From NCBI GenBank assembly GCA_001767955.1, contig MEMO01000016.1:39404-103403 (forward strand): a DNA stretch of 64,000 nucleotides, given 5' to 3'. Under the pieces are notes generated by a model. It was not told where the DNA came from. It saw only the letters and a program-made list of their open reading frames with translations, and did not search any database. Positions 1 to 64,000 of this stretch are shown one piece after another. The translations under genes and the position numbers were made by a program. How positions within the stretch are numbered: position 1 is the stretch's first letter; each line of letters starts with the position of its first letter. The stretch comes from Alphaproteobacteria bacterium RIFCSPLOWO2_01_FULL_40_26 (lineage in GTDB: Bacteria > Pseudomonadota > Alphaproteobacteria > Rickettsiales > UBA1997).

Positions 1-1
1 C

Positions 2-865
2 CGCATTGGCGCGATTTCCTTGCAGAGAATTAGCGGTCTTGCCACATTTTGTCTGGCGCCTTTCTTTGACTATCCAAAAGATTTTGATCCGCGTTTGGTT
101 TCTGATTTTGCTGCCATTCCGCTGGTTAGAAATATCAACATCTCCGCGCTTTTTGCGCTTGGAATTGCCGACACGGAATCTTTCATGCTTGTCAATGGCA
201 TCGATTTTGATGTTTCAAGGGGAAGCATAAAAGCGACAGCAAAACTTTATGAAGAATTTCTGCAAATTATTGAAAAACAGGGAGTTGAAGTGGCGATGAA
301 ATTTGCCGCAAAAGAAGGTTTTAGCGATGCTGAAGCTATGCGAGCAACGCACATGTCTTGGCAAATTGAGAGTTGCAGAAAAGTTTTGCGACATGCTGCA
401 ATGCCGATGATTCTTGGTTCATCCGCGGCAATTCGCGATGATCTCGGCGAGATTTTTGAAAAAGCGGAAAAAGATGAGCCGGTATCTTACGGCAGGCGCG
501 TGATCGATGCTTGTCGCATCATGGTGCGTGATGAAGCTGTTGATCTTGCCACAAAACAAACCTTGGCCTGTATGGCGCAACAGGTTTCCAATGTGCGTCA
601 TCGCGGAAATTTTTATGATACCAGAGCAAAACTGGTTCGTGATGCTAACAACGCTTTGCGCGAAGGTGATTCCAAAAAATTTGGCGAATCTTGTGAGTGG
701 CTTGCAATCATCGTAAGATCAGCTGGAAATCCAGCCAGCCCTGGTAGAAAAACACATGAGTTGTTAACTTATTTCCGAGACAGCTTTGATAAAACCTCCG
801 TGCCCATGGAGGATTTGATGGAAAAAACGGAGCTAGTAAGAAGTAGCGAGCCAGTTCGGCAATGA
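2..865 (+). CDS. hypothetical protein, 5' end runs off the window
   Basis: Frame of the 20..865 track ORF stays open back to base 2. I recognise no family motif. The 3' end overlaps the convergent lipoprotein ORF by about 33 nt. Confidence 0.5.
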   Translation, partial: RIGAISLQRISGLATFCLAPFFDYPKDFDPRLVSDFAAIPLVRNINISALFALGIADTESFMLVNGIDFDVSRGSIKATAKLYEEFLQIIEKQGVEVAMKFAAKEGFSDAEAMRATHMSWQIESCRKVLRHAAMPMILGSSAAIRDDLGEIFEKAEKDEPVSYGRRVIDACRIMVRDEAVDLATKQTLACMAQQVSNVRHRGNFYDTRAKLVRDANNALREGDSKKFGESCEWLAIIVRSAGNPASPGRKTHELLTYFRDSFDKTSVPMEDLMEKTELVRSSEPVRQ

Positions 866-1375
866 GTTGTCTTTTACGGGCTTGACTGAAATCAGGGCGT
901 TATCATCGCTTGGTTTGTGGCCTTTGAGATATTTTTCGTGATAAATCGCAAGTAGTTGGTCCATCTTTTGTGTTTTGCCGGTAAGGTCGGGAGCGTCGGA
1001 GCTGATGATTTCCATCCCATGTTGATCGAAGTAAAGCTGGACGTAGTTGTAAGTGGTTGGATCATCAAAGCTTGGCAGATTATTTTCCTTAAAAAAGAAC
1101 TCCCTGCGCACAATTTCGCCATCATCATTTGTCCATGAAAGTTTAACCAATCCAAAAAATCTGGCTGCGGAAGAAAGATAAAATGATTGGCTACGGCTAT
1201 CGCCCGGATTAAGCGCTGGCAAGGTCAAAACATGTCCTGCCCATTCGCAAGTGATGTTTTTTATTGGCGCAAAACTGGCATTGCTGAAATAAATCACCGG
1301 ACTTTCGCGCTTGAAATTGCCGATTGCGCAGCCAAGGAGGAAAAAAAACGGCAATAGTAAAAAAGATTTTTTCAT
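833..1375 (-). CDS. putative lipoprotein, unknown function
   Basis: First ATG (1375) gives MKKSFLLLPFFFLLGC, a signal peptide plus lipobox. The track ORF start at 1420 is an upstream TTG. Confidence 0.55.
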   Translation of the reverse strand: MKKSFLLLPFFFLLGCAIGNFKRESPVIYFSNASFAPIKNITCEWAGHVLTLPALNPGDSRSQSFYLSSAARFFGLVKLSWTNDDGEIVRREFFFKENNLPSFDDPTTYNYVQLYFDQHGMEIISSDAPDLTGKTQKMDQLLAIYHEKYLKGHKPSDDNALISVKPVKDNSLPNWLATSY

Positions 1376-1416
1376 AAGTTTGGTCGTCTGCCGGAACTTT
1401 GCCCATGCCAAAGTGA

Positions 1417-2307
1417 TCAAATAGACTTCCCCTGCAAAAATAGTTCACGGGTTTTGATGGCTTTGGCAAAGCGCGAGAAAGCGAAGAGATAGCTGTAGAT
1501 CAGGCCGTTAAAGCCATAGATGAAATAGCGGCGCACGAAATAGGCTTTAAAAAAAGCAAAGATCGGGATGAAAAAAATTTTTAAAATTGACGGGTATTTG
1601 TCTTTCCTGAAAGCGTCATTTGCCTGCATTTGTGAATAGGAATTTATTTTCTCGATCCAGTGTGAGTAGGAGCGGAAGGATTGGTGGTGGATGATGTTTT
1701 TAAGTTGGAGGATCGTGCCTCGTGCCTCGTGCCTCGTGCTTCGTGGATTAAAATTACCGAAGCACGAAGCACGAAGCACGAAGCACGAAACATTCCAGAC
1801 ACAAAATTTTGTATAACAACCCTTTCCGGCATGGTTTGTTTCTTTCAGCATGACCGAATCATGCACCGAACTGTTTTTGAATCCGGCCAGATCGCAGTTG
1901 TAAAGGCGAAACTGATTGTAGTAATAAGCCCATTTTTTTGGCTTTTTTTCCTGTGGAAATTTATTGACGATTTTGATGCGAAATCCCGCTACATCATCGG
2001 CGATTTTTCCAGAAAAAATTTCTTTAATCTCCGCACATAATTCCTGCGAAATTTCTTCATCGGCATCAATGTTCAAAATCCATTTATTGCGACATTTCGA
2101 TTCACCAAAAATTTTCTGTTGGCCATAACCTTTCCATTCGTTGAACATCACTTTTGCACCGGCCTGAATGGCTGTTTCACAGGTTCTATCATTGCTTCCA
2201 GAATCAACCACCAGAATTTCATCAGCGATTTCTTTTGCCGCATTGATTACGGAAGCAATGCGATTGGCTTCATTTTTGGTTATGATAAAAATTGAAATCG
2301 GAATCAT
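1417..2307 (-). CDS. family 2 glycosyltransferase carrying an in-frame palindromic-repeat insertion
   Basis: GT2 N-terminal pattern: IFIITKNEANRI, VVDSGSNDRT, NIDADE. The segment GCYTKFCVWNVSCFVLRASCFGNFNPRSTRHEARG is encoded by repeat A1. Confidence 0.85.
   Translation of the reverse strand: MIPISIFIITKNEANRIASVINAAKEIADEILVVDSGSNDRTCETAIQAGAKVMFNEWKGYGQQKIFGESKCRNKWILNIDADEEISQELCAEIKEIFSGKIADDVAGFRIKIVNKFPQEKKPKKWAYYYNQFRLYNCDLAGFKNSSVHDSVMLKETNHAGKGCYTKFCVWNVSCFVLRASCFGNFNPRSTRHEARGTILQLKNIIHHQSFRSYSHWIEKINSYSQMQANDAFRKDKYPSILKIFFIPIFAFFKAYFVRRYFIYGFNGLIYSYLFAFSRFAKAIKTRELFLQGKSI
1690..1820. repeat. palindromic repeat family A, copy A1 (GTGCYTC heptad hairpin), inside the GT2 gene
   Basis: Arms tcgtgcctcgtgcctcgtgcctcgtgcttcgtgg / cgaagcacgaagcacgaagcacgaagcacga around loop attaaaattacc. 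The outer arm agacacaaaattttgtataacaac matches copy A2. Boundaries approximate. Confidence 0.85.
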
Positions 2308-2314
2308 AAATTGG

Positions 2315-2441
2315 GTTGTTCTTAAAATCTTGTGTCTTTACTCGTGCTTCGTGCTTCGTGCTTCGTGGTTTAAAATTACCGGAGCACGATGCACGATGCA
2401 CGAAGCACGAAATTTGCCAGACACAAAATTTGCATAACAAC
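2315..2441. repeat. palindromic repeat family A, copy A2 (intergenic)
   Basis: Full 127-bp palindrome gttgttcttaaaatcttgtgtct...cgtgcttcgtgcttcgtgcttcgtgg..gagcacgatgcacgatgcacgaagcacg...agacacaaaatttgcataacaac, between the divergent GT2 and dsbA-like genes. Confidence 0.9.
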
Positions 2442-2519
2442 TATAAATTGATTGATTTAATTGAGTGCGAAAAATATCTAAAGCCCGTCTCTCTTACGTC
2501 AATTCAAAATCCAAAAGTC

Positions 2520-3278
2520 ATGAAAAAAATAACAATCGCTATTTTGGCGGTTTTGCTGATTGGTTTTGCTGCTCTTGTGGTTCACAATTACAAAACCAAA
2601 ACCTCTTTCAAATATGCTTCGCAAAGCGCGGAGGAGTTGAAGCCGGAACAAAATGCACAGGATGCAGTTAACGCGGCGGTGAATAAAAACGCTCTTGTAG
2701 AGCAACGCAAAAACAGCGATTTGATAAAAATTTTGCCAAGCGATTTTGTTTTGGGTGATAAAAATGCGCCGGTGTTGCTGATCGAATATGCCTCGCTTTC
2801 TTGTCCGCATTGCGCTTCATTTCATCGCGAATCTTTTGAAAGATTGAAAGAGGAATATATCGAAAATGGCAAAGTCAAATTTGTCTTTCGCAGCTTTCCG
2901 TTAAACCAGCAGGCGCTGGTTTCTGCTATGTTTGCGAGATGTCAGGCCGACGATAATGCGGATGCAAAAGATAAATATTTTTCTGCCGTCAAAGTTATTT
3001 TTAAAACGCAGGATAGCTGGGCTTTTGACGAAAAATATGCCGAAAAACTGGAAGCAATTGCCAAGCTTGATGGTATGAGCTCCGATCGTTTCCAGAGATG
3101 CATCAATGACAAATCGCTGCAGGATAAAATGCTTTCAGCGAGAATGGAGGCGGCCAATTCGTTGCAGTTGCGCTCAGCTCCAAGTTTTTTTGCCAATGGC
3201 GAAATTTCGGAAGGCTATGTTGATTATCAGACTATAAAAAAACTGATCGAGAAAAAATTGTCAGAAGCACAAAGATAA
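2520..3278 (+). CDS. DsbA-family thiol:disulfide oxidoreductase
   Basis: ATG at 2520 gives the signal/anchor MKKITIAILAVLLIGFAALVV. CPHC active-site motif in SLSCPHCASFH. The upstream part of track ORF 2316.. is read-through of repeat A2. Confidence 0.8.
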   Translation: MKKITIAILAVLLIGFAALVVHNYKTKTSFKYASQSAEELKPEQNAQDAVNAAVNKNALVEQRKNSDLIKILPSDFVLGDKNAPVLLIEYASLSCPHCASFHRESFERLKEEYIENGKVKFVFRSFPLNQQALVSAMFARCQADDNADAKDKYFSAVKVIFKTQDSWAFDEKYAEKLEAIAKLDGMSSDRFQRCINDKSLQDKMLSARMEAANSLQLRSAPSFFANGEISEGYVDYQTIKKLIEKKLSEAQR

Positions 3279-4042
3279 TGACCGCAAAGTTAGTTGTAAA
3301 AAATCTCATCAGAAATTTTGGTGAAAAAAAAGTTTTAACCGGTATTGATTTGCAGGTTAATCAGGGTGAATCAGTGGTAATTTTGGGAGGCTCTGGAAGC
3401 GGAAAATCAGTGTTGATTAAAATCATTGCCACCTTGATTGCCCCCACTTCTGGAAGCATTAAAGTTGATGGGCAGGAAGTTTCAAATATCAGGCCAAAAG
3501 ATCGTGATAAGCTAATGGAAAAATTTGGTTTTTTGTTTCAGGGCGGCGCGCTTTTCGATTCACTTTCAGTGTGGGAAAATGTCGCCTTTCGTCTGCTTTA
3601 TCACAAAAAAATGAGCAAAAAAGACGCGCGTGAAATCGCGCTGCAAAAATTAAAAGCTGTCGGTTTGAATGAAAAAACTGCCGATCTTTTTCCCTCCGAA
3701 CTTTCCGGCGGTATGCAAAAACGCGCTTCACTGGCGCGGGCGATTGCTGCAAATCCGGAAATTATTTTTTTTGATGAACCAACAACCGGACTAGATCCAA
3801 TCATGGCTGACGTAATCAATGATCTCATCATTGCCAACTCCAAGAAACTTGGCGCAACTACAATTACAATCACTCACGATATGCATTCTGCGCGCAAAAT
3901 TGCCGACAAGGTAGCAATGCTTTATGATGGCAAAATCATCTGGTTTGGTGATGTCAAAGATATGTATTCATCGGGGAATACTTATCTCGATCAATTCATC
4001 CATGGTCGCGCTGAAGGGCCGATAAATTTTTTAATTAGTTAA
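3278..4042 (+). CDS. ABC transporter ATP-binding protein, MlaF-like, no permease adjacent
   Basis: Walker A GGSGSGKS, signature LSGGMQKR, Walker B IIFFDEPT. The start overlaps the dsbA-like stop (TAATG). Confidence 0.8.
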   Translation: MTAKLVVKNLIRNFGEKKVLTGIDLQVNQGESVVILGGSGSGKSVLIKIIATLIAPTSGSIKVDGQEVSNIRPKDRDKLMEKFGFLFQGGALFDSLSVWENVAFRLLYHKKMSKKDAREIALQKLKAVGLNEKTADLFPSELSGGMQKRASLARAIAANPEIIFFDEPTTGLDPIMADVINDLIIANSKKLGATTITITHDMHSARKIADKVAMLYDGKIIWFGDVKDMYSSGNTYLDQFIHGRAEGPINFLIS

Positions 4043-4054
4043 CTTGGGCAAGAT

Positions 4055-4909
4055 ATGAAAAAACATTCTGCCTTCTCCCTGATCGAACTTTCCATCGTAA
4101 TTTTAATCATTGGTATTCTGGTTGCAGGTATAATGCAGGGAAGGTTGATGGTTAAAAAATCCCGCCGTTCCGCAGCGCAAGCGATTACAAAAAATTCTGT
4201 AGTTAACGAAATGTCCGGTCTTGCTTTGTGGTATGAAACTTCGCTTGAGAGTAGTTTCAAGGAAAGCGAAATGTCGGATGGAGGCAATGTTAGTGTTTGG
4301 CATGACAACAATCCTCAAGCTATCAATCGTAATAATGCCGATCAGGGAACGGCAGCAAACCAGCCAAAATTTTACGAAAATGTTTTTAACGGTGCGCTTC
4401 CCGCGCTGCGATTTGATGGGGTTGATGATGCGCTAACCACGGCAAATGGTTTTGATTCTGATTCAGAAAATGTGACAATTTTTTTGGTATGGCAATCCTC
4501 GCTTGATTCAACCTGGCAGGTAATAATCTCAAAAGGTTATACCCCGTCGCCATATCGCATTGCCATCACTGGGAATGCGCATTATTTAACCTATGCCGAT
4601 GCCATGAATAACGGCGCTTCCGCCAATTCAGCAATTATCACCGCAGCCAATAGTCTCAACATTATCTCCGCGAGACGAGCCAAAAATGGAACCATGCAAA
4701 TCTGGATTAATGGCTCATCCGGAGGCACTAATACTGACAGCAGCGGTAGCAATCTGATGACCACCACTGAATCACTTTGGATTGGCGGCTATCCATCCAA
4801 AAATTATGCTCAAGGCGATTTTGCCGAAATGATCATCTTCAAACGCGCTTTACTTACGGAAGAAAGACAAGCGGTTGAAAGCTACTTAAGCAAAAAATAC
4901 AACATATAA
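4055..4909 (+). CDS. prepilin-type N-terminal methylation domain fused to a LamG-like domain (paralog P1)
   Basis: MKKHSAFSLIELSIVILIIGILVAGI is a class III (prepilin) signal with Glu at +5. LamG-like motifs LPALRFDGVDDAL and GDFAEMIIFKRALLTEERQAVESYLSKKYNI. No Cys. Confidence 0.8.
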   Translation: MKKHSAFSLIELSIVILIIGILVAGIMQGRLMVKKSRRSAAQAITKNSVVNEMSGLALWYETSLESSFKESEMSDGGNVSVWHDNNPQAINRNNADQGTAANQPKFYENVFNGALPALRFDGVDDALTTANGFDSDSENVTIFLVWQSSLDSTWQVIISKGYTPSPYRIAITGNAHYLTYADAMNNGASANSAIITAANSLNIISARRAKNGTMQIWINGSSGGTNTDSSGSNLMTTTESLWIGGYPSKNYAQGDFAEMIIFKRALLTEERQAVESYLSKKYNI

Positions 4910-4934
4910 AATCTCTTAATTTCTTTAAAATTTT

Positions 4935-5795
4935 ATGAAAAAACATTCCGCCTTCTCCCTAATAGAACTCTCAATCGTCATCTTAATCATCGGTATCCTA
5001 GTCGCCGGTATAACCCAATCTTCCCGCCTGGTTAAAGCAATGAAGCTAAAAACCGCTCAAAACCTAACCAAAAGCTCTGCCGTTAACAGCATTAAAAATC
5101 TGACCATATGGTATGAAACAACCGTCGATGAAAGTTTCGCTGATAGTGAAGAAGAAAATAACACAGACATCAGCACCTGGAACGACATAAACCCACAATC
5201 ATCATCCAAAAGCAATGCCACCCAATCAAGCACCAAACCGCAATATATCGAAGGTGCGATGAATGGTCTTCCGGTTGTGAGGTTTAATGGAACTGATGAT
5301 TTCTTAAATTTCGACGGAACTCTACTCGTCAACACCAACTATACGATTTTTGTGGTGGAGCAGAGGAGGACTGGCACCGGTATTAACAAACATTTTCTTG
5401 GCGGATCCGGAGTGGCAACCAATACTAACCTGCATCTAGGATATCGTAACGATACGACAGTTACACAAGATCATTACAGCAATGCTATAAACTACACAAT
5501 CCCCGCCTACTCCTCCCCAATACCAAGAATCCACACTTTCTGGTTCAGCAACGCATCCGGAAATGGCAAAAAATACTGGCTTAATGGTGGAACAACCGCC
5601 GACGCATTCGACACTTCCCAAACAGCTTATGTGGCATCTTATGCTGGATCGGCAATTGGAAGATATGCTAGTACCAGCGACTACTTCAACGGCGACGTCG
5701 CCGAAATCATCATCTTCAACCGCGCTCTCAACACCGAAGAAAGACAAGCAGTTGAAAGCTATTTGAGCCAGAAATTTAATGTTAAAATTAGCTGA
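4935..5795 (+). CDS. prepilin-type N-terminal methylation domain fused to a LamG-like domain (paralog P2)
   Basis: N-terminus identical to P1 for the first 26 residues (MKKHSAFSLIELSIVILIIGILVAGI). VVRFNGTDDFL and GDVAEIIIFNRALNTEERQAVESYLSQKFNVKIS. No Cys. Confidence 0.8.
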   Translation: MKKHSAFSLIELSIVILIIGILVAGITQSSRLVKAMKLKTAQNLTKSSAVNSIKNLTIWYETTVDESFADSEEENNTDISTWNDINPQSSSKSNATQSSTKPQYIEGAMNGLPVVRFNGTDDFLNFDGTLLVNTNYTIFVVEQRRTGTGINKHFLGGSGVATNTNLHLGYRNDTTVTQDHYSNAINYTIPAYSSPIPRIHTFWFSNASGNGKKYWLNGGTTADAFDTSQTAYVASYAGSAIGRYASTSDYFNGDVAEIIIFNRALNTEERQAVESYLSQKFNVKIS

Positions 5796-6642
5796 TAAAA
5801 ACGCTGTAAGCATCGTTTAACAGGCGGGCGATTTGGCGGTTTTTGCCATTGGGAATTTTTTTGGAAATTTTCCGCCCGTCAATTTCCGCAATTGGTCTGA
5901 TAATCAAGCTGGAGCTGGTCAAAAACACTTCTTTTGCTTTCATCATTTCAGCGATTCCAAAATTTTTTTCTGCAGTTTTAAGACCATTTTCTTGCGCAAG
6001 TTTAAGCAAGCGATTGCGCGTGATGCCACACAAAATCAAATTGTCGGCCGGTTTGGTGATCAGAACATCATTTGCATCAACGATAAAAACATTGGCATAG
6101 CTTGCTTCAGTGATAACGCCATTTCTTACAAAAATTACATCATCAAAGCCGGAATCTTTGGCTTTCTGATTCATCAAAGTTGAGGCCAATAAATTCACGG
6201 TTTTGATATCGCATCTTTGCCATCTGATATCATCGTGAGTCATTGCCAGAAAGCCGCGCTCAAACTCTTCAGCGGAAACTTTTTTGCGTGGCGAAACTGT
6301 GGCGCAGATTGTTGGTTTCAAATCTTTTGGACAATATGGAATGCGATTTGTCTTGCCGCGCGTAATTTGCATATAGCAGGTTCCGCCCGCCATTTTGTTG
6401 CGTGAAAAAAGTTCAAGCTGAATTTTTTTTAATTCATCGGCGGAAAAATCATGCCCGATTTTTAATTCACGCAAAGAGCGAAAAAAACGCTCGAGATGAG
6501 CATCACCATCAATCAATTTTCCATTTTCAAAAAGCACAACTTCATAAACACCGTCGGCGAATTGAAAGCCACGATCTTCGATGTGAATGAGACATTTTTC
6601 ATGAGGCAAAAATTTGCCGTTTAGATAGCTGATTCTATTCAT
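5788..6642 (-). CDS. dat: class IV aminotransferase, D-amino-acid (D-alanine) transaminase-like
   Basis: EDRGFQFADGVYEVV motif and overall length match D-amino-acid aminotransferases. The 3' end overlaps convergent P2 by 8 nt. Confidence 0.75.
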   Translation of the reverse strand: MNRISYLNGKFLPHEKCLIHIEDRGFQFADGVYEVVLFENGKLIDGDAHLERFFRSLRELKIGHDFSADELKKIQLELFSRNKMAGGTCYMQITRGKTNRIPYCPKDLKPTICATVSPRKKVSAEEFERGFLAMTHDDIRWQRCDIKTVNLLASTLMNQKAKDSGFDDVIFVRNGVITEASYANVFIVDANDVLITKPADNLILCGITRNRLLKLAQENGLKTAEKNFGIAEMMKAKEVFLTSSSLIIRPIAEIDGRKISKKIPNGKNRQIARLLNDAYSVFIS

Positions 6643-6646
6643 AAAA

Positions 6647-7948
<1,302 letters not shown>

Positions 7949-7956
7949 TTAAAAAC

Positions 7957-8112
7957 ATGCTGCGCATAATTCTTATCATAGCCCTGATTTTATTGGCAAT
8001 TCCCTTCTTCAACAAGGCTAAAGATTATTTCAGCGAACAAAGCAAAAAAGTTAAAGTCATCGGTGAAACCGGAGTGAAATTTTTCAAATATAAAGATTCG
8101 AAGAAGAAGTAA
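7957..8112 (+). CDS. possible small membrane protein (51 aa)
   Basis: ATG-initiated ORF MLRIILIIALILLAIPFF... with one hydrophobic helix and a Lys-rich tail. It is below the track length cutoff and fills the eno-pstA gap. No homology evidence. Confidence 0.25.
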   Translation: MLRIILIIALILLAIPFFNKAKDYFSEQSKKVKVIGETGVKFFKYKDSKKK

Positions 8113-8132
8113 CTGCAGTTATTGAGGTTAAC

Positions 8133-9473
8133 CTACCAACGTATCTCGAATTTTTTGCGTAGGAAAATTGCTGCAGAATTTAGAATAATTAAAAATCCAA
8201 GTAGAACCAAAATTGCTGCTGCGGTTTTTTCGGCGAAACCTGATTCGGGTGAATCTGACCAAAGATAGATTTGCACCGGTAAGACTGATGTGGGATCGGT
8301 AAAATTTTGTGGGATATCGGCGATGAAAGCGACCATGCCAATCATCAAAAGTGGAGCAGTTTCGCCCAAAGCGCGCGAAATCGCCAAAATTGTTCCGGTC
8401 ATAATTCCCGGTACTGCAAGCGGTAAAAGATGATGCAAAGTGATCTGCATTTTTGAAGCGCCAAGAGCTGCAGCTCCATCACGAATTGAGTTTGGAATCG
8501 AACGAATAGTATTGCGTGTAGCGATAATAATAACCGGCAAAACCAGCATGAACAAAGTCATCCCGCCGACTAAAGATGAGGAACGCGGCAAATTCATAAA
8601 TTGCAGATAAACTGTTAATCCAAGCAGGCCGTAGATGATTGATGGAATTGCCGCGAGGTTATTGATGCTGATTTCAATTATGTCGGTAAAACGATTTTTT
8701 GGCGCGAATTCTTCAAGATAAAAGGCGCACATTATGCCAATTGGAAAAGCAAAAATCAGAAAAATTACCATCACCAAAAATGATCCGATCAAGCCAGCGC
8801 CAATGCCGGCAATTTCCGGTTCACGCGAATCGGCAAAAGTAAAAAATTTCCAGTTAAAAACTTTTCTTACCTGATTTTTTGTTTTCAGATCAGAAAGCCA
8901 GCGAATCTGATTGTCATTTAGTGAAGAGATATTTTGGTGTTTAAAAAACATATCGGCTTTTGATGCGGCACTTATCCAGAAAATTTTTAAATCGGGATTT
9001 TTCTTGATTTGTTCTTTTATCTCAAGGTTTGCGGCCTTGCTTACCAATTGATAAAGTGAGTTAATTTCAGCAAGTTTTGTGGCTTCGGGAAATCTTTGTC
9101 TCATTGCGTCTTTTATGGCTTGGCGATAATCATCTTCTTTCACGCTGATTTCCAAGGCGATTTCACTTCGGTAAAAATTGCTTTTGGCAAAAATCATAGC
9201 AAACAAAATCAGTAAAAATGCTAAAGCAAAGCCAACCGAAATCATGCCAAACAGCATAAATCGTGATTCGGCGGCATGACGCTTTTTTAGATTTCCAATT
9301 GTTCTAGAGCCTATCTTCAAATTCATTTGTCTTTGATTTTTTGTAAATTTTTGCTCATTTTTTTGAAGAATTTTTTGCAGTATGTCTAATACAGCTGCAA
9401 AATTCTTCAAAAAAGTCGCTAAAAATTTACAAAAAATCAAAGACAAATGAATTTGAAGACAGGCTCTAGCCAT
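8133..9473 (-). CDS. pstA: phosphate ABC transporter permease PstA (start uncertain: 9473 or 9326)
   Basis: C-terminal permease core (ISRALGETAPLLMIG) follows pstC. The first 49 codons are read through palindromic element G1. ATG 9473 overlaps the pstC stop by 8 nt. An alternative ATG at 9326 lies inside the element. Confidence 0.85.
   Translation of the reverse strand: MARACLQIHLSLIFCKFLATFLKNFAAVLDILQKILQKNEQKFTKNQRQMNLKIGSRTIGNLKKRHAAESRFMLFGMISVGFALAFLLILFAMIFAKSNFYRSEIALEISVKEDDYRQAIKDAMRQRFPEATKLAEINSLYQLVSKAANLEIKEQIKKNPDLKIFWISAASKADMFFKHQNISSLNDNQIRWLSDLKTKNQVRKVFNWKFFTFADSREPEIAGIGAGLIGSFLVMVIFLIFAFPIGIMCAFYLEEFAPKNRFTDIIEISINNLAAIPSIIYGLLGLTVYLQFMNLPRSSSLVGGMTLFMLVLPVIIIATRNTIRSIPNSIRDGAAALGASKMQITLHHLLPLAVPGIMTGTILAISRALGETAPLLMIGMVAFIADIPQNFTDPTSVLPVQIYLWSDSPESGFAEKTAAAILVLLGFLIILNSAAIFLRKKFEIRW
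9304..9469. mobile_element. MITE-like palindrome family G, copy G1
   Basis: Near-perfect 166-bp palindrome ctagagcctatcttcaaattcatttgtctttgattttttgtaaattttt...aaaaatttacaaaaaatcaaagacaaatgaatttgaagacaggctctag, flanked by TA. Confidence 0.85.
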
Positions 9474-10659
9474 ATTTTTTCTTGTAATTCTTAATCACCA
9501 TCAAAGCGATGATGTTGAAGATGAAGGTGAATATGAACAAAGTTAAAGCCAATGCAAAGGCAGCCAGTGTTTTTGGACTGTTAAATTCCTGATCGCCAAC
9601 CAAGAGGGTGACGATTTGTGCGGTTGCGGTTGTGACTGAATCAAGCGGGTTAAAAGTCATTTTGGCGACGAGGCCAGCGGCCATAACTACGATCATGGTT
9701 TCACCAATTGCACGCGAAACAGCAAGAATAACCGCGCCAACAATTGATGGCATTGCTGATGGCAAAACCACTTTTTTTATCATTTCCGATTTGGTGCTGC
9801 CCATTGCCAAAGCCCCGTCTTTTAAGGCTTGAGGCACGGCATTTAATGCGTCGTCGGTTAATGAAAGCATAAAGGGAATAATCATCACACCCATAACAAA
9901 ACCCGCTGCCAAAGCGCTTTCGGAAGCGATACCGATCCCAATTACAGCAAAAATATTTTTAAAAAAAGGTGCGATGGTGATAACGGCAAAATAGCCATAA
10001 ACCACCGTCGGCACGCCGGCCAGAATTTCCAATGCTGGCTTGAGATAGTCGCGCGTTTTAGCTTTGGCATAGAGGCAAAGATATATTGCGCCCATGATGC
10101 CAACCGGCACAGCAACAAGCATTGCAATCAAAGTGATAAGCAAAGTGCCAAGAAAAACCGGCACCGAACCGAATGAACTTTTTCCTACCTCTTGTTCAGA
10201 AGTAATTGCCATTTGTGGATTCCATGAAGTGCCAAAAAGGAATTCCAATGGATTCACCTTTTCGAAAAAACGCAAAGCCTCAAACAAAATGGAAATTGTA
10301 ATGATGATGGTGATTAAAATTCCTATGCCGGCGGTGATAGATAAAACAATGGTTCCTGCGTTTTCGATGTGTTTTTTGGAATTAAAATTTCTGTCGTGAA
10401 AAAATTTGATGAGGAAGAAATTTCCAATCGCAAAGACAACCAATAAAATATTTTTGGTAAAATCGGAAAAAGAGGTGAAAATTATGGCAATTGTAAAAAT
10501 CAGAGACCAAAGCACGAAGCAATAAGCATAGTGAATCGGCAGTGAGTTGAAGCGGGATTTTTTGTCGGATTTTTGACGTAAATTTTTGATATTGTGATTT
10601 AGCGCAAATGCCAATATCACAATCAAAGCCAGCGCAATATACCAAAACAGAAAATTCAT
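9466..10659 (-). CDS. pstC: phosphate ABC transporter permease PstC
   Basis: Permease core AVSRAIGETMIVVMAAG, multi-TM, immediately upstream of pstA. Confidence 0.9.
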   Translation of the reverse strand: MNFLFWYIALALIVILAFALNHNIKNLRQKSDKKSRFNSLPIHYAYCFVLWSLIFTIAIIFTSFSDFTKNILLVVFAIGNFFLIKFFHDRNFNSKKHIENAGTIVLSITAGIGILITIIITISILFEALRFFEKVNPLEFLFGTSWNPQMAITSEQEVGKSSFGSVPVFLGTLLITLIAMLVAVPVGIMGAIYLCLYAKAKTRDYLKPALEILAGVPTVVYGYFAVITIAPFFKNIFAVIGIGIASESALAAGFVMGVMIIPFMLSLTDDALNAVPQALKDGALAMGSTKSEMIKKVVLPSAMPSIVGAVILAVSRAIGETMIVVMAAGLVAKMTFNPLDSVTTATAQIVTLLVGDQEFNSPKTLAAFALALTLFIFTFIFNIIALMVIKNYKKKYG

Positions 10660-11410
10660 GAGGAAAATCAGAGTTTTTATTGAAGAAAATAGTCTTTATC
10701 AGGGTCAAGAAATCAAGATTCAAAATAACGATTTTGAATATTTAACCAAAGTGATGCGCCAAAAAAGCGGCGATTGTTTTTTTGTTTTTAATGGGCTCGA
10801 TGGTGAATTTGTTGCTGAAATTTCTGTTGTGGAAAAAAAATTTTTAACTGCGCAGATCAAGGAAAAAATTTCTGATTTAAAAAATGTGCCGAATATCGCT
10901 TTGGCTTTTGCTTTGGTTAAAAATGTGCGCATCGATTTCATCGCTGCAAAAGCTTCAGAACTTGGTGTAGCAAGGTTTCAGCCACTTTTAACGCAAAGAA
11001 CTATCGTTGATAAAATCAATCTTGAGCGCTTTAAAGCCAATATCAAAGAAGCTTGCGAGCAATGCGAAAGAAATGATTTTCCTGAAATTTTACTACCCAA
11101 AAAACTGGAAAAATTTTTGAGTGAGAAAGAGGCACAAGAAAAAATTTTTATTCTCTGCGATGAATCAGGACAAGGGTTAAAAGCGAGTGAAACTCTGCCG
11201 CAAATTTCTACAGGAAGTCGCGAAATCGTAATTTTAACCGGCCCAGAAGGTGGATTTACCAGCGAAGAATTTGCCAAAATGCGTCAATTAAAAAATCTTC
11301 ATGCAATTAGCCTTGGCCCCCGCATTTTAAGGGCCGACACCGCAATCATTTCTGCCCTGACTTTGGTTCAGGAATTTTGCGGTGATTTTGCTTTAAGAAC
11401 AGGTTCTTAG
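10658..11410 (+). CDS. rsmE: 16S rRNA (uracil1498-N3)-methyltransferase RsmE
   Basis: MRKIRVFIEE start, GPEGGFTSEE and LGPRILRADTA motifs. Confidence 0.85.
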   Translation: MRKIRVFIEENSLYQGQEIKIQNNDFEYLTKVMRQKSGDCFFVFNGLDGEFVAEISVVEKKFLTAQIKEKISDLKNVPNIALAFALVKNVRIDFIAAKASELGVARFQPLLTQRTIVDKINLERFKANIKEACEQCERNDFPEILLPKKLEKFLSEKEAQEKIFILCDESGQGLKASETLPQISTGSREIVILTGPEGGFTSEEFAKMRQLKNLHAISLGPRILRADTAIISALTLVQEFCGDFALRTGS

Positions 11411-11415
11411 ATTTT

Positions 11416-12168
11416 TCATAAGCGAAAAATTTTCTTAAAAAAATTTGCAGAGCGTGTTTTTATGATGCCATTTTCACTGCGCAATTTGTCAATGCCGTAT
11501 TCAGAAATTAATTCTTCCGCATCTTGTCGCAGACCATGTTTATTAGCTAGCATGAACATGATTTTTGCCACATCGAGATTGCCATATTTTACAGTCAAAA
11601 TCTGTTTGCCATAAGCCATGGCTTTGATGTCGTCATTTTGTGCCAGAGATGTAAAAAATTTTGCTTTCAACGCAAGAATTTTGGCATGTCTGTTTTCATT
11701 CAGCTTCAAAAAACATTCTGCAGCTTTGGCAAAATGTGAATTCTGAAAATAAATTTTTCCGGCAAAAAAATTTTTCAAAGTGCGATTTTTCGTAAGCTTG
11801 GAATATTTTTTCTGCAATTTTTCTGCTGATTTTTCATCACCCGCTTCAAGTGCAAACAGAAGTTCGCCGATAGTTTCAAAGGCCTGATTATGTCTGTGCA
11901 CCAACTTTTCCAACAATTTAACATAGCTTCTGCGAAACAATAATTTCAGCAAAGCGGGAAATTTTATCGCCAGAATCCGCGCCATCAGATAGGAAAAAGA
12001 AAAAATCAGCAGCGCGATCAAAGTCGAAATCAGAATCGCAGTTAAAACATCGGTTTGCGCTTCATATCCAAGCCATGTGATCAGCACTTCACCATTATGA
12101 TCAAGCAGCCAAACAAGCACAACCACAATGGCAAGAGCGATAAATAAAAACCACAATATGGCAAACAT
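11416..12168 (-). CDS. HemY N-terminal domain protein (TPR-like membrane protein)
   Basis: Two N-terminal TM helices with ITWLGYEAQTD between them, then a helical repeat region. Position downstream of hemD and the Mic60-like gene matches the alphaproteobacterial arrangement. Confidence 0.65.
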   Translation of the reverse strand: MFAILWFLFIALAIVVVLVWLLDHNGEVLITWLGYEAQTDVLTAILISTLIALLIFSFSYLMARILAIKFPALLKLLFRRSYVKLLEKLVHRHNQAFETIGELLFALEAGDEKSAEKLQKKYSKLTKNRTLKNFFAGKIYFQNSHFAKAAECFLKLNENRHAKILALKAKFFTSLAQNDDIKAMAYGKQILTVKYGNLDVAKIMFMLANKHGLRQDAEELISEYGIDKLRSENGIIKTRSANFFKKIFRL

Positions 12169-13044
12169 TTAAGTTAAGCTTTTTAAATAGTTAAAAATCC
12201 CATCATCAATTTTTTGTACCTCAAAAGATGCATTCAGATTGATAAGAAATTCTTTGAGGATTTTCTGACGTTGCAAATCAAGCGCAGCAATCAGATTCAG
12301 AGCTTCATGATAGTTTAGATCATGTAGATTTTTTTCGATGAAGCTGATTATTCCGTCGGTATTTTGCGTATTTTGATCACTGATCTTTCGAACAATCACA
12401 AGTTTCGCCATATTGTGGCGAATCTTGGCAATCACACCTTGGCCACGATTTTCATTTTTACTGACAATCAATTCCGGAATAAGTTTTTTAAAATCACTTC
12501 GCAATTTTTCCGCAGTGGCAAAAGCGGAAAGATTTTTTTTCAGATCGGAAATTTTGTTTTGTAAATTGCCATCGGAAATGGCGAGCAATTCAAAGTTTTT
12601 TAGCTCTTCGAGATGGTTTTGTCCGGAAAAAATTTTATCGCGCAAACTCACATAAACCAAAATCATTTTGCCGATTTTTTCGTGGTTTTTGTATTTTAAA
12701 ATATCGCTTTTCAGCAACTCGATTTCACTTTTCAAATCAGAGATCTGCACCTGATTTTTCAGCAACATTTGATAGATAAATTCCGCACCTTTTTCTCTTA
12801 ATTCGTTAATCGTTAAATCGGACAAATCATCACGATATTCATCTTGATATTCTTTCGAGAGATCAAAAATTTCGCTTTCAACATTGTCAAATTTTTCGAC
12901 TTCATGCTTTGCCGCAAGGCGCTTCTCACGCTCTGATTTCCAATATTCGTAACCAAAATAGCCAAAAAAAATCAGTGACAAAAAGACAACTAACTTCACT
13001 AACCACCACTGCTTTTTTGGCACAGATTTTTTTTCTTCATTCAT
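12169..13044 (-). CDS. membrane-anchored coiled-coil protein, HemX/alpha-Mic60 (mitofilin)-like candidate
   Basis: Single N-terminal TM (WWLVKLVVFLSLIFFGYFGY) and a long coiled-coil region. Sits between hemD and the HemY-like gene. Confidence 0.5.
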   Translation of the reverse strand: MNEEKKSVPKKQWWLVKLVVFLSLIFFGYFGYEYWKSEREKRLAAKHEVEKFDNVESEIFDLSKEYQDEYRDDLSDLTINELREKGAEFIYQMLLKNQVQISDLKSEIELLKSDILKYKNHEKIGKMILVYVSLRDKIFSGQNHLEELKNFELLAISDGNLQNKISDLKKNLSAFATAEKLRSDFKKLIPELIVSKNENRGQGVIAKIRHNMAKLVIVRKISDQNTQNTDGIISFIEKNLHDLNYHEALNLIAALDLQRQKILKEFLINLNASFEVQKIDDGIFNYLKSLT

Positions 13045-13696
13045 AAAATTTCTTCAAAACCGGATTTGAGTTGAAAATTTTCACTTTCGTAAAACCCAAT
13101 CTTTTCATATAATCCGCAACGTTGTCGCTGATGCACAATATTTGCGCGCGGGGAAAATATTCAAGCAGATTGTGCCTTTGCGCCAATTTAAAAAAAATCG
13201 TGGCGCTGTTTTGTGAAAAAATCAGAATTTCATCAAAAAAATTTTCCTGAACAAAAGCCAAAAATTCCGTTGAAAAATTTTCAATTTCATGAGTTTCGTA
13301 AGCATGAATTTTTTTTACATTCTTGAAATTAAAACTAATCACCGAGCCATGAAAATAAAGAACATCTCCCTTCTCTTCCAAAACCAGATTTTGCAATGAT
13401 TGTGCCGAATTTTGCGGCGAAATAATCACATTTTTAAAACCTTCCTCACACAATTTTTGCGCAGTTTTTTTGCCGACGGTAAAAATTTTTATATCATGCT
13501 TTAAACCAGCTTCCTTCAAAGCGAAACAGGCATTGATGCTGGTAATTATTGCTGCAGAAACCGGCATGGAAATTTTTTTAACCGGCAATTTTTTAACAGA
13601 AAAAAGAGGCTCGATAAAAGCTTTAAATCCAACATTTTCAAAAATCTGTGTTAACTCTTTCGCCTGCTCTTTTGGACGGGTTATTAAGACATTCAT
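13037..13696 (-). CDS. hemD: uroporphyrinogen-III synthase
   Basis: ATG at 13696 gives MNVLITRPKEQAKEL, typical of HemD. The longer track ORF starts at a GTG that would overlap sucC. Confidence 0.75.
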   Translation of the reverse strand: MNVLITRPKEQAKELTQIFENVGFKAFIEPLFSVKKLPVKKISMPVSAAIITSINACFALKEAGLKHDIKIFTVGKKTAQKLCEEGFKNVIISPQNSAQSLQNLVLEEKGDVLYFHGSVISFNFKNVKKIHAYETHEIENFSTEFLAFVQENFFDEILIFSQNSATIFFKLAQRHNLLEYFPRAQILCISDNVADYMKRLGFTKVKIFNSNPVLKKFYE

Positions 13697-13722
13697 ATTT
13701 GCAAAGTTAAAAACGAAATTTA

Positions 13723-13752
13723 TTGTGCCGCACCCCTCATATTCACTATAAT
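13723..13752 (+). promoter_or_regulatory. candidate sigma70-type promoter for sucCD
   Basis: ttgtgc (13723-13728), 18-nt spacer, tataat (13747-13752), 17 nt upstream of the sucC ATG. Sequence pattern only. Confidence 0.3.
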
Positions 13753-13768
13753 CTGATTCAAACTTCAA

Positions 13769-14956
13769 ATGAATATTCACGAATATCAGGCCAAAAGCTT
13801 GCTAAAAAAATTCGGCGTTGCCGTGCCGGAAGGACATCCGGCTTTTTCTGTTCCCGAAAGTCTTGAAGCTGCAAAACAGTTGGAAGCATCGGGACATAAT
13901 GTTTTTGTGGTCAAAGCACAAATTCATGCTGGCGGACGCGGCAAGGCTGGTGGCGTCAAAATAGTTAAATCGACCGACGAGGTTAAGGAAAAAGCCGCAC
14001 AAATGCTGGGCATGAAATTAGTGACCCATCAAACCGGCCCGGAAGGAAGAATCGTCAAACGTCTCTACATCGAATCCGGCTCCAACATTAAAAAGGAATA
14101 TTACCTCTCAGCCGTGGTTGATCGCAAAAACAAAGCGATCGTCTTTATGGCCTCAACCGAAGGCGGCGTTGAAATTGAAGAAGTAGCCGCAAAAACTCCC
14201 GAAAAAATCATTTCAGTAAAAATTGATCCCGCTTCCGGAATTCAATCATGCCATGCCAGAAAACTTGGCTTCGCTCTGGGTTTTAAAGGCGATTTGTTAA
14301 AAAAATTTTCACAGCTGATTTTTGCACTTTACAAGGCTTTTAATGAAACCGACGCTTCACAAATCGAAATCAATCCTTTGGTTGAAACCAAGGAAGGTGA
14401 TATCATCGCACTTGATGCCAAAATCAATTTTGATGACAACGCCTTGCATCGTCATGATCAAATCCGCACCCTGCGTGATTTGGATGAGGAAGAGCCTTTA
14501 GAAATCGAAGCCTCAAAATTCGATCTCAACTACATCAAAATGGACGGCAAAATCGGCTGCATGGTCAACGGCGCCGGGCTTGCCATGGCAACGATGGATA
14601 TCATCAAACTTTACGGATCATCGCCGGCAAATTTCCTTGATGTTGGTGGTGGAGCCACGCGCGAGAAGGTCACAGCCGCTTTCAAAATCATCCTTTCCGA
14701 TGCAAATGTGAAAGGAATTTTGGTCAATATTTTCGGCGGCATCATGCGTTGTGATATAATTGCCAACGGCATTATTGAGGCGGCAAAAGATGTTCATTTA
14801 AGCGTTCCGCTGGTAGTTCGCCTCGAAGGAACAAATGTTGATTTAGGCAAGGAAATTCTTGCCAAATCCGGCCTTGCCATCATCCCCGCCAACGATTTGG
14901 CCGATGCGGCAGAAAAAATTGTTAAAGCGGTTAAAACATCTGAAATTTCAAGTTAA
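13769..14956 (+). CDS. sucC: succinyl-CoA ligase (ADP-forming) beta subunit
   Basis: [17 protein letters not shown] start, ATP-grasp and CoA-ligase regions, followed by sucD. Confidence 0.97.
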
Positions 14957-14958
14957 TC

Positions 14959-15855
14959 ATGTCAGTTCTAATCAATAAAAACACCAAAGTTATTTGCCAG
15001 GGAATCACTGGTTCACAAGGCACTTTTCACACTGAACAAGCGCTTGCTTATGGTACTAAAATGGTTGGCGGTGTCACGCCTGGCAAGGGTGGAAGTCAAC
15101 ATCTTCATCTTCCGGTTTTTGACAGTGTTTTTGAAGCCAAACAAAAAACCGCTTGCAATGCTTCAGTGATTTACGTGCCGCCAGCTTTTGCTGCCGACGC
15201 CATTCTCGAAGCAATTGATGCCGAGATTGAACTGATTGTCTGCATCACTGAAGGCATCCCAGTGCTTGACATGGTAAAAGTGAAAAAATCTTTGTGCGGC
15301 TCAAAATCGCGTTTGATCGGCCCCAACTGCCCAGGCATAATCACTCCGGGTGAATGCAAAATCGGCATCATGCCCGGCCATATTCACAAGCGCGGCAAAA
15401 TCGGCATCGTTTCACGTTCCGGCACTTTAACTTACGAAGCAGTTCATCAAACAACCAATACTGGCTTGGGACAAAGCACCTGCATCGGCATTGGTGGTGA
15501 TCCGGTCAATGGCACCAGTTTTATTGATTGCCTTGATATGTTTTTGTCCGATCCGGAAACCGAAGCCATGATCATGATTGGCGAAATCGGCGGAACTGAC
15601 GAGGAAGAGGCTGCCGAATTCATAAAAGCCGAAGCTAAAAAGGGCCATAAAAAACCAATCGTCGGTTTCATCGCCGGCAGAACAGCTCCTCCGGGACGCA
15701 GAATGGGACATGCCGGTGCCATAATTTCCGGCGGCAAAGGCGGTGCGGAAGGAAAAATTGACGCAATGAAATCAGCCGGAATCACCGTCGCCGACAGCCC
15801 GGCAGCGCTTGGTGAAACCATGCTTAAATTACTAAAAAACCCCAATAACGCTTAA
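14959..15855 (+). CDS. sucD: succinyl-CoA ligase alpha subunit; last 4-5 codons and the stop come from repeat C1
   Basis: SRSGTLTYE and [12 protein letters not shown] motifs. The tail ...[11 protein letters not shown] is encoded by the element terminus ccccaataacgcttaa. Confidence 0.95.
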
Positions 15856-16073
15856 GGAATTATGGCTTAAGTCTACAAACTCTAAGTAAAACCAATAAAC
15901 TCCACCACACTGTCACCCCGCACTTGTTGCGGGGTCCATTTGGTCGCAACCAATAAAATCAAGTCTTTGACGAGATGGACCCCGCAACAAGTGCGGGGTG
16001 ACAGTGTGGTGAGATTTGTGATTTAGCTTAGAGTCTGTAAATTTGAATCTGGGTTTCTTAAACGTTATTGGGG
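15840..16073. repeat. composite palindrome C1 (family C shell with a family B core)
   Basis: Terminal inverted repeats ccccaataacgcttaag / cttaaacgttattgggg (15840-15856 / 16057-16073). The inner arms are also inverted. Confidence 0.85.
15902..16011. repeat. palindromic repeat family B, copy B1 (core of C1)
   Basis: ccaccacactgtcaccccgcacttgttgcggggtcca ... tggaccccgcaacaagtgcggggtgacagtgtggtg. Each arm is itself a hairpin (ccccgca cttgt tgcgggg). Confidence 0.9.
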
Positions 16074-16110
16074 TTAAAAAACTAATTTTAACACTAACCA
16101 CAGGAGACAT

Positions 16111-17166
16111 ATGAACGACCGTAAAAAAGCACTGGAAGCCGCACTTTCACAAATCGACAAACAATTCGGCAAAGGCTCGGCGATGAAATTCGGTCAACGC
16201 CCGATAATGGATATTGAAGTGATTCCAAGTGGCTCGCTGGCGCTTGATTTAGCGCTTGGCGTTGGTGGCTATCCACGCGGCAGAATTGTTGAAATTTATG
16301 GACCGGAAAGTTCTGGAAAAACCACCCTCACTTTGCATGCAATTGCTGAAGCGCAAAAGGCTGGCCTATCTTGTGCCTTCATCGATGCCGAACATGCTTT
16401 TGATCCGATCTATGCCAAAAATCTCGGCATTAATCTGGAAGATATGATCATCTCCCAGCCTGATAATGGTGAGGCTGCACTGGAAATTGCCGACACTCTA
16501 ATTCGCTCTGGCGCTGTTGATTTGATCGTAATTGATTCAGTTGCCGCGCTAGTTCCGCAAGTTGAACTTGAAGGCGGTATGGGCGATAATCAAATGGGTT
16601 TACAAGCGCGATTGATGTCCAAAGCCTTGAGAAAACTGACTTCGACCGTTTCCAAAAGCAACGCCACTGTAATTTTCATTAACCAAATTCGCATGAAAAT
16701 CGGCATAGTTTTTGGCAATCCCGAAACCACAACTGGCGGTAATGCGTTGAAGTTTTACGCCTCCGTGCGTCTCGACATCCGCCGCGGCAATGCCATCAAA
16801 GATCAGGATGAGGTTTTGGGTAATGAAACCAAAGTGAAAGTAGTAAAAAACAAAGTCGCCTCACCTTTCAAAATCGCTGAATTTGAAATCATTTATGGCG
16901 AAGGAATTTCAAGACTTGGCGAAATTATTGATCTGGCAGTAAAACACGAAATCATAGAAAAGTCCGGCTCATGGTTTGCCTATAAAGGTGAAAAAATCGG
17001 CCAAGGCAAAGAAAACGCCAAAGCCCATTTGAAAGAAAATCCAAAGCTCACCGAAGAAATTGAAGGAAGAATACGCGAAAAATTAGGCGTAAAAAAACAC
17101 ACCAAAAAAACTGCAGAGGAAGAAAAACCAACAGCAGAAAAAAAACGCAAGGCTGAAACCAATTGA
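16111..17166 (+). CDS. recA: recombinase RecA
   Basis: [10 protein letters not shown] Walker [10 protein letters not shown], full-length RecA. Confidence 0.97.
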
Positions 17167-17183
17167 AGCGCCGACATAAACAA

Positions 17184-17260
17184 GCACCCGTAGCTCAACT
17201 GGATAGAGTATCTGACTACGGATCAGAAGGTTGCAGGTTCGAATCTTGCCGGGTGCGCCA
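17184..17260 (+). tRNA. tRNA-Arg (anticodon ACG), CCA encoded
   Basis: Hand-folded cloverleaf: acceptor gcacccg/cgggtgc, anticodon stem tctga/tcaga, loop ctACGga, T loop ttcgaat. Confidence 0.9.
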
Positions 17261-17293
17261 ACTCTCTCAATGGTTTAGACAGGTTCTTAAATT

Positions 17294-17318
17294 GTCATCC
17301 CGAACTTGTTTCGGGATC
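17294..17318. repeat. family B-like single hairpin arm (diverged, B3)
   Basis: gtcatcccgaacttgtttcgggatc compared with the family B arm gtcaccccgcacttgttgcggggtc. Confidence 0.6.
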
Positions 17319-17325
17319 TATTGTG

Positions 17326-17423
17326 GCCATGTCGCAAATCAACTTCCTGAAAAATCTGAACCCTTGATTTACAAGGGCTCGTCGAGTTTAAAAATGGTAA
17401 GAAATGGGGATTTGCGACAGTCC
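17326..17423. repeat. palindromic repeat family E, copy E1 (intergenic)
   Basis: ccatgtcgcaaatc...cccttgatttacaaggg...gatttgcgacagtc. About 94 percent identical by eye to the reverse complement of copy E2 at 41387-41484. Confidence 0.9.
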
Positions 17424-17623
17424 CATTGTGAAAGACACAATATTTTTGATAACAACTAAAAAAATAGCAAACTCGGAAAGAAGTTTGAAACCTGAATTTT
17501 GTGCAAAAGTTCTCATGAAGAATTATTCGAAAAACATTTTGTTGATTTTTATTTAGGCGTAGAGTTATAGATTATTTGGTTGTTTAGTTTAACATTTTTT
17601 TAAATTTTATTTATAACATTTCT

Positions 17624-18493
17624 ATGAAACGCGCTTTTTCATTAATTGAGTTATCCATTGTAATTTTGATCATCGGCATTTTGGTTGCCGGCATTACTCA
17701 AAGCTCAAGGTTGGTTTCAGCAATGAGACTTAATTCAGCAAGAGCTTTAACTCAGAGCTCTCCAGTGAATTCAATTAAAGATCTAACACTGTGGCTGGAA
17801 ACTACCTCCACTAAAAGCTTTGCCACCGGCACCTCTACTTTTACCAATGTTGAAGAATTAGATAATGATACCTCTATCGGCAGATGGAATGACATCAATC
17901 CTCAAGCTTCTTCCAAAAATAATGCCACTAAATCAACATCTGATCAGGCAAAATATACCACCAATGCCATTAATGGTTTGCCGGCGGTAAGATTTAACGG
18001 AACCAATAATAATTTTGCTTTTGACGGCACTGTGCTTGTTAATACCAATTACACAATTTTTGTGGTTGAGCAAAGACGTTCCAATGGTAGTAATGGGTGG
18101 CTTCTCATTGGTTCCGCTAGTGCATCCAATACTAACTTACATGTTGGTTATCAAGACGACACTACCATGAGATATACTCATTTTAATAATAACCTGACCG
18201 ATACTGTTTCGGCTTATAGCTCGCCTGCTCCAAGGCTTCATATTTTTAGATTTGATCAAGGTAGCGGCAGACAATATTGGAGAAGTGATGACACAACCAA
18301 CCCTGGCGCTTCCGATGCACAAACAGCGCTTTTGGCTTCATATGCCAATTCATCAATCGGAGGATATGGCACTGATTGGTTTAATGGCGATATAGCCGAA
18401 ATCATCGCCTTCAATCGCGCTTTAAAATCTGAAGAAAGACAAGCGGTAGAAAGCTATTTGAGTCAAAAGTTCAATATTAAAATTAAATACTAG
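17624..18493 (+). CDS. prepilin-type N-terminal methylation domain fused to a LamG-like domain (paralog P3)
   Basis: MKRAFSLIELSIVILIIGILVAGITQSSRLV. AVRFNGTNNNF and GDIAEIIAFNRALKSEERQAVESYLSQKFNIKIKY. Closest to P2. No Cys. Confidence 0.8.
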   Translation: MKRAFSLIELSIVILIIGILVAGITQSSRLVSAMRLNSARALTQSSPVNSIKDLTLWLETTSTKSFATGTSTFTNVEELDNDTSIGRWNDINPQASSKNNATKSTSDQAKYTTNAINGLPAVRFNGTNNNFAFDGTVLVNTNYTIFVVEQRRSNGSNGWLLIGSASASNTNLHVGYQDDTTMRYTHFNNNLTDTVSAYSSPAPRLHIFRFDQGSGRQYWRSDDTTNPGASDAQTALLASYANSSIGGYGTDWFNGDIAEIIAFNRALKSEERQAVESYLSQKFNIKIKY

Positions 18494-18513
18494 AGTGTGT
18501 TAAACGGGCTCTA
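18491..18513. repeat. 23-nt mini-palindrome with family G-type termini (TAGAG...CTCTA)
   Basis: tagagtgtgttaaacgggctcta. Its two ends are the TAG stop of P3 (18491-18493) and the TAG stop of ccmB (18511-18513, minus strand). Confidence 0.6.
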
Positions 18514-19122
18514 GAGCACAGCAATCCTGACAATTTTTGCGGTTGCAAATGTCAGAACTAGTCCAAGAAAAACAGCGAGCCCAAAAAGAAGTTTGAAGCT
18601 GATCCAAAAATCTCCGCAAGAAATCAAAAGAATCGGGATTATAAGCGGCAAGGCAATTGTGGCAATTAATGGCGCAGAATTGCTTAAGATCGAAAGACAA
18701 CCGCAGAAACAGCAAATGAAATTAATCGCAAGAGAAGCGAGGAAAACCAAAATTAAAAATTCGCTTTCCGGTTTTAAAAAAGAAGTCGCAATCAGCAGTG
18801 GGAAACAAAGTATCAACCAATTCGCTAGGATTTTTGCCAAAATAAAAATCTCAAAATTTTCGCAGGAAAGCATGGCTTGCTCTATGCTTCCATCATCAAA
18901 ATCTTTTTTTAGAAACTCCGCTGAAGAAAAAATCAGACAGGAAAGTAAAGCAATCCAGATGGCAATAGAGCTGCCAAATGCCTGATTTTCCTTAGTTTGC
19001 GCTAGAAGGGAAAAGCTCGAAATAAAAATCAAAAAAAACAAAAAATTCGCCAAAATCCTTCCGAAATGGCGAAAACCGAGCTTGAGCTCCTGTTGCAAAA
19101 TTATAAAAAGAGCTGACATCAC
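18511..19122 (-). CDS. ccmB: heme exporter protein CcmB
   Basis: Six-TM protein with the typical CcmB N-terminus (LFIILQQELKLGFRHFG). The start overlaps the manC stop by 4 nt. Confidence 0.8.
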   Translation of the reverse strand: MMSALFIILQQELKLGFRHFGRILANFLFFLIFISSFSLLAQTKENQAFGSSIAIWIALLSCLIFSSAEFLKKDFDDGSIEQAMLSCENFEIFILAKILANWLILCFPLLIATSFLKPESEFLILVFLASLAINFICCFCGCLSILSNSAPLIATIALPLIIPILLISCGDFWISFKLLFGLAVFLGLVLTFATAKIVRIAVL

Positions 19123-20534
19123 CTGCCGTATAGGTCGCTAAACCTGACAATATCATCTTCTCCCAAATATTCCCCTGTTTGAACTTCAATTAGCTCTAAC
19201 GGAATTTTGCCCCTGTTTTCCAGACGATGTTTCTTGCCAACGGGGACGTATGTTGATTCGTCTTCGGTTAAAACAAATTCTTTACTGCCGCAGACAACAT
19301 GCGCCGTACCTTTGACCACCACCCAATGCTCGGCGCGATGGTTATGCATTTGCAGCGATAGCGAAGCCTTCGGCTTGACGGCAATTCTTTTCACCTTGAA
19401 ACGGTCAGAAACATCAATCACTTCGAAGCTTCCCCATGGCCGCAAAACTCTGGTATGGGAATTGCATTCCTGCCTTTTATGCTGCTTCAAAAGCTCAAAC
19501 ATTTTTTTGACATCCTGCGAATTGTTTTTGTTGACCACCAGCAACACATCCTTGAGGGAAATTATGATCAGATTCGCAACTCCGATTGCTGCAACTAAAC
19601 CATGCCGTGAATTGATATAGCAATTTTTGCTTTCAAGAACAAAGGCATCGCCAATCAGGCTATTTTTATTTTTATCTTTTTTAGCCAATTCGGAAACAGT
19701 TTGCCAAGATCCAACATCAGACCAGCCAACATCAAGTGGCATTACCGCAACCTTGTCAGATCTTTCCATAACAGCGTAATCAATGGAAATATCGGGACAT
19801 TTTTCGAAGCTTTCTTCATCAAGGCGAACAAAATCAAGATCATAAATTGCTTTGTTATAGGCGTTGACAGAATGAACAAAAATCTCACCACAATATTTCT
19901 GCAAAGCCTCAAGATATATTGAAGCGCGAAACAGGAAAATACCGCTGTTCCACAGATATTCTTTGCTTTCGATAAATTTTTCTGCCTTTTTTTTGTCCGG
20001 TTTTTCGACAAATTTTTCTGCCGCAAAAAGTTCAGGAAATTCGCTTAAATCACGACCCTTTTTTATATAACCATATCCGGTTTCAACCCGACTTGGCTTA
20101 CTGCCAAAGGTAATTAGAAATTCTTCCGTCGCCGCTTTTGCCGCTTTTTTAACCTGGGAAATAAATTTTTTGTCATCATTGACGACATGATCGGAAGGCA
20201 TAACCAGAATCAGATCATCTTTTGGATCTGCGGTAATTACGTCCAAAGCGGCAATCGCAATTGCCGGCGCAGTGTTTCGTCCGGTTGGCTCAAGGATAAT
20301 TGATTTGGCGTTCATTTTAATCGCCCGCAATTCTTCCGCCGCCAAAAAACGATGTTCATTGTTGCAAATAACTATCGGATCAACAAAGCCACAATTTTTC
20401 ACACGTAATGCGGTTTGCTGAAAAAGCGAATATTCGCCAAAAAAATCAATAAATTGCTTGGGATTTAAACTACGGGAAACCGGCCATAGCCTTGTTCCCG
20501 AACCTCCAGAGAGAATTACCGGTGTGATTTTCAT
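19119..20534 (-). CDS. manC: mannose-1-phosphate guanylyltransferase / mannose-6-phosphate isomerase (bifunctional type)
   Basis: First ATG gives MKITPVILSGGSGTRLWP. C-terminal cupin region VKRIAVKPKASLSLQMHNHRAEHWVVVKGTA. Confidence 0.9.
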   Translation of the reverse strand: MKITPVILSGGSGTRLWPVSRSLNPKQFIDFFGEYSLFQQTALRVKNCGFVDPIVICNNEHRFLAAEELRAIKMNAKSIILEPTGRNTAPAIAIAALDVITADPKDDLILVMPSDHVVNDDKKFISQVKKAAKAATEEFLITFGSKPSRVETGYGYIKKGRDLSEFPELFAAEKFVEKPDKKKAEKFIESKEYLWNSGIFLFRASIYLEALQKYCGEIFVHSVNAYNKAIYDLDFVRLDEESFEKCPDISIDYAVMERSDKVAVMPLDVGWSDVGSWQTVSELAKKDKNKNSLIGDAFVLESKNCYINSRHGLVAAIGVANLIIISLKDVLLVVNKNNSQDVKKMFELLKQHKRQECNSHTRVLRPWGSFEVIDVSDRFKVKRIAVKPKASLSLQMHNHRAEHWVVVKGTAHVVCGSKEFVLTEDESTYVPVGKKHRLENRGKIPLELIEVQTGEYLGEDDIVRFSDLYGR

Positions 20535-21162
20535 AAAAATAATCAATTGCGCCGAAACCCTTTATTTTGAGCTTCGTCAATATCTTCAGGTTTTGTGAAT
20601 TAATTCCGCCAAGCGCATAAATTGATAATGAATTTTTGTTTTGCACGGCAATTTTGGCAAAATTTCTCAAACCGAAAAGAGATTGTCGCAAATCCTCATT
20701 TATACCCATTCCATCTGAAGAAGCCGAACTATGACGAAGAAATTTTGTTTCGGGATGGCTTGTAGTTGCAAAGACCGGCGATAAAAAAACCATGTCCGGC
20801 CTGAATTTTCTAGCGCGCAAAAAAGCTTTTGCGCTGTGACAGGAAAAGCTGAAGAGAAAGTTTTTCGGAAAAGATTTTTTTTTGAAAAATTGCAAAGGCA
20901 ATCTATCGCGATCAGAAAAATGAACACCATCGGCTTTGATTTTTTTTGCCAGACCAAAATCTTTTCCAACCAAAATTTTCAGTGATCTTGCGCGCGCTAA
21001 TTTGGCAATTTTTCTGGCAAAAATTTCACGCTCTTCTTTTTTCAAATCATATTCACGAATAATAATTGCGGAATTTTTAGGCAAAGTTTTTATCACTTTG
21101 GCAAAATCCGTAATTTTTTTACGATCGGTAAAAAAAATGCTTTCGAGAAATCTTTTACTCAT
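20470..21162 (-). CDS. thiamine-phosphate synthase family (ThiE/TenI-like) protein
   Basis: FFTDRKK...IIIREYDL...ADGVHFSDRD...ALGGIN pattern. The 3' end overlaps manC by about 65 nt. Contains a half copy of repeat family H (20711-20747). Confidence 0.65.
   Translation of the reverse strand: MSKRFLESIFFTDRKKITDFAKVIKTLPKNSAIIIREYDLKKEEREIFARKIAKLARARSLKILVGKDFGLAKKIKADGVHFSDRDRLPLQFFKKKSFPKNFLFSFSCHSAKAFLRARKFRPDMVFLSPVFATTSHPETKFLRHSSASSDGMGINEDLRQSLFGLRNFAKIAVQNKNSLSIYALGGINSQNLKILTKLKIKGFGAIDYFYENHTGNSLWRFGNKAMAGFP
20711..20747. repeat. family H half-copy (H2) inside the thiE-like gene
   Basis: ccatctgaagaagccgaactatgacgaagaaattttg compared with the H1 arm ccagctgaagaagccgatttatgacgaagcatttttg (about 32 of 37 identical). 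Confidence 0.55.
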
Positions 21163-21796
21163 AAACGAAAAAATAAAAAAGGCCTGCAAACTTTACAGGC
21201 GCAATGTTGCGGAAGTCAATTTAATTGCCGTTTCCAAAATAGTTGCGGCAGAAAAAATTGAAGAAGCGATAAAATGCGGGGTAAAAATTTTCGGCGAAAA
21301 TTACATCAAAGAGGCCAAAGAAAAATGGCAAGAGATTCGTGCTAAAAATTCTGGAATTAAACTGCATTTTATCGGCAATCTTCAAAGCAATAAAGCTGCA
21401 AAAGCTGTTGAGTTGTTTGATTGTATCGAAACTTTAGACAATGAAAAACTTGCCTTGGCGCTACAAAAAGAGATGCAAAAACAGCAGAAAAATCCGGAAA
21501 TCTTCATTCAAATAAATATCGGCGAAGAGCCACAAAAAGGCGGAATTATGCCGCAAGATCTGAAGAATTTCACAAATTTTTGCCGCAAAAATCATCTTAA
21601 TATCACCGGCCTAATGTGCATTCCGCCCTTGAATGAAGCGGCTTCGCCATATTTTGCACTCCTTGCCAAACTGGCGAAGGAAAATAATTTGAAAAATTTA
21701 TCAATGGGAATGAGCAGTGATTTTGAGGAGGCAATCGCATTAGGCGCAACGCATATCCGATTGGGAACGGCGATTTTTGGAGAAAGAAAAATTTAA
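21137..21796 (+). CDS. yggS: YggS-family pyridoxal-phosphate homeostasis protein
   Basis: ATG 21137 gives MLSRNLLLINEKIKKACK...VNLIAVSK...FGENY...HFIGNLQSNK...SMGMSSDF. Confidence 0.85.
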   Translation: MLSRNLLLINEKIKKACKLYRRNVAEVNLIAVSKIVAAEKIEEAIKCGVKIFGENYIKEAKEKWQEIRAKNSGIKLHFIGNLQSNKAAKAVELFDCIETLDNEKLALALQKEMQKQQKNPEIFIQINIGEEPQKGGIMPQDLKNFTNFCRKNHLNITGLMCIPPLNEAASPYFALLAKLAKENNLKNLSMGMSSDFEEAIALGATHIRLGTAIFGERKI

Positions 21797-21853
21797 GATT
21801 TAAGATTTAGGATTTAAGCTGTTAGGACATGTTCTTAAATCTTAAATTTTTGA

Positions 21854-21930
21854 GAGCCCGTAGCTCAGCTGGATAGAGCAACAGCCTTCTAAGCTGTAGG
21901 TCGGACGTTCGAATCGTCTCGGGCTCGCCA
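21854..21930 (+). tRNA. tRNA-Arg (anticodon TCT), CCA encoded
   Basis: Acceptor gagcccg/cgggctc, anticodon stem acagc/gctgt, loop ctTCTaa, T arm ggacg ttcgaat cgtct. Confidence 0.9.
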
Positions 21931-21947
21931 TAAATTTACTGAGGTGG

Positions 21948-21968
21948 CGAATCGTCTCGGGTTCACCA
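21948..21968 (+). repeat. direct duplicate of the tRNA-Arg(TCT) 3' end
   Basis: cgaatcgtctcgggttcacca compared with cgaatcgtctcgggctcgcca at 21910-21930 (19 of 21 identical), 17 nt downstream of the tRNA. Confidence 0.75.
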
Positions 21969-21988
21969 GAATCAACAAAAAAAACATC

Positions 21989-23476
21989 ATGGTCGCCAAA
22001 ATTAAAACCTTTGCTTTTCTTGGAATCGATGTTGTTCCAATTGATGTTCAAGTAAAAATTTCTCCCGGAAATCCAAGTTTTACGATAGTTGGTTTGCCCG
22101 ATAAAGCGGTTGGCGAATCGAAAGAGCGCGTGCGTGCGGCAATTTCATCAACTGGATTGTCATGGCCATATCAGAGAATCACGGTCAATCTTGCGCCGGC
22201 TGATTTGCAAAAGGAGGGTGGGCATTTTGATTTGGCTATTGCGCTTGGCATCATGGTTGAAATTGGCGTTTTGCCGCAGCATTTGGTCGGGAATTTTTTT
22301 ATTTTGGGCGAGCTTGCTTTGGATGGCAGAATCGCTCCCGTTGGCGGAATTATTTCAGCTTCAATTGGCGCTAATCAAAGAAATCATGGCATAATTTGCC
22401 CGGCTGAAAATGGGCGTGAAGCCGCGTGGGCTGGCGATCTGGAAATTATTGCCACTCCTGATATTTTAACGCTCATCAATCATTTGAAAGGTGAACAAAT
22501 TCTGGCACGACCTGAAACTTCGCGGATTACTTCCACAAGAAAATATCCTGATTTATCCGATGTTAATGGTCAGGAAAACGCCAAACGCGCTTTGGAAATT
22601 GCCGCTGCCGGCGGACATAATTTACTAATGGTTGGGCCTCCAGGCACAGGAAAATCAATGCTTGCCGCACGTTTACCCGGAATTTTGCCTGATTGCAGTT
22701 TGGAAGAAATTCTTGAAATCAACATGATTGCATCGGTAAGCGGCAAATTGCTTGATGGCCATTTGATTACCGCAAAACCATATCGCGAAGTGCATCATTC
22801 CGCTTCAATGCCGGCAATGGTTGGTGGTGGGGTTAAAGCCAAGCCAGGCGAGGTTTCTCTTGCTCATAACGGCGTGCTATTTTTGGATGAATTGGCGGAA
22901 TTTCCGCGTCAGGTTTTGGACTCTTTGCGTCAGCCGCTTGAAAGCGGAAATGTCAGCATCGCGCGCGTCAATTCGCATATCACCTATCCATCTGATTTCC
23001 AATTGGTTGCAGCGATGAATCCCTGCCGCTGCGGCTTTTTAGGCGATGCCACGCGTGAATGTAAAAAAGCGCCAAATTGTGGCGAAGAATATAAAAATAA
23101 AATTTCCGGCCCACTTTTGGATCGCATTGATCTCGTAATCGATGTCGGCATGATTAACATTTTTTCCGACAAAAACCAACCGAAGGGAGAAAGCTCAAAA
23201 ACTGTTGCCGCAAGAGTTTTGGCCGCACGTGAATTACAGAAAAAAAGACAGAAAAAAATCAATGCCAAAATTGATGGCGAAATTCTGGAAAAATTTTGTG
23301 CACTTGATGAAATGGGACAAAAAATCATGCAAAGTTTTGTTACAAAATCACAAAGCTCGATGCGTGGAATCACCAGAGTTTTAAGGGTCGCACGCACTAT
23401 CGCTGATCTTGAAAAAAGCGAAATAATTCATCCAAACCATCTATTTGAGGCTATTTCTTATCGCAGAAAAATATGA
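21989..23476 (+). CDS. comM: YifB/ComM-family Mg-chelatase-like AAA+ ATPase
   Basis: MVAKIKTFAFLGIDVVPIDVQV start, Walker A GPPGTGKSMLA, LFLDELAEF, C-terminal RVARTIADLE. Confidence 0.9.
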   Translation: MVAKIKTFAFLGIDVVPIDVQVKISPGNPSFTIVGLPDKAVGESKERVRAAISSTGLSWPYQRITVNLAPADLQKEGGHFDLAIALGIMVEIGVLPQHLVGNFFILGELALDGRIAPVGGIISASIGANQRNHGIICPAENGREAAWAGDLEIIATPDILTLINHLKGEQILARPETSRITSTRKYPDLSDVNGQENAKRALEIAAAGGHNLLMVGPPGTGKSMLAARLPGILPDCSLEEILEINMIASVSGKLLDGHLITAKPYREVHHSASMPAMVGGGVKAKPGEVSLAHNGVLFLDELAEFPRQVLDSLRQPLESGNVSIARVNSHITYPSDFQLVAAMNPCRCGFLGDATRECKKAPNCGEEYKNKISGPLLDRIDLVIDVGMINIFSDKNQPKGESSKTVAARVLAARELQKKRQKKINAKIDGEILEKFCALDEMGQKIMQSFVTKSQSSMRGITRVLRVARTIADLEKSEIIHPNHLFEAISYRRKI

Positions 23477-23988
23477 GAATACGCAAAGCACAAAAAACTG
23501 ATGCAAAAAAAATTTTTGAACTTCACCTCAAAGCTGCAGAAATAAAGGATGGAGTGGCCAGAATGCCGAAAGAGATTTTCTTGCACGATATTGAAGATTT
23601 TGTCGATGAAGCACTACAAAAAGGCTTAATTTTTGTTGGAGAAATTGATGAAAAAATCATCGCTGAAATTCATTGCTACAAAAATTTCCCGCACTGTTTC
23701 AAACATTGTTTAAGCAATACAACACTGGTTGTTCACCCTGATTTTCATAAGCTCGGGCTGGGTCGAAAAATTTTTTCTCACTTGCTTGAAGAAATCAAAA
23801 ACCATCATCACAACATTGCCCGCGTTGAATTATTCTGCCGCCAAAGCAATTCTCATGCCATAAAACTTTACCAATCCCTTGGTTTTGAAATCGAAGGAAT
23901 TTGCAAAAACCGCCTTCTTGATTCAAAAAACGAATTAAGCGACGATACAATGATGGCGTGGTTTAATCCTGAATTTCTTCAAAAATAA
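23473..23988 (+). CDS. GNAT-family N-acetyltransferase
   Basis: VHPDFHKLGLGRKIFSHLL acetyl-CoA binding motif, about 170 aa. Confidence 0.75.
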   Translation: MRIRKAQKTDAKKIFELHLKAAEIKDGVARMPKEIFLHDIEDFVDEALQKGLIFVGEIDEKIIAEIHCYKNFPHCFKHCLSNTTLVVHPDFHKLGLGRKIFSHLLEEIKNHHHNIARVELFCRQSNSHAIKLYQSLGFEIEGICKNRLLDSKNELSDDTMMAWFNPEFLQK

Positions 23989-24706
23989 TTTTTCTCAAAC
24001 GCTCAACATCGCTTAAATGTGGGGCATGACCGCAATTTTTGAAAATTTCGAAGTGAAAATTTTTGATTTTCTTTTGGAAATATTCGGCTTGCGAAATGTG
24101 AACAATCATATCGCCATCGCCATGAAAATAAAGAGTGCGCGGCATGTTTTCAAAATTTATGTCAAAGCAGGAAAATCTTTCCAATTCTTTTAGCCAAAAT
24201 TTTAGTTGTTCAAAATTTTCATCATTAACGGCGAGGGTGCGCGCAATCTCGGCGGCATTGCGATCATTCATTGCGATTAGGATGGAAAATTGTTTCAGAG
24301 CTTGCTTCGGTGCTTGCGAAAAACTTTTATAAAATTCATTAAAAGTTGCTGTGGCCATACCAGCTTGAACGCGTGAATCTTTGACCATTTGGAAAGGCGT
24401 GGCAAGCAAAACCAACAATTTTGGCTGCAGGATTTTTTTCTCGATTAATCTTATGGCCAGTTGCCCACCAAGACTCCAGCCCACTAAAATTTCCGGATTG
24501 AAATTTTGTTTTTCAATTTCGGAAAAAAAACTTTCAACGGAATTGAGGCGCGAATAATCAAAAGATTGCGCAAAAAAAATGGGGTCGAAAATTGATTGCA
24601 AAGAATCAAATTTCTGACCCCATCCTGAAAGACATAAAACCTTTGGACAAAGTTTTTTAGAGTTTAAAATCACCAAATTTTTTCTTGAATTTTGCAACTC
24701 TTTCAT
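23963..24706 (-). CDS. alpha/beta hydrolase (BioH-like esterase fold), start uncertain
   Basis: LCLSGWG, nucleophile elbow GWSLGG, C-terminal GHAPHL. All candidate starts (ATG 24706-24715, GTG 24673) overlap the rpmE 3' end. Confidence 0.7.
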   Translation of the reverse strand: MKELQNSRKNLVILNSKKLCPKVLCLSGWGQKFDSLQSIFDPIFFAQSFDYSRLNSVESFFSEIEKQNFNPEILVGWSLGGQLAIRLIEKKILQPKLLVLLATPFQMVKDSRVQAGMATATFNEFYKSFSQAPKQALKQFSILIAMNDRNAAEIARTLAVNDENFEQLKFWLKELERFSCFDINFENMPRTLYFHGDGDMIVHISQAEYFQKKIKNFHFEIFKNCGHAPHLSDVERLRKIIFEEIQD

Positions 24707-24920
24707 CATTGGCATTGATAAAATTTGTTGCTTTATCATGCCAGGCCGGATGGTTTTTTGGATCAACATCCAGCCTTAAATTACCATCTTCCTTGCCCCA
24801 GCTTGTAAGAATTTGAAACTTGCTACCGTCAGTCATGACAACATTGACCAGATGTTGCTTGGGATGAGCCCCAACTATTGGCGCCTTTTTTGTTTGAGTT
24901 TTTGTTTGAACCTGTGCCAT
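24657..24920 (-). CDS. rpmE: 50S ribosomal protein L31 (Cys-less type, N-terminal extension)
   Basis: HPKQHLVNVVMTDGSKFQILTSWG...HPAW...RVAKFKKKFG resembles the alphaproteobacterial L31 layout. Confidence 0.75.
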   Translation of the reverse strand: MAQVQTKTQTKKAPIVGAHPKQHLVNVVMTDGSKFQILTSWGKEDGNLRLDVDPKNHPAWHDKATNFINANDERVAKFKKKFGDFKL

Positions 24921-25110
24921 GAGAAATTTTAAAATTGATTTATCAAAAAATGGGCGCGCAACCTAGAATCAACATTTTCCCGTGTCAAGAACGTGGCTTC
25001 AAAAGAGCACAAAAAACTTGACATTGGCTGGAAGGCCAAAAACAATGATCGCAATTTTACAGACCTTTTTCAATCTTACTTACTCAAGCATTTTCAGGTT
25101 TTTAAAGTTG

Positions 25111-26331
25111 ATGAAAATTTACCTTTTACAAAAAAAACTATCTCATGTGGGCAAAATCTTTGTCTCTGCGTTGCTGAAGGGATTGTTGCGTTTATATCGC
25201 CTGATTTTCACCAAACGCACCATACTTTTCGTCACCAATGAAAAAATCAGAAGCATCACTCTTGGGCCAATCATGCAGGCCTGCATTTTTTTGTTTGTCG
25301 CCTGGATTGCAAATTTGTTCATGCAATCTTTACACTATGACGAAATTGTCAGCGCCAAAGCCAATGAAATAAACAAACTCAAAACCGTAAACGCCTATTT
25401 CCAAAGCCAATTTGAAAATGCCAATGATAAACTCAAAAAAGTTAATGAATATTTGATCTCAATAACCGGCATAAATCACAATGCCAGCTCGTCAAAAGAG
25501 AATAATTTCAAGCAGCCGGAAAGCTTTGAAGAAGACGACCTTTCCAGGCGCGACAAGCAAACTTTAAATCAGATTAAAAATGTGGAGGATCAATTTTCCG
25601 ATATCCAGATGATTGCTCGCACTAGAATTAAAAAAATCGAAAGCGCCATTGCCATCACCGGACTTAACATCAAAAAAATCCCATCAAAAGAATTGTGGCA
25701 GGCAGAAAAGTCAGTTTCTGCAAAAAATTTCAGCAATCAAGGCGGCCCTGAAAATAACGATGATTCGCTTGAAACCGCACTTCAAGCTATCCCTTTGTCA
25801 GACAAAAATGACTACATCGAAAGACATTTACAAACTCTGAAATTCAACAGCGAAATCGATTATCTAATGGTGCTGGAAAGATTGGCAAATATCATGCCAT
25901 TATCAAGACCGATGAAAAACTACTACATCTCCAGCTCTTTCGGCAGAAGAGCTGATCCAATTACCAGAAGACATGCTTTGCATCATGGTCTTGATTTTGT
26001 TGGCGTCACTAATGAAAAGATCGTTAGCCCATCATTAGGCAAAGTTGTTTTGGCTGGTAAATTTAGCAATTATGGCAATGCGGTGGTGATTGATCACGGC
26101 TTCGGTATCACTACGCGCTATGGTCATTTGGCAATGGTTAAAGTTGGCACAGGACAAATCGTGAAAAAAGGTGATGTAATCGCAATTCAGGGCAATACCG
26201 GACGCAGCACTGGCCCACATTTGCATTACGAAGTGAGATACAAAAATATTCCTTTAAACCCGAAAAAATTTTTAGAAGCCGGAGACGCGCTGTTTAACAA
26301 CGAGAAAACAATCAACTATGCCAATAGCTAG
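25111..26331 (+). CDS. M23-family (LytM) metallopeptidase with membrane anchor and coiled coil, start uncertain
   Basis: HHGLDF, VIDHGFGITTRYGHL and GNTGRSTGPHLHYEV motifs. TM segment IMQACIFLFVAWIANLF. The track ORF begins at GTG 24982. Confidence 0.85.
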   Translation: MKIYLLQKKLSHVGKIFVSALLKGLLRLYRLIFTKRTILFVTNEKIRSITLGPIMQACIFLFVAWIANLFMQSLHYDEIVSAKANEINKLKTVNAYFQSQFENANDKLKKVNEYLISITGINHNASSSKENNFKQPESFEEDDLSRRDKQTLNQIKNVEDQFSDIQMIARTRIKKIESAIAITGLNIKKIPSKELWQAEKSVSAKNFSNQGGPENNDDSLETALQAIPLSDKNDYIERHLQTLKFNSEIDYLMVLERLANIMPLSRPMKNYYISSSFGRRADPITRRHALHHGLDFVGVTNEKIVSPSLGKVVLAGKFSNYGNAVVIDHGFGITTRYGHLAMVKVGTGQIVKKGDVIAIQGNTGRSTGPHLHYEVRYKNIPLNPKKFLEAGDALFNNEKTINYANS

Positions 26332-26743
26332 CATTAAATCCAAAGTCATATCAATCGCACAAAACAGCTCAACCAACGACAATTCAATTGTTAAAAAATT
26401 TGAGATAATCAGCTCCAGTCTCAAATCAACTCCAACAATTCTGGCGCGCGACCTTGAAATTGAAGGTCAAATCAACAGCGTCGGACTCATTGAAATCGAG
26501 GGTTCAATCAAAGGAACAATTAATGGTAATTCTGTCATTCTGCGCGAAGGAGGAAAAATCGAAGGCACAATCATTGCCGAATCTCTAAGTTTGCGTGGCA
26601 GTTTTAATGGCAAAATCAAAGCCAAAAATATCAACATTGCAAACAAAGCCAAAGTTCACGGCGAAATCGAATATGGCTCTCTTTCAGTTGAAGATGGCGC
26701 TTGTATTGATGGGCAGTTTAAGCGTGTCAACTATAAGGGTTAG
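26318..26743 (+). CDS. bactofilin (DUF583) cytoskeletal protein
   Basis: Repetitive beta-helix pattern LEIEGQINSVGLIEIEGSIKGTINGNSVILREGGKIEGTI...VHGEIEYGSLSVEDGACIDG. The start overlaps the M23 gene stop by 14 nt. Confidence 0.85.
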   Translation: MPIASIKSKVISIAQNSSTNDNSIVKKFEIISSSLKSTPTILARDLEIEGQINSVGLIEIEGSIKGTINGNSVILREGGKIEGTIIAESLSLRGSFNGKIKAKNINIANKAKVHGEIEYGSLSVEDGACIDGQFKRVNYKG

Positions 26744-28077
26744 AACCGCGTTAGCCTTTTCAAAATCTCATCTTTTGTAATCAAATTCACCAAAAATCTC
26801 ATCTCCGGACCATGTTCTTTGCCGGTCAGAGCCAAGCGGATTGGCATAAAAAGCTCTTTGCCTTTGCGAGGAGAATGTTTTTTGATTTCGGCAAACCATA
26901 AATTCCAGCAATTCTCATCTTCGGTATCTGATGGCAATAGAGATGCCGCCTGGAGCAAAAATTCCTGATCTTCCTTTTTGTTAGAAAAACGAAATTTGTT
27001 TGAACAAATTTCAATCCAATCTTTGATTTCATGCAGAAAACACAGATTTGACTTTACAATATTCCAAAATTTTGGCGAAATTTTTTCTGTGATTCCAATT
27101 TCTTCTAAAACCATCTCAACTTCTTTAAAATCAAGGCTCTGCAATAATTTCTGATTAATGTTTGTTAATTCGCCAATGTCATAATTTGTCGCTGATTTGG
27201 AGAATTTTTCAAAAGAAAAATTTGCCACTAATTCGTCAAAATTTTTGTAAATTTTCAGCGCATCAGAAGTGCCGATTTGGGCGAGAAGATTGATGATTGA
27301 CATCGGTTCGTAACCTTCATTTTTCAAGGCTTTTATATCGAATCCGCCTTCGCGCTTGGAAATCTTCCCATGCGAAGCCTTGACCAAAGCCAGATGAGCA
27401 AAATCAGGTATTGCGGCGTCAAGCGCCTCAAAAATCTGGATCTGAATTGCGGTGTTGGTGATGTGATCTTCGCCGCGAATAATGTCGGTAATTTTGTAAT
27501 CGATATCGTCAATTACTGAACAGAAAGTGTAAGTCGGAACACCATTATCGCGCACCAAAACCGGATCAGAAAAATGCAGGCCATCATAGAAAATGCGTCC
27601 TTTGATTTTGTCATTCCATTCAATTTTTTTATCTTCGAGCAGAAAGCGGTAATGTGGTTTTAGCCCCTGCGCACGCAAAGAATTTTTTTGTTCTTTAGTC
27701 AATTTTGTAGCAGAGCGATTGTAGATGGGAGTAAGGCCTGAAGCAATCTGGCTTTTGCGTTGCAGATTCAACTCTTCCGGAGTTTCAAAGCATTCATAAA
27801 GCCTGCCATTTGCAATCAGCCGATTTTTTGCCTCTTCATATTTTTCAAGCCGATTAGACTGTTTTATCAAATCATCATATCTCAAGCCAAGCCATTGCAT
27901 ATCGCGCAAGATTTGATCGCGATATTCGTCGCACACACGTTCAACATCGGTATCATCAAGACGTAGAATAAACTTTCCGCCAATTTTTCTGGCATAGAGA
28001 AAATTAATGATCGCCGCGCGGATATTGCCGACATGAAGAAAGCCGGTGGGAGAAGGAGCAAAGCGGCAGGATTTCAT
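26740..28077 (-). CDS. gltX: glutamate--tRNA ligase
   Basis: RFAPSPTGFLHVGNIR (HIGH region), KISKR (KMSKS variant). Confidence 0.93.
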   Translation of the reverse strand: MKSCRFAPSPTGFLHVGNIRAAIINFLYARKIGGKFILRLDDTDVERVCDEYRDQILRDMQWLGLRYDDLIKQSNRLEKYEEAKNRLIANGRLYECFETPEELNLQRKSQIASGLTPIYNRSATKLTKEQKNSLRAQGLKPHYRFLLEDKKIEWNDKIKGRIFYDGLHFSDPVLVRDNGVPTYTFCSVIDDIDYKITDIIRGEDHITNTAIQIQIFEALDAAIPDFAHLALVKASHGKISKREGGFDIKALKNEGYEPMSIINLLAQIGTSDALKIYKNFDELVANFSFEKFSKSATNYDIGELTNINQKLLQSLDFKEVEMVLEEIGITEKISPKFWNIVKSNLCFLHEIKDWIEICSNKFRFSNKKEDQEFLLQAASLLPSDTEDENCWNLWFAEIKKHSPRKGKELFMPIRLALTGKEHGPEMRFLVNLITKDEILKRLTRF

Positions 28078-28925
28078 CTTAAAAAATTAACAATACTCAA
28101 ACAAACTATCAAAACCCCTACAAAGGACATCAAAAATTTTGCTGGAAGTTTGGAGGTAATTTTGGCGGCAATTGGCGCAGCAATGATTCCGCCGATTATT
28201 AAACCGGCAACAATTTCCCAATGAGGAATGCCAATCAGCACAGTAAAGGAAAGTCCAGTAACAAGATTAACAAAAAATTCTGAAGCAGAAACCGATCCGA
28301 TAGTTTTCTTTGGTTCATGACCCGAGCCAAGCAAAGTGGTTGTGACAACAGGCCCCCAGCCTCCGCCACCAACAGAATCTACAAATCCGCCAACAAGGGC
28401 AAGAGGTATAATTTTTCTGCGCTTGATGATCATGTGAAAAGAAATTTTTCTGAAAGCCTTGATGAGAATATAAAAACCGATAACCAGCAAATATCCTGAA
28501 ACCCACGGCCTAACTATTGCAGCATCAATCGAGGTGATCAGCAGCGCTCCTAAAACTCCCCCGATAATTCCTGGAATTATCAGAGAACGAAAAAGCTTTC
28601 TGTTAAAATTTCCAGCTCGCCAATGGCTCAAACCTGAAGCGCCAGTAGTGAAAATTTCTGAAATATGAATGGCGCCGCTGGCAATTGCCGGCGCAATACC
28701 ATGCGCCATCAGAAAAGTGATCACAATAACACCATAAGCCATGCCCAGAGCACCATCAATCATCTGCGCCAAACAACCAATGAGAAAAGCTAAAATGAAG
28801 AATTCTTCGTTGAATCCTCCTGAATTATTCAGGGATAAAAAGATAACCAGAGCGGCTGCGGCAAGAACAAGCGCCGCAGCCGAAATATAAAAAAAACGAC
28901 TAGAATTTTTGGTTTCCGTCATCAA
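28074..28925 (-). CDS. TauE/SafE-family anion exporter membrane protein
   Basis: About 8 TM helices with internally duplicated Gly-rich segments typical of TauE/SafE. Confidence 0.7.
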   Translation of the reverse strand: MMTETKNSSRFFYISAAALVLAAAALVIFLSLNNSGGFNEEFFILAFLIGCLAQMIDGALGMAYGVIVITFLMAHGIAPAIASGAIHISEIFTTGASGLSHWRAGNFNRKLFRSLIIPGIIGGVLGALLITSIDAAIVRPWVSGYLLVIGFYILIKAFRKISFHMIIKRRKIIPLALVGGFVDSVGGGGWGPVVTTTLLGSGHEPKKTIGSVSASEFFVNLVTGLSFTVLIGIPHWEIVAGLIIGGIIAAPIAAKITSKLPAKFLMSFVGVLIVCLSIVNFLR

Positions 28926-31283
28926 TTAACTAAAAAACCCGCGACGCTTTCTTGGCGCTTCCTCGCGATCACCACCGCGATCACGATGGTCTCCTCTATC
29001 GCGACGATCTCCTCTTCTGTCATCGCGATCACGTCTATCGCGACGATCTTCGCGATCACCGCGGTCGGGACGATCAGAGCGATCACGATCTCCTCTATCA
29101 CGATCTCTGCCGCCACGTCTATCCTCGCGCCCGCCAGATTCTCTCTCATCAACATATTGCGGTTTGTTTTGCAGACGATCGGAAATATCTTCACCTGTTG
29201 CCTGATCAACACAACGATAGCTCAATTTTGGACGTCCCTTTTTGTCAAAACCGATGACTTTAACTTTGACGATATCGCCCTCATTGATGATGTCCTCGAC
29301 AAAATCAACGCGATATTCGGCCAGTTCGGAAATGTGAACAAAACCATCGCGATTGTTGGAAATGCTGATGAAAGCGCCAGCATCAATCACTTTTACCACC
29401 GGACCTTCGTAAATGTCGCCAATTTCAGGCTCGAAAGTAATGTCGCGAATCATTGCCATAGCTCTCTTGATTGCTTCACTGCTGCTTGCTGAAACCTTAA
29501 TCACGCCGCTATCCTCGATATCAACCGTAGCGCCGGAAACCGCACAGATTTCCTTGATAACCGCGCCGCGAGAACCAATTACGTCGCGAATTTTCTTTTG
29601 CGGAATTGTGATTATTTCAACCTTTGGAACATTGGCATTGAGCTCGGACCTTGGTTGAGACATTACTTCGTTCATTTTTCCAAGAATGTGCATTCTACCG
29701 GCATTGGCCTGTTCCAAAGCCCTTTGCATGATTTCGGCGGTAATGCCATTGATTTTGATGTCCATCTGCAAAGAGGTGATGCCATTGCTGGTTCCCGCCA
29801 CTTTAAAATCCATATCGCCGAGATGATCCTCATCACCCATGATGTCAGACAAAATCACATAATTTGAACCTTCCTTAATCAAACCCATGGCAATGCCTGA
29901 AACTGGGGCTTTGATAGGCACGCCGGCATCCATTAGGGCAAGAGAAGTTCCGCAAACCGTGGCCATTGAAGATGAGCCATTTGATTCAGTGATTTCAGAA
30001 ACAACGCGGATTGAATAGGAAAAATTTTCTCCCGAAGGCATCACTGGATTTAAAGCGCGCCAAGCCAATTTGCCATGACCAATTTCACGGCGTCCCGGGG
30101 CTCTGAGCTGGCCAACTTCACCAACCGAATAAGGCGGGAAGTTATAATGCAGCATAAAACCTTCTTCACGCATACCGGGATCAAGATCTTCGATCAACTG
30201 CCTGTCTTTGTTTGAGCCAAGAGTTGCAACTACTAAAGCCTGTGTTTCGCCACGAGTGAAAAGGGCGCAGCCATGAACTTGCGGCAAAATTCCGGTTTCA
30301 ACCACAATTGGGCGAATCTGATCGGTTTTACGGCCATCAATTCTTGTGCCATGTTTAAGCACATCATTGCGCACAATTTCCTGCGATAAAATTTTGAAAA
30401 TTGACTTAATCTTATTTTCATCAACGCCTTTTTCTTCATTGATAAATTTGGCCTTCACATCACTAAAAATTTGATCGAGTTCGGAAACACGAACTTGCTT
30501 CTCTTGCTTTTTGTAAGCAGCAATCAGGCGATCGCCGATAAAATTGGCGATGTCATTTTTAAGTGCTGAATTGTCATTTTGCGGAACCGCAATTTTTTTC
30601 TTACCAGCAGCAGATTTGAGATCTTTGATCATCGCAATTATTGGCTGGAAGGCTTGATGTCCAAAATTTACCGCATCAAGCATTTGGCTTTCTGTTAGTT
30701 CTTTAGCTTCAGATTCGATCATCAAAACTGAACTTTCTGTGCCAGCAACTATCAAATCCAGGCGGCTATTTTTAAGCTCTTCAGCACTAGGATTAATGAC
30801 AAATTGATCATTAACAAAGCCAACTCTAATTCCCGCAATCGGCTCCAAAAATGGCGCTTCGGAAATTGCAAGAGCGGCAGAAGCGCCAATCAATGCAACA
30901 ATATCGGGGGTGCAGGCCGCATCATAAGAAAGCAGAGTGCAGACCACATTGACTTCATTATAAAAATTTGACGGAAAAAGCGGACGAATCGGACGATCAA
31001 TCAAGCGCGAAGTCAGAGTTGCAACATCTGAAGGTTTGGCTTCGCGTTTAAAAAAGCCACCGGGGATTTTTCCGCCGGCATAATATTTTTCGATATAATT
31101 TACGGTTAAAGGAAGAAAATCCACACCATCAAGAGGCTTTTGCGCAACAGTCACCGCACAAAGCACGGTGGTATTTCCATATTTTGCAACAACTGAGCCG
31201 CCGGCTTGACGAGCTATTTTTCCGGTTTCAAGCGATAGAATTTTTCCATTCCATTCGATTTCTTTTTTTACAACATTGAACAT
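28926..31283 (-). CDS. pnp: polyribonucleotide nucleotidyltransferase (PNPase) with an Arg/Asp-rich C-terminal tail of about 75 aa
   Basis: Two RNase PH domains, KH and S1 (FVHISELAEYRV), then RESGGREDRRGGRDRDRGDRDRSDRPDRGDREDRRDRRDRDDRRGDRRDRGDHRDRGGDREE. Confidence 0.97.
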   Translation of the reverse strand: MFNVVKKEIEWNGKILSLETGKIARQAGGSVVAKYGNTTVLCAVTVAQKPLDGVDFLPLTVNYIEKYYAGGKIPGGFFKREAKPSDVATLTSRLIDRPIRPLFPSNFYNEVNVVCTLLSYDAACTPDIVALIGASAALAISEAPFLEPIAGIRVGFVNDQFVINPSAEELKNSRLDLIVAGTESSVLMIESEAKELTESQMLDAVNFGHQAFQPIIAMIKDLKSAAGKKKIAVPQNDNSALKNDIANFIGDRLIAAYKKQEKQVRVSELDQIFSDVKAKFINEEKGVDENKIKSIFKILSQEIVRNDVLKHGTRIDGRKTDQIRPIVVETGILPQVHGCALFTRGETQALVVATLGSNKDRQLIEDLDPGMREEGFMLHYNFPPYSVGEVGQLRAPGRREIGHGKLAWRALNPVMPSGENFSYSIRVVSEITESNGSSSMATVCGTSLALMDAGVPIKAPVSGIAMGLIKEGSNYVILSDIMGDEDHLGDMDFKVAGTSNGITSLQMDIKINGITAEIMQRALEQANAGRMHILGKMNEVMSQPRSELNANVPKVEIITIPQKKIRDVIGSRGAVIKEICAVSGATVDIEDSGVIKVSASSSEAIKRAMAMIRDITFEPEIGDIYEGPVVKVIDAGAFISISNNRDGFVHISELAEYRVDFVEDIINEGDIVKVKVIGFDKKGRPKLSYRCVDQATGEDISDRLQNKPQYVDERESGGREDRRGGRDRDRGDRDRSDRPDRGDREDRRDRRDRDDRRGDRRDRGDHRDRGGDREEAPRKRRGFFS

Positions 31284-31349
31284 AGTTTCAGCTTTTAAAG
31301 TTAAGTTAATAAAGGAGGATTAAAACAGCGCCAAGCAACACACCGGACA

Positions 31350-31619
31350 CTATTTTCTGATATCAAGTTTTACGATTAAATCATCATAACATTTCTGGTC
31401 AGACTTCTTGAGGTAATCAAGCAATCTTCTTCTCTTACCGACCAAAATCAGCAAACCACGACGCGAAGAAAAATCTTTTTTGTGAGTTTTTAGATGTTCG
31501 GTTAAATTATTAATCTGTCTGGTTAGAACAGCGCATTGCACATCGACTGAACCAGTATCATTTTTAACCTTGGCAAATTCAGCTACGATTTCTTTTTTTG
31601 ATTTAGTAAGAAGCGACAT
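31350..31619 (-). CDS. rpsO: 30S ribosomal protein S15
   Basis: 89 aa, [32 protein letters not shown]. Confidence 0.95.
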
Positions 31620-31644
31620 TTTTGAAGTTTATTTCTCTCTGATT

Positions 31645-31706
31645 CTAAAAGACTTTTCTAAAGACTTTTCTAAAGACTTTTCTAAAGGACTTTTCTAAAG
31701 GACTTC
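31645..31706. repeat. tandem repeat, about 5 copies of a 12-13 nt unit (TAAAGACTTTTC)
   Basis: ctaaaagacttttctaaagacttttctaaagacttttctaaaggacttttctaaaggacttcg in the truB-rpsO spacer. Confidence 0.9.
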
Positions 31707-31708
31707 GT

Positions 31709-32428
31709 TTAGACATCCTGCATCAAGAGCAGCGACCCGTCAGAAAAACGGCCGCCATAAGTAGCGATGGATTTTAAGGCGTCAAGAGAAATTGTTTTTT
31801 CATAAAAAAACTTTCCGACTTGCAGACGAATCAATTGTGAAACAAAACCGCACACACCGGCTTCTTTGCAGATATCGCGCGCTAATGAGCGGATATAAGT
31901 TCCTTTTGAACATTCAACTTCAAGCTCGGCAAATTCAGAATTATTTTCGAATAATTTTAGTGAAAAAATTTCCACTGCGCGAGCAGGAATTTCAAATGCA
32001 ATACCTTTGCGGGCCATATTGTAAGCACGTTCACCATTAATTTTTATTGCTGAAAATCGCGAAGGATGTTGTAAAATTTTTCCGACAAAAAATGGCAAAA
32101 CCGAAATTAATTTTTCTGTTGTTGGTCGCATCAAGCTAGATTCTACGCATTTTCCTTCAACATCATCAGTATCGCGAAACTCACCAAAAGTTATGCGAAA
32201 AAAATATTTTTTTTGCGCCGACATCAATTTTTCAGAGGTTTTTGTTGCCTTATTTAAAGCAATCGGAAGCACGCCAAAAGCAAATGGATCAAGCGTTCCA
32301 CCATGACCAACTTTTTTTGCACCGGTAATTTTTTTAACTATCGCAACAGTTTTGGCAGAAGAAAAGCCGATGGGTTTGTCAATATTAAGCCAGAGATTTT
32401 GTTCAGAAAGTTTACACCGTGTTTGCAC
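31709..32428 (-). CDS. truB: tRNA pseudouridine(55) synthase TruB (short, 239 aa)
   Basis: GHGGTLDPFAFGVLPIAL catalytic motif, GTYIRSLARD. Ends soon after the catalytic domain. The start overlaps the atpG stop by 17 nt. Confidence 0.9.
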   Translation of the reverse strand: MQTRCKLSEQNLWLNIDKPIGFSSAKTVAIVKKITGAKKVGHGGTLDPFAFGVLPIALNKATKTSEKLMSAQKKYFFRITFGEFRDTDDVEGKCVESSLMRPTTEKLISVLPFFVGKILQHPSRFSAIKINGERAYNMARKGIAFEIPARAVEIFSLKLFENNSEFAELEVECSKGTYIRSLARDICKEAGVCGFVSQLIRLQVGKFFYEKTISLDALKSIATYGGRFSDGSLLLMQDV

Positions 32429-33311
32429 CAGAGATGATATCGATCAGTTCTTTCGTAATATTCGCTTGCCTTGTGCGGTTATAGACCAATGTCAAATTTT
32501 TGATCATCTTGCCGGCATTGTTGGTTGCGGCTTCCATCGCCGCCATTCTGGCTCCCTGTTCAGAAGCGCTATTTTCGAGAAGCTCATTGTAAATCTGCAT
32601 TGCCACATTTTTAGGCAAGAGTTCGGATAAAACCTCTTCTTCACCTGGCTCGTAGCGCACCGGAGATTCAAAACTATTTGAATTGGCGTTTGAATTGGAT
32701 TTAAACGAGATCAAAGCTGGAATAATCTGCTTGCAAACCTGTTCCTGCGCGATTGCCGATTTGAATTTGCTGTAAATCGCCTCACAAACATCAAACTGTT
32801 TTTCATTGAAAAAATTGGTTAATTTTTCTGCCAATCCTTCAGCTGATTTATGGGTGATTACACTTTTAAAAATTCCGGAAACATGCTCGATTATCTGCTG
32901 GCCATAAGCTGATTTGAGCTGCTCATAAGCTTTACGACCGACGCAAAAAATTTTTACTTCATAACCTTGTGCAACCAAAGCATTAATGCGGCTCTTGGCA
33001 AACTTCACCGTAGCGCTATTCAAACCGCCACACAAACCACGATCAGAGGAAATGATTGCGATCAGATAAGTTTGTGACTTGTTTCTGCCGGTTAGTAGCG
33101 GAAATTTTTCATTGAAATTGTCGCGCACTGAAACATTTCCCGCAATTGTTGTGATCATTTCATGTAGTTTTTCAGCGTAGGGACGGGAAGCTTCAACCGC
33201 ATGCTTGGCCTTTTTTAAACGCGACGCCGCAACCATCTTCATGGCTTTGGTCATCTTCTGCGTCGATTTGACTGACTTAATCCTGATTTTGAGAGTTTTT
33301 AGATTGGCCAT
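32412..33311 (-). CDS. atpG: F0F1 ATP synthase gamma subunit
   Basis: MANLKTLKIRIKSVKSTQKMTKAMKMVAASRL and C-terminal ITKELIDIISGA. Confidence 0.95.
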   Translation of the reverse strand: MANLKTLKIRIKSVKSTQKMTKAMKMVAASRLKKAKHAVEASRPYAEKLHEMITTIAGNVSVRDNFNEKFPLLTGRNKSQTYLIAIISSDRGLCGGLNSATVKFAKSRINALVAQGYEVKIFCVGRKAYEQLKSAYGQQIIEHVSGIFKSVITHKSAEGLAEKLTNFFNEKQFDVCEAIYSKFKSAIAQEQVCKQIIPALISFKSNSNANSNSFESPVRYEPGEEEVLSELLPKNVAMQIYNELLENSASEQGARMAAMEAATNNAGKMIKNLTLVYNRTRQANITKELIDIISGANTV

Positions 33312-33316
33312 CTCGA

Positions 33317-34849
33317 CTACTGCAAAAACACTTTCAAAAACTCTTCAATTGCCTTTTTTAGCTTGGCCTCATTGGCTTCAGTAATTTTTTGCTCCTCTTT
33401 AATCGAAGCTAAAATTTCTGAATGGGAAGCGTGAAGTTTGCGCAAAAATTCTTTTTCGAATTTAGTCACTTCTTTTGCCGGAACTTTGTCGAGATAACCT
33501 TTCACACCGACATAAATTGAAACAACCTGTTCTTCAAAACCCATTGGTGAATATTGATTTTGCTTGAGGAGTTCGGTTAATTTGCGCCCCTTATCGAGCA
33601 ATTTTTGTGTTGCCGCGTCGAGATCAGAACCAAATTGTGCGAAAGCTTCAAGTTCACGAAACTGCGCCAAATCTAGCTTGATTGTGCCTGCAACCTGTTT
33701 CATCGCTTTTGTTTGCGCTGCCGAACCTACACGGGAAACCGACAGACCAACATTAACCGCCGGCTTAATGCCTTTGTAGAAAAGCTCAGTTTCAAGGAAA
33801 ATCTGCCCGTCAGTAATTGAGATTACGTTGGTTGGAATGTAGGCCGAAACATCTCCGGCTTGAGTTTCAATAATCGGCAAAGCGGTGAGCGAACCGCCGC
33901 CGCAAGCATCGGACATTTTCGCCGCGCGTTCAAGAAGGCGTGAATGGATGTAGAACACATCGCCGGGATAAGCCTCGCGTCCAGGCGGCCTGCGAAGCAA
34001 TAATGACATCTCGCGATAAGCTACGGCATGCTTGCTCAAATCATCATAAGCAACCAAAGCATGCATGCCATTATCGCGGAAAAATTCGCCAATTGTGCAA
34101 CCGGTGTAAGGCGCAAAAAATTGCAATGCGGCCGCTTCAGAAGCGGTTGCAGAAACTACCACCGAATATTTCATCGCGCCGGCATCTTCCAAAGTTTTTA
34201 CAATTTGTGCTACGGTTGAACGTTTTTGTCCAATAGCGACATAGATGCAGTAAAGTTTTTTCTTCTCGTCATTTTCATCATGGGCTTTGGCTTGATTGAT
34301 GAAGGTGTCAATAACAATAGCGGTTTTGCCGGTTTGACGATCGCCAATAATCAATTCGCGTTGACCACGACCAATCGGAATCAAACTGTCAATTGCTTTG
34401 ATGCCGGTTTGCATCGGTTCGGAAACTGATTGACGCGCGACAATTCCTGGCGCCTTCACCTCAACGCGACGATATTCAACATTGCGCAAAGAGCCCTTGC
34501 CATCAATTGGATTGCCAAGCGCGTCAACAACACGGCCGAGCAGACCTTTGCCAACTGGAACTTCAACGATTTTTCCAGTTCTTTTTACATTCGAACCTTC
34601 CCTGATTTTTTCGGAATTGCCGAAAATTACGATACCGACATTGTCGGCTTCAAGATTGAGGGCCATGCCTTTTATGCCACCATCAAACTCAACAAGCTCA
34701 CCGGCTTGAACCTTGTCCAAACCATAAACTTTGGCGATACCGTCCCCGACTTTAATGACTTCACCAATCTCTTTTAGCTCAGCTACACTGTGAAAATTTT
34801 CGACAGTTTTTTGCAGGATGTTTGAGAATTCTTCGATTTTAAATTCCAT
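33317..34849 (-). CDS. atpA: F0F1 ATP synthase alpha subunit
   Basis: [10 protein letters not shown] Walker A, full length 510 aa. Confidence 0.97.
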
Positions 34850-34881
34850 ATGATTTTGTAGTTTAGCTTGATAGTGAGCGT

Positions 34882-35430
34882 CTAGTTAATGGCAGCAAGG
34901 CATTCTTTCTGTAGTTTTTCAAACTGACTTTTGAGGCTGGCATCAATCACTTCTGATCCAATTTTGATTTGAATCCCGCCTAAAATTTTTTCCTTAATGG
35001 TTTCCTTGATGGCGACGGTTTTTCCGGGATATTTTTTTTCAATCAGAATTTTAACGCGATCAAGTTGTGATTTTTTTGGCTTCACTGCCGCAATCACTTC
35101 AACTTCAAGGATGTTTTTATATGCTTTCACCAATCGTGAAAATTCTTCGTAAATTTCCGGAAACAAATTCAAGCGGCGATTGCGCACAATAGAGGCAAAG
35201 AAATTTGAGGTTAATGCGCCAAGCTCAAATTTTTTTGTCACCTCGCTGATGATATGAACCAGATCGGTTCTTGCGATCACCGGATTTTTCAATTCATGAG
35301 CAAAGCTGGTGGAAAAATTTTGCTTAAATACTTCGAGTTCTGAAGCAACTTTATCGAGAGAATTATTCTTTCTTGCCGCAACAAATAAGGCTTTGGCATA
35401 ATTCTTGGCAACAACTGAAATTCTTGGCAT
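34882..35430 (-). CDS. atpH: F0F1 ATP synthase delta (OSCP) subunit
   Basis: About 180 aa, NYAKALF start motif, position upstream of atpA. Confidence 0.88.
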
Positions 35431-35562
35431 GTGAAGAAGATGTTTGAGGATTTGGCTCTAAATTGAAGGCGCGGCAAGGTAGTCTCCAAAAAATAAAATG
35501 CAACTTGCGTTATTTTAGAAGACATGGGGGTTAAATGAAGAGTTTGACGAATACCGCCTTCT

Positions 35563-36480
35563 CTATTTCCCGCCCCCTAAAAACGCGTAAGAAAGAATTT
35601 TATAACAAAGCTTCGCCGCTAGAAAATCGCAGGAATGAAGTTGTTTTATTGGCGCAAGCTCAACCACATCAGCGCCAACAAATTTGGAAATTTTGCCAGC
35701 TTCGCGGATGATATCGAGCGCGTCTTCCCACATCACGCCTCCTGGTTCCGGCGTGCCGGTTGCCTGCATTAAACTTGAATCAAATCCATCCAAATCAAAG
35801 GTAACAAAAACCGGACGATTTTTTAGCGGCGCAACAATTTTTTTTGCGTCCCATTTTCTTTTGTCTTTACCAAAGTGAATGGCGATGCGGTGGCGATTGG
35901 CTTCAAGATACGGAATTTCACTCGCGGAAATATTTCTGATGCCACATGAAATCAGTGTTGAAATCGGATAATCCATAACACGACGAAGCGCTGAAGCATG
36001 CGAATAATGCTCGCCATCATAACCATCGCGCAAATCGGCATGGGCATCAAAATGCAAAATTGCCAGATCGGGATATTTTTTGACGAAAGGCCGAATTGAG
36101 CCGGCGGTAATTGAATGCTCACCGCCAAGAATCAGCGGAAACTTTCCCGCTGCCAAAATTTTTTCTGTGATTTTTTCGAGCTGCTTCAGGGATTTTACAA
36201 CGGACGCGTGATCAATTTTTTGCTCTTTCATCGTCACCACGCCATATTTGCGAAAAGGTTCGCACCAAAATTCTTCATCAAAAAGCTCAACTTGCTTTGA
36301 GGCTTTGATAATGGCTGCAGGCCCTTTAGACGTACCTCCGCCATAGCTCACCGATTTTTCCAAACCAAATGGCACGACAACAACTTTTGCGTCATCAAGC
36401 GATTTCAGATATTTTTCTTCAATGCCAAGAAAGCCGGATTTTTGCGGTAGAAGATTTGAGAGAACAAAATTTTTGGTCAT
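35563..36480 (-). CDS. speB: agmatinase (ureohydrolase family)
   Basis: GGEHSIT, HFDAHADLRD, TFDLDGFD and EPGG manganese-site motifs. Confidence 0.85.
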   Translation of the reverse strand: MTKNFVLSNLLPQKSGFLGIEEKYLKSLDDAKVVVVPFGLEKSVSYGGGTSKGPAAIIKASKQVELFDEEFWCEPFRKYGVVTMKEQKIDHASVVKSLKQLEKITEKILAAGKFPLILGGEHSITAGSIRPFVKKYPDLAILHFDAHADLRDGYDGEHYSHASALRRVMDYPISTLISCGIRNISASEIPYLEANRHRIAIHFGKDKRKWDAKKIVAPLKNRPVFVTFDLDGFDSSLMQATGTPEPGGVMWEDALDIIREAGKISKFVGADVVELAPIKQLHSCDFLAAKLCYKILSYAFLGGGK

Positions 36481-37670
36481 AAAAAATTCAAAACATTAAC
36501 ATGTCCCATCTTGCGCCCGGCAACAATTTTCTCTTTGCCGTAAAGATGAATTTTTGCACGCGGATTTTTGTAAAATTTGTCCAGATTTTTTACTTCATCG
36601 CCGATTAAATTTTTCATAAAACCGCAAGAATGAAATTTTGTTGAACCAAGCGGAAGAGCAGTAATAGCGCGGATCAATTGCTCAAATTGTGAAGTAACCG
36701 CCCCATCCATCGAAAAATGTCCGGAGTTGTGCGGTCTTGGCGCCAACTCATTTACGAGCAATTCACTGCCAACAACAAAAAATTCAACCGCCAAAATTCC
36801 AACCAAATTAATTTCTTTGGCAATTTTTTTTGCCAGGCTTTGCGCCTTTATTCTCAAGCCTTTTGGGATTTGTGCCGGATAAAAACTTTGATCCAAAATG
36901 CCGTTTTTGTGAATGTTGGTTAACGGCTCATAAGCAGCAATTTCACCATTTTTTGAACGCGCAACTATCACCGAAATTTCCGAATCAAATGGACAAAATT
37001 TTTCCAGAATTAATTTTGGACCCCGCAACAAGTGCGGGGTGACAGGCTTCGGAGTGATGCTAGCGCTTGTCACCCCGCACTTGTTGCTTGTCACCCCGCA
37101 CTTGTTGCTTGTCACCCCGCACTTGTTGCTTGTCACCCCGCACTTGTTGCGGGGTCCATCTATCAAACTACTCCAGACTCTATCAGCATCCACAGCGTTT
37201 TTCAAAACAAACTGCCCCTTGCCATCATAACCCATCATGGCGGTTTTTAAAATGGCTTTGCCAAATTTTTTTAGATTTTTTTGCAGAACTTCACGACTTG
37301 GAATTTCAGCATATTCCGTGGCTTTTATGCCAATCGAATTAAGAAAATTTTTTTCCAAAATACGATTTTGTGTGATTTTTAAAATTTGCGGCTTCGGACA
37401 GACTTCAACTTGTGAAGCAAGATAATCAGCGGTTTCAAAAGGGATATTTTCAAATTCAAAAGTGGCGATATCGACCATCTTGCTAAATTTTTTCAGCGCC
37501 ATTTTGTCGGAATAATCAGCATTGATTATTTGATTGGTTACAAAACTCGCCGGAGAATTTTTTTGATCGCTAAACACAACGCTGCGAAAGCCCATCATAT
37601 GCGCATAAAAACAGGTCATGCGTCCCAATTGCCCGCCGCCAATGATACCAATGGTTGTGATTTTTTTCAT
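36477..37670 (-). CDS. purK: N5-carboxyaminoimidazole ribonucleotide synthase carrying an in-frame 47-codon repeat insertion
   Basis: ATG 37670 gives MKKITTIGIIGGGQLGRM. ATP-grasp core GYDGKGQ and C-terminal HLYGK...GRKMGHV. The insert GPRNKCGVTS(NKCGVTS)x3...VTPHLLRGP is encoded by repeat B2. Confidence 0.9.
   Translation of the reverse strand: MKKITTIGIIGGGQLGRMTCFYAHMMGFRSVVFSDQKNSPASFVTNQIINADYSDKMALKKFSKMVDIATFEFENIPFETADYLASQVEVCPKPQILKITQNRILEKNFLNSIGIKATEYAEIPSREVLQKNLKKFGKAILKTAMMGYDGKGQFVLKNAVDADRVWSSLIDGPRNKCGVTSNKCGVTSNKCGVTSNKCGVTSASITPKPVTPHLLRGPKLILEKFCPFDSEISVIVARSKNGEIAAYEPLTNIHKNGILDQSFYPAQIPKGLRIKAQSLAKKIAKEINLVGILAVEFFVVGSELLVNELAPRPHNSGHFSMDGAVTSQFEQLIRAITALPLGSTKFHSCGFMKNLIGDEVKNLDKFYKNPRAKIHLYGKEKIVAGRKMGHVNVLNFL
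37018..37158. repeat. palindromic repeat family B, copy B2, with a 4x 21-nt internal tandem array, inside purK
   Basis: ggaccccgcaacaagtgcggggtgac...(cttgtcaccccgcacttgttg)x4...cggggtcc, about 141 bp (47 codons). Confidence 0.92.
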
Positions 37671-37727
37671 AGCTTCAAAGAGAAAGCGCGGCAAGCTAGG
37701 AAGTGAGACAACATTTTCAACAAATTT

Positions 37728-38429
37728 ATGCCGCAAAAATTCCAACAATTAAAAAAGGCGAAACGCTTGAAAAAATCTTCGCAGAAATGGCTGTTGCGAC
37801 AAATTAATGATCCTTTTATTGAGCGCGCCAAAGCTGAAGGATGGCGCTCTCGTGCTGCTTTCAAGATTATTGAAATTGATCAGAAATTTAAAATTTTTAA
37901 AAAAGGAAAAATCGTGGTTGATCTTGGCGCTGCGCCGGGAGGATGGTCGCAATATGCGGTGCAAAAAGTGGGTGAGGGCAATGTGATTGCGATTGACCTT
38001 TTGCCAATTGATCCGATTCCGGGAGTGAAATTTTTTGTTCAGAATTTTTTGTCAGAAGATGCGGCAAAAAAAATAATTTCCGGACTGGAAGGAAAATGCG
38101 ATATTCTGCTTTCCGACATGGCCGCAAACACCATGGGCGATAGACAAACCGATCATTTACGCATCATTGCACTGCTCGAAGAATCGCTAAATCTGGCGGA
38201 AAAAATTTTACGCCAAGGCGGATGTTTTGTGGGAAAAATTTTTCAAGGCGGAAGTTCCAACGAAATTCTAAAAAAACTCAGAAAAAACTTTTCGACCGTA
38301 AAATATTTCAAACCCGAATCTTCACGCAAAGATTCGGCAGAAACTTATTTGGTAGCATCGGGATTCACTCCGTATGACTCTGAAGAGGTGGAAGAAGGGA
38401 GGGGGGAGTTGTTTCGACAATTGCGCTAA
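37728..38429 (+). CDS. rlmE: 23S rRNA (uridine2552-2'-O)-methyltransferase RlmE/FtsJ
   Basis: SSQKWLLRQINDPFIERAKAEGWRSRAAFK and SAM motif VVDLGAAPGGWSQ. Confidence 0.92.
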   Translation: MPQKFQQLKKAKRLKKSSQKWLLRQINDPFIERAKAEGWRSRAAFKIIEIDQKFKIFKKGKIVVDLGAAPGGWSQYAVQKVGEGNVIAIDLLPIDPIPGVKFFVQNFLSEDAAKKIISGLEGKCDILLSDMAANTMGDRQTDHLRIIALLEESLNLAEKILRQGGCFVGKIFQGGSSNEILKKLRKNFSTVKYFKPESSRKDSAETYLVASGFTPYDSEEVEEGRGELFRQLR

Positions 38430-38637
38430 TGGCAGTTTCATTTGCCCGAATATTTGCATCATTTTTTGGCTTATCAGTTGCGGTTAATCTGTAGGAACAG
38501 CCGCTTTCATCTCCCACCTGTTGAAAACGGTAAGAACATTCGCGCCCAAAAAATCCCGGACTCAGAGTGTTTTTTTCAAGCAATTTGCAAGAGCTGGTTA
38601 ATACGGATAGAGCAACAAGAAATGAAAGGCGAAACAT
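38365..38637 (-). CDS. possible small lipoprotein
   Basis: MFRLSFLVALSVLTSSC signal plus lipobox. Two CSYR motifs. Its 3' end overlaps the rlmE 3' end. No homology evidence. Confidence 0.3.
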   Translation of the reverse strand: MFRLSFLVALSVLTSSCKLLEKNTLSPGFFGRECSYRFQQVGDESGCSYRLTATDKPKNDANIRANETAISAIVETTPPSLLPPLQSHTE

Positions 38638-38644
38638 GCGTCGG

Positions 38645-39619
38645 TTAAATATTGCCGCCAGAAATTATAACCAAAAATTTCTGGTTTCTTTGCGGTGGAT
38701 TGTTTTTTAAAAATTGCGCCAAACCAGCAACGGCAAGTGCTGATGTCGGCTCAATTTTTTCCAGCAAAATTTCTGAAAGTTTTTTTTGCCAGAAAATTAT
38801 TTCTTTTTCAGAAATTTCCAAAATGCCAGCAATTTTTTTGATGTAATTGAAGCAACGCTCTGATGTCGCTAGAGTTCTGGCGCCATCGGCAATTGTATCT
38901 GGCGTGTCATCAAAATGAAAAATCTTTCCTTCACGAAGCGAGCGTGCCGTATCGTTGGCATTTAGTGGCTCACAGCCAAAAATTTTTGCCTGCGGCGAAA
39001 GTTTTTGCGCCGCCAAAAAACATCCTGAAATTAATCCACCGCCACCAAGAGGTGCAAAAATTGCTGCGACCTCTCCGATTTCTAGAAGTGCTTCCAAAGC
39101 AGACGTACCTTGGCCGCAAATCACATCATCATTGTCAGAAGGATGAATGAAAAAATATCCTTCCTGCTGTTTTTTTTCCGCGGCACGATTTACCTCGTCT
39201 CTTCTTTCAAACAAAACCACCTCAGCGCCAAGATTTTTTGCCACAGCAATCTTCACCGGCGAGGCTTTTTTTATCATGTAAATCAGGGTCGGAATTCCAA
39301 ATTTTTCCCCCACATAAGCGATCGCCTGAGCATGATTTCCTGAAGAGTGAACCACGATTTTTTTCGGAAAATTTCCATTTTTTTCAGCAAAATTTAACAC
39401 CGCATTAAACGCTCCACGCGCCTTGAAAGAATTGGTTTCCTGCTGATTTTCCATTTTAAAAAAAACCTGCGCGCCAAATTCGTTGTTTAATTTTTGATCT
39501 GAAATTAGCGGCGTGTTTCTGATGTGATCTTCAATGCGACGATGCGCTTTCAAAACATCGTCAAATGTTAATTCGGAAAAAAGCGGGGGCGAATGAGTTT
39601 GAATACAGGCTCTAATCAT
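38645..39619 (-). CDS. PLP-dependent threonine/serine dehydratase family enzyme (no regulatory domain)
   Basis: SFKARGAFN (PLP lysine), SSGNHAQAIAY, GGGGLISG. Confidence 0.85.
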   Translation of the reverse strand: MIRACIQTHSPPLFSELTFDDVLKAHRRIEDHIRNTPLISDQKLNNEFGAQVFFKMENQQETNSFKARGAFNAVLNFAEKNGNFPKKIVVHSSGNHAQAIAYVGEKFGIPTLIYMIKKASPVKIAVAKNLGAEVVLFERRDEVNRAAEKKQQEGYFFIHPSDNDDVICGQGTSALEALLEIGEVAAIFAPLGGGGLISGCFLAAQKLSPQAKIFGCEPLNANDTARSLREGKIFHFDDTPDTIADGARTLATSERCFNYIKKIAGILEISEKEIIFWQKKLSEILLEKIEPTSALAVAGLAQFLKNNPPQRNQKFLVIISGGNI

Positions 39620-40083
39620 TATTTGATTTCAAAAATTGCGTCAACTTCAACAGCAACGCCGAAAGGAAGCGAGCCAGAACCGACGGCGGCGCGAGCATGT
39701 TTGCCGGCATCGCCCAACACTTCAACCATAAGGTCGGAAGCGCCGTTGGCAACGGATGGATGATCTTTGAAACCGGCATCGCCATTGACGAAAATTCCAA
39801 GCTTGATGCAGCGAACTACGCGATCCAAATTGCCATCGCAGGCAAGTTTTAATTGAGCGAGAATGTTGATAGCACAAAGGCGTGCGGCTTTCTTGGCATC
39901 TTCAGCGGAAATTTCCAATCCGACTTTGCCGATAAACTGCAACTTGCCTTCAGCAAGAGGAAGCTGACCGGAAACAAAAATCTGATTTCCCGATTTCACA
40001 AATCCGACATAGTTGGCAACAGGCACCGCTGGAGTTGGCAAGACAATTCCGAGCGATGAAAGTTTTTGGTCAATTTTCGACAT
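39619..40083 (-). CDS. ridA: RidA/YjgF-family reactive-intermediate deaminase
   Basis: ATG 40083 gives MSKIDQKLSSLGIVLP... and C-terminal VAVEVDAIFEI. Its stop codon overlaps the start of the dehydratase-like gene at 39619. Confidence 0.8.
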   Translation of the reverse strand: MSKIDQKLSSLGIVLPTPAVPVANYVGFVKSGNQIFVSGQLPLAEGKLQFIGKVGLEISAEDAKKAARLCAINILAQLKLACDGNLDRVVRCIKLGIFVNGDAGFKDHPSVANGASDLMVEVLGDAGKHARAAVGSGSLPFGVAVEVDAIFEIK

Positions 40084-40102
40084 TTGTTCTCCTTGTTTGT
40101 TT

Positions 40103-41122
40103 TTATTTTCCCGCAATCCCAAGTTTTTCAAAAAGTCTGCGATCGCGCTCCATTTCCGGGTTTGAGGTGGTAAGTAATTTTTCGCCATAAAAAATCGAAT
40201 TAGCTCCGGCAAGAAAACACAAAGCTTGGGTTTGCTCATTCATATTTTCACGGCCGGCTGACAAACGCACCACAGATTTTGGCATCATGATGCGCGCAAC
40301 GGCAATGGTTCGGACAAATTCGAATTGATCGAGATCTTCAACTTTTTCAAGCGGCGTGCCCTTGACTTTCACCAACATGTTGATTGGAACTGATTCGGGA
40401 TGCTTCGGCAAATTAGCGAGCACGATCAGCATTTTTGCCCGATCTTCACGCATTTCTCCCATGCCGACAATTCCGCCCGAACAAACATTCAGGCCGGCTT
40501 CGCGCACGTTTTTGAGGGTGTTGAGACGATCCTCAAAACTGCGCGTGGAAATAATTTCCGAATAAAATTCTGGCGAAGAGTCGATATTGTGGTTGTAGTA
40601 ATCAAGCCCGGCATCCTTGAGTTTCTTGCTTTGCGAGTCGGTTAGCATTCCAAGCGTCATACAGGTTTCAAGGCCGGTTTTTTTTACCGCATCGACAATT
40701 TCACAAATCTTTTTTACATCGCGATCATGAAGATTTCTCCATGCCGCTCCCATGCAAAACCTTGAAGCACCAGCTTCTTTCGCTGCTTTGGCGGCATCAA
40801 GAATTTTTGAAATTTCCATCAGCGCAGATTTTTCAAGACCAGTGTTATAATGCGCCGATTGCGGACAATATTTGCAATTTTCCGGACAGGAACCGGTTTT
40901 GATGCTTAAAAGCGTGCTGATTTGCACCGCATTCGGATTGTGATTTTGGCGATGAATTTCCGCCGCTTTGAAAACAAGATCGGAAAATGGCAATACAAAA
41001 AGTTGTTCGACTTCCGCAACCTTCCAATCATGACGAGTATTAAAATCGTAAGATAAAACGGGTAATTCCGTTGATTCCGTTTGGCAGAGTTCTTTCATTA
41101 TTCTTTCCAGATAATATGGCAT
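40103..41122 (-). CDS. bioB: biotin synthase (alternative start 41098)
   Basis: Radical-SAM [30 protein letters not shown]. Confidence 0.93.
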
Positions 41123-42183
41123 TTGAAGAGCTCGCCCATTTGATCAGGCGCGATTAAACGATCAATAGCGGAATTTTCGTTTGGCAATTTTTTGCGGCGC
41201 TCTTCGATGCCAAGCGAAATTAAAAATTCCCTTTGCGTTAATAATTGCGAATTCAGATTAAAATTTTTGGCGATTTTATCGAGCGCGGAAAAATCAACAT
41301 GGGCGGTAATGTCGCAATCTTTTTCAAACAGGCTAACTTTGCGGTGATTTTTTACAGCTTGCAAAGTGTTGGCAAATTCATTTTGAGACTGTCGCAAATC
41401 CCCATTTCTTACCATTTTTAAACTCGACGAGTCCTTGTAAATCAAGGGATCAGATTTTTCAGAAAGTTGATTTGCGACATGGTCATTTTGGACATAGCCA
41501 TAATCAAAATTGATGGCGATTCCACCGTGAATATTCAAGGCTTCGCAGAGTTGTGTCATAAATTTTCGCGCAGCGAAACTATATTCAAAAACCGCACCGA
41601 TTCTAGCGAGGGAGGTTATTTCTTTTTCCACAAACTGATGAAGTTTCAAATCAAAATTCCTGATCACAAACCTTTCTGAATCAATCAAACGCTCGCACCA
41701 GCCAATGTCGGTTTTGATGAATTGGTCGATGGGAAAACAATCAAAAAGTTCGTTGGAAAGGAAAAAAATTTGCCCATTTTTTTGTTGCAGAAACTCATCA
41801 AAACTTTCATGCCATTCAACTTCAAAATCCTTCAATTTTTCCTGCTGAATTTTTCTTAAAACCGGATTGATCTCAATGATGTGAAGTTCTGCAAACTCAA
41901 GAAAATCAATGGCTTGTGAGATTTTTTTATCGGCAAATTTTTTGATTGTGATCAGAATATCAAAAAACAAAGTTCCCTTTCCCGCGCCCATTTCCACCAG
42001 AGCAACTTTTGACTTTTTTGCAGAAAAAATCTGCAAAAAACAGGCGGCAATTAATTCACCAAACACCTGAGAAATTTCCGGAGAAGTTATGAAATCGGCG
42101 AGAGGATTTTTGGTGTGGTAATAGCCTTGTTCTTTATCAAACAAGGCTTCTTGCATGAAATGTGAAATACCTATGGCCGCCAA
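41098..42183 (-). CDS. class I SAM-dependent methyltransferase, NDUFAF7/MidA (DUF185)-like, carrying an in-frame repeat insertion
   Basis: [27 protein letters not shown] and DYGY...TLQAVKNH...DITAHVDFS pattern. The segment [35 protein letters not shown] is encoded by repeat E2. Confidence 0.8.
41387..41484. repeat. palindromic repeat family E, copy E2, inside the methyltransferase gene
   Basis: gactgtcgcaaatcccca...tccttgtaaatcaaggga...gatttgcgacatggtc, reverse-complement orientation relative to E1. Confidence 0.9.
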
Positions 42184-42938
42184 TTGAGGAAATTTTTTAA
42201 CAATTTTAATCCCGTTTCACCGCTTTTTTCGGGGTGGAATTGCACACCAAAAATATTTTCCTTCGCCACAATTGCGGTAAGTTTATCGCCATATTCAACT
42301 TGCGCCAAAACGTTATTTTCATTCTGACAAACAAAGTGATAGGAATTGGCAAAATAAAAATGTTCACCATTTTCTATACCTTGCAGAACCGCATGTTTAT
42401 TGGGTTTAATAATAATATCGTTCCAGCCCATATGCGGGATTTTTAGAATCGACCCCCCATCCCCCTCCAGGGGGAGGTCGCGCATACGCGTCGACTTCTT
42501 CGTTAAGAGAGATTGAGTTTGCGAGAAGAGAGATTGAGTTTGCGGGAGGTCGCGCATACGCGTCGACTTCTTCGCTGAATTAGCATCGAGAATTTGAGGA
42601 ATTTTTTCAACATGCCCGTTGATAAATCCCAATCCCTGATGCTCGCCATTTTCATATCCGATATTGGCCAAAACCTGCATGCCGACACAAATTCCAAGAA
42701 AAGGTTTTTTTTCTTTTAAAACCTGATTGCGCATTTCCGGCAAAAATCCTTCCATGTTTTTAAGACTATCCATGCAATCACCAAACGCACCAACGCCGGG
42801 CAAAATCAGATAATTGGCTGATTTGAGATCGGAAATTTTATTCGAAACCGTGATTTCTTGGGGATTGGCAATATGCGATAGAGCATTGGCAACCGAACAC
42901 ACATTGCCGGCGCCATAATCGATGATGAGTATCTTCAT
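42171..42938 (-). CDS. hisH: imidazole glycerol phosphate synthase glutamine amidotransferase subunit HisH carrying an in-frame repeat insertion
   Basis: [26 protein letters not shown] (catalytic Cys), PHMGWN, GVQFHPEKS. An insert of about 45 aa, ...KKSTRMRDLPQTQSLFSQTQSLLTKKSTRMRDLPLEGDGGS, is encoded by repeat F1. Confidence 0.9.
   Translation of the reverse strand: MKILIIDYGAGNVCSVANALSHIANPQEITVSNKISDLKSANYLILPGVGAFGDCMDSLKNMEGFLPEMRNQVLKEKKPFLGICVGMQVLANIGYENGEHQGLGFINGHVEKIPQILDANSAKKSTRMRDLPQTQSLFSQTQSLLTKKSTRMRDLPLEGDGGSILKIPHMGWNDIIIKPNKHAVLQGIENGEHFYFANSYHFVCQNENNVLAQVEYGDKLTAIVAKENIFGVQFHPEKSGETGLKLLKNFLNWRP
42450..42584. repeat. repeat family F, copy F1 (partly duplicated), inside hisH
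   Basis: gaccccccatccccctccaggg-ggaggtcgcgcatacgcgtcgacttcttcg-(agagagattgagtttgcg)x2-ggaggtcgcgcatacgcgtcgacttcttcg. Boundaries approximate. Confidence 0.88.
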
Positions 42939-43306
42939 GCAACTCTGAAACTTTTAGCAAAACGTAATTCTGCATCAGTTTGATCCTGCCCAAAAACAAA
43001 ACCGACAAACTCATAGCCCCTTTTTTTTAGATGCTCGCAAAGCCAGTAATTGGCATTTAGAGCTACGATGAAGATGAAAAAAAATTCCAAAATCATCTTA
43101 TCAAAAGACGAGGAAATCTGGCCGAACCAGACAAAAACGATATTAATCACAACCAGCGCTACGCTTTCTCTCCACATCCTGTGATATAAAAACCACAGGA
43201 TGCTGAAAAAAAATGCTGCGAAAGAAAAACCTTCCGAAAGCAAAACAATGTCGGGATTTTCTGCGTTAGAATTTTTTTTGATCAGAGCGCTGTAAATCTT
43301 TGTCAT
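42935..43306 (-). CDS. DUF2628-family small membrane protein
   Basis: [19 protein letters not shown] motif and two TM helices. Confidence 0.65.
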
Positions 43307-43659
43307 CTCATCGCCGCTTTGGCCTTTTCAACAATTTTGCCAAAAGTTTCCGGCTCTCTAATCGCCAAATCGGAAAGCACTTTGCGGTCAAGATCAATTT
43401 GAGCGGCTTTCAGGCCGCTGATAAATCTTGAATAAATCAAACCATGCTCGCGAACCGCGGCGTTGATGCGCTGGATCCAAAGACTACGAAAATCTCTTTT
43501 TCTCACTTTGCGATCGCGATAGGCATATTGCATCGCCTTTTCAACCTTCTCAATTGCAACACGGAAACAGTTTTTAGCACGACCGCGATAGCCTTTGGCC
43601 ATCTTTAAGATTTTTTTGTGACGGGCTTTTTTGGTTACACCTCTTTTTACACGACTCAT
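43303..43659 (-). CDS. rplT: 50S ribosomal protein L20
   Basis: [27 protein letters not shown]. Confidence 0.96.
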
Positions 43660-43686
43660 TTTTCTCCTGTAGTTATGCGCCCTCTT

Positions 43687-43797
43687 GACCCCCCGCCCCC
43701 CTATCCCACTAAATAGGGGGATAGGGGGAGGTCGCGCATTCGTTCGCTTTGCTCACTACGCGTCGACTTCTTTGTGGAGGATAGTTTGAGTTTGCGG
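43687..43797. repeat. repeat family F, copy F2 (rpmI-rplT spacer)
   Basis: gaccccccgcccccctatccc..gggatagggggaggtcgcgcat[17-nt insert]tacgcgtcgacttctttg..gatagtttgagtttgcgg. Same orientation as F1. Confidence 0.85.
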
Positions 43798-43804
43798 TTA
43801 TATT

Positions 43805-44008
43805 TTAATGATTATACGGCATTTTATACTTCAAAACACTGGCTGTATTGCCTTCGGCGAGCACGGCGCTTTTGCGCAGGCTGCGAATTTGCCTCTGACT
43901 TTTTTTGCCGAGATTGTGTCTTTTGCCGGCCTGCTTGTGCAGAATTTTTCCGCTACCGGTTACTTTGAAGCGCTTTTTGGCGCTGCTATTTGTTTTCATT
44001 TTTGGCAT
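43805..44008 (-). CDS. rpmI: 50S ribosomal protein L35
   Basis: ATG 44008 gives MPKMKTNSSAKKRFKVTGSGK. Confidence 0.93.
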   Translation of the reverse strand: MPKMKTNSSAKKRFKVTGSGKILHKQAGKRHNLGKKSQRQIRSLRKSAVLAEGNTASVLKYKMPYNH

Positions 44009-44074
44009 GATACCTCTTTGAATTGCAGAAACACGGGTGGACAAGGTCGCTTTGAAACCCATGAATCCAAGATG

Positions 44075-44147
44075 TGGGATTGGTAGGAATCGAACCTACG
44101 ACCAAGGCGTTATGAGCGCCCTGCTCTAACCTCTGAGCTACAATCCC
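44075..44147 (-). tRNA. tRNA with anticodon CAT (elongator Met or lysidine-Ile2), no encoded CCA
   Basis: Minus strand gggattg ta gctc agaggtta gagc a gggcg ctCATaa cgcct tggtc gtagg ttcgatt cctac caatccc a. Not initiator-like, because positions 1-72 pair. Confidence 0.85.
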
Positions 44148-44222
44148 GTAATCAGGGCCCGTAATCAGGGATTGTGTGCGGGGCGGCGCAAATTAGAGAC
44201 GGAGAGCTTTTTTGCAAGTGAG

Positions 44223-44741
44223 TTATTGCTTTGCCTTGGCCACGCAAACCAGAGCTGGACGGATTAAACGATCGGCGATGGAATATCCGGCTTGAATAAC
44301 CTGCATCACAATTCCTTCTTCCGCATCCGATTCAATGTGGGCAATGGCTTCATGAAAATGGTGATCGAATTTCTGATTCAGCGGATGAATTCTTTTGACC
44401 TGATTTTTTTCTAAAACTTTCAGCAATTCTTTTTCGGTCATCGCGATGGCATCGGCATAATTTTTAATCGCAGGATTTTTTTCGATTTCATCTTTTGGCG
44501 CATTTTCTGAAGCAAGAAAAAAATTTTCTGCGACCATAACCAGATCGGAAACAAAGTTGGAGATGGCAAATTTTGCCGTCTTCTCAAGCTCTTCGCGCGA
44601 TCTTCTACGCACATTGTCAAGCTCGGCCAGGGCGCGCAATAATTTGTCGTTTAGTTCGGAATTTTTTTGCTCGAGATCCAAAATCTTTTCTTCGAGAGGG
44701 TTTTTTTCCGGCGCGATTTCAGTTTTATTTTCTTCAGTCAT
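44223..44741 (-). CDS. grpE: nucleotide exchange factor GrpE
   Basis: [14 protein letters not shown]-terminal [14 protein letters not shown]. Confidence 0.93.
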
Positions 44742-44819
44742 TTTTTAATGAATTTTCGCACAACATAAATTCCGATGCAGTAGTTTCAAGATTGCTTTCA
44801 AAGATTTTATTTTTATACT

Positions 44820-44995
44820 CAATCCAGCTGAAGAAGCCGATTTATGACGAAGCATTTTTGAGGAAAAATTGCGACCCCGTCGACGCGCAGCGCGACAAAA
44901 CAGAATGCGGGCTGTATCAAGTGATACAGCCAAATTCTCCGAGCAAATTTTTACCAAAAAGGCGAAGTCAGAAATCGGCTTCTTCAGCTGGATTG
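44820..44995. repeat. palindromic repeat family H, copy H1 (grpE-clpP spacer)
   Basis: Terminal inverted repeat caatccagctgaagaagccgattt / aaatcggcttcttcagctggattg. Internal hairpin gctgtatcaagtgatacagc. Confidence 0.88.
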
Positions 44996-45031
44996 GGTAT
45001 AGAAATTCGCAAAATTAAATTTCACAAATTC

Positions 45032-45658
45032 ATGTCAGAAAAAATTCTCGATCAGGCTAATTACCTGATTCCGATGGTAATCGAACAAACCGCAAGAGGT
45101 GAGCGCTCTTTCGACATTTACTCTCGCTTACTGAAAGAACGCATCATTTTTTTATCAGGACCGGTGAATGATCAGGTTTCCTCTTTGATCGTAGCACAAC
45201 TTCTTTTTCTCGAATCGGAAGATCCAAAAAAAGACATTTATTTTTACATCAATTCGCCCGGCGGTATTGTGACTTCCGGCCTCGCCATGTATGATACCAT
45301 GCAATATATCCGTCCCGATGTCGCAACGCTTTGTATCGGACAGGCGGCTTCGATGGGCTCTCTGCTTCTTGCCGCCGGAACTTCAGGAAAAAGATTTTGT
45401 TTGCCCAATTCGCGCATCATGATTCATCAGCCAAGTGGTGGTTTTCAAGGACAGGCCAGCGATATCGAGATCCACGCGCAAGAAACCATAAATCTGAAAA
45501 AAAGACTCAACGAGATTTATGCCAAGCACACCGGACAAAAATTATCCGCAATCGAAAAAGCCATGGATCGCGATAATTTCATGTCGCCAGAGAAAGCTAA
45601 AGAATTCGGGCTTGTAGATGAAGTAATAACCAGAAGACCAGACAAGAATGACAAATAA
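45032..45658 (+). CDS. clpP: ATP-dependent Clp protease proteolytic subunit
   Basis: First ATG gives [34 protein letters not shown]. Active-site GQAASMGS. The track ORF 44573.. is read-through of H1. Confidence 0.95.
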
Positions 45659-46937
45659 AAAACACGAAAACGAAAAAGAGCTATCATGCTCCTTTTGCGG
45701 CAAAACACAGCATGAAGTAAAAAAACTAATCGCCGGTCCGGCGTCCTTCATCTGCAACGAGTGCGTTGGGTTGAGCATGGATATTTTGCGCGAAGAGCAA
45801 AAAAAATCGCCGCTGAAAAAGCCTGATGGCGGCAAGCCGACTCCGCAGGATATTCTCAAAATTCTCAACGAATATGTCGTTGGCCAAAATCACGCCAAAA
45901 AAGTTTTGTCGGTTGCGGTTTACAATCACTACAAACGCATTGATTCAAGTGGTCTCGTCGCAGCAGATAGCGTCGAGCTGGCCAAATCAAACATTCTGAT
46001 GATTGGGCCAACCGGCTGCGGCAAAACTCTGCTCGCTCAAACTTTGGCGCGGATTCTGGATGTACCTTTTACCATGGCCGACGCCACCTCTCTTACTGAA
46101 GCCGGTTATGTCGGCGACGATGTTGAAAATATCATCGCCAGGCTTTTGCAAGCGGCAAATTATGATATTGAAAAAACCCAGCGCGGCATTGTTTACATTG
46201 ACGAAATTGACAAAATCGCGCGCAAATCAGAAGACAATACGCGTCGCGATATTTCCGGCGAGGGTGTGCAGCAAGGTTTGTTGAAAATCATCGAGGGCAC
46301 GGTTGCTTCCGTTCCGACTCAACCGGGACGCAAAAACTCACAACAGGAATATGTTCAGATTGATACGCGCAACATTCTGTTTATCTGCGCCGGCGCGTTT
46401 TCCGGTCTGGAAAAAATCATCGTGGTCCGCGGCAGCAAATCAACCATCGGCTTTGGCGCCGATGTGCGCGAAAAAGACGATCTCTCGCGCAAGGATATCT
46501 TCACCAAAGTTGAGCCTGATGATCTGATAAAATTCGGCATGATTCCAGAAATTGTCGGCAGATTGCCAATAATTGCTCCGCTTGAAGGCTTAACCGAAGA
46601 GGATTTAACCAGAATTTTATCCGAACCAAAAAATGCGGTCACCAAACAATATCAAAAACTTTTTGCTCTGGACAAAGTCGAGCTGGAATTTGAGGAAGCG
46701 GCACTAAAAGAAATCGCCAAACGCGCAATCGATCGCAAAACCGGCGCCCGCGGGCTTCGCGCTATTGCCGAAAATATTCTGCTTGATGCGATGTTTAACA
46801 TTCCGTCGCAAAAAAATGTCAAATCGATTGCGGTAACAAAAGAATCAATCGCCAAAAACAAGCCTTTGGCCATAACTCATCTGAGCGAAAAGGAGATCGA
46901 GGAAAGAGGAGATAAAAAGGCGATATCGGTTGTTTAG
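45648..46937 (+). CDS. clpX: ATP-dependent Clp protease ATP-binding subunit ClpX
   Basis: Zn finger CSFCGK...CNEC, Walker A GPTGCGKT. Confidence 0.97.
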
Positions 46938-46945
46938 GTGGTTGT

Positions 46946-47109
46946 TAGAGCCTGTCTTAAAACCCAACGTGTCTCGATTTTCCATAAATTTTGAGCGACT
47001 TTTTGGCAAAATTTTGCCGCTGTATTCAACATACTGCAAAAAATTTTGCCAAAAAACGAGCCAAAATTTATGGAAAATCGAGGCGCGGTGGGTTTTAAGA
47101 CAGGCTCTA
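46946..47109. mobile_element. MITE-like palindrome family G, copy G2
   Basis: tagagcctgtcttaaaacccaac..tctcgattttccataaattttg...caaaatttatggaaaatcgag..gtgggttttaagacaggctcta, 164 bp, TA-flanked. Confidence 0.85.
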
Positions 47110-47152
47110 GAGCCTGTGTCTGGAATATTTCGTGCATCGTGCTTCGGTAATA
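47110..47152. repeat. family A-like half element (A3) abutting G2
   Basis: gagcctgtgtctggaatatttcgtgcatcgtgcttcggtaat. It resembles the left arm of A2 (cttgtgtct...tcgtgcttcgtgc). No matching right arm. Confidence 0.55.
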
Positions 47153-47176
47153 TTGCGTCTCTAAGTATAGCGCCGA

Positions 47177-47623
47177 TTACCTCTTCAATCTAAAAAAATC
47201 TTGTAGCAGTTTTTGCGATTCTTTTTCGCTGATTCCAGAATAAATTTCTGGTTGATGGTGACATGAGGAGCTATGGAAAATTCTGGCGCCATTTTCAACT
47301 GCGCCAAATTTCTTATCGCTTGCGGCATAATAAATACGTTTAATTCTGGCCAGAGAAATTGCGGCGGCGCACATAGCGCAAGGTTCTAGAGTTACATAAA
47401 GATCGCAATCATCAAGCCGTGATGAATTTTTAACTTCAGCGGCTTGGCGCAAAACCAAAATTTCAGCATGAGCAGTTGGATCATGTAATGTTAAATTTTT
47501 ATTGAAGGCTTTGGCAATAATTTTGCCATGCTCAACTAACACAGCGCCAACCGGTACCTCATCATTTTCAAAAGCGATTTTTGCCTGTTTTAAAGCCTCA
47601 TTCATGAAGTGGTTTTTTGTCAT
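47177..47623 (-). CDS. tadA: tRNA adenosine(34) deaminase
   Basis: HAE...PCAMC zinc motifs, 148 aa. Confidence 0.9.
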   Translation of the reverse strand: MTKNHFMNEALKQAKIAFENDEVPVGAVLVEHGKIIAKAFNKNLTLHDPTAHAEILVLRQAAEVKNSSRLDDCDLYVTLEPCAMCAAAISLARIKRIYYAASDKKFGAVENGARIFHSSSCHHQPEIYSGISEKESQKLLQDFFRLKR

Positions 47624-48411
47624 GAGACTTTTACTTTCTTAAAAATTTTAAAAAAATTTTCTGTGGTTTTTTGAGCAACTTTTTCAGCTGGAATTCCTTT
47701 TAGATCAGCGATGAATTCAACAACCTGGCGAGTAAAGGCTGGCTGATTAATTTTGCCGCGATGGGGAGTGGGGGCAAGATAAGGCGCATCAGTTTCAACT
47801 AGCAAAAATTCCAGCGGTAAATCTTTAACAATTTCTTGCAAATTTGTGGCATTTTTAAAAGTGACTATGCCAGAAATTGAGATGTAAATTCCCAAATCAA
47901 CAGCCCTTTTAGCCAAATCTCTTGAACTGGAAAAACAATGCAAAATCGCTGGAAATTCAGAATTTTTTTGTTCGGAATCTAGAATTTCAGCCATATCATG
48001 ATCGCAATCACGACTGTGAATAATCAGTGGCAAATTTGTTCCACGTGAAGCCTGGATATGTTCTAAAAAAGAAATTTTTTGCAGATCGATTGTTGATTGA
48101 TCGTGATAATAATCGAGACCGGTTTCGCCGATTCCGATAATTTTTGGATTTTGGCAGATTTTTATAATTTCTGCCGCAGAAATTTTTGGCTGTTCTTTGA
48201 CATTACACGGATGAATTCCGGCCGAAGCGTAAATAAAATCATATTTTTTTGTGTAATTGAGCAAATTTTCAATCTCGGTAATGCGCGTGCAAATTGTTTG
48301 CAAAATTTTTACATTATTTTGTAAAGCATTTTCGACAATTTCCTCGAGCTTTAAACCTTTTTGCTCAATCAAATCAAGATGGCAATGTGTATCGACTATA
48401 TAGCTATTCAT
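47620..48411 (-). CDS. tatD: TatD-family metal-dependent hydrolase
   Basis: ATG 48411 gives MNSYIVDTHCHLD. GETGLDYY, LIIHSRD and VETDAPYL motifs. Confidence 0.9.
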   Translation of the reverse strand: MNSYIVDTHCHLDLIEQKGLKLEEIVENALQNNVKILQTICTRITEIENLLNYTKKYDFIYASAGIHPCNVKEQPKISAAEIIKICQNPKIIGIGETGLDYYHDQSTIDLQKISFLEHIQASRGTNLPLIIHSRDCDHDMAEILDSEQKNSEFPAILHCFSSSRDLAKRAVDLGIYISISGIVTFKNATNLQEIVKDLPLEFLLVETDAPYLAPTPHRGKINQPAFTRQVVEFIADLKGIPAEKVAQKTTENFFKIFKKVKVS

Positions 48412-48913
48412 GAAGATTTTTTCTGATTTTACTCGAAGAAATATCAAAATTTTTTGTGAAAAAAATCGAATATTTTCCCTGTTTTATGAAATTCCACGCA
48501 GGAAATTTTTTAATTTTTAGCAGAAATTTTTCACGCGCAAAAATTGCTATATGAATCATTGAAATTAATTTTTTGAAATTTTTCCAACGGTGAAAACTTT
48601 CCAGATTATCCGCGCCCATTATCCAAAAAAACTCGATATTTTTATATTTAGCTTTGAGTTTTTTGATTAATTTTTCGGTATGAATTTCATCAAAATGATG
48701 AATTTTGAGCCTGGAATGATTCCAAATAAGTTTTTCGCATTTTTGAAGGCGAGACACATAACCCTCATAAATTTTTGCTTCTTTCAGCGGGTTTTGTTTG
48801 GTTGCAATCCACCACACTTGATCAAGGACGAGTTTTTTTATGGCCAAATCGCTGATATAAACATGCCCCTGATGCGGCGGATTAAAGCTACCGCCAAGTA
48901 AACCAACTCTCAT
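48404..48913 (-). CDS. nadD: nicotinate-nucleotide adenylyltransferase
   Basis: GLLGGSFNPPHQGH motif, ISSSKIR near the C-terminus. Confidence 0.88.
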   Translation of the reverse strand: MRVGLLGGSFNPPHQGHVYISDLAIKKLVLDQVWWIATKQNPLKEAKIYEGYVSRLQKCEKLIWNHSRLKIHHFDEIHTEKLIKKLKAKYKNIEFFWIMGADNLESFHRWKNFKKLISMIHIAIFAREKFLLKIKKFPAWNFIKQGKYSIFFTKNFDISSSKIRKNLHE

Positions 48914-48929
48914 CGTAAGCTAAACTTAT

Positions 48930-49000
48930 CGAAGCACGATGCACACTGAACCAAGTTCAGTGCAAGCTGCGCGATGCACGAACATTTTGTATTAATAACC
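48930..49000. repeat. degenerate family A-like copy (A4)
   Basis: cgaagcacgatgcac[actgaaccaagttcagt]gcaagctgcgcgatgcacgaacattttgtattaataac resembles the right arm of A2. Confidence 0.5.
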
Positions 49001-49004
49001 ATCA

Positions 49005-49862
49005 TTATCCCGCAATTATTGCCGTTAAAATTAAAACCCCAATCCACAAATTGGCCTTAAAAATTGCCATGCAATTTTTGGAATTTTTGAAATCACATTT
49101 TTTGATTTTGTAAATCAGAAAAAAGAATGGCAAAAAAAGAATGGCAAAAAAATCTGTTTTAAATTCTTCGCGTAAACCAAGATAAATCAAGCCCAGATAC
49201 ATCATCACACTCAATGAAAGCAGAATTTTTTTTGGACTATTCTGAAACTTTATTGCGGTTGATTTGACGCCGATATGCAAATCATCTTCGATATCCTGAA
49301 AGGCATAAATTGTGTCGTAAATCACCGTCCAGATCATACAGCAGAAATAAAGGATTAGCGAGCTGACATCAATAGTTTCAAGGATTGCCAAGCTCGACAT
49401 CAGAATTCCGAAATTAAAAGTCAGACCTAAAAAAATTTGTGGATAGTAAGTGATGCGTTTCATCAGAGGATATGAAATCACAAGCACTAGCGCAAAAAAT
49501 CCGCTTAAAATTGTTTTGAGGTTAAATTGCAGCAAGATCAGCAAACCCAAAAACAATAGCAAAGTCAGTAAAATCAAGGCTTGGCGACGTGAAACTTTTC
49601 CACAAACCAATGGACGATTTCTGGTGCGCGCTACCTTTTCGTCAAATTTCTGATCAAATAAATCATTGATTATGCAGCCAGCAGAGCGCATCACAATTGA
49701 TCCGATAAAAAATAAAAAAATTATATGAAACGTTTCTACGACATTGAGTGCAGGCAATTTTTTTATCGCCAAAAAAATGCCAAAAAGACATGGCAAAAAT
49801 AGCAGCCAAATTCCGGTTGGCTGATGTAATCTTACAAGTTTTAGATGGTTAGAAAAAAGCAT
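49005..49862 (-). CDS. ubiA: 4-hydroxybenzoate polyprenyltransferase
   Basis: NDLFDQKFDEKVARTRNRPL and the second Asp-rich motif YAFQDIEDD. Confidence 0.9.
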   Translation of the reverse strand: MLFSNHLKLVRLHQPTGIWLLFLPCLFGIFLAIKKLPALNVVETFHIIFLFFIGSIVMRSAGCIINDLFDQKFDEKVARTRNRPLVCGKVSRRQALILLTLLLFLGLLILLQFNLKTILSGFFALVLVISYPLMKRITYYPQIFLGLTFNFGILMSSLAILETIDVSSLILYFCCMIWTVIYDTIYAFQDIEDDLHIGVKSTAIKFQNSPKKILLSLSVMMYLGLIYLGLREEFKTDFFAILFLPFFFLIYKIKKCDFKNSKNCMAIFKANLWIGVLILTAIIAG

Positions 49863-49870
49863 GATTAATT

Positions 49871-50107
49871 CCTCGATAACGCTTAAGAAAATTTGTAATC
49901 ACTTTACTCTCCATGGGTCATTTACCACTCACAAAATATTACCCCTCACAAAATATTACCCCTCACCCCAACCCTCTCCCACAAGGGGAGAGGGAGTAGC
50001 GCCGAATTCGGACTAACTCCCTCTCCCCTTGTGGGAGAGGGTTGGGGTGAGGGGTAATGTTCTTCAAAGAGTAAGGTTGAGAGCATTTTTCCTAAGCGTT
50101 ATTGGGG
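49871..50107. repeat. composite palindrome C2 (family C shell with family D core 49956-50057)
   Basis: Termini cctcgataacgcttaag / cctaagcgttattgggg. Core ttacccctcaccccaaccctctcccacaaggggagagggag...ctccctctccccttgtgggagagggttggggtgaggggtaa. Short tandem ttacccctcacaaaata units on the left arm. Confidence 0.9.
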
Positions 50108-50217
50108 TTAAATTAATAATTAATAACAGGCTTAGGCTCAACTTCTCATTTTAATTTTTGATCTTTGACTTTTGATTTTATTCATTAGTTTCCGCGCACG
50201 TTTAAACAACTGATTCT

Positions 50218-52227
50218 ATGCATAAATTACTGATTGCCAATCGTGGTGAAATTGCCTGTCGCATTATCAAAACCTGTCGCAAAATGGGGATTAGAACCGT
50301 GGCAGTTTATTCCGATGCCGATACTAATTCGCTTTTCGTGCAAATGGCTGATGAAGCCATAAATATCGGCCACTCTCCGTCATCACAAAGCTATCTCAAT
50401 GTTGAAAAAATTTTAGCAGCGGTGAAGAAGACCGGCGCCACCATGGTTCATCCTGGCTATGGATTTTTATCAGAAAACCGCAATTTCGCTAGCGCGCTCG
50501 CAAAAGCCGGTGTGATTTTTGTTGGTCCGTCAGTTCATTCCATCGAAATGATGGGCGATAAAATCCAGTCAAAAAAATTGGCGTTGGAAGCCGGAGTTAG
50601 CACAGTTCCTGGCCATATGGGCGTCATCAAAGATGACAAAGAAGCGATAAAAATTGCCGAAGAAATTGGCTTTCCGGTGATGGTTAAAGCCTCCGCCGGC
50701 GGTGGCGGAAAGGGAATGAGAATCGTGTGGAAAAAAGAAGAAATGGCGGAAGCCTTTCTGTCCGCTTCAAACGAGGCGCGCAACAGTTTTGCTGACGATC
50801 GCATTTTCATCGAAAAATTTATTGAAAATCCGCGCCACATTGAAATTCAGGTTTTAGCCGACAAGCAAGGAAACATCGTTTGCCTTGGCGAACGTGAATG
50901 CTCGATTCAGCGCAATAACCAAAAGGTGATTGAAGAAGCGCCGAGCTCTTTTGTTGATGAAGAAACGCGCCAGAAAATGTATGAGCAATCCAAAGCTCTG
51001 GCCGCAAAAGTTAGATATTATTCTGCCGGCACCATCGAATATATCATGGATAAAAACAGGAATTTTTATTTCCTCGAAATGAACACGCGCCTGCAGGTTG
51101 AACATCCGGTTACCGAACTAATCACCGGCCTCGATCTGGTTGAGTTGATGATTAAAATCGCATTTGGTGAAAAACTGCCTTTCAGACAGGAAGATATCAA
51201 ACTCAAGGGCTGGGCCATGGAATCACGCATTTATGCTGAAGATCCTTCGCGCGGCTTTTTGCCTTCGTCAGGCCGCATCAATCTCTACATCGAGCCCGAA
51301 AAAAATGAGCATGTTCGCGTTGATTCCGGCATTTATGAAGGTGGCGAAGTTAGCATGTTTTATGATGCGATGATCGCAAAACTTTGCTCCTACGGACACA
51401 ACCGGAATGAAGCGATAGAACATATGCGCCACGCTCTGGGAAGCTTTGCTATTGGCGGCGTTTCGCACAATATCAGCTTCCTTGAAACTATCATGAAAAA
51501 TGAACGTTTTGTTAATGGCGATATTTCAACCAGCTTCATCAAGCAGGAATTTCCGGCAGGCTTTTCTGGCAGCGAACTGGATTCACAAGCCGAAGAGGTT
51601 CTAATCGCTTCAGCAATGGAAATTTTTCTCAAAAATTACGAGCGCAACGGCCATATGACCGGCCAGCTGCGCAATCGTGAAAAACAAATTTCCGAACGCT
51701 GGGTGGTGATCATTGACGATAAGCCATATCTGGTAAGCATTGTCGATAGAAATGATGAGTTATTGGTTCTCGAATGCGATCACAAAGAAATCACTATCAA
51801 AACTTCGTGGAATAATGGTGAAAAGCTTTTCCGCGCGATTGTGAATGGCAGAAATGTTGGGGTAAAAATTCGTGAGAATAACAATACTGGAAGCTACTTG
51901 CTGCAATATTCCGGCCTTGATGCTTTCATCACCGTCTATTCTCCGCGAATTGCCGAGCTTTCAAAATTCATGCCAAAAATTGAGAAAAATGCCAAGCCGG
52001 TAAACATGACTTCACCAATCACCGGAAAAATCGTGCGCTTTAAAGTGAAAGAGGGTGAAGAGATAAAAGCCGGACAAGAGCTGGTAATCATCGAAGCAAT
52101 GAAAATGGAAAATTCCATCCGCACCGATCACGATGTCAAAATCGGCAAAATCAAATTCAAAGAAGGAGAGACAGTGGCAATCGGGCAGGTGGTGATTGAG
52201 TTTCTTAGAGAAGATGTTTTGGTATAA
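50218..52227 (+). CDS. biotin-dependent acyl-CoA carboxylase alpha subunit (biotin carboxylase + BCCP), propionyl-CoA carboxylase-like
   Basis: MHKLLIANRGEIACR, GGGGKGMR, EMNTRLQVEH, C-terminal biotinylation EAMKME. No beta subunit adjacent. Confidence 0.9.
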   Translation: MHKLLIANRGEIACRIIKTCRKMGIRTVAVYSDADTNSLFVQMADEAINIGHSPSSQSYLNVEKILAAVKKTGATMVHPGYGFLSENRNFASALAKAGVIFVGPSVHSIEMMGDKIQSKKLALEAGVSTVPGHMGVIKDDKEAIKIAEEIGFPVMVKASAGGGGKGMRIVWKKEEMAEAFLSASNEARNSFADDRIFIEKFIENPRHIEIQVLADKQGNIVCLGERECSIQRNNQKVIEEAPSSFVDEETRQKMYEQSKALAAKVRYYSAGTIEYIMDKNRNFYFLEMNTRLQVEHPVTELITGLDLVELMIKIAFGEKLPFRQEDIKLKGWAMESRIYAEDPSRGFLPSSGRINLYIEPEKNEHVRVDSGIYEGGEVSMFYDAMIAKLCSYGHNRNEAIEHMRHALGSFAIGGVSHNISFLETIMKNERFVNGDISTSFIKQEFPAGFSGSELDSQAEEVLIASAMEIFLKNYERNGHMTGQLRNREKQISERWVVIIDDKPYLVSIVDRNDELLVLECDHKEITIKTSWNNGEKLFRAIVNGRNVGVKIRENNNTGSYLLQYSGLDAFITVYSPRIAELSKFMPKIEKNAKPVNMTSPITGKIVRFKVKEGEEIKAGQELVIIEAMKMENSIRTDHDVKIGKIKFKEGETVAIGQVVIEFLREDVLV

Positions 52228-52248
52228 GCGATAAGTTTTAAAAATTTT

Positions 52249-53550
52249 ATGTTATTCGAAATATCGGTAATCGTCATTTTATTGTTGCTAAACGCTTTCT
52301 TTGCCCTTTCAGAGTTTGCCATCGTGTCCTCAAGCAAATATAGGCTGAAAGCAATGTTTAAGTCCGGGGATAAAAGAGCGAAGGTTACCTTAAAATTGGT
52401 TGAAGAGCCCGCAAAATTTCTCTCTACAGTCCAGATAGGAATCACATTGGTTGGAATCCTCGCCGGAGCATATGGTGGCGCTACTATTGCAGAAAAGTTA
52501 GAGCCTTATTTTGATTCAATAGCCTTAATAAATCCGAATGGAGAAATTGTTTCGGTAATGTTGGTAGTGGTTGTAATCACTTATTTCTCAGTCGTTTTTG
52601 GTGAATTGCTTCCAAAACAAATTGCCCTTTCGAATCCCGAAAAATTAGCTGTTAGAGTTGCGCCAGTGATGAATCTGGTTTCTGATATTTTTTCACCTTT
52701 AGTGAAATTATTGGAATCTTCCTCCGTGATCACGATGAAGATTTTTGGGGTGGTTAGAAGCGGTAACAAAAAAGTTACCGAGGCGGAAGTAAAAGCAATG
52801 ATTGATGAAGGCGCCGAGAGCGGAGCTATCAACCGGGAAGAACAGGATATGATGCAAAGAATCATTAAACTCGGGGATAGAAGTGTGAAATCCATTATGT
52901 CTCACAGAACCGAAATCACTTTCTTTGACAAAAATGATAGTTTGGATTCGATAAAACAAAAAGTGCGCAACTCGCGTCACGCGAGATATCCGGTTTTTAG
53001 TTCAAATGAAAGAGAGGTAGAGGGCGTTATTGAGGTAAAAGATATTCTTGAAGCTGCGATATCGTCAAAACTTTCGGATATTGGCGATTTTGTTAAAAGA
53101 CCAACAATTTTACCGGAAAATGCCAACTGCCTGCAGGCTCTAAAAATTTTTAAAACCAGCCCGACTCATTTAATCACAGTGATTGATGAATATGGCGATA
53201 TGCAGGGAATAATAACCTTATCCGATATTTTAGAGGCTATAGTTGGAACAATTTCTTCAAATTATTCCGATGAGAAAAGACCTCACATAATCCCTAAAGA
53301 AAATGGTTCCTGGATGGTTGATGGCATTACTTCAATCCATGAAATTAATCTTGAAATCGGCATAGATGAAATCTCAAGCCTTGGTTCTTATGAAACAATA
53401 GCAGGTTTTGTTTATCAAAATTTAGGCGGAGATCTGAAGGAAGGGAACGCGCTGAATCTATTCGGATATAGTTTTGAAATTATCGATATGGATGCCCATC
53501 GCATCGATAAAATCCTGATTAAAAAAAATCCGCCGGTTTTGGAAGTGTGA
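52249..53550 (+). CDS. CNNM/TlyC-family protein (DUF21-CBS pair-CorC_HlyC)
   Basis: N-terminal 4-TM DUF21 (LSEFAIVSS), CBS region, C-terminal transporter-associated domain. Confidence 0.85.
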   Translation: MLFEISVIVILLLLNAFFALSEFAIVSSSKYRLKAMFKSGDKRAKVTLKLVEEPAKFLSTVQIGITLVGILAGAYGGATIAEKLEPYFDSIALINPNGEIVSVMLVVVVITYFSVVFGELLPKQIALSNPEKLAVRVAPVMNLVSDIFSPLVKLLESSSVITMKIFGVVRSGNKKVTEAEVKAMIDEGAESGAINREEQDMMQRIIKLGDRSVKSIMSHRTEITFFDKNDSLDSIKQKVRNSRHARYPVFSSNEREVEGVIEVKDILEAAISSKLSDIGDFVKRPTILPENANCLQALKIFKTSPTHLITVIDEYGDMQGIITLSDILEAIVGTISSNYSDEKRPHIIPKENGSWMVDGITSIHEINLEIGIDEISSLGSYETIAGFVYQNLGGDLKEGNALNLFGYSFEIIDMDAHRIDKILIKKNPPVLEV

Positions 53551-53581
53551 ATGAATACGGAGAAGGGGCGGTGAAGGTAAA

Positions 53582-54514
53582 TCAAAAAACATAGCGACTC
53601 ATTAACCATAGAAGGATCGCTTTTTGTATATGCAAACGGTTTTCAGCTTCGTCAAATACTGCAGATTTTTTGGAATCAATCACATCGGCGCTCACTTCAA
53701 AACCGCGATAAGCCGGCAGACAATGAGTAAAAATTGCATGGCTTTTTGCCAGTTTCATCAGCGCTGAATTGACCTGATATGGTCGCAAAAGATTAATCTT
53801 TTTTTGTTTGAGAGCATCATCTTGTTCGGACAAATCGCCCATGGAAAACCAAGTGTCGGTGATGAGCACATCAGCATCTTTTGCTGCTTTTTTTGCATCT
53901 TCAAAATAGAAAATTTTGGCGCCGTTTTTTTGTGCTTTTTTGATTTCGATATTACAAAAATCGAACTCTCGCGGCGAGGAAATTCTCAATTCAAAATCAA
54001 AGGCTTTGGCGGCATGGATGTAGGAGTTAAGCACGTTGTTTTGATCGCCAAACCAGACAAGTTTTTTGCCGGAAATTTTTCCCAAATGTTCTTCGACTGT
54101 CAAAATACTGGCAAGAATTTGGCAGGGATGAGAAAAATCGGAGAGCGCATTAATCACCGGAATCGAGGAATGTTTTGCCAACTCTAAAATTGTCTGATGC
54201 GAGTTGGCACGAATCATGATACAATCAACAAAACGCGATAAAACTTTGGCAGTATCGGAAACAGCTTCACCTTTGCCAAGCTGCATGTCATTTTTGTTCA
54301 TCACGATAGCATGTCCACCAAGCTGATTCATACCAACCTCAAAGGAAACACGCGTGCGAGTTGAGCTTTTTTCAAAAATCATTGCCAGGTTTTTGCCTGG
54401 CAAAAACTTTCCGGATTTCGCTCCTGATTTTTCTTTTTTCAGATTTTTCGCCAGTGATAAAATTTTGCGCAATTCCTTCGCCGGAATTTTGTCAAGATCG
54501 ATGAAATGTTTCAT
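53582..54514 (-). CDS. argF: ornithine carbamoyltransferase
   Basis: STRTR, HPCQ, DTWFSMG and HCLP motifs. Confidence 0.88.
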   Translation of the reverse strand: MKHFIDLDKIPAKELRKILSLAKNLKKEKSGAKSGKFLPGKNLAMIFEKSSTRTRVSFEVGMNQLGGHAIVMNKNDMQLGKGEAVSDTAKVLSRFVDCIMIRANSHQTILELAKHSSIPVINALSDFSHPCQILASILTVEEHLGKISGKKLVWFGDQNNVLNSYIHAAKAFDFELRISSPREFDFCNIEIKKAQKNGAKIFYFEDAKKAAKDADVLITDTWFSMGDLSEQDDALKQKKINLLRPYQVNSALMKLAKSHAIFTHCLPAYRGFEVSADVIDSKKSAVFDEAENRLHIQKAILLWLMSRYVF

Positions 54515-54586
54515 TGCAAATTTTTTAAGGAAGCGGCAAAAACTATGGTTGGGCTCGCTTTTGTCAAGGCTTCAAACAAACTCTCA

Positions 54587-55753
54587 ATGTCAAAGAAAAT
54601 TTTTATCGTCAGCGGCGGAACCGGTGGTCATATTATTCCGGCGCGTTGTCTTGCCACGCATCTTGCCAAAGAAAATTGTGAAGTGATGTTTTTTGGTGAT
54701 ACCAAACTCACCAATTATACTAAAAAAGAAGATCGCTTTCCTTCAATCATCATCAGCTCTTCGCAAATAAAAAAATCGCCGTTTTTTTTACTTAAAGCGA
54801 TAACCAGAATTTCATTTGGAATTTTACAATCTTTTTATTTTTGTCTGCGCTTTTATCCACAATATGTAGTTTCATTTGGCGGCTATGCCACCTTTCCGAT
54901 GCTGATTGCGGCAATTTTGACCAAAAGAAAAATAATTCTTCATGAACAGAATTCTCACCTTGGAAAAGTGAATAGAATTTTTGCCAATTTTACCAAAAAA
55001 ATTGCTATTTCATTTCCTGAAACTTCGGGGATTTCACAAAAAAATCTGTCAAAAATTGCACTCACCGGCAATCCGGTTCGTGAAGAAATTTTTGCGCTCA
55101 ACAAACTTGCTTACACTTTGCCAAAGCCAGAGGAGATGGTAATAATGCCAGACAACAAAATGGGATATGATGTGATTCTGGCATCTGATTTTTATGAATC
55201 GGAGAAAGAAAGGCTAAAAGATTTTTTCAAAATTCTGATCATCGGCGGATCCGGCGGAGCGAAAATTTTCAGTGAAATTCTACCCAAAGCCTTCTTCAAT
55301 CTCGGCGGAAAATACAAGGATGATATTCAGATCATCCAGCAATGTCGTAGCGAACTGATGGAAAAAACTTTCGAGCAATATCAGGCCTTCAATTTAAACA
55401 TCGTCATTGATTCTTTTTTCGAGAATATGGATGAGCTGATTCGTGATTCACATCTGATAATCGCGCGCGCCGGATCATCTTCGATTTTTGAATTTTGCGC
55501 CGCCAAAAAACCAATGATTTTGATCCCATTTGCCGCCGCTGCCGATAATCATCAGGAAAAAAATGCGCGCTATCTTGAAAAACATGGCGCGGCGATTGTC
55601 ATCAAAGAAGAAGATTTTACCATCAACAAAATCAGCGAGGTTTTAAAACAGCTTATCGACAATCCGGAAAATCTGCAAAAAATGTCGGAAAAATCAGGCT
55701 CTTTGGCAATGCTGAATGCAACTAAAGACCTAAAAAGACTCTGTGATTACTGA
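54587..55753 (+). CDS. murG: undecaprenyldiphospho-muramoylpentapeptide beta-N-acetylglucosaminyltransferase MurG
   Basis: ATG 54587 gives MSKKIFIVSGGTGGHIIPA. C-terminal ARAGSSSIFE...ADNHQEKNA. Not in a dcw cluster here. Confidence 0.9.
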   Translation: MSKKIFIVSGGTGGHIIPARCLATHLAKENCEVMFFGDTKLTNYTKKEDRFPSIIISSSQIKKSPFFLLKAITRISFGILQSFYFCLRFYPQYVVSFGGYATFPMLIAAILTKRKIILHEQNSHLGKVNRIFANFTKKIAISFPETSGISQKNLSKIALTGNPVREEIFALNKLAYTLPKPEEMVIMPDNKMGYDVILASDFYESEKERLKDFFKILIIGGSGGAKIFSEILPKAFFNLGGKYKDDIQIIQQCRSELMEKTFEQYQAFNLNIVIDSFFENMDELIRDSHLIIARAGSSSIFEFCAAKKPMILIPFAAAADNHQEKNARYLEKHGAAIVIKEEDFTINKISEVLKQLIDNPENLQKMSEKSGSLAMLNATKDLKRLCDY

Positions 55754-56258
55754 AACTCCGAAACCAACAATTGATTCGATAAAAACTCCCGAATTCATTG
55801 CCTTGCCAAATGTTGAGACTGAAATTTCCATTGCAGAAATTTTGAAAGAAAAACGCCAAAATCTGAAATTGAGTTTAAGCGATGTCAGCGCTTATTTACG
55901 CGTCAAAGAAAAAGATATCATCTCCCTTGAAAACAACGAAATAAGCAGAATCGCCAAATACCTCTATGTTCCGGGACTGGCTCATGCTTATGGAAAATTT
56001 TTGAAAATTGATGAAAAAATCATTGAAGAAAAAATCAAATTTCTTGGCATCAAACAAAATACCGAAAACAAAAAGCACATACTGATCAACGTTGGTGAAA
56101 ACACCAGTCTAACGCCAAGCAAAGATATGATCTTCAACTTCACTATGATTTTTATTTTGCTGTTTCTTTTGATGCTCTCCGCCTACAATTCATACGAAGG
56201 CAGTGATAATTTAACTACCAATAAAAATCTGATTTCTGAGTTCAAGAATGAGTTTTAA
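55743..56258 (+). CDS. short RodZ-like protein (HTH domain plus one TM)
   Basis: HTH segment IAEILKEKRQNLKLSLSDVSAYLRVKEKDIISLEN followed by TM IFNFTMIFILLFLLMLSAY. GTG start overlaps the murG stop. Confidence 0.5.
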   Translation: MITETPKPTIDSIKTPEFIALPNVETEISIAEILKEKRQNLKLSLSDVSAYLRVKEKDIISLENNEISRIAKYLYVPGLAHAYGKFLKIDEKIIEEKIKFLGIKQNTENKKHILINVGENTSLTPSKDMIFNFTMIFILLFLLMLSAYNSYEGSDNLTTNKNLISEFKNEF

Positions 56259-56260
56259 CC

Positions 56261-56425
56261 TAAGAACCTGTCCTAAATCTTTTTTAACCCCATATTTTGC
56301 CCTGTTTTGGCTTATTTTTTGCCAAAATTTTTCAAAATATGTCCATATATTTATCAAAATTTTGACAAAAAAACGCTCAAAACATGACAAAATCTGTGAT
56401 TAAAAAAGATCTAGGACAGGTTCTA
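56261..56425. mobile_element. MITE-like palindrome family G, copy G3
   Basis: taagaacctgtcctaaatctttttt...aaaaaagatctaggacaggttcta, 165 bp, TA-flanked. It contains the annotated ATG of the AsmA-like gene. Confidence 0.8.
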
Positions 56426-59400
56426 AAACAAAAATTGCTATCTACCATCAAATCGGAAGCTGTCAAAATCGGCGCTGTGGTTTTTATCTCCATAATTCTG
56501 CTGGTTATGATTCTGCCGCTTTTTTTTGATAATTCGGCGTTGAAATTTCAGATTGCGCAAAAAATCAGCCATATTTCAAACGCAAATTTTTCAATTAAAG
56601 GAGGGCTAAAAATAGCATTGCTACCATATCCAAAAATCACTGCCTATGATGTGTTTTTGCAAAATTATCAGACAAAATCTGTAGATGAAAATGGGCAAAA
56701 AATTTATAATTTTTATGCCAAATCCGTTACCGTGAAATTTCCGATTTTTCATGATTCACAAGATAATCCGATAGATAAAATAATTTTCTCCGATGTAGTT
56801 CTCACAAGACATTATACCACAAATAATGATCTTGCCCGCCAAAATAAATTTACGGAAAACCTGACACAATTCACCAAAAATTCCACCAACAATTCCAATG
56901 AAAAAAAAGTAGGATCAGGAATCAGTGAAAAATTATTTCCAATTGAAGACATAAAATCCTCTCACTTTTCAGCCACATCATTACCGCAAATAACCATCAA
57001 AAATGGTGAAGCAATTTTATATGATAAATTTGAACGCAAGAAGGAAATCAAATCCATCAATGCTGAAATAGAATGGAGCAAGGAAAGAATTATCACTGCA
57101 GGAAATTTTCAAAGCGAAGAGGTAAAAAGCGATTTTAAAATATTGGCAAAATTTAATTCGAAATCAGGAAAACATGACTCAATTTTAGAGTTGGCTTCTC
57201 CGCTTATACAACTGCACGCAAGCGGAAATTTTACTTCAGAAAATCGCGGGATCACGGCTAGTGATTTTAAGGGCAAAATTGAAGCGGAAATTTTTGAACT
57301 GAAATCCGCCTATCAAAGCTATTTCAAAAATAATGACTTGCTGGCGCAAAAATTAAAATACAACGCCAAGCCAATAAAAATCAGCGCTGATATTGCAAAT
57401 AGCGGCAAAGAAATTTCCATCGCAAATTTGAATGTGATTTCCGATGTGGCAAAGGGAAATGGCAATATCAATCTCGATTTCAATCTCGATTTCAATCTCG
57501 ACTTCACTGGCACAAATAAAGTGACAACAATTGACGCCATGCTGTCTTTTGAGAATCTTGATCTCGATAATTTATGGTCAACAGACACAGTCCAAACAAC
57601 AGATGCCGTTAACACAAAAGAAGCTCAAACTGAAGAAACTCAAATTACAAACGGGGAGGATAAAACACAGGATTCACAAGATTTAAGCCTCAGCACAAAA
57701 ATCAAAAATTTTGATCTGGCCGCTGAAATCAAAATCGCCAATGTCAAATATCGCCAGGGTGAAATCAAAGATGCCGACATTTATCTAACCATTTCAAAAA
57801 ATGGTGAAATCATGATATTGCCAATGATTTTCAGGATTCCGGGAGATGGAATTTTACGCATCAATGGCGTTGTCGACAACTCTTTGGCCTTTCCAAAATT
57901 CATCGGCAAAATTGATGCTTCCGGCAAAAGCATGAAAGATATTTTTAAGTGGCTGAATATCGAATCACAAAATCTGAAATATGACAATCTCGGACAATAC
58001 AACCTTTACTCCGATGTCATGCTTTTGCCAAACAACCTGTCTCTCAACAATCTCTATCTCAATATCAACAATGGCACAAGCGAGCTGCTCGGTGAAATCA
58101 AGGCACAAAGTCAAAGTAAAACAACAACCATAATTAGCCGCTTTGAAGTCGGAAATTTCAACATTGACGATTATTTCCTCACCTCGGGACAAAATGTTTA
58201 TTTGTCCTATGGATCTCTGCTAAAAAAGATGTTCTGGCTTAACAATATCTCATCAAACAATGAGCTTAATTTAAAGTTCGATCGTTTGGTTTACAAAGGA
58301 GAGGAATTTCCGGAGCAATCGCTGAAATTGAAGTTCGGACGCGGTTATTTGCAGATTTCTGATCTTAATCTCAAATCACAAAACACCGACTTGAACGCCA
58401 ATATGACCATTGATATTAGCGACAAAAACCCACGCTTTGAAATTGACGCCAAAGGTGAAAATTTCCTTTATGAAACTACACAAAAAAGTGAATTGATTAA
58501 AGATGAAAAACAGAAACCCAAAAATTTTCTTGATCAGTTTTACACTTTACCATCGCTTGAGGGATTCAATGGCAAAGTTTCATTCGATTTTGGCAATGTC
58601 ATCATGGATAATCTTACACTCAAAAACGTTAAATTTGCCGGAAAACTAAAAGATGGAAATATCGAAAAATCAGAATTCGCTTGTGATGCATATGATGGAA
58701 AATTCAGCTACAAGGGCACAATCGGCATCAAAAACAATAAGACCATTAACGGCAATTTTTCATTCAGCGATGCTCAGTTGCAGCCACTTTTATCCGACAT
58801 GTTTGGTATCAAAAACATTTCCGGAATCGCCAATATCTCAGCAAACATCACTTCAATTGCCGATAAGAAATCCGATTTCGCCAAACAATTAAGCAGTGAA
58901 GTAAAATTCAGCACCAATGCACCAATAGTTGAAGGATATGGTTTAAGCGATCTGGTAAAAAAAATGCTCGCCAAACAAATCTATCAAAATGAGCTGCGCG
59001 ATCCGGAAAAAATTTTGTTCAACAAGGAAAGCAAAACCATCTTCAAACAGGCCAGTGGAACGATTCAGATTAACAATGGACAAAATGGAAGAATGCGCAT
59101 CAATGTTAATGCACCGGCAATCAACGCCATTTTATCCGGTACGATTAATGCTGAAAACATAACGATTGATACTTTGTTTAATGCCATCTTCATTACCGGA
59201 AATCATCAAAAACAAACTCCAATCAACATCGCAACCAATCTCAAAGGGCCAACCAACAACATACAACAAAACACCAACTTTGATCAGGTGAAGCAATATC
59301 TCGGTTTAATAAAAGGCACAAACATTATACCCACACCATTAGAACCTCCAACACAGCCAAATCAGCAGCAGCTGATATATGATCAAACACAATTGAGATT

Positions 59401-59494
59401 GCCGCCGGAAGTAACGCAAATACAAAATCAGGCCGAATCCATGAAATCCATGCTACCTGCACAAACAGAGCAAACAGAACAACCAGTACAATGA
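56384..59494 (+). CDS. AsmA-family outer-membrane biogenesis / lipid-transport-like protein (start uncertain)
   Basis: N-terminal TM (IGAVVFISIILLVMILPLFF) followed by a long beta-rich, Asn-rich region of about 1000 aa, as in AsmA-like proteins. An alternative TTG start at 56435 lies just outside element G3. Confidence 0.7.
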   Translation: MTKSVIKKDLGQVLKQKLLSTIKSEAVKIGAVVFISIILLVMILPLFFDNSALKFQIAQKISHISNANFSIKGGLKIALLPYPKITAYDVFLQNYQTKSVDENGQKIYNFYAKSVTVKFPIFHDSQDNPIDKIIFSDVVLTRHYTTNNDLARQNKFTENLTQFTKNSTNNSNEKKVGSGISEKLFPIEDIKSSHFSATSLPQITIKNGEAILYDKFERKKEIKSINAEIEWSKERIITAGNFQSEEVKSDFKILAKFNSKSGKHDSILELASPLIQLHASGNFTSENRGITASDFKGKIEAEIFELKSAYQSYFKNNDLLAQKLKYNAKPIKISADIANSGKEISIANLNVISDVAKGNGNINLDFNLDFNLDFTGTNKVTTIDAMLSFENLDLDNLWSTDTVQTTDAVNTKEAQTEETQITNGEDKTQDSQDLSLSTKIKNFDLAAEIKIANVKYRQGEIKDADIYLTISKNGEIMILPMIFRIPGDGILRINGVVDNSLAFPKFIGKIDASGKSMKDIFKWLNIESQNLKYDNLGQYNLYSDVMLLPNNLSLNNLYLNINNGTSELLGEIKAQSQSKTTTIISRFEVGNFNIDDYFLTSGQNVYLSYGSLLKKMFWLNNISSNNELNLKFDRLVYKGEEFPEQSLKLKFGRGYLQISDLNLKSQNTDLNANMTIDISDKNPRFEIDAKGENFLYETTQKSELIKDEKQKPKNFLDQFYTLPSLEGFNGKVSFDFGNVIMDNLTLKNVKFAGKLKDGNIEKSEFACDAYDGKFSYKGTIGIKNNKTINGNFSFSDAQLQPLLSDMFGIKNISGIANISANITSIADKKSDFAKQLSSEVKFSTNAPIVEGYGLSDLVKKMLAKQIYQNELRDPEKILFNKESKTIFKQASGTIQINNGQNGRMRINVNAPAINAILSGTINAENITIDTLFNAIFITGNHQKQTPINIATNLKGPTNNIQQNTNFDQVKQYLGLIKGTNIIPTPLEPPTQPNQQQLIYDQTQLRLPPEVTQIQNQAESMKSMLPAQTEQTEQPVQ

Positions 59495-60270
59495 TCGAAA
59501 AAATCCTGCAAAAAAAAGGCCAAGAAAAAATAATTTGTCTTACCTCCTACAGCTTTCCCATAACCAAAATTCTCGATGAATTTTGTGATATTATTTTGGT
59601 TGGCGATTCGCTTGGCATGACAATTTACGGTATGCCAGACACGATCGATGTCACACTTTCAATGATGATTAATCACGGCAAGGCCGTGGCAAAAGCGGCA
59701 AAAAAATCATTAGTGGTTGTTGATCTGCCTTACGGAACTTACGAAAAATCCAAAGAACAGGCGCTTATTTCAGCAAAAAAAATTATTTCCGAAACAGGCT
59801 GTGATGCCATTAAAATCGAGACTTCGGGTGATTTGGTTGCAACGGTAAAATTTTTAACCGACAACAAAATCAACGTCATGGGACATGTCGGACTTTTGCC
59901 ACAACATGTGCGCAAAATCGGTGGCTATCGCTATCAGGGACGCGATAAAAATTCAGCAAAAGAGATTCTTGCAACAGCAAAACTGGTAGCAAAAGCCGGT
60001 GCATTTGCGCTAGTGATTGAAGCGGTTCCGGCAGAGCTTGCGGCAAAAATCACAAATGAAATTTCCATTCCAACAATCGGCATTGGCGCTTCAGCAGAGT
60101 GCGACGGGCAAGTTTTGGTAATTGATGATCTGCTCGGATTAAATCAGGAATTCAAACCAAAATTCGTCACTCATTACGAAAATCTGGCAGAAAAAATTTC
60201 CACCGCCGTCAAAAAATTTTCCACCGATGTGAAAGCAAAAAAATTTCCATCACGAGAAAACATGTTGTAG
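59491..60270 (+). CDS. panB: 3-methyl-2-oxobutanoate hydroxymethyltransferase
   Basis: ILVGDSLGM, GCDAIKIE and GHVGLLPQ motifs. The start overlaps the AsmA-like stop (ATGA). Confidence 0.92.
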   Translation: MIEKILQKKGQEKIICLTSYSFPITKILDEFCDIILVGDSLGMTIYGMPDTIDVTLSMMINHGKAVAKAAKKSLVVVDLPYGTYEKSKEQALISAKKIISETGCDAIKIETSGDLVATVKFLTDNKINVMGHVGLLPQHVRKIGGYRYQGRDKNSAKEILATAKLVAKAGAFALVIEAVPAELAAKITNEISIPTIGIGASAECDGQVLVIDDLLGLNQEFKPKFVTHYENLAEKISTAVKKFSTDVKAKKFPSRENML

Positions 60271-60298
60271 AGCCTGTTTGACAGTTAGTTTCTCGTTT
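60268..60298. repeat. family G-type solo terminus / mini-element at the panB stop
   Basis: tagagcctgtttgacagttagtttctcg shares tagagcctgttt and tagtttct with the mini-element at 62173. Confidence 0.5.
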
Positions 60299-60336
60299 CT
60301 ATTTTGCCGCGTCCTTTAACCACCTTACTTCCAAAA

Positions 60337-62175
60337 ATGACAGATTTTCGCAACATCGCCATAATCGCTCATGTTGACCATGGCAAAACCACTTTGATTG
60401 ATGCCATGTTGCATCAAAGCGGAACTTTTCGTGCCAATCAGCAAGTTGAAACACGCGTGATGGATTCCAACGCGCTCGAAAAAGAACGCGGCATTACCAT
60501 TCTTGCCAAATGCACTTCACTGATGTGGGGGGGCAACAAAATCAATGTTATTGACACTCCCGGACATGCCGATTTTGGCGGTGAAGTTGAGCGTGTTTTG
60601 TGTATGGCTGATAGCTGTCTGCTTTTGGTTGATTCTGCAGAAGGTGTAATGCCACAAACCAAATTTGTGCTCTCAAAGGCTTTGGCCATCGGACTTCGTC
60701 CTATTGTAATCATCAACAAAATTGATCGCCAAGATGCGCGCCCTGATGAAGTTTTAAACGAAATTTTTGATCTTTTCGTTTCACTAAATGCCAATGATGC
60801 ACAGCTTGATTTTCCAGTTTTATATGCCGTTGGCCGCGATGGCTGGTGCGTTCGCGATATTGAAAAAGATCAGCGCAAAGATCTCTCGCCACTTTTTGAT
60901 CTGATCCTCGAGCATATCACGCCACCAAAATTTGATACTGACGCACCATTCAAAATGCTGGCCACTCTTCTCGATCACAGCCCATATTTTGGCCGCATGC
61001 TAACCGGCCGTATCTATTCCGGACGCGCTAAAAATCTGATGAGTTTCAAGGCAATTAACTTGAAAGGTGAAGTGGTAGAACAAGGCCGCCTCACTAAACT
61101 CCACGTCTTTCGCGGTGTTGAAAAAGTTGCGGTGGAAGAAGCAAAAGCCGGCGACATTGTCTCAATTGCCGGTTTGGAAAAAGCATCAGTTTCCGACACA
61201 CTTTGCGATTTGTCAGTTTTCGAACCAATTAAATCAACGCCAATTGATCCACCGACAATGGCCATCACAATTGGCGTCAATGATTCTCCTCTCGCCGGAA
61301 CGGAAGGTAGTAAAGTGACCTCGCGCATGATTCGCGATCGCCTTTTTGCCGAGGCTGAAACCAACGTCGCCATTAAAGTTAAAGAATCAGGGGCCAAAGA
61401 TGCTTTTGAAGTGGGCGGACGCGGTGAATTACAACTTGGCGTGCTAATTGAAAATATGCGTCGTGAAGGCTTCGAGCTTTCAGTTTCAAGGCCTCGTGTG
61501 CTTTTCAAAAAAGGTGAAAATGATGAAATTTCAGAACCGGTGGAAGAAGTTGTGGTTGATGTTGATGATAATTTCAGCGGCGTTGTTGTTGAAAAACTTT
61601 CATCGCGCAAAGGCGAAATGATTGATATGCGCCCATCTACCGGCGGCAAAACTAGAATTATTTTTTATGTGCCTTCGCGCGGGTTAATTGGATATCAAAG
61701 CGAATTTTTAACCGATACTAAAGGCACCGGCGTTCTAAACAGAATTTTCCACGCCTATATTCCATATAAAGGCGAAATGTCGGAACAAAAAAGCGGCGCA
61801 TTAATTGCAACCGATCCAGGCGAAGCTGTGGCCTACGCTTTATGGAATCTGCAGGAACGCGGAGCGTTATTTATCAAACCGCAACAAAAAGTTTATTCCG
61901 GAATGGTTGTCGGAGAAAATTCCAAACAGGGTGATTTGGAAGTGAATGTTTTGAAAGGCAAACAACTCACCAACATTCGCGCTTCCGGCACTGACGAAGC
62001 TATTCGCCTTACTCCGCCACGCGAATTAACACTCGAAGACATGATCACTTATGTTGGCGATGATGAGTTGGTAGAAGTAACACCAAAATCCCTGCGTCTG
62101 CGCAAAAAAGTTTTGGATTCAAATGAGCGCAAAAGATTGAGCAGAAGTAAGGAAGCGAAGTTTGATTTTGTTTAG
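60337..62175 (+). CDS. typA: translational GTPase TypA/BipA
   Basis: ATG 60337 gives MTDFRNIAIIAHVDHGKTTL. DTPGHADF and NKIDR motifs. Confidence 0.95.
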   Translation: MTDFRNIAIIAHVDHGKTTLIDAMLHQSGTFRANQQVETRVMDSNALEKERGITILAKCTSLMWGGNKINVIDTPGHADFGGEVERVLCMADSCLLLVDSAEGVMPQTKFVLSKALAIGLRPIVIINKIDRQDARPDEVLNEIFDLFVSLNANDAQLDFPVLYAVGRDGWCVRDIEKDQRKDLSPLFDLILEHITPPKFDTDAPFKMLATLLDHSPYFGRMLTGRIYSGRAKNLMSFKAINLKGEVVEQGRLTKLHVFRGVEKVAVEEAKAGDIVSIAGLEKASVSDTLCDLSVFEPIKSTPIDPPTMAITIGVNDSPLAGTEGSKVTSRMIRDRLFAEAETNVAIKVKESGAKDAFEVGGRGELQLGVLIENMRREGFELSVSRPRVLFKKGENDEISEPVEEVVVDVDDNFSGVVVEKLSSRKGEMIDMRPSTGGKTRIIFYVPSRGLIGYQSEFLTDTKGTGVLNRIFHAYIPYKGEMSEQKSGALIATDPGEAVAYALWNLQERGALFIKPQQKVYSGMVVGENSKQGDLEVNVLKGKQLTNIRASGTDEAIRLTPPRELTLEDMITYVGDDELVEVTPKSLRLRKKVLDSNERKRLSRSKEAKFDFV

Positions 62176-62204
62176 AGCCTGTTTTCAAACTCAACATAGC
62201 TCTA
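62173..62204. repeat. 32-nt mini-palindrome with family G termini at the typA stop
   Basis: tagagcctgttttcaaactcaacatagctcta. The first TAG is the typA stop codon. Confidence 0.6.
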
Positions 62205-62208
62205 GTTT

Positions 62209-62466
62209 CTAAGAATAAACTTCACGACGATGAGCAACTCTAACCACAGTGACTACCAATTGAACCCCTTCTCTTGCACATAAAAGGCGATAGTCTCCAA
62301 CACGAAATTTGTAAAATCCTGTCAAATCTCCGGCTAATGGTACGAGATATTTTTCAGGAGCAGTCTGGAGCTTTTCTACTATTGCCCTGTCTATCCTTTT
62401 TCTGATTTCCGGTGTTAGTTTAGAAAAATCTTTTTCAGCTTTTTTAGTGAAATGGATTTGCCACAT
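62209..62466 (-). CDS. relE: RelE/ParE-family type II toxin
   Basis: 85 aa, FTKKAEKDFSKL...FYKFRVGDYRLLC...VVRVAHRREVY, a typical RelE/StbE pattern. Confidence 0.85.
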   Translation of the reverse strand: MWQIHFTKKAEKDFSKLTPEIRKRIDRAIVEKLQTAPEKYLVPLAGDLTGFYKFRVGDYRLLCAREGVQLVVTVVRVAHRREVYS

Positions 62467-62715
62467 TTAGAGCTTGTATTTTTTTCTGATTTTATCGTAT
62501 GGAACGGATTTCTGTTTGGATTTTTTGAATTCATCATAGGCTTTTTTTGCCTCGTGATAATCCTCAATATCTTCAAGCTTTTCAGCCAAAAGTTTTTCCA
62601 AGGCTTTTTTGATAAAATAACTTTTAGATCTCTCCTCCATGTTGCAAATCATGGTTAATCCTTGATCTAAATGATTTGGAATTTGTGCAGAAATTGTAAT
62701 AACGCGTTCTTGCAT
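62467..62715 (-). CDS. ribbon-helix-helix (CopG/RelB-like) antitoxin
   Basis: 82 aa, RVITISAQIPNHLDQGL...RSKSYFIKKALEKLL is RHH-like. Abuts the toxin start with no gap. Confidence 0.75.
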   Translation of the reverse strand: MQERVITISAQIPNHLDQGLTMICNMEERSKSYFIKKALEKLLAEKLEDIEDYHEAKKAYDEFKKSKQKSVPYDKIRKKYKL

Positions 62716-62793
62716 AAAAGATTTATAAAAAATTTTCTTTCATAAATAGTTATTAAAACATCAGAAAAATAACTAGTAAATAAACTTTTTATT

Positions 62794-63846
62794 GTGACTA
62801 AAAATCTGACTTATCTAACCAAACAACAGATTATAGAAGGACTTATAAGATTAGGCGAGAAGCCATTTCGTGCCAAACAGATTTGGAATTGGATTTATGC
62901 GCGCGGCGTAAAATCTTTTGACGAAATGACGAATATCTCAAAAGAAACGCGTGAAGTTTTATCGCAAAATTTCTCATTTGAACATCCACAAATTTCCAAA
63001 GATTTAACCTCATCTGATGGCACCAGAAAATGGTTAATAAAATTTTCTGACTGTCGTGAAGTTGAAACAGTTTTTATTCCAGAAGAAACCCGCGGCACGC
63101 TCTGCATCTCATCGCAAGTCGGTTGCACCCTATCCTGCAAATTCTGCCATACCGGTACTCAAACCTGGGTTAGAAATCTCGAATTTCATGAAATTGTAGC
63201 GCAAATTTTACTTACAAAAGATTTGCTTTGCGATTGGAACAAAAAAGAACGCAAACTGACCAACATAGTATTCATGGGCATGGGCGAGCCATTTTTTAAT
63301 TATGAAAATGTCGCCAAAGCGGTGAGAATTTTAAATGATTCTGATGGTTTGGATTTGTCAGCACGAAAAATCACTATCTCAACTTCTGGTCTTGTTCCTG
63401 AAATTTTACGCGCTGCAGATGAGCTGAAAACAAATCTGGCAATCTCACTTCATGCCACAAATGACAAGCTTCGAACCGAAATTATGGCTATCAACAAAAA
63501 ATATCCTCTCGCTGAACTTTTATCTGCTTGCAAAATTTACAATCGTAAAAATCCAAACCAAAAAATCACTTTTGAATATGTGATGCTAAATGGTGTGAAT
63601 GATTCAGAAATTCATGCGCAAGAATTGGTTAATTTGGTCAGAAAATTTAACTTGAATGTCAAAATCAACTTGATTCCGTTTAACCCATGGAATGACTGCG
63701 CATATGATTGTTCCAAATCAGAACAGATTTTAAATTTTCAAAAGAAATTAAAAAACGCCGGTTTAATTTCTCCAATTCGTAAAACTCGCGGTGATGATGT
63801 TTTGGCGGCTTGCGGCCAACTAAAATCTTCATCACAAAGATCATAA
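62794..63846 (+). CDS. rlmN: 23S rRNA/tRNA (adenine-C2)-methyltransferase RlmN
   Basis: FRAKQIWNWIY, radical-SAM CTLSCKFCHTG, FMGMGEP, C-terminal ACGQL. GTG start. Confidence 0.93.
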   Translation: MTKNLTYLTKQQIIEGLIRLGEKPFRAKQIWNWIYARGVKSFDEMTNISKETREVLSQNFSFEHPQISKDLTSSDGTRKWLIKFSDCREVETVFIPEETRGTLCISSQVGCTLSCKFCHTGTQTWVRNLEFHEIVAQILLTKDLLCDWNKKERKLTNIVFMGMGEPFFNYENVAKAVRILNDSDGLDLSARKITISTSGLVPEILRAADELKTNLAISLHATNDKLRTEIMAINKKYPLAELLSACKIYNRKNPNQKITFEYVMLNGVNDSEIHAQELVNLVRKFNLNVKINLIPFNPWNDCAYDCSKSEQILNFQKKLKNAGLISPIRKTRGDDVLAACGQLKSSSQRS

Positions 63847-63862
63847 ACAGTTTCTAACATAA

Positions 63863-64000
63863 TCCCAATAACGCTTAAGAAAATTTGTAATCACTTTACT
63901 CTTTCTAGGTCATTTACCCCTCACAAAATATTACCCCTCACAAAAAAATATTACCCCTCACCCCAACCCTCTCCCACAAGGGGAGAGGGAGTTATACCAA
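63863..64000. repeat. composite palindrome C3 (family C terminus plus family D core), truncated by the window end
   Basis: tcccaataacgcttaagaaaatttgtaatcactttactc...ttacccctcaccccaaccctctcccacaaggggagagggag is nearly identical to the left half of C2. Confidence 0.88.

Follow-up and report, generated by a model that had tools for sequence, protein, structure and literature searches.

Palindromic mobile elements in the spacers and, in frame, in intact enzyme genes of an environmental Rickettsiales bacterium

Here we show that a bacterium from an environmental branch of Rickettsiales, distant from Rickettsia, carries palindromic mobile elements throughout its few intergenic spacers and within at least five of its intact enzyme genes. 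Within the 64-kb stretch of DNA analysed (the window), 19 copies or fragments of 7-8 families were found, covering 2,379-2,397 nt, in line with the about 20 copies and about 2.4 kb tallied in the initial annotation. The kinds of element are already known; the host lineage carrying them is undescribed. We propose, with a probability of roughly 0.75, that several unrelated kinds of small non-autonomous palindromic elements have colonised this genome, by the mechanism given in the Discussion.

Results

The window was 100% identical to the MAG GCA_001767865.1 (MEMG01, Alphaproteobacteria bacterium RIFCSPHIGHO2_02_FULL_40_34), the species cluster of which has been placed in Ca. Gamibacteraceae, order Rickettsiales. 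Therefore, the host does not fall outside the Rickettsia lineage, as had been supposed from the gene content. The host is an uncultivated small-genome aquifer bacterium, and the genome behind the window is ~1.45 Mb, with 40% GC and ~94% coding DNA. The window contains ~4 kb of intergenic DNA. Elements occupy ~38% of this spacer DNA, which holds ~64% of all element nucleotides.

Chimeric joins or collapsed palindromes arising during metagenome assembly or binning might produce such repeats, and MAG contigs do begin, end or switch partner at elements. As read from match ranges, the parent contig of L001 stops close to 15985 and 64085 of the window; L002 diverges at 44814, L004 starts at 44861, L005 starts at 47108, and N gaps fall at the hisH insert in a low-coverage MAG. 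This explanation is, however, hardly credible. The same element sequences were recovered in at least four independent assemblies, and NCBI, JGI and ENA assemblies made with different assemblers carried identical elements, including the copies in purK, hisH and a methyltransferase gene; thus, the elements are not an assembly artefact. In addition, the in-gene copies keep the reading frame, and homologous inserts occur in related species. Since further copies were present on contigs L176 and L231, the elements are not limited to the window either.

Repeats were located by self-BLASTN, a repeat finder and TRF on the window. Dinucleotide shuffles gave an expectation of 0-0.4 occurrences for three terminal or core motifs, each of which was present 4-6 times, and full-length copies folded with z = -9 to -22 as compared to shuffles. 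Repeat abundance was far above chance, which is excluded. The eight families proposed earlier were close to the 7-8 obtained here, but did not represent a single phenomenon: C and D are IS5-type MITEs, B consists of REP hairpins, A, E, F and G are MITE-like palindromes without a known transposase, and H is a direct-repeat insert and no palindrome. Nor are all elements GC-rich, the values for C1 (27%), D (29%) and C2 (39%) being below that of the window (40.7%), and arms that are clearly hairpins themselves were seen in B1, F1 and F2 only, not in most copies. Internal tandem arrays were confirmed by TRF, with 7-nt arrays of 3.7-4.7 units in family A, 21 nt x 4.1 in the purK copy (B2), and units of 17 nt and 20 nt, x 2.6, in the F copies. 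Location in gene termini as well as in spacers was also borne out, since the pstC stop, typA stop, sucD tail, and the starts of a PALP enzyme gene and of a 1036-aa ORF all overlap elements.

C1 (9305..9468; z = -21.6) has the structure TA-GAGCC...GGCTC-TA and, with its TA duplication, measures 162 nt (160 nt + 2). It lies at codon 3 of pstA (8133..9473, minus strand), where it is read through in frame as 54 extra codons, and its junction makes the TAG stop of pstC; gene callers gave a PstA of either 446 aa or 397 aa. C2 (46946..47109; z = -19.4) lies downstream of clpX, its target in this strain being A3, a half copy of family A. Two half copies of C were found, one (39568..39614) supplying the start codon and ~14 codons of a PLP-dependent enzyme gene (38645..39619, minus strand), in which the Pfam PALP match begins at aa 29, and the other (62173..62216) forming the TAG stop codon of typA/bipA at its TA/G junction. 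D (56264..56423; z = -15.3), a 160-nt sister of C with TA-flanked ends GAACCTGTCCTA, holds the start codon of the 1036-aa ORF (56384..59494).

C2 was absent from four assemblies otherwise 99.9-100% identical, where a 162-nt gap left a single TA (empty-site contigs L001-L004 and L125). As the empty site carries TAGAGCCTGT, repeating the first 8 bases of C2 itself, this presence/absence polymorphism could be a deletion between 10-nt direct repeats instead of a fresh insertion. Elements of 847-887 nt with TA-flanked ends of the C/D type encode DUF4096 and DDE_Tnp_1, and the terminal ends of C and D match those of such bona fide IS5-family elements. As for the cognate full-length IS, it turned up solely in other phyla (L052, L071) and not in this genome. 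Homologous MITEs of 160-184 nt were present in other Rickettsiales, in alphaproteobacterial MAGs and in one Rickettsia endosymbiont. Thus, we assign C and D to the IS5-type MITEs, with TA as the duplicated target. Since neither an IS5-type nor a tyrosine/HUH transposase gene was detected in the window or in a few extra contigs, mobilisation in trans is something we infer for this genome.

Family B is built on a short hairpin, which also forms dimers. Its head is TGTC, its stem is 8 bp long with A-T as the first pair, its loop measures 5 nt and its tail is CCA. The composite element B1 (15838..16075; z = -14.8) has a core consisting of a tail-to-tail dimer of TGTC-ACCCCGCA-CTTGT-TGCGGGGT-CCA within an outer 19-nt terminal repeat, AACCCCAATAACGCTTAAG, common to B1 and F; the last 6 codons and stop of sucD fall in this repeat. 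On L176, B1 copies were 98-99% identical, one of them with a 7-bp duplication, TATTTTA. A solo hairpin (17293..17321, plus strand), TGTC-ATCCCGAA-CTTGT-TTCGGGAT-CTA, lies directly 3' of tRNA-Arg and differs from the B stem by compensatory changes. B2 (37017..37160) is a head-to-head dimer with four 21-nt units. F1 (49869..50115; z = -16.0) combines the B1-type terminal repeat and 17-nt tandem units with a core that is a perfect palindrome on the hairpin CCTCTCCC-CTTGT-GGGAGAGG, in the divergent spacer between ubiA and a biotin-carboxylase gene. The second copy, F2 (63861..64000), with 20-nt units, is 93.6% identical to F1, lies downstream of rlmN and continues past the window end.

The B hairpin was found in hundreds of copies from many environments, with the CTTGT loop and heads fixed and the stem varying by compensatory substitution. 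Among 203 such hairpins the head was TGTC in 118 and CGTC in 43, and the contigs carrying them spanned 31-68% GC. As judged from its sequence, family B has all the features by which the CGTC/TGTC-tagged REP superfamily is defined. No transposase is known for CGTC-type REPs (PMC3733652), and hence we only infer that family B is mobile.

The same absence of an associated transposase from any genome studied (PMC3733652) would suit a spread of B and other hairpins through replication template switching, gene conversion or palindrome-to-palindrome recombination, which would make them repeats and not transposons. The changes of 21- and 72-nt tandem units described below are typical of slippage, and the C2 polymorphism is flanked by direct repeats. 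We consider such a spread unlikely, because well-defined terminal inverted repeats and target duplications (TA; TATTTTA or TAAAAA) mark C, D, B1 and F, the ends of C and D being shared with IS5-family elements, and because one hairpin type in contigs of such different GC content requires horizontal spread.

The remaining palindromes belong to families A, E and G. A1 (1713..1820; z = -9.0) has arms of 7-nt tandem units, TCGTGCC / CGAAGCA, and A2 (2313..2441; z = -8.8), a full copy 89% identical to A1 whose terminal inverted repeat is GTTGTTMTKMAAAWYTTGTGTCT, is found in the spacer separating the divergent GT2 and DsbA-like genes. A3 (47110..47169) retains one terminal repeat and one arm, and a degenerate A-like hairpin in the coaD-ubiA spacer (48921..48990) is weak (z = -1.9). 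E1 (17324..17432), with terminal repeats TGTCGCAAATC, is intergenic, downstream of tRNA-Arg, and is 97% identical to E2 (41377..41485), which lies within an NDUFAF7-like methyltransferase gene; a further copy on L231 was 92% identical. A composite fragment in thiE (20676..20750) joins an E-type end to a G-type arm. G itself (44809..45006; z = -17.2) is a 198-nt palindrome in the divergent grpE-clpP spacer, where contigs of other assemblies break or switch partner.

In-frame insertions were found in five intact genes, namely those for a GT2 glycosyltransferase, thiE, purK, the NDUFAF7-like methyltransferase and hisH. The initial annotation was right that such copies are in frame in intact genes but had counted four, and the pstA read-through is additional. 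In purK (36477..37670, minus strand), B2 adds 144 nt, or 48 codons, in frame within the ATP-grasp domain, splitting the Pfam domain in two; residues 169-175 of PDB 4dlk correspond to query residues 164-216. In the methyltransferase gene (41098..42183, minus strand), E2 adds 34-35 codons in frame, a clean insertion against PDB 1zkd (query 234->269 at 249->249). H (42447..42608), a GC-rich insert in hisH (42171..42938, minus strand) built from a 31-nt repeat 72 nt apart and two 21-nt units, adds ~47 codons in frame. These three insertions were verified against solved structures. The other two are probable. In thiE (20470..21162, minus strand), the composite fragment adds, in frame, ~20 residues in a loop; the Pfam match and the PDB alignment both end at the fragment, and the translation past it runs into a conserved GGI motif. 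In the GT2 gene (1417..2307, minus strand), A1 occupies about codons 160-198 in frame; the Pfam GT2 match ends at aa 139, and the ORF stays open as the C-terminal part continues.

Gene decay is well known in Rickettsiales genomes. The elements could accordingly be ordinary extragenic REP or terminator-like hairpins, with the in-gene copies marking pseudogenes in decay in a reductive genome, and the intergenic majority of element nucleotides would agree with this. We regard it as very unlikely, since the reading frame stays open over the full length of each of the five interrupted genes, and since the parts of purK, hisH and the methyltransferase before and after the insert both align to solved structures, while the thiE alignment reaches only up to the insert. 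Moreover, the inserts are whole codons and so are their variants: a population variant of purK has 3 units of 21 nt instead of 4, and a same-species variant of hisH is shorter by exactly 24 aa (72 nt), both in frame. The purK insert is also kept in frame across species ~76% identical (~24% protein difference).

Such persistence of the purK insert could reflect an acquired function, and some or all of the elements may be kept as useful and not merely tolerated as selfish DNA, spacer copies serving, for example, as RNA or DNA hairpins in regulation and in-gene copies as functional loops on the protein surface. A2, F1 and G lie in divergent promoter spacers, B1, C2 and F2 are directly 3' of genes, the B stem changes are compensatory around a fixed loop and heads, and the hisH insert likewise persists across species. 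However, no Rfam family was matched by the elements, and insert sequence and length vary freely among relatives, the inserts being wholly missing from close ones; some relatives carry the purK insert and some do not, and hisH relatives at 75-82% identity had no insert or different inserts at the same site. AlphaFold2 predicted the purK insert to be unstructured (pLDDT below 50) within a confident core, and conservation of loop and heads is equally expected of a recognition site for a mobilising enzyme. Usefulness of this kind is therefore quite unlikely.

Discussion

Colonisation by several unrelated kinds of element, the reading we prefer, may have proceeded as follows. C and D are reduced forms of an IS5-family insertion sequence, and a DDE transposase acting in trans, which recognises GAGCCTGT.TT.AAA ends and duplicates TA, would move them. 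Family B, made up of TGTC/CGTC-tagged REP hairpins and dimers, would be spread by a mobilising enzyme. B1 and F are such hairpins, or CTTGT-loop look-alikes, inside a MITE shell that has a 19-nt terminal repeat common to both and AT-rich duplications of 6-7 bp, and A, E and G are further MITE-like palindromes. With so little non-coding DNA, many insertions would have to land in genes; purifying selection may remove the rest and leave those in frame, stop-free, in tolerant loops or gene ends, where the peptides are presumably translated and harmless. In-gene tandem units (21 nt, 72 nt) would grow or shrink by slippage in whole codons.

Palindromic repeats in frame within genes are known from Rickettsia as RPE-1 to RPE-10 (Ogata et al. 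2000, 2002; review PMC10969869). As with RPEs, several palindromic families of 100-250 nt occur here in a small Rickettsiales genome, many copies lying in frame in loops of unrelated housekeeping enzymes, with the genes intact, and others in spacers; the likeness drawn by the initial annotation on this point stands. However, a search with the NCBIfam RPE domain models matched none of the families (E up to 10), whereas a Rickettsia positive control matched RPE4. The present elements also differ from RPEs in their host, in the clear transposon ends and target duplications of some families, and in the variable tandem units of coding copies.

The case is nevertheless not wholly independent of Rickettsia, as had been claimed, because family B fits the CGTC-tagged REP superfamily, which includes RPE-4, RPE-6 and Neisseria dRS3 (Di Nocera, De Gregorio and Rocco 2013, BMC Genomics 14:522, PMC3733652); 'richer than Rickettsia' is likewise too strong a claim for 64 kb. 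Family B resembles these REPs in head, stem, loop length and tail, and in its dimers, in-gene copies and alphaproteobacterial host. An RPE4-like element from a Rickettsia endosymbiont includes the unit TGTC-ATCCCGTGA-TTTAT-TCACGGGAT-CCA, which shares its head and outer stem with the solo hairpin at 17293, although the CTTGT loop and inner stem of the window hairpins differ from the Rickettsia units. Unlike CGTC-tagged REPs, B1 units are packed in a larger MITE-like shell and the purK units are lengthened by the 21-nt tandem array.

C and D find a parallel in mISOt1 of Orientia tsutsugamushi, an IS5-family MITE (Nakayama et al. 2008, PMC2575882). Like IS5-family MITEs, they are ~160 nt long, have no ORF of their own, duplicate TA, reside in a Rickettsiales genome and share identical terminal repeats with DUF4096/DDE_Tnp_1 insertion sequences; unlike mISOt1, their cognate IS was seen in other phyla only and one copy is read through in frame at the pstA start. 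Inverted doublets of short hairpins acting as one unit are also a feature of REPINs. These GTAG-tagged REPs of Pseudomonas and Enterobacteria are mobilised by RAYT transposases. A GTAG-tagged doublet, also with a CTTGT loop, was found in a related species (L245) at the identical purK site, whereas the window units carry TGTC and not GTAG heads, and no RAYT gene was seen in the window or a few extra contigs.

Coxiella burnetii QMITE1/QMITE2 and Neisseria Correia elements are small TIR-bounded palindromes, which lie at gene ends with occasional in-frame ORF fusion, as do some of the present elements (PMC5896051; review PMC10969869). The window sequences are unrelated to them, and internal in-frame insertion in conserved enzyme domains, in our judgement, looks much more frequent in the window. 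The carriage of palindromic elements within genes, a habit thought typical of the genus Rickettsia, now extends to a distant environmental branch of the same order.

Host genome and repeat inventory

The window has a GC content of 40.7%, is about 94% coding and carries ordinary housekeeping genes (eno, pstCA, sucCD, recA, ccmB, pnp, atpHAG, purK, bioB, hisH, grpE, clpPX, argF, panB and typA). Contig MEMG01000015.1 (GCA_001767865.1), as well as contigs from JGI and ENA assemblies, were 99.9-100% identical to the window over tens of kb. MEMG is Alphaproteobacteria bacterium RIFCSPHIGHO2_02_FULL_40_34, with 1.43 Mb and 40.1% GC, and forms one species cluster with four other MAGs of ~40% GC (Anantharaman et al. 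2016, supplement), namely MEME and three RIFCSPLOWO2 MAGs. Schön et al. (preprint 2021; Nature Microbiology 2022) assigned a member of this cluster to Candidatus Gamibacteraceae, a family of the order Rickettsiales that is sister to Deianiraea; palindromic elements, Rickettsia palindromic elements (RPEs) and transposases are not mentioned in the text of that study. The placement makes the host a deep environmental relative of Rickettsia and not an unrelated organism. The initial annotation regarded the repeats as a case independent of Rickettsia; the host lies outside that genus but within its order.

The palindromic repeats claimed from reading the sequence were found again by self-BLASTN, repeat search and TRF, as 19 copies or fragments of the repeat families A to H, amounting to ~2.4 kb in total. 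End and core motifs were seen 4-6 times, as against 0-0.4 expected from shuffled sequence, and full copies folded into long hairpins with z = -9 to -22. Of the intergenic DNA (~4 kb), elements took up ~38%; coding sequence contained 36% of element bases. The presence of tandem arrays was confirmed, with 7-nt units in family A, a 21-nt unit repeated four times in B2 (the copy inside purK), and 17- and 20-nt units in the two F copies. The description of all families as GC-rich did not hold: C1, C2 and D have 27%, 39% and 29% GC, and B2 (60%) and H (52%) alone stand out as GC-rich. Families A, E and G each possess their own terminal repeats, and H is composed of direct repeats. Searches of Rfam at gathering and E-value thresholds returned only tRNAs and sub-threshold generic-hairpin miRNA models, and the elements thus represent no named RNA family. 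Copies of B1, A, F and E, 84-99% identical to those of the window, were found on other contigs along with housekeeping and VirB10 genes; the families are therefore dispersed and not restricted to the window.

Direct repeats D1, D2 and D5 were rejected as mobile elements, being three paralogous prepilin-type genes (4055-4909, 4935-5795 and 17624-18493) of ~285 aa with a prepilin-type N-terminal signal and conserved ends; a homologue of 37-43% identity occurs in a 'Rickettsiales bacterium' MAG (L054). Other repeats were also noted. The GC-rich 3' end of pnp (29020-29086), a gene ~70-80 codons longer than usual, has a 27-nt tandem repeat x 2.5 unlike the other families, and the truB-rpsO spacer (31643-31705) has five tandem copies, perfect by the look of them, of the 12-nt unit TTCTAAAGACTT. 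Further GC-rich hairpins at 43662-43731 and 44145-44192 are single-copy in the window and unassigned to any family; one of them, CCCCCTATCCC...GGGGGATAGGGGG, lies between rplT and rpmI, and the other site shows a 13-nt duplication adjoining tRNA-Met.

Families C and D as IS5-type MITEs

Copies C1 (in pstA), C2 (46946-47109, downstream of clpX) and D (56264-56423) are 160 nt each and form one long hairpin without a transposase ORF. Their ends read TA-GAGCCTGT.TT.AAA, with the variant GAACCTGTCCTA in D. TA is present on both sides of all three copies. The two half copies of C, one at the start of the PALP (PLP-dependent) enzyme gene and one at the end of typA, each have TA at their outer end. 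A ParE-family toxin gene (62209-62470) directly adjoins the half MITE at the typA end.

A genome collection of 596 Gb was scanned with a 15-base C-family end, a loose pattern for which the matches listed are mostly due to chance. Among these matches, TA-flanked C-type ends were present on hairpin elements of 160-184 nt in MAGs labelled Rickettsiales or Alphaproteobacteria, with 73-76% full-length homology to the C and D copies of the window. A Rickettsia endosymbiont and Verrucomicrobiota were among the other sources of such ends, which were always TA-flanked among the matches listed. Two elements with C/D ends, of 847 and 887 nt (on L052 and L071, insertion sequences that belong to phyla other than that of the host), encode DUF4096 and DDE_Tnp_1, the two-ORF transposase typical of IS5-family elements. 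Because elements with the same ends encode these domains, C and D are IS5-type MITEs. An IS630/mariner origin of this TA-flanked family was considered and dropped, as the full-length insertion sequences with the same ends encode IS5-type DDE transposases. ISOt1/mISOt1 of Orientia provides a precedent for an IS5-type MITE. No transposase cognate to C/D was present among the window proteins scanned, and the sequence examined yielded no transposase gene of any type.

In the Rickettsia endosymbiont of Nabis limbatus (L016, L040, L120), an IS5-type MITE of 184 nt with family-C ends is present in three or more identical copies, each embedded in an identical longer flank. Among the matches listed, IS5-type MITEs labelled Rickettsiales (L048, L083, the Nabis endosymbiont and C1, C2 and D of the window) measure 160, 178 or 184 nt, so that adding the TA duplication gives a length divisible by three in every case of this small sample; relatives from other phyla (L007, L085, L091 and Verrucomicrobiota loci) are mostly not multiples of three (132, 138, 161, 263, 272...). 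The frame-neutral length in Rickettsiales may reflect selection, the sample being small.

Family B as CGTC-tagged REPs

The core hairpin of family B is TGTC-ACCCCGCA-CTTGT-TGCGGGGT-CCA. A solo hairpin at 17293-17321 (+) reads TGTC-ATCCCGAA-CTTGT-TTCGGGAT-CTA, its stem differing from that of B by compensatory changes. All five units in the 64 kb of the window have the head TGTC, and further copies are present on contigs L176 and L231; the four B units carry the tail CCA, the solo unit CTA. An A-T pair is present in B units in the first stem pair only. The core is dimerised tail-to-tail in B1 (sucD-end region) and head-to-head in B2 (purK).

A metagenome scan with a degenerate 24-mer as the pattern detected the B-type hairpin in at least 118 contigs of 31-68% GC. 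Taking the window together with the metagenome matches listed, 203 hairpins had the heads TGTC (118), CGTC (43), AGTC (16) and GGTC (14), and their stems started with AT in 158 cases and AC in 34; tails of the metagenome copies listed were mostly CTN or CCA. On the same contigs, 63 further hairpins among the matches listed, not forced by the pattern, showed a GTCA flank in 52/63 and a TC flank in 48/63, with varying stems (TGCTGAA, TCCTGAA and others). The arrangement (C/T)GTC, 8-bp stem, CTTGT and complementary stem was seen at L127-L244 of the metagenomes and at 15911-16003, 17293-17321 and 37017-37160 of the window. Among the matches listed, a second such hairpin frequently lies at a distance of 10-40 nt, with compensatory changes in its stem (CCCGAA, GCTGAA, CCTGAA) and with loop and heads unchanged. 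In spurious ORFs, the CTTGT-loop hairpin reads as peptides such as VIPNLFRD and MLKQVQHD; neither the hairpin sequences nor these peptide readings were found in the literature searched.

CGTC-tagged REPs have the head CGTC, often TGTC, an 8-9-bp stem starting from A-T, a 4-5-nt loop and a CCA tail; they form dimers, have intragenic copies, occur mainly in Alphaproteobacteria and have no known transposase (Di Nocera et al. 2013, PMC3733652). The superfamily explicitly takes in RPE-4 and RPE-6 of R. conorii and dRS3 of Neisseria (Di Nocera et al. 2013, PMC3733652). On feature-by-feature comparison with that description, family B has the defining features of CGTC-tagged REPs in head, stem, loop, tail, dimers and intragenic units. 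In REPIN/RAYT systems, by contrast, the marks are a GTAG head and an adjacent RAYT (tyrosine/HUH) gene; none of the window units has such a head, and no Y1 transposase domain was present among the window proteins scanned. B1 and family F have a common 19-nt terminal repeat, AACCCCAATAACGCTTAAG, and the core hairpin of F has a CTTGT loop without a CGTC-type head. The duplications of this group are AT-rich, TATTTTA on L176 and TAAAAA in the window.

In-frame copies in conserved genes

The earlier claim that palindromic repeats lie in frame within intact conserved genes was verified against solved structures for purK, hisH and an NDUFAF7-like methyltransferase gene. When PurK was compared with solved structures by phmmer, residues 6-164 aligned with 10-169 of 4dlk and residues 216-395 with 175-356, leaving ~46 extra residues between the two segments that coincide with element B2. 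The AlphaFold2 model of PurK has a confident core (pTM 0.76); the insert (residues 173-216) has pLDDT < 50 and is predicted to be flanked by a helix on one side and a strand on the other, both part of the conserved fold. HisH, which carries element H, spans residues 110 to 165 where the solved structure 4gud spans 110 to 118. In the methyltransferase, residues 234 to 269 fall on the single position 249 of 1zkd, a clean insertion of ~34 residues corresponding to element E2. For ThiE, both the Pfam match and a weak PDB alignment stop at a composite fragment, and the conserved GGI region resumes after it; in the GT2 gene, a 108-nt A copy lies inside an ORF that remains open, and the PDB alignment stopped short of the insert. 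In-frame palindromic insertions are probable in these two genes. When the 49-aa peptide of the purK insert was used to search proteins for other host genes, nothing scored, probably on account of repeat/bias filtering.

Elements also shape gene ends. C1 with its TA duplication (160 nt, 162 nt in all) equals 54 codons and lies directly after the start codon of pstA, open in frame. The TAG stops of pstC and typA are supplied by element junctions, the last six codons of sucD are encoded by the B1 terminal repeat, and both the PLP enzyme gene and a 1036-aa ORF have a start codon supplied by an element.

Relation to Rickettsia palindromic elements

RPEs are the textbook case of selfish DNA within protein-coding genes; to our knowledge, how they move and why Rickettsia tolerates them have not been explained. 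For the guanylate kinase of R. conorii, protein forms with and without the insert have been compared in activity and stability. The window shares their behaviour, in that palindromes of ~100-150 nt lie in frame in unrelated conserved genes which they leave intact, at a density of about one in-gene copy per 11-13 kb. The comparison with RPEs thus agreed in behaviour but not in sequence: NCBIfam RPE models gave no hit at E up to 10 with the in-frame insert peptides, nor with six-frame translations of A1, B1, the solo hairpin, E1, F1 and G, the set covered (translations of C1, C2, D, A2 and F2 being left out). As a positive control, L120:4362-4568, from the Rickettsia endosymbiont, matched TIGR03777 RPE4 with 24.7 bits (cutoff 23.95). 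This RPE4-matching palindrome contains TGTC-ATCCCGTGA-TTTAT-TCACGGGAT-CCA, which agrees with the solo unit of the window in head and outer stem. When 24 kb of Rickettsia DNA was compared with the window by BLASTN, there was no match. These negative results, taken with the REP features of family B, indicate from sequence comparison that the tie to RPEs is at the level of the REP superfamily, through family B, and not with the named RPE families.

Polymorphism within the species and among relatives

In four assemblies otherwise 99.9-100% identical to the window, exactly 162 nt are absent at C2 and a single TA is kept, the filled site being longer by 160 + 2 nt. The target of C2 lies inside a half copy of family A, which makes C2 a nested insertion. 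As the empty site repeats the first 8 bases of the element, the polymorphism may also be explained by deletion between 10-nt repeats. Within the same species, PurK has 3 or 4 NKCGVTS units, and a stretch of 24 residues, matching the repeat spacing of 72 nt, is present in one form of HisH and missing from another.

Among the closest PurK relatives (76-78% identity), the insert is present at the same site with a different internal structure, and other relatives at 75-80% identity are without it. Contig L245, from a related species with an AtpA 90% identical and the same gene order, has a GTAG-tagged REP dimer (2139-2190) at the purK site occupied by B2. Two more PurK homologues carry unrelated inserts at other places in the protein; the inserts in purK homologues P0031, P0084 and P0093 are known at the protein level. 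HisH shows the same pattern across species, and one hisH site has three different inserts. At the purK and hisH sites, sister species thus carry elements of different classes in one and the same protein loop, a loop hit more than once. L245 also has a palindrome after purK (2725-2806) and another with 7-nt arrays (AGTCGTA) in its arms (7011-7086), which has the design of family A and a different sequence.

Effects on annotation and assembly

The elements are open in several frames, and mechanical ORFs as well as some public gene calls therefore over-extend genes: PurK (36477-37748) is called as 397 to 423 aa, the clpP ORF (44573-45658) as 361 aa against a true 208 aa, PstA (8133-9473) as 446 or 397 aa, and a DsbA-like ORF (2316-3278) starts at a TTG inside A2. 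Elements thereby distort start and stop calls (pstA, PALP enzyme, clpP ORF, purK), and they break MAG contigs. Breaks or partner switches were seen inside G, in the grpE-clpP spacer, and at the C2 boundary (L002 at window position 44814, start of L004 at 44861, start of L005 at 47108), and the switch in L002 gave a fused tRNA-synthetase/ClpP gene call. These breaks are either repeat-induced misassembly or real rearrangement.

Proposed mechanism and implications

Beside the structure, ends, duplications, in-frame status and polymorphism observed, we propose that C and D would be moved in trans by an IS5-type transposase, and that B units would be spread by an enzyme recognising head and loop. 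In a genome that is 94% coding, only stop-free insertions that preserve the frame in tolerant loops would survive selection, and tandem units would change in number by slippage.

Earlier descriptions exist for MITEs, for CGTC-tagged REPs and for palindromes inserted in frame; in the literature searched, such elements were not found for Gamibacteraceae or other deep Rickettsiales. RPE-like behaviour is present in a distant environmental family of the order to which Rickettsia belongs. For one or more of the element classes there, the type of transposase can be identified, and another class falls in the REP superfamily with RPE-4 and RPE-6. Tentatively, with a probability of about one in four, we suggest that in-frame colonisation of housekeeping genes is not a quirk of Rickettsia but a trait of long standing, common to the order Rickettsiales, that is still active in environmental lineages living free or as ectosymbionts, with elements perhaps shaped for it. 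The variants open the questions of what mobilises the elements, how proteins absorb insertions of 20-50 residues, and what share of 'hypothetical' or over-long MAG gene calls is due to repeats. Presence/absence and copy-number variants in near-identical genomes from a repeatedly sampled aquifer provide a natural system, and since polymorphic copies occur in so well sampled a population, it could be possible to observe how CGTC-type REPs and RPEs are mobilised.

What the first reader, a model, noticed from the sequence alone, without database searches (positions are those of the whole stretch)
1690..1820. Family A heptad hairpin in-frame within a GT2 glycosyltransferase, with stem mismatches that become G-U pairs only on the mRNA strand
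About 43 codons (GCYTKFCVWNVSCFVLRASCFGNFNPRSTRHEARGTILQ) of the GT2 gene are encoded by a palindrome built from GTGCYTC heptads. A full intergenic copy lies 500 bp away (2315-2441), and degenerate pieces lie at 47110-47152 and 48930-49000. In the genic copy three left-arm heptads read gtgcCtc against right-arm gaagcac. These are C/A mismatches on the plus strand but G-U wobbles on the minus strand, which is the GT2 sense strand. This hints at selection for an RNA hairpin in the mRNA.
Basis: partly seen in the sequence, partly recalled or inferred. Interest (0 to 1): 0.7.

Follow-up and report, generated by a model that had tools for sequence, protein, structure and literature searches.

The report
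Mobile hairpin element inside a glycosyltransferase gene
A small mobile palindromic DNA element sits in frame inside a sugar-transferase gene of a groundwater Rickettsiales-like bacterium, adding 36 amino acids to a surface loop; this resembles the known Rickettsia palindromic elements, and its mRNA-only G-U pairs look like one chance variant, not selection.

Summary
Window 1714-1821 (minus strand) is a 108-nt, 36-codon insert in a GT2 gene. Close orthologs (257-262 aa) lack it, and a relative's syntenic gene shows the empty site.

The insert is a 3'-truncated copy of a 129-bp MITE. The full element has about 25-nt terminal inverted repeats and a stem of 7-nt repeats (GTGCWTC/GAAGCAC). A full copy at 2314-2442 has a perfect 8-bp target-site duplication.

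The mRNA strand does fold better (-68.6 vs -57.6 kcal/mol) because of three G-U pairs. I do not read this as selection on the mRNA:
- The three pairs are one variant heptad (GAGGCAC) repeated.
- The same asymmetry appears when the strands are folded as ssDNA.
- Among 21 family cores, 17 fold slightly better on the other strand.
- Three other in-gene copies (IscS, DsbD, QueC) show no mRNA-strand advantage.

So this is an RPE-like, in-frame MITE insertion: a new family of a known kind.

One extra result: a metagenome contig identical over 1131 nt lacks exactly one heptad in the genic copy, which frameshifts GT2. An upstream copy in another contig also lacks one heptad. The heptad tract is therefore slippage-prone. 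Ten other predicted slippage alleles were not found.

The parts
1417..2307 (-). GT2 (GT-A fold) glycosyltransferase ORF, 296 aa, host of the insertion
   Evidence: ORF list. Pfam PF00535 at E 2e-17. 704 homologs; close orthologs are 257-262 aa. AF2 model has pLDDT above 90 outside the insert. Best PDB fold matches are SunS/ThuS GT2 enzymes.
1714..1821 (-). Genic family-A copy: 108 nt = 36 codons (residues 163-198, GCYTKFCVWNVSCFVLRASCFGNFNPRSTRHEARGT). It has the left terminal repeat, both heptad arms and the loop. The right terminal repeat and the target duplication are missing.
   Evidence: Coordinates and translation. Empty site in the ortholog L109. Protein alignment A1. Family alignment. 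nhmmer E 1.9e-39.
1789..1821 (-). Left terminal inverted repeat of the genic copy (GGTTGTTATACAAAATTTTGTGTCTGGAATGTT)
   Evidence: Aligns with the left termini of the other family-A copies. The terminus is shared with a second element family.
1758..1788 (-). 5' stem arm on the sense strand: 4 x GTGCTTC. One unit is deleted in allele L112.
1744..1757. AT-rich hairpin loop (sense strand: GGTAATTTTAATCC)
1713..1743 (-). 3' stem arm on the sense strand: GAAGCAC + 3 x GAGGCAC. The three G's make U-G pairs with the 5' arm on the mRNA strand only.
2314..2442 (-). Full-length 129-bp family-A element in the dsbA-GT2 intergenic region. It has the same orientation as the genic copy and ends 8 nt upstream of the GT2 ATG.
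   Evidence: The relative's locus L109/L110 has an 85-bp spacer without the element.
2306..2313 (.). Target-site duplication ATAAATTG, copy next to the GT2 start codon (overlaps the AT of the ATG on the minus strand)
   Evidence: Perfect 8/8 direct repeat abutting both termini. Present once in the empty site of L109/L110.
2443..2450 (.). Target-site duplication ATAAATTG, second copy
47111..47150 (+). Half copy of family A (part of the left terminus, two heptads, start of the loop). It abuts another palindromic element at 46946-47109.
   Evidence: nhmmer E 3e-7.
48913..48999 (-). Degenerate left-half remnant of family A, interrupted by a short hairpin. It lies directly upstream of a minus-strand gene start at about 48913.
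   Evidence: nhmmer E 3e-6.

Best explanation
Window 1714-1821 is a 3'-truncated copy of a roughly 129-bp non-autonomous transposable element (a MITE). The full element has terminal inverted repeats (GGTTGTT...AAAATTYTGTGTC), a long stem made of tandem 7-nt units (GTGCWTC pairing with GAAGCAC) and a 14-nt AT-rich loop. It makes 8-bp target-site duplications.

The copy landed at a codon boundary in the turn between two beta-strands of a GT2 glycosyltransferase. It is stop-free in that frame, adds exactly 36 codons, and is most likely translated as a disordered surface loop that the enzyme tolerates. This is the behaviour known for Rickettsia palindromic elements.

Shown: the insertion, the family, the terminal repeats and target duplication, and the empty sites. 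Inferred: translation and tolerance.

The hairpin is a by-product of the element's palindromic build. The three G-U pairs come from one variant heptad (GAGGCAC) that spread within the arm, as heptad variants do in many copies. They are not evidence of selection on mRNA structure.

The heptad arrays slip. One-heptad deletion alleles exist for both the upstream and the genic copy, and in the genic copy the loss frameshifts GT2.
For: Insertion:
- Close orthologs are 257-262 aa and lack the 36 residues.
- The syntenic relative L109 shows the empty site in DNA.

Mobile family:
- There are 4 loci in the window and at least 20 distinct copies in metagenome contigs.
- No copy was found in 493 kb of loci from relatives.

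MITE hallmarks:
- The full copy 2314-2442 is flanked by a perfect 8-bp duplication, and the site is empty in L109/L110.
- 4 of 8 full-length copies have 6-8-bp flanking direct repeats, against 0 of 5000 shuffles.
- The same terminus occurs on a second family that has perfect 8-bp duplications in L045 and L081.

In-frame invasion of other conserved genes:
- IscS carries a 22-aa insert absent from all PDB homologs.
- DsbD and QueC also carry copies.
- Three of six frames are open through the core.

Permissive loop:
- AF2 gives pLDDT below 50 for residues 159-194, between strands 152-155 and 198-209, and above 90 elsewhere.
- Ortholog P0050 has a different palindromic element in the same loop.

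Intact gene: the identical 296-aa product is on at least 23 contigs from several assemblies.

No mRNA-strand bias.

Slippage: L033 has one heptad fewer in the upstream copy. L112 has one fewer in the genic copy and is otherwise 100% identical over 1131 nt.
Against: - The genic copy lacks the right terminal repeat and the target duplication, so its mode of arrival is inferred. It could be full insertion followed by deletion, or partial insertion.
- No transposase gene with matching ends was found in the sequence at hand.
- Target duplications are imperfect or absent in some copies (L089, L094). Some flanks resemble each other across loci, which could reflect target preference.
- Translation of the insert and activity of the enzyme are untested.
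- The GT2 copy is the most stable sense-strand hairpin of all 21 cores. With n=1, this cannot be proven to be chance.
Confidence: 0.85

Rival explanations
1. One reading: the stem mismatches were selected to be G-U on the sense strand because a stable hairpin in the GT2 mRNA has a function, such as an RNase III site, ribosome pausing between domains, or mRNA stabilisation.
For: The sense RNA folds 11-12 kcal/mol better than the antisense. The GT2 core is the most stable sense-strand hairpin among 21 copies (-59.1 kcal/mol). The mismatch positions (outer three heptads) match those of the family's common form, but the bases differ so that they pair in RNA.
Against: - There is effectively one event: one variant heptad repeated three times, with a 0.5 prior for either strand.
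- There is no strand bias in the family: 17 of 21 cores favour the other strand, and the common mismatch is A.A.
- Three other in-gene copies show no advantage on their mRNA strand.
- The same asymmetry holds for ssDNA.
- No Rfam family matches.
Confidence: 0.07
2. The inserted heptad tract works as a contingency (phase-variation) switch. Gain or loss of 7-nt units by slipped-strand mispairing turns the surface-glycan GT2 gene off and on.
For: - The unit is 7 nt, which is not a multiple of 3, and it is repeated 4 times within the ORF.
- A natural allele (L112) is identical over 1131 nt except for the loss of exactly one heptad. It gives a 218-aa truncated product.
- The upstream copy also varies by one heptad in L033.
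- Arm lengths differ among family copies.
- From the literature, glycosyltransferases and heptanucleotide tracts are known substrates of phase variation (PMC8262952, PMC4692102).
Against: - Only 1 frameshift contig was seen, against at least 23 intact ones.
- Ten other predicted slippage alleles (+1, +/-2 and +/-3 in the left arm; -1, +1, +/-2 and -3 in the right) are absent from a collection of 15 billion proteins.
- Four repeats make a short tract.
- Reversibility was not shown, so the allele may simply be a null mutation.
Confidence: 0.1
3. The hairpin core itself, not the element with terminal repeats, is the mobile unit. In this view it is a REP-like hairpin moved as single-stranded DNA by a RAYT or IS200-type enzyme, and the terminal repeats are a separate carrier.
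For: The IscS and DsbD copies consist of the heptad core only, without terminal repeats. The same terminal repeats carry a different core in a second family, so the elements are modular. In some copies the core is inverted relative to the termini (L057, L093).
Against: Full copies have terminal repeats plus 8-bp target duplications, which is typical of cut-and-paste transposases. The element is 129 bp, not 20-40 bp, and has no GTAG or CGTC tag. Core-only copies can arise by deletion, as at the 3' end of the GT2 copy.
Confidence: 0.1
4. The segment is native GT2 sequence or an assembly artefact, not an insertion.
For: None beyond the intact reading frame.
Against: Orthologs lack it and show a clean empty site. 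The same sequence is repeated elsewhere in the window and in other contigs. The identical gene is present in at least 23 contigs from NCBI and ENA assemblies.
Confidence: 0.01

Closest known systems
Rickettsia palindromic elements (RPE-1 to RPE-10; Ogata et al. 2000, 2002, as summarised in PMC2229807 and PMC10969869)
   Same: Both are 105-150-bp palindromic elements with long stem-loops and terminal inverted repeats. Both occur many times per genome, in intergenic regions and in frame inside conserved housekeeping genes. In both, the encoded peptide sits where the fold tolerates it. The host belongs to the same broad lineage (Rickettsiales-like alphaproteobacterium).
   Different: The host is a free-environment groundwater MAG, not the genus Rickettsia. 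The stem is built of tandem 7-nt units with periodic A.A mismatches and varies by slippage. Clear 8-bp target duplications and empty sites are seen here, whereas the review table lists TSD as '?' for RPE (PMC2229807). Sequence relatedness to any RPE family was not tested.
Protein-coding palindromic repeats of Wolbachia (Ogata, Suhre and Claverie 2005; cited in PMC2229807, not read here)
   Same: Palindromic repeats inserted in frame in protein genes of a non-Rickettsia member of Rickettsiales.
   Different: It is a different organism and presumably a different sequence family.
Bacterial MITEs such as Correia/NEMIS, ERIC and RUP (PMC2229807, PMC10969869)
   Same: All are small and AT-rich, with terminal inverted repeats and target-site duplications. 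Their transcripts fold into long hairpins. Insertions are frequent just upstream of genes, and in-frame fusions occur occasionally.
   Different: The termini differ (GGTTGTT..., not TA-flanked), the duplication is 8 bp, and the stem is a heptad microsatellite. The proportion of in-frame genic copies is high: 4 of about 21 distinct copies.
Simple-sequence contingency loci with heptanucleotide units (for example the H. influenzae hmw1A promoter repeats, PMC8262952)
   Same: A 7-nt tandem tract whose copy number changes by one unit in natural populations, with an effect on gene expression or reading frame.
   Different: Here the tract was delivered by a mobile element and is half of a hairpin. 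It has only 4 units, and only one variant allele was seen. Reversible switching was not shown.
Coding palindromes in mitochondrial genes of Nematomorpha (PMC6649704)
   Same: Long inverted repeats embedded in protein-coding sequence, with both arms translated.
   Different: The system is eukaryotic and organellar, with perfect repeats up to 284 bp and no evidence of a MITE with terminal repeats or target duplications. Only the abstract was seen.

Membership tests
MITE (miniature inverted-repeat transposable element) | Small (under about 300 bp), with no transposase ORF | tested here: met
   The full copy is 129 bp. Other full copies are 114-145 bp.
MITE (miniature inverted-repeat transposable element) | Terminal inverted repeats | tested here: met
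   GGTTGTTATGCAAATTTTGTGTCTGG at one end and GGTTGTTCTTAAAATCTTGTGTCTTT (reverse complement) at the other. At least 15 of 24 terminal nt are complementary in the scripted set.
MITE (miniature inverted-repeat transposable element) | Target-site duplication | tested here: met
   Perfect 8-bp ATAAATTG at 2306-2313 and 2443-2450. 6-8-bp flanking repeats in 4 of 8 family-A copies, against 0 of 5000 shuffles. Perfect 8 bp in two copies of the sister family. Imperfect or absent in some copies.
MITE (miniature inverted-repeat transposable element) | Filled versus empty orthologous sites | tested here: met
   L109/L110 (79% aa identity in GT2, same gene order) lack both the upstream and the genic copy and carry the target sequence once.
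MITE (miniature inverted-repeat transposable element) | Multiple dispersed copies | tested here: met
   4 loci in 64 kb. At least 20 distinct copies in metagenome contigs.
MITE (miniature inverted-repeat transposable element) | A parent IS with the same termini that encodes the transposase | tested here: inconclusive
   Every occurrence of the terminus in the window and in 70 loci belongs to short elements of family A or B. The whole genome was not available.
Rickettsia palindromic elements (RPE) | 100-150-bp palindrome that folds into a long stem-loop | tested here: met
Rickettsia palindromic elements (RPE) | Recurrent in-frame insertion in conserved protein genes at structurally permissive sites | tested here: met
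   GT2, IscS, DsbD and QueC. Translation itself was not tested.
Rickettsia palindromic elements (RPE) | Sequence membership in one of the described RPE families, in the genus Rickettsia | not tested
   No RPE sequences were at hand, and the primary paper PMC186582 is not held. The host is a Rifle aquifer MAG whose nearest GT2 relatives are environmental 'Rickettsiales bacterium' MAGs. There was no blastn match in plasmids or phages apart from a Burkholderia heptamer microsatellite.
REP / BIME elements (RAYT-associated) | 20-40-bp imperfect palindrome with a conserved GTAG or CGTC end tag (PMC3733652 abstract) | tested here: not met
   The element is 129 bp with about 25-nt terminal repeats and an 8-bp target duplication. 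Neither tag is at its ends.
Structured cis-acting RNA (curated Rfam family, or a structure selected on the transcribed strand) | Match to a curated family | tested here: not met
   Only tRNAs reach the gathering score. In E-value mode the only matches are generic miRNA-precursor hairpin models, at less than half of their thresholds.
Structured cis-acting RNA (curated Rfam family, or a structure selected on the transcribed strand) | Pairing preserved preferentially on the transcribed strand across copies | tested here: not met
   4 of 21 cores favour the GT2-sense-like strand. 1 of 4 interior genic copies favours its mRNA strand.
Simple-sequence contingency locus (phase variation) | Tandem tract inside the ORF with a unit length that is not a multiple of 3 | tested here: met
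   4 x 7 nt in each arm.
Simple-sequence contingency locus (phase variation) | Tract-length alleles within a population that shift the frame | tested here: met
   L112 has one heptad fewer, gives a 218-aa product, and is otherwise 100% identical over 1131 nt.
Simple-sequence contingency locus (phase variation) | Frequent, reversible switching with both states common | tested here: inconclusive
   1 variant contig against at least 23 intact ones. Ten other predicted alleles are absent. Read-level data were not available.

The most novel reading that the evidence does not exclude
A mobile element has delivered a slippage-prone heptad tract into the coding sequence, and a second one 8 nt upstream of the start codon, of a glycosyltransferase. 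This would turn an ordinary gene into a contingency locus. One-heptad changes (7 = 1 mod 3) would switch GT2 off and on. The same property would let out-of-frame insertions of this family be rescued into frame, which would explain why so many copies sit in frame in conserved genes. The G-U variant stem would then matter because a fully paired hairpin promotes slippage or pausing.
Probability: 0.1. Interest if true: 0.65.

Novelty: new member of a known kind. Interest (0 to 1): 0.42.

Why it matters
In-frame 'protein-coding palindromes' are best known from Rickettsia, with a report for Wolbachia. How they move has stayed unclear: a 2007 review table lists their target-site duplication as '?'.

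This locus shows the same behaviour in an environmental, groundwater Rickettsiales-like lineage, and it comes with clear transposition signatures:
- terminal inverted repeats;
- 8-bp duplications;
- empty sites in a relative.

It also shows a modular build, with one set of termini carrying two different hairpin cores. Two different families have independently hit the same protein loop.

This supports the view that such inserts are ordinary MITE insertions filtered by what the protein tolerates. The heptad stem adds a twist, because it is a microsatellite that demonstrably slips and can knock out the host gene.

For the scan itself, the lesson is that G-U asymmetry in a single palindromic repeat copy is not evidence for RNA-level selection unless it is checked across the family.

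Tried and rejected
- A profile of the element-encoded peptide was searched against the 5.8-billion protein set to list all host genes. It returned only 3 weak hits, because the query was too short for that database size. One capped search was lost.
- The primary RPE paper (PMC186582) is not held, so RPE features were taken from two reviews.
- Rfam at gathering and at E-value thresholds gave only tRNAs and generic miRNA-like hairpin hits.
- The promoter and terminator scan of 1300-2700 gave 2 promoter-like sites against 2.5 expected and no terminator. It is uninformative, so whether the upstream copy lies in the GT2 5'UTR remains open.
- blastn against plasmids and phages gave only a Burkholderia heptamer microsatellite that is not a hairpin.
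- A strict fixed-offset script for target duplications caught few copies, because termini vary by 1-3 nt. I relied instead on the longest-common-substring test and on the empty sites.
- A search for a parent IS with the same termini found none in the sequence at hand.
- The 'genic copy invariant in 10 loci' result was discarded as evidence of constraint. Those loci were retrieved by exact protein identity, and the cluster look-up then found the frameshift allele.
- NCBIfam gave no equivalog for the GT2, so no specific substrate is claimed.

Full report
**What is in the sequence**

Window 1713-1788 holds a near-perfect palindrome made of 7-nt units. On the plus strand it reads TCGTGCC x3 + TCGTGCT, then a 14-nt AT-rich loop, then CGAAGCA x4. 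The heptad run matches 12 times in the window against 0.04 expected by chance.

The palindrome lies inside ORF 1417-2307 on the minus strand. This ORF encodes a 296-aa family-2 glycosyltransferase (PF00535, E 2e-17). The three C/A mismatches on the plus strand are U-G pairs on the minus, sense strand. As RNA, the 136-nt sense segment folds at -68.6 kcal/mol and the antisense at -57.6.

**It is an insertion**

Of 704 homologs, the close ones are 257-262 aa and lack the peptide. The only 296-aa hit is the same species. In alignment, the extra residues fall between ...VHDSVMLKETNHAGK and ILQLKNIIHHQSF.

The exact protein is found on at least 23 contigs. These include three NCBI assemblies of the Rifle aquifer study and several ENA assemblies, so this is not an assembly artefact. 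The nearest relatives of the gene are environmental 'Rickettsiales bacterium' MAGs.

In the closest relative with DNA at hand (L109/L110: same gene order, 79% aa identity), the site is empty. The insert is exactly 108 nt = 36 codons, window 1714-1821, residues 163-198. It starts at a codon boundary with GGTTGTTATAC....

**Anatomy of the element family**

An nhmmer profile finds four family members in the window:
- the genic copy;
- a full copy at 2314-2442, in the same orientation;
- a half copy at 47111-47150;
- a remnant at 48913-48984.

A scan of metagenome contigs for the heptad hairpin returned 67 loci. About 20 of them are distinct AT-rich copies of this family. Aligned, the full element is about 129 bp. 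It consists of:
- a left terminus GGTTGTTATRCAAAATTYTGTGTCYGGAATATTT;
- 3-5 heptads GTGCWTC;
- the loop GGTAATTTTAAWCCA;
- 3-5 heptads GAAGCAC;
- a right terminus AAAGACACAAAATTTTAAGAACAAYC.

The full copy in the window is flanked by a perfect 8-bp direct repeat, ATAAATTG (2306-2313 and 2443-2450). The relative's intergenic region lacks the element and carries this target sequence only once. Four of eight full-length copies have 6-8-bp flanking repeats, against 0 of 5000 shuffles.

The same terminus also flanks a second family with a different core, AGATCCTGAAACAAGTTCAGGATGAC. That family shows perfect 8-bp duplications in L045 and L081. Together these are the hallmarks of a MITE.

The genic copy keeps the left terminus, both arms and the loop. 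It lacks the right terminus and the duplication. A full insertion would add 137 nt (2 mod 3). The truncated copy adds 108 nt (0 mod 3).

**RPE-like behaviour**

Other copies sit in frame inside conserved genes:
- IscS carries a 22-aa insert at a point where human and bacterial structures run straight through.
- DsbD and QueC also carry copies. In QueC the copy is nested among other repeats and lies in the opposite orientation.

Three of the six reading frames are open through the core.

The AlphaFold model of the GT2 is confident everywhere (pLDDT above 90) except residues 159-194 (below 50). These form an excursion between strands 152-155 and 198-209. The fold is GT-A, and the nearest solved structures are SunS/ThuS.

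An ortholog in another relative (P0050, same gene order) carries a different palindromic element in the very same loop. That element is of the second family type, with 30-nt tandem units. The loop is evidently a permissive site.

This matches the description of Rickettsia palindromic elements. They are 105-146 bp with long stem-loops, inserted in frame in many conserved genes, and tolerated at the protein level (PMC2229807, PMC10969869, PMC1166351).

**Test of the mRNA-hairpin idea**

I oriented 21 family cores and folded both strands. The strand corresponding to the GT2 mRNA is more stable in 4 cores and the other strand in 17. The mean difference is +1.5 kcal/mol. The GT2 copy (-59.1 vs -47.2) is the lone outlier.

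Pairs at the variable heptad position were counted across copies:

| Pair | Count | Note |
|---|---|---|
| A.A | 33 | no strand rescues this mismatch |
| U.A | 27 | standard pair |
| U.G | 3 | all in the GT2 copy |
| C.A or A.C | 2 | favour the opposite strand |

The commonest form is GTGCATC x3 + GTGCTTC / GAAGCAC x4. It has periodic mismatches that neither strand rescues.

The other interior genic copies give mRNA-minus-antisense differences of +0.6 (IscS), +3.4 (DsbD) and -0.2 (QueC). Variant heptads typically occur as runs of identical units within one arm, for example GATGCAC x3, GTAGCAC x3 and GTGCGTC x2. The three GAGGCAC units therefore count as about one event, and a transition in a stem gives G-U on either strand with equal odds.

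The asymmetry is also present for ssDNA (-33.9 vs -29.6). No Rfam family matches. With a single locus, selection at this copy cannot be formally excluded.

**Heptad slippage**

Among loci retrieved by exact protein identity, one (L033) has one heptad fewer in the upstream copy. That retrieval cannot detect frameshifted genic alleles, so I listed the members of the protein's 90% cluster. The cluster contains a 218-aa and a 70-aa product from one ENA contig.

The contig (L112) is identical to the window over 1131 nt, except that exactly one GTGCTTC unit of the genic copy is missing. This frameshifts GT2. Ten other predicted slippage alleles are not in the 15-billion-protein collection.

So the tract slips in nature and can inactivate the gene. 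The data do not show frequent or reversible switching.

**Verdict**

This is an ordinary, though well-documented, case of a MITE inserted in frame. It is a new family of the RPE kind in an environmental Rickettsiales-like bacterium. Its unusual features are a heptad-microsatellite stem and clear transposition signatures. The sense-strand G-U pairs are real, but they are best explained as one propagated variant.

Noticed in passing
L066 736-797 and 1669-1730 (= L048); also L051/L056, L059, L063, L067, L073, L076: GC-rich soil-metagenome contigs carry hairpins of (GTGCGTC/GTACGTC)n ... (GACGCAC/GACGGAC)n. One copy lies in frame inside a 397-aa membrane-anchored metallophosphoesterase ORF, encoding AVRRASYVVRERLGRLSDARRTTDDAR in the linker. 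It sits at the same position in several diverged orthologous contigs. A second copy lies just after the stop codon. The heptad identity was forced by my search pattern, so relatedness to family A is unknown.
   Followed up: partly
L108 483-649 (ortholog P0050 of the GT2 gene): A different palindromic element (arms AGATCCCGAAACAAGTTCGGGATGACG, with 30-nt tandem units x3.5) is inserted in frame in the same GT2 loop in a related organism with the same gene order. It resembles window elements 15903-16011 and 37017-37158.
   Followed up: partly
window 9304-9469, 46946-47109, 56263-56424, 49939-50074, 44809-45006, 15903-16011, 37017-37158: At least five further families of long palindromic elements (64-78-nt arms, 81-97% complementary) occur in this 64-kb window. 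9304-9469 and 46946-47109 share the terminus CTAGAGCCTGTCTT. 37065-37150 has 21-nt tandem units. The genome is unusually rich in such elements.
   Followed up: no
L088 4753-4896, L045 9639-9763, L081 (minus strand), L094 (minus strand): A sister MITE family shares the first 24 nt of the family-A terminus (GGTTGTTCTTAAAATTYTGTGTC) but has a different hairpin core. It has perfect 8-bp target duplications (AGTGAATG, GGCGGATT). The elements appear modular: one set of ends, exchangeable cores.
   Followed up: partly
L068 1153-2280: A QueC gene carries about 130 extra residues. They consist of three copies of another repeat (GKSRMRVDFMADEISSLRRFFKHPLSPFR) plus a full family-A element in antisense orientation, all in frame.
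   Followed up: partly
L057 1822-1930, L093 2170-2270: In some copies the hairpin core (arms plus loop) is inverted relative to the terminal repeats, as expected if recombination between the arms flips the core.
   Followed up: no
window 2306-2313 / GT2 start codon at 2305-2307: The full upstream copy inserted so that its target duplication overlaps the GT2 ATG. The original upstream region, including any ribosome-binding site or promoter, was pushed 137 bp away. GT2 therefore has family-A hairpins both just before its start codon and inside its coding sequence.
   Followed up: partly
window 46931-47150: The half copy of family A directly abuts the palindromic element 46946-47109, and GGTGGTTGT lies on the far side of that element. 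This may be a nested insertion or a chimeric rearrangement. It was not resolved.
   Followed up: no
L111 (Burkholderia multivorans plasmid NZ_CP020399.1, 247469-247797): A long compound heptamer microsatellite, (GCACGCA)n(GCACGAA)n(GTGCGAA)n(GGCGCATC)n. It is not a hairpin, and it was the only blastn hit of the element in plasmids.
   Followed up: yes

Follow-up and report, generated by a model that had tools for sequence, protein, structure and literature searches.

We interpret three paralogous proteins, P1, P2 and P3, encoded in the 64,000 nucleotide stretch of DNA analysed here (the window), as modular type IV pilins, probably minor pilins, that would be processed by PilD and would present lectin heads on a filament. 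As such they are candidate adhesins, and we put the probability of this reading at about 0.5. Modular pilins have already been catalogued as a kind of protein; the family described here belongs to an uncultured Rickettsia relative and is both large and fast-evolving.

Results

Three intact genes in the window

The host is a "Candidatus Gamibacteraceae" MAG (Rickettsiales) from the Rifle aquifer, with a size of 1.45 Mb and a GC content of 40%. All three open reading frames that had been proposed in the first-pass annotation of this DNA were confirmed at their positions, and all three are intact. P1 (bp 4055-4909, plus strand, 284 aa) was identified by its ORF, Pfam and TIGR02532 as a fusion of a prepilin-type signal with a LamG/ConA-like domain. 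Its tandem paralog P2 (bp 4935-5795, plus strand, 286 aa; ORF, Pfam N_methyl, AF2 and Foldseek) starts 25 nt past the P1 stop codon. The third paralog, P3 (bp 17624-18493, plus strand, 289 aa), was identified by its ORF, TIGR02532 and the family HMM. Pairwise identities were 43% (P1-P2), 39% (P1-P3) and 63% (P2-P3), making P1 the most divergent of the three. A protein identical to P3 is present on 24 Rifle contigs.

The 3' end of P2 is overlapped by 8 nt by a convergent D-aminotransferase gene (bp 5788-6642, minus strand). P3 is preceded by a tRNA-Arg and a MITE-like repeat and followed by a convergent ccmB. In scans of the region around P1 and P2, promoter-like sites were less frequent than in shuffled controls, and the number of terminator-like sites was similar to that in the controls.

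A conserved prepilin-type signal

P1, P2 and P3 each begin with a class III signal, A|FSLIELSIVILIIGILVAGI, in which position -1 is Ala, +1 is Phe and +5 is Glu. The P1 signal peptide (bp 4055-4135, plus strand) consists of the leader MKKHSA, a predicted cut at A|F and then FSLIELSIVILIIGILVAGIM, which contains Glu +5. The P3 signal peptide (bp 17624-17698, plus strand) has the leader MKRA, the same predicted cut A|F and then FSLIELSIVILIIGILVAGIT. Leader and alpha-1 helix of P2 together span residues 1-46 (bp 4935-5072, plus strand), as delimited by DSSP (helix 9-46) and column entropy. Residues A6-I26 (P1 numbering) are identical across the three proteins. A back-translated AFSLIEL pattern matched only at the P1, P2 and P3 sites, with a chance expectation of 0.30.

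The prepilin-type signal claimed in the first-pass annotation was recognised by profile searches. In the search with Pfam N_methyl (PF07963, cut-off 21.2 bits) P1 and P2 passed with 25.5 and 25.7 bits and P3 fell 0.1 bit short (21.1 bits), while all three were above the TIGR02532 cut-off of 16.3 bits (21.8, 22.1 and 24.6 bits, respectively). PF07963 was matched by 37 of 43 family members. In the alignment of these 43 sequences F7, S8, L9, E11 and S13 were invariant, and the hydrophobic alpha-1N was the best conserved part of the protein, with a column entropy of 0.95 bits for residues 7-30 vs 1.5-1.8 bits elsewhere. Among 272 unique family members, all of which match a motif that includes Glu +5, position +1 is Phe in 271. 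Position -1 is Ala in 258 (95%) and Gly in 14; the canonical Gly is absent in P1-P3. Ala is a conservative replacement and the one substitution at -1 that still allows some processing by PilD-type peptidases.

Similarity to known pilins and pseudopilins was confined to this N-terminal part. When the family profile was used to search PDB sequences, pilins matched the first ~25-45 residues only (E 0.015-0.8). Likewise, the NCBIfam equivalogs for T2SS pseudopilins matched P1-P3 in the N-terminal ~25-45 residues, with 12.7-17.5 bits for GspG (cut-off 88.85) and 16.8-18.7 bits for GspH (cut-off 80), and the scores came nowhere near the cut-offs of GspG, GspH, GspI, GspJ and GspK.

A LamG/ConA-like head directly after alpha-1

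An AF2 model of P2 (pLDDT 93.2, pTM 0.88) consists of a helix (residues 9-46), a beta-sandwich (56-261) and a C-terminal helix (267-281). The sandwich, a ConA-like/LamG jelly-roll supported by AF2 and Foldseek, is encoded by bp 5100-5717 (plus strand). The conserved C-terminal helix, EERQAVESYLSQKFN (bp 5733-5777, plus strand), follows a LamG_3-type strand, GDVAEIIIFNRAL. In the model the head domain of ~210-230 aa comes directly after alpha-1, with no pilin beta-sheet module in between: a full LamG sandwich replaces the 4-5-stranded pilin sheet.

Foldseek returned 135 PDB matches to the P2 model at E<=1e-3, and all 50 that were listed contain a lectin-type jelly-roll domain. They include a trans-sialidase lectin domain, the tetanus and botulinum Hc fragments, CBM40, AbnA domain 4 and the Pan3 tailspike (E 5.8e-9). 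The lectin-bearing minor pilin PilC of Streptococcus sanguinis was also matched (7oa7, E 3.5e-5; 7oa8, E 9.9e-5). Model and Foldseek matches agree with the earlier suggestion of an alpha-1 helix followed by a jelly roll, and the motifs on which that suggestion was based, W.D.NPQ, RF(D/N)G and GD.AE.I.F.RAL..EERQAVESYLS.K(F/Y)N, were all confirmed. The proposed assignment to Laminin_G_3 was borne out by sequence for one protein: with PF13385 (cut-off 27.6 bits) P1 scored 30.9 bits (residues 122-270), P2 was below the cut-off at 18.1 bits and P3 gave no match. Family-wide, 17 of the 43 members matched Laminin_G_3 at E<=0.01. The head could be reached by fold comparison and not by PDB sequence search. 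Its assignment to the ConA-like/LamG lectin fold comes mainly from the structure model. A lectin fold alone does not prove lectin activity.

P1, P2 and P3 contain no Cys and are hence without the C-terminal disulfide-bonded D-region loop of Type IVa pilins. Such a disulfide-bonded D-region is not universal among pilins. The proteins had been described as a cysteine-free family, which holds for these three and not as a family trait, since 70 of the 272 unique members have 2 Cys (150 have none).

A large and rapidly diverging family

The family HMM recognised P1-P3 with E-values of 4e-96 to 9e-137 (P3, 3e-119). In total the family comprises 1,970 matches, with 391 copies among GTDB species genomes. 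The window and 78 loci of relatives hold 126 copies, in tandem arrays of up to 5-6 genes. Most database entries of the family are nameless or are called [quoted passage not shown]. A genome of this lineage carries at least 5 divergent members, and co-existing paralogs are 36-63% identical. Housekeeping genes (nuo genes, rpoD, the RNase E gene, radC and a histidine kinase gene) are recurrent neighbours.

Syntenic orthologues of the family are 38-58% identical vs 62-85% for the flanking genes, so the family diverges faster than its neighbours. Column entropy showed the loops of the P2 sandwich to be more variable than the strands and the most variable part of the protein. Family expansion, low orthologue identity and variable loops are all in line with the variable-family character that had been proposed. 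It had also been noted that the ends of P1-P3 are conserved even at the nucleotide level. The ends are indeed conserved as peptide, but their nucleotide identity is just 66-78% and synonymous sites are saturated in ends and middle alike (pS 0.5-1.0). The saturation indicates that it is selection on the peptide that maintains the ends. Gene conversion in the recent past and a cassette mechanism were both rejected on account of the saturated synonymous sites, in every segment, and of the positional orthologues that each paralog has.

A broader search with the family profile retrieved 45,899 relatives, multi-LamG_3 proteins included. The head domain subtype is spread over many phyla.

Pilus machinery outside the window

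All six-frame ORFs were searched by phmmer (E<=1) with E. coli GspC-O, HofB, HofC and PpdD, and the translations of the window were also read through. As the first-pass annotation had supposed, there was no homologue of GspD, GspE, GspF, GspO, HofB or HofC in the window. Those of GspD/E/F/O were also absent from the 78 loci of relatives (with the window, 1.13 Mb), and regular expressions for a secretin motif, for the Walker A of GspE and for GxGDxK of PilD returned nothing. In the window and the relatives' flanks the family genes are never linked to machinery genes.

An assembly gene does occur elsewhere. The assembly GCA_001768015.1, in which contig MEMR01000018.1 carries P1/P2, encodes a T2SSF-family PilC/GspF platform protein (154.9 bits) as a solitary gene on another contig, MEMR01000015.1. 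The first-pass annotation had named a genome with no peptidase or assembly genes anywhere as refuting its reading, and this is not what is seen. The protein is identical to A2887_04495 of RIFCSPLOWO2_01_FULL_40_26, and its orthologues are 70-82% identical throughout the lineage. Its best model was GspF with 267 bits, below the GspF cut-off of 424. PilC/GspF was thus directly confirmed in GCA_001768015.1, whereas PilB, PilD and the secretin are taken from a published table for the sister MAG RIFCSPLOWO2_01_FULL_40_26, with values read from the Supplementary Data by counting columns: one pilB, one pilC, two pilD, one mshL-like secretin, four pilin-like proteins, no pilT and no pilMNOP (Schoen et al. 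2022, PMC9352585). From the lack of pilT and pilMNOP in this table, the system may be T2SS-like or MSH-like and not a classical retractile pilus. T4P components are present in the clade with Deianiraeaceae and Gamibacteraceae (Castelli et al. 2024). In ~0.5 Mb of DNA from the same population, the GspO and GspE queries found nothing apart from VirB11. A short conventional prepilin (major pilin) was found neither in the window nor in the 1.13 Mb of relatives' flanks nor in this ~0.5 Mb, which is partly redundant.

Discussion

Comparison with known systems

A modular pilin is defined by an N-terminal IPR012902 motif and an extra domain that is not specific to type IV filament biology (PMC8179133), and P1-P3 fall within this definition. 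The first-pass annotation regarded such fusions as unexpected outside PVC bacteria; however, IPR012902 with PF13385 ranks within the top 15 modular-pilin architectures by frequency in monoderms and diderms (Raynaud et al. 2021, PMC8179133). P1 has exactly this combination, N_methyl and Laminin_G_3, both above cut-off. The catalogue was compiled as a census of databases, and its members are uncharacterised. Since Laminin_G_3 is matched by no more than 17 of 43 members even at the relaxed threshold, the Gamibacteraceae family is mostly invisible to that census.

The suggestion of an undescribed filament is likewise answered by a solved structure. PilC of S. sanguinis is a lectin-module pilin that binds glycans and is part of a tip complex (PMC9934059). 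Like P1-P3, PilC (PDB 7OA7/7OA8) has a class III signal peptide and then a ConA-like lectin beta-sandwich. There are clear differences: PilC is a 52.8 kDa protein with a short pilin moiety and an Ig-like module before the lectin, whereas P1-P3 are ~31 kDa with the sandwich directly after alpha-1; PilC is encoded by a single gene in the pil locus of a monoderm, whereas P1-P3 belong to a multi-copy family located among housekeeping genes in a diderm; P1-P3 have Ala at -1; and PilC and P2 share an identity of ~11%.

The T2SS minor pseudopilins GspH, GspI, GspJ and GspK resemble P1-P3 in having a prepilin signal with Glu +5, except that GspK is without this residue. GspK, which caps the pseudopilus, shares the presence of a bulky extra domain, but here it is an alpha-helical insert and not a jelly roll. 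Similarity of P1-P3 to these pseudopilins ends after the first ~25-45 residues, and there is no gsp operon.

Giant multi-LamG surface proteins (2,000-6,500 aa) have the same domain subtype as the head of P1-P3. The top profile matches carry 4-16 head copies, each at profile positions ~50-285, and Laminin_G_3 was confirmed in four of them. These giants differ in having mostly ordinary signal peptides (the pilin motif is absent in 76 of 87 long matches) and in occurring in other phyla too, e.g. in Thermoguttaceae. For giant LamG proteins that could be termed "mega-pilins", the prepilin-like start was seen by regular expression alone, and Pfam N_methyl gave no match.

Proposed mode of action

Under the modular-pilin reading, the hydrophobic alpha-1N segment would insert the protein into the inner membrane, where the PilD of the genome would cut the 4-6 residue leader at A|F and Phe1 would be N-methylated. 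The predicted mature N-terminus of a P1-type protein is N-methyl-FSLIELSIVILIIGILVAGITQSSR, as opposed to MKKHSAFSL... in the unprocessed form. The PilB/PilC machine, its genes scattered in the genome, would then add the subunit to a growing type IV filament, which may exit through the MshL-like secretin. Because the head is bulky (~230 aa), the lectin-headed subunits would most likely be minor pilins at or near the filament tip. The many divergent paralogs may confer different glycan or surface specificities, and through their heads a putative ectosymbiont of protists could attach to its host (Gamibacteraceae being sister of Deianiraea). A large, fast-diverging set of paralogs looks like adhesin-like evolution, which speaks for this reading, as do the conserved signal, the fold, the PilC/GspF gene in the same assembly and the precedent of S. 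sanguinis PilC; Ala at -1, the absence of a pilin beta-sheet module, the lack of linkage to machinery, the missing pilT and pilMNOP in the published table and the failure to find a conventional short prepilin in the DNA searched count against it.

Alternative explanations

Several features would also suit a T2SS-like or MSH-like endopilus, of which P1-P3 would be pseudopilin-like parts or cargo, processed by PilD and active in the periplasm or the outer membrane region and not on a long external pilus. They could, for example, be subunits of a piston tip, or lectins that are anchored and bind polysaccharide, either secreted or of the envelope. Past the generic domain, the best NCBIfam partial matches are the N-termini of GspG and GspH, GspF is the best-scoring model for the platform protein, the published table lists an mshL/gspD-like secretin without pilT or pilMNOP, and the sampled DNA contains no conventional major pilin. 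However, the pseudopilin cut-offs are not approached (17-19 bits vs 80-89), the platform protein stays below its own cut-off, and a genome with at least 5 divergent copies, whose loops change fast, suits surface recognition better than housekeeping secretion; we consider an endopilus possible but rather doubtful. Some of the points that count against a modular pilin, i.e. the Ala at -1 of nearly all members, the missing beta-sheet module and the unlinked machinery genes, are what a plain, uncleaved signal anchor would predict, with P1-P3 as periplasmic LamG proteins tethered to the inner membrane and unrelated to any filament. This is unlikely, as an anchor needs neither invariant Phe +1 and Glu +5 nor a near-identical FSLIELSIV across hundreds of proteins that are 35-60% identical. 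To judge from the alignment, alpha-1N is more strongly conserved than a plain membrane anchor would need. Moreover, the genome keeps a conserved PilC and, according to the literature, two PilD genes, all of which need substrates, and Ala at -1 is known to permit some PilD-type processing.

It is more improbable still that the family provides the principal filament subunits, each with its own lectin head, giving a thick lectin-coated fibre. No prepilin-like ORFs other than P1-P3 and their relatives turned up in the window, the flanks of the relatives (1.13 Mb) or the sampled same-population DNA; Glu +5 is invariant, as expected where a neighbour sits above in the filament; and four pilin-like proteins are tabulated for the MAG as compared with at least 5 family members seen. 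On the other hand, the genome was sampled in part, so a short major pilin may have been missed. A head of ~230 aa on a 46-residue helix is also far bulkier than known major pilins, the modular pilins of S. sanguinis are modelled at the tip only (PMC9934059), and many paralogs at 36-63% identity would be unusual for a major subunit. In a bolder variant, to which we give little credence, a reduced, scattered PilB/PilC/PilD/secretin system, with one PilD specialised for A|F, would act mainly or exclusively on the LamG-pilins. Such a system would make a lectin-studded filament, or switchable host-recognition heads, for the attachment of ectosymbiotic Rickettsiales to protists, and the mega-pilins (1,300-3,900 aa, 5-16 LamG repeats) would be its extreme.

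Biological meaning

We prefer the reading of P1-P3 as modular minor pilins, which would leave the general picture of type IV filaments unchanged. Modular pilins are undercounted by domain censuses, as most members of this family fall below the Laminin_G_3 threshold and are recognisable by structure only. The Gamibacteraceae, which are uncultured and related to the ectosymbiont Deianiraea, bear on the origin of host association in the Rickettsiales. Lectin-headed pilins in a large and rapidly diverging family would be obvious candidates for the repertoire by which they attach to hosts or surfaces, and would give concrete targets for testing attachment to protists.

The P1-P3 proteins and their fold

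The three paralogs of the first-pass annotation are present as open reading frames exactly where it had placed them, all on the plus strand: P1 (4055-4909, 284 aa), P2 (4935-5795, 286 aa) and P3 (17624-18493, 289 aa). They are cysteine-free, as it had also claimed. Up to the predicted prepilin cleavage site P1 and P2 read MKKHSA and P3 reads MKRA; all three continue with FSLIELSIVILIIGILVAGI, and residues A6-I26 are the same in each. A degenerate DNA pattern for AFSLIEL matched only the P1-P3 sites in the window, against a chance expectation of 0.30. TIGR02532 recognised all three proteins above its cut-off and Pfam N_methyl recognised P1 and P2, P3 falling 0.1 bit short. For the head, Pfam Laminin_G_3 scored P1 above its cut-off (30.9 vs. 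27.6) and P2 below it (18.1), and gave no match for P3.

AlphaFold2, run on an alignment of 43 family sequences, gave a confident model of P2 (pLDDT 93.2, pTM 0.88). A long helix spans residues 9-46, a beta-sandwich residues 56-261 and a C-terminal helix residues 267-281; the sandwich directly follows alpha-1, and a separate pilin beta-sheet module is absent. Foldseek returned 135 PDB matches at E ≤ 1e-3, and all 50 of those listed contain a lectin-type jelly-roll domain. Matches included tetanus and botulinum Hc fragments, CBM40, AbnA domain 4, the trypanosome (trans-)sialidase lectin domain and, at E 5.8e-9, the tailspike of cyanophage Pan3. PilC of Streptococcus sanguinis, a minor pilin with a lectin module, was matched at ranks 38 and 48 (7oa7, 7oa8). 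Model and lectin matches therefore support the proposed combination of a prepilin helix with a LamG-like jelly roll. When the PDB was searched with the sequence only, matches were confined to the pilin-like first ~25-45 residues.

Distribution and conservation of the family

In a set of 5.8 billion proteins, 1,970 relatives of P2 were found at E ≤ 1e-3, the best non-self match having 60% identity; the named ones are mostly annotated as 'prepilin-type N-terminal cleavage/methylation domain-containing protein'. Among GTDB species genomes, relatives are encoded on 391 stretches, and the best 80 of these are nearly all from MAGs of freshwater or groundwater origin; the labels read Rickettsiales or Alphaproteobacteria or, erroneously, 'Rickettsia typhi', 'Rhizobium sp.' or 'Lentimonas sp.'. 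Loci from public MAGs (L007-L009, L020, L021, L025, L070, L073 and others) combine synteny with the window and family members under titles such as 'Rickettsia typhi', 'Rhizobium sp. Q54', 'uncultured Rhizobium sp.' and 'Lentimonas sp.', which look like mistaken taxonomic labels on Gamibacteraceae-like genomes. The family HMM detected 126 copies in 78 relatives' loci and the window, frequently in tandem arrays of up to 5-6.

Two further members, both more divergent than P1-P3, were seen in the Rifle population of the window: a 291-aa protein with 36-39% identity to P1-P3 (L107:783-1742, minus strand) and a C-terminal fragment (L118:1-447). Together with P1-P3, this gives at least five copies in the genome. 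Schoen et al. 2022 (PMC9352585), whose main text does not contain the word 'pilin', list a pilin-like orthogroup (Supplementary Data row 0244Y) of which two Mitibacteraceae MAGs have 57 and 48 copies and Athabascaceae have 13-22. Large pilin-like expansions, with or without LamG heads, may thus be more widespread among early-branching Rickettsiales.

In 272 unique members, residue -1 is either Ala (258 members) or Gly (14), and residue +1 is Phe in all but one (271/272); 150 members have no Cys and 70 have two. The hydrophobic alpha-1N is the best conserved segment (entropy 0.95 bits) and the sandwich loops are the most variable part (1.78 bits), Glu +5 and the FSLIELSIV motif being kept across proteins otherwise 35-60% identical. 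Syntenic orthologues of P1 and P2 share 38-58% identity, compared with 62-85% for flanking genes. When P1, P2 and P3 are compared, synonymous sites prove saturated in the N-terminal, middle and C-terminal segments alike. The paralogs are thus of old origin, and the conservation of their ends reported in the first-pass annotation reflects selection on the peptide rather than gene conversion.

An exhaustive search with the family profile gave 45,899 proteins at E ≤ 1e-3, including 3,286 at E ≤ 1e-30. The top matches are 2,000-6,500 aa long with 4-16 head-domain copies each; Laminin_G_3 was confirmed in four of them, and such repeat proteins are also present in other phyla. Some giants carry 5-16 copies of this LamG-type domain behind a prepilin-like start: P0126 (3863 aa), P0160 (3173 aa), P0199 (2420 aa), P0164 (1335 aa, 'LamG domain-containing protein [Rickettsiales bacterium]') and P0248 (1373 aa). 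These starts (e.g. KRSGFSLVEVALVF and NGGYSLAELSIS) were detected by regular expression only, and Pfam N_methyl gave no match in these proteins.

Repeats and other loci

The window contains several families of MITE-/RPE-like dispersed repeats of 100-170 bp with 78-95% identity between copies. A MITE-like repeat with terminal inverted repeats GTCGCAAATC ... GATTTGCGAC is present at 17324-17425 and 41384-41485 (minus strand), the copies being 95% identical; one lies within ORF 41098-42183 and forms an in-frame part of its translation, and the other lies between tRNA-Arg and P3. Further families are found at 49876-49997 and 63868-63992, at 1719-1820 and 2341-2441, and at 9303-9468 and 46946-47111. 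Repeats of 29-31 nt are common to the sucD-recA spacer (15838-16076) and a purK-like gene (37017-37161 in ORF 36477-37748, minus strand), in which they encode four in-frame copies of NKCGVTS. Further contigs of this population (L105, L126, L128) carry the spacer element at 99% identity, and a hisH-like ORF contains a similar internal duplication (KSTRMRDLP...QTQSL) at 42472-42574.

In one variant among the Rifle contigs, a YhcG_C-domain gene (L090:1503-1886) and no recA is called between sucD and P3, unlike the window and other contigs, which have recA there. A ParE/RelE-type toxin gene (62209-62715, minus strand; 85 aa, PF05016) with an 82-aa upstream partner is located between typA and rlmN. 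No Pfam family is recorded for two ORFs of ~1,035 aa, one at 56384-59494 (plus strand), which reads like a large envelope protein, and one just upstream of the window (L085:11443-14550). Elsewhere, an inserted restriction-modification pair (N6_N4_Mtase and a BglII-type endonuclease; L143/L144:1069-2598) separates the complex I genes Oxidored_q6 (nuoB) and Complex1_30kDa (nuoC).

Lineage and pilus machinery

Proteins of the window have identical copies on contigs of four Rifle-aquifer MAG assemblies (GCA_001767865.1, GCA_001768805.1, GCA_001768015.1 and GCA_001768925.1). GCA_001768015.1 is a 'Candidatus Gamibacteraceae' bacterium of 1.45 Mb and 40.1% GC (Castelli et al. 2024, PMC10847448), and its sister assembly RIFCSPLOWO2_01_FULL_40_26 was also placed in Gamibacteraceae, the sister group of the Paramecium ectosymbiont Deianiraea, with a suggested, possibly extracellular symbiotic lifestyle (Schoen et al. 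2022, PMC9352585).

Translations of the window revealed housekeeping genes only. As the first-pass annotation had noted, no pilus machinery lies nearby: phmmer with E. coli Gsp/Hof queries detected no homologue of a secretin, ATPase, platform protein or peptidase, either in the window or in the 1.13 Mb that surround the relatives' copies, where the only prepilin-like ORFs are family members. The rest of the genome was sampled with the 22-nt core of the MITE-like repeat, which matched 44 metagenome stretches, all but one of ~40% GC; these carry a VirB11 gene and the two divergent family members on L107 and L118. One encodes a T2SSF-family protein of 398 aa (L109:2836-4029, equal to L144:10001-11197, minus strand), which scored 154.9 bits with Pfam and 267 bits with the GspF model, under the equivalog cut-off. 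It is identical to 'A2887_04495 [Alphaproteobacteria bacterium RIFCSPLOWO2_01_FULL_40_26]' and is also encoded on MEMR01000015.1 of GCA_001768015.1, the assembly in which MEMR01000018.1 carries P1/P2. Its orthologues share 70-82% identity across the lineage. This PilC/GspF platform gene is solitary: its neighbours are def and purN in one direction, a bioD-like gene and argB in the other. Genes of the type IV filament thus seem to be dispersed one at a time among housekeeping genes.

With columns assigned by counting in header order, the supplementary table of Schoen et al. (PMC9352585) gives RIFCSPLOWO2_01_FULL_40_26 one pilB, one pilC, two pilD and one mshL-like secretin gene, and no pilT, pilQ or pilM. 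T4P components also occur in the clade with Gamibacteraceae (Castelli et al. 2024, PMC10847448). At least the platform gene is thus present in the genome, and the case that the first-pass annotation had named as refuting, a genome without any assembly genes, does not apply.

Possible role of P1-P3

Processing of P1-P3 by PilD followed by loading into a filament is the most economical reading of the sequences, because Phe +1 occurs in 271 of 272 members, Glu +5 and FSLIELSIV are kept, the platform protein is conserved and peptidases have been reported. A rival proposal is a periplasmic or T2SS-like pseudopilin role, in favour of which are the missing pilT and pilMNOP and the GspF-like platform protein. 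A role as the main filament subunit is suggested by the fact that a conventional short prepilin was not seen in any sampled DNA, and a plain signal anchor at the N-terminus is suggested by Ala at -1. PilC of S. sanguinis carries its glycan-binding lectin module within a tip complex (PMC9934059); by analogy, the bulky-headed proteins would most likely be tip or minor subunits acting as adhesins, and the many paralogs could have different specificities. For P1-P3 we infer each of these steps, from processing and export to filament position and ligand.

The combination of IPR012902 with PF13385 is one of the 15 commonest modular-pilin architectures (PMC8179133), and a lectin-module pilin, S. sanguinis PilC, has already been solved and characterised (PMC9934059). 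Particular to the Gamibacteraceae proteins are the LamG head fused directly to alpha-1, Ala at position -1, the large expansion into many copies and the full unlinking from scattered machinery genes; a literature search found no published description of it. Its interest is mainly ecological, as a source of candidate attachment factors of putative ectosymbiotic Rickettsiales.
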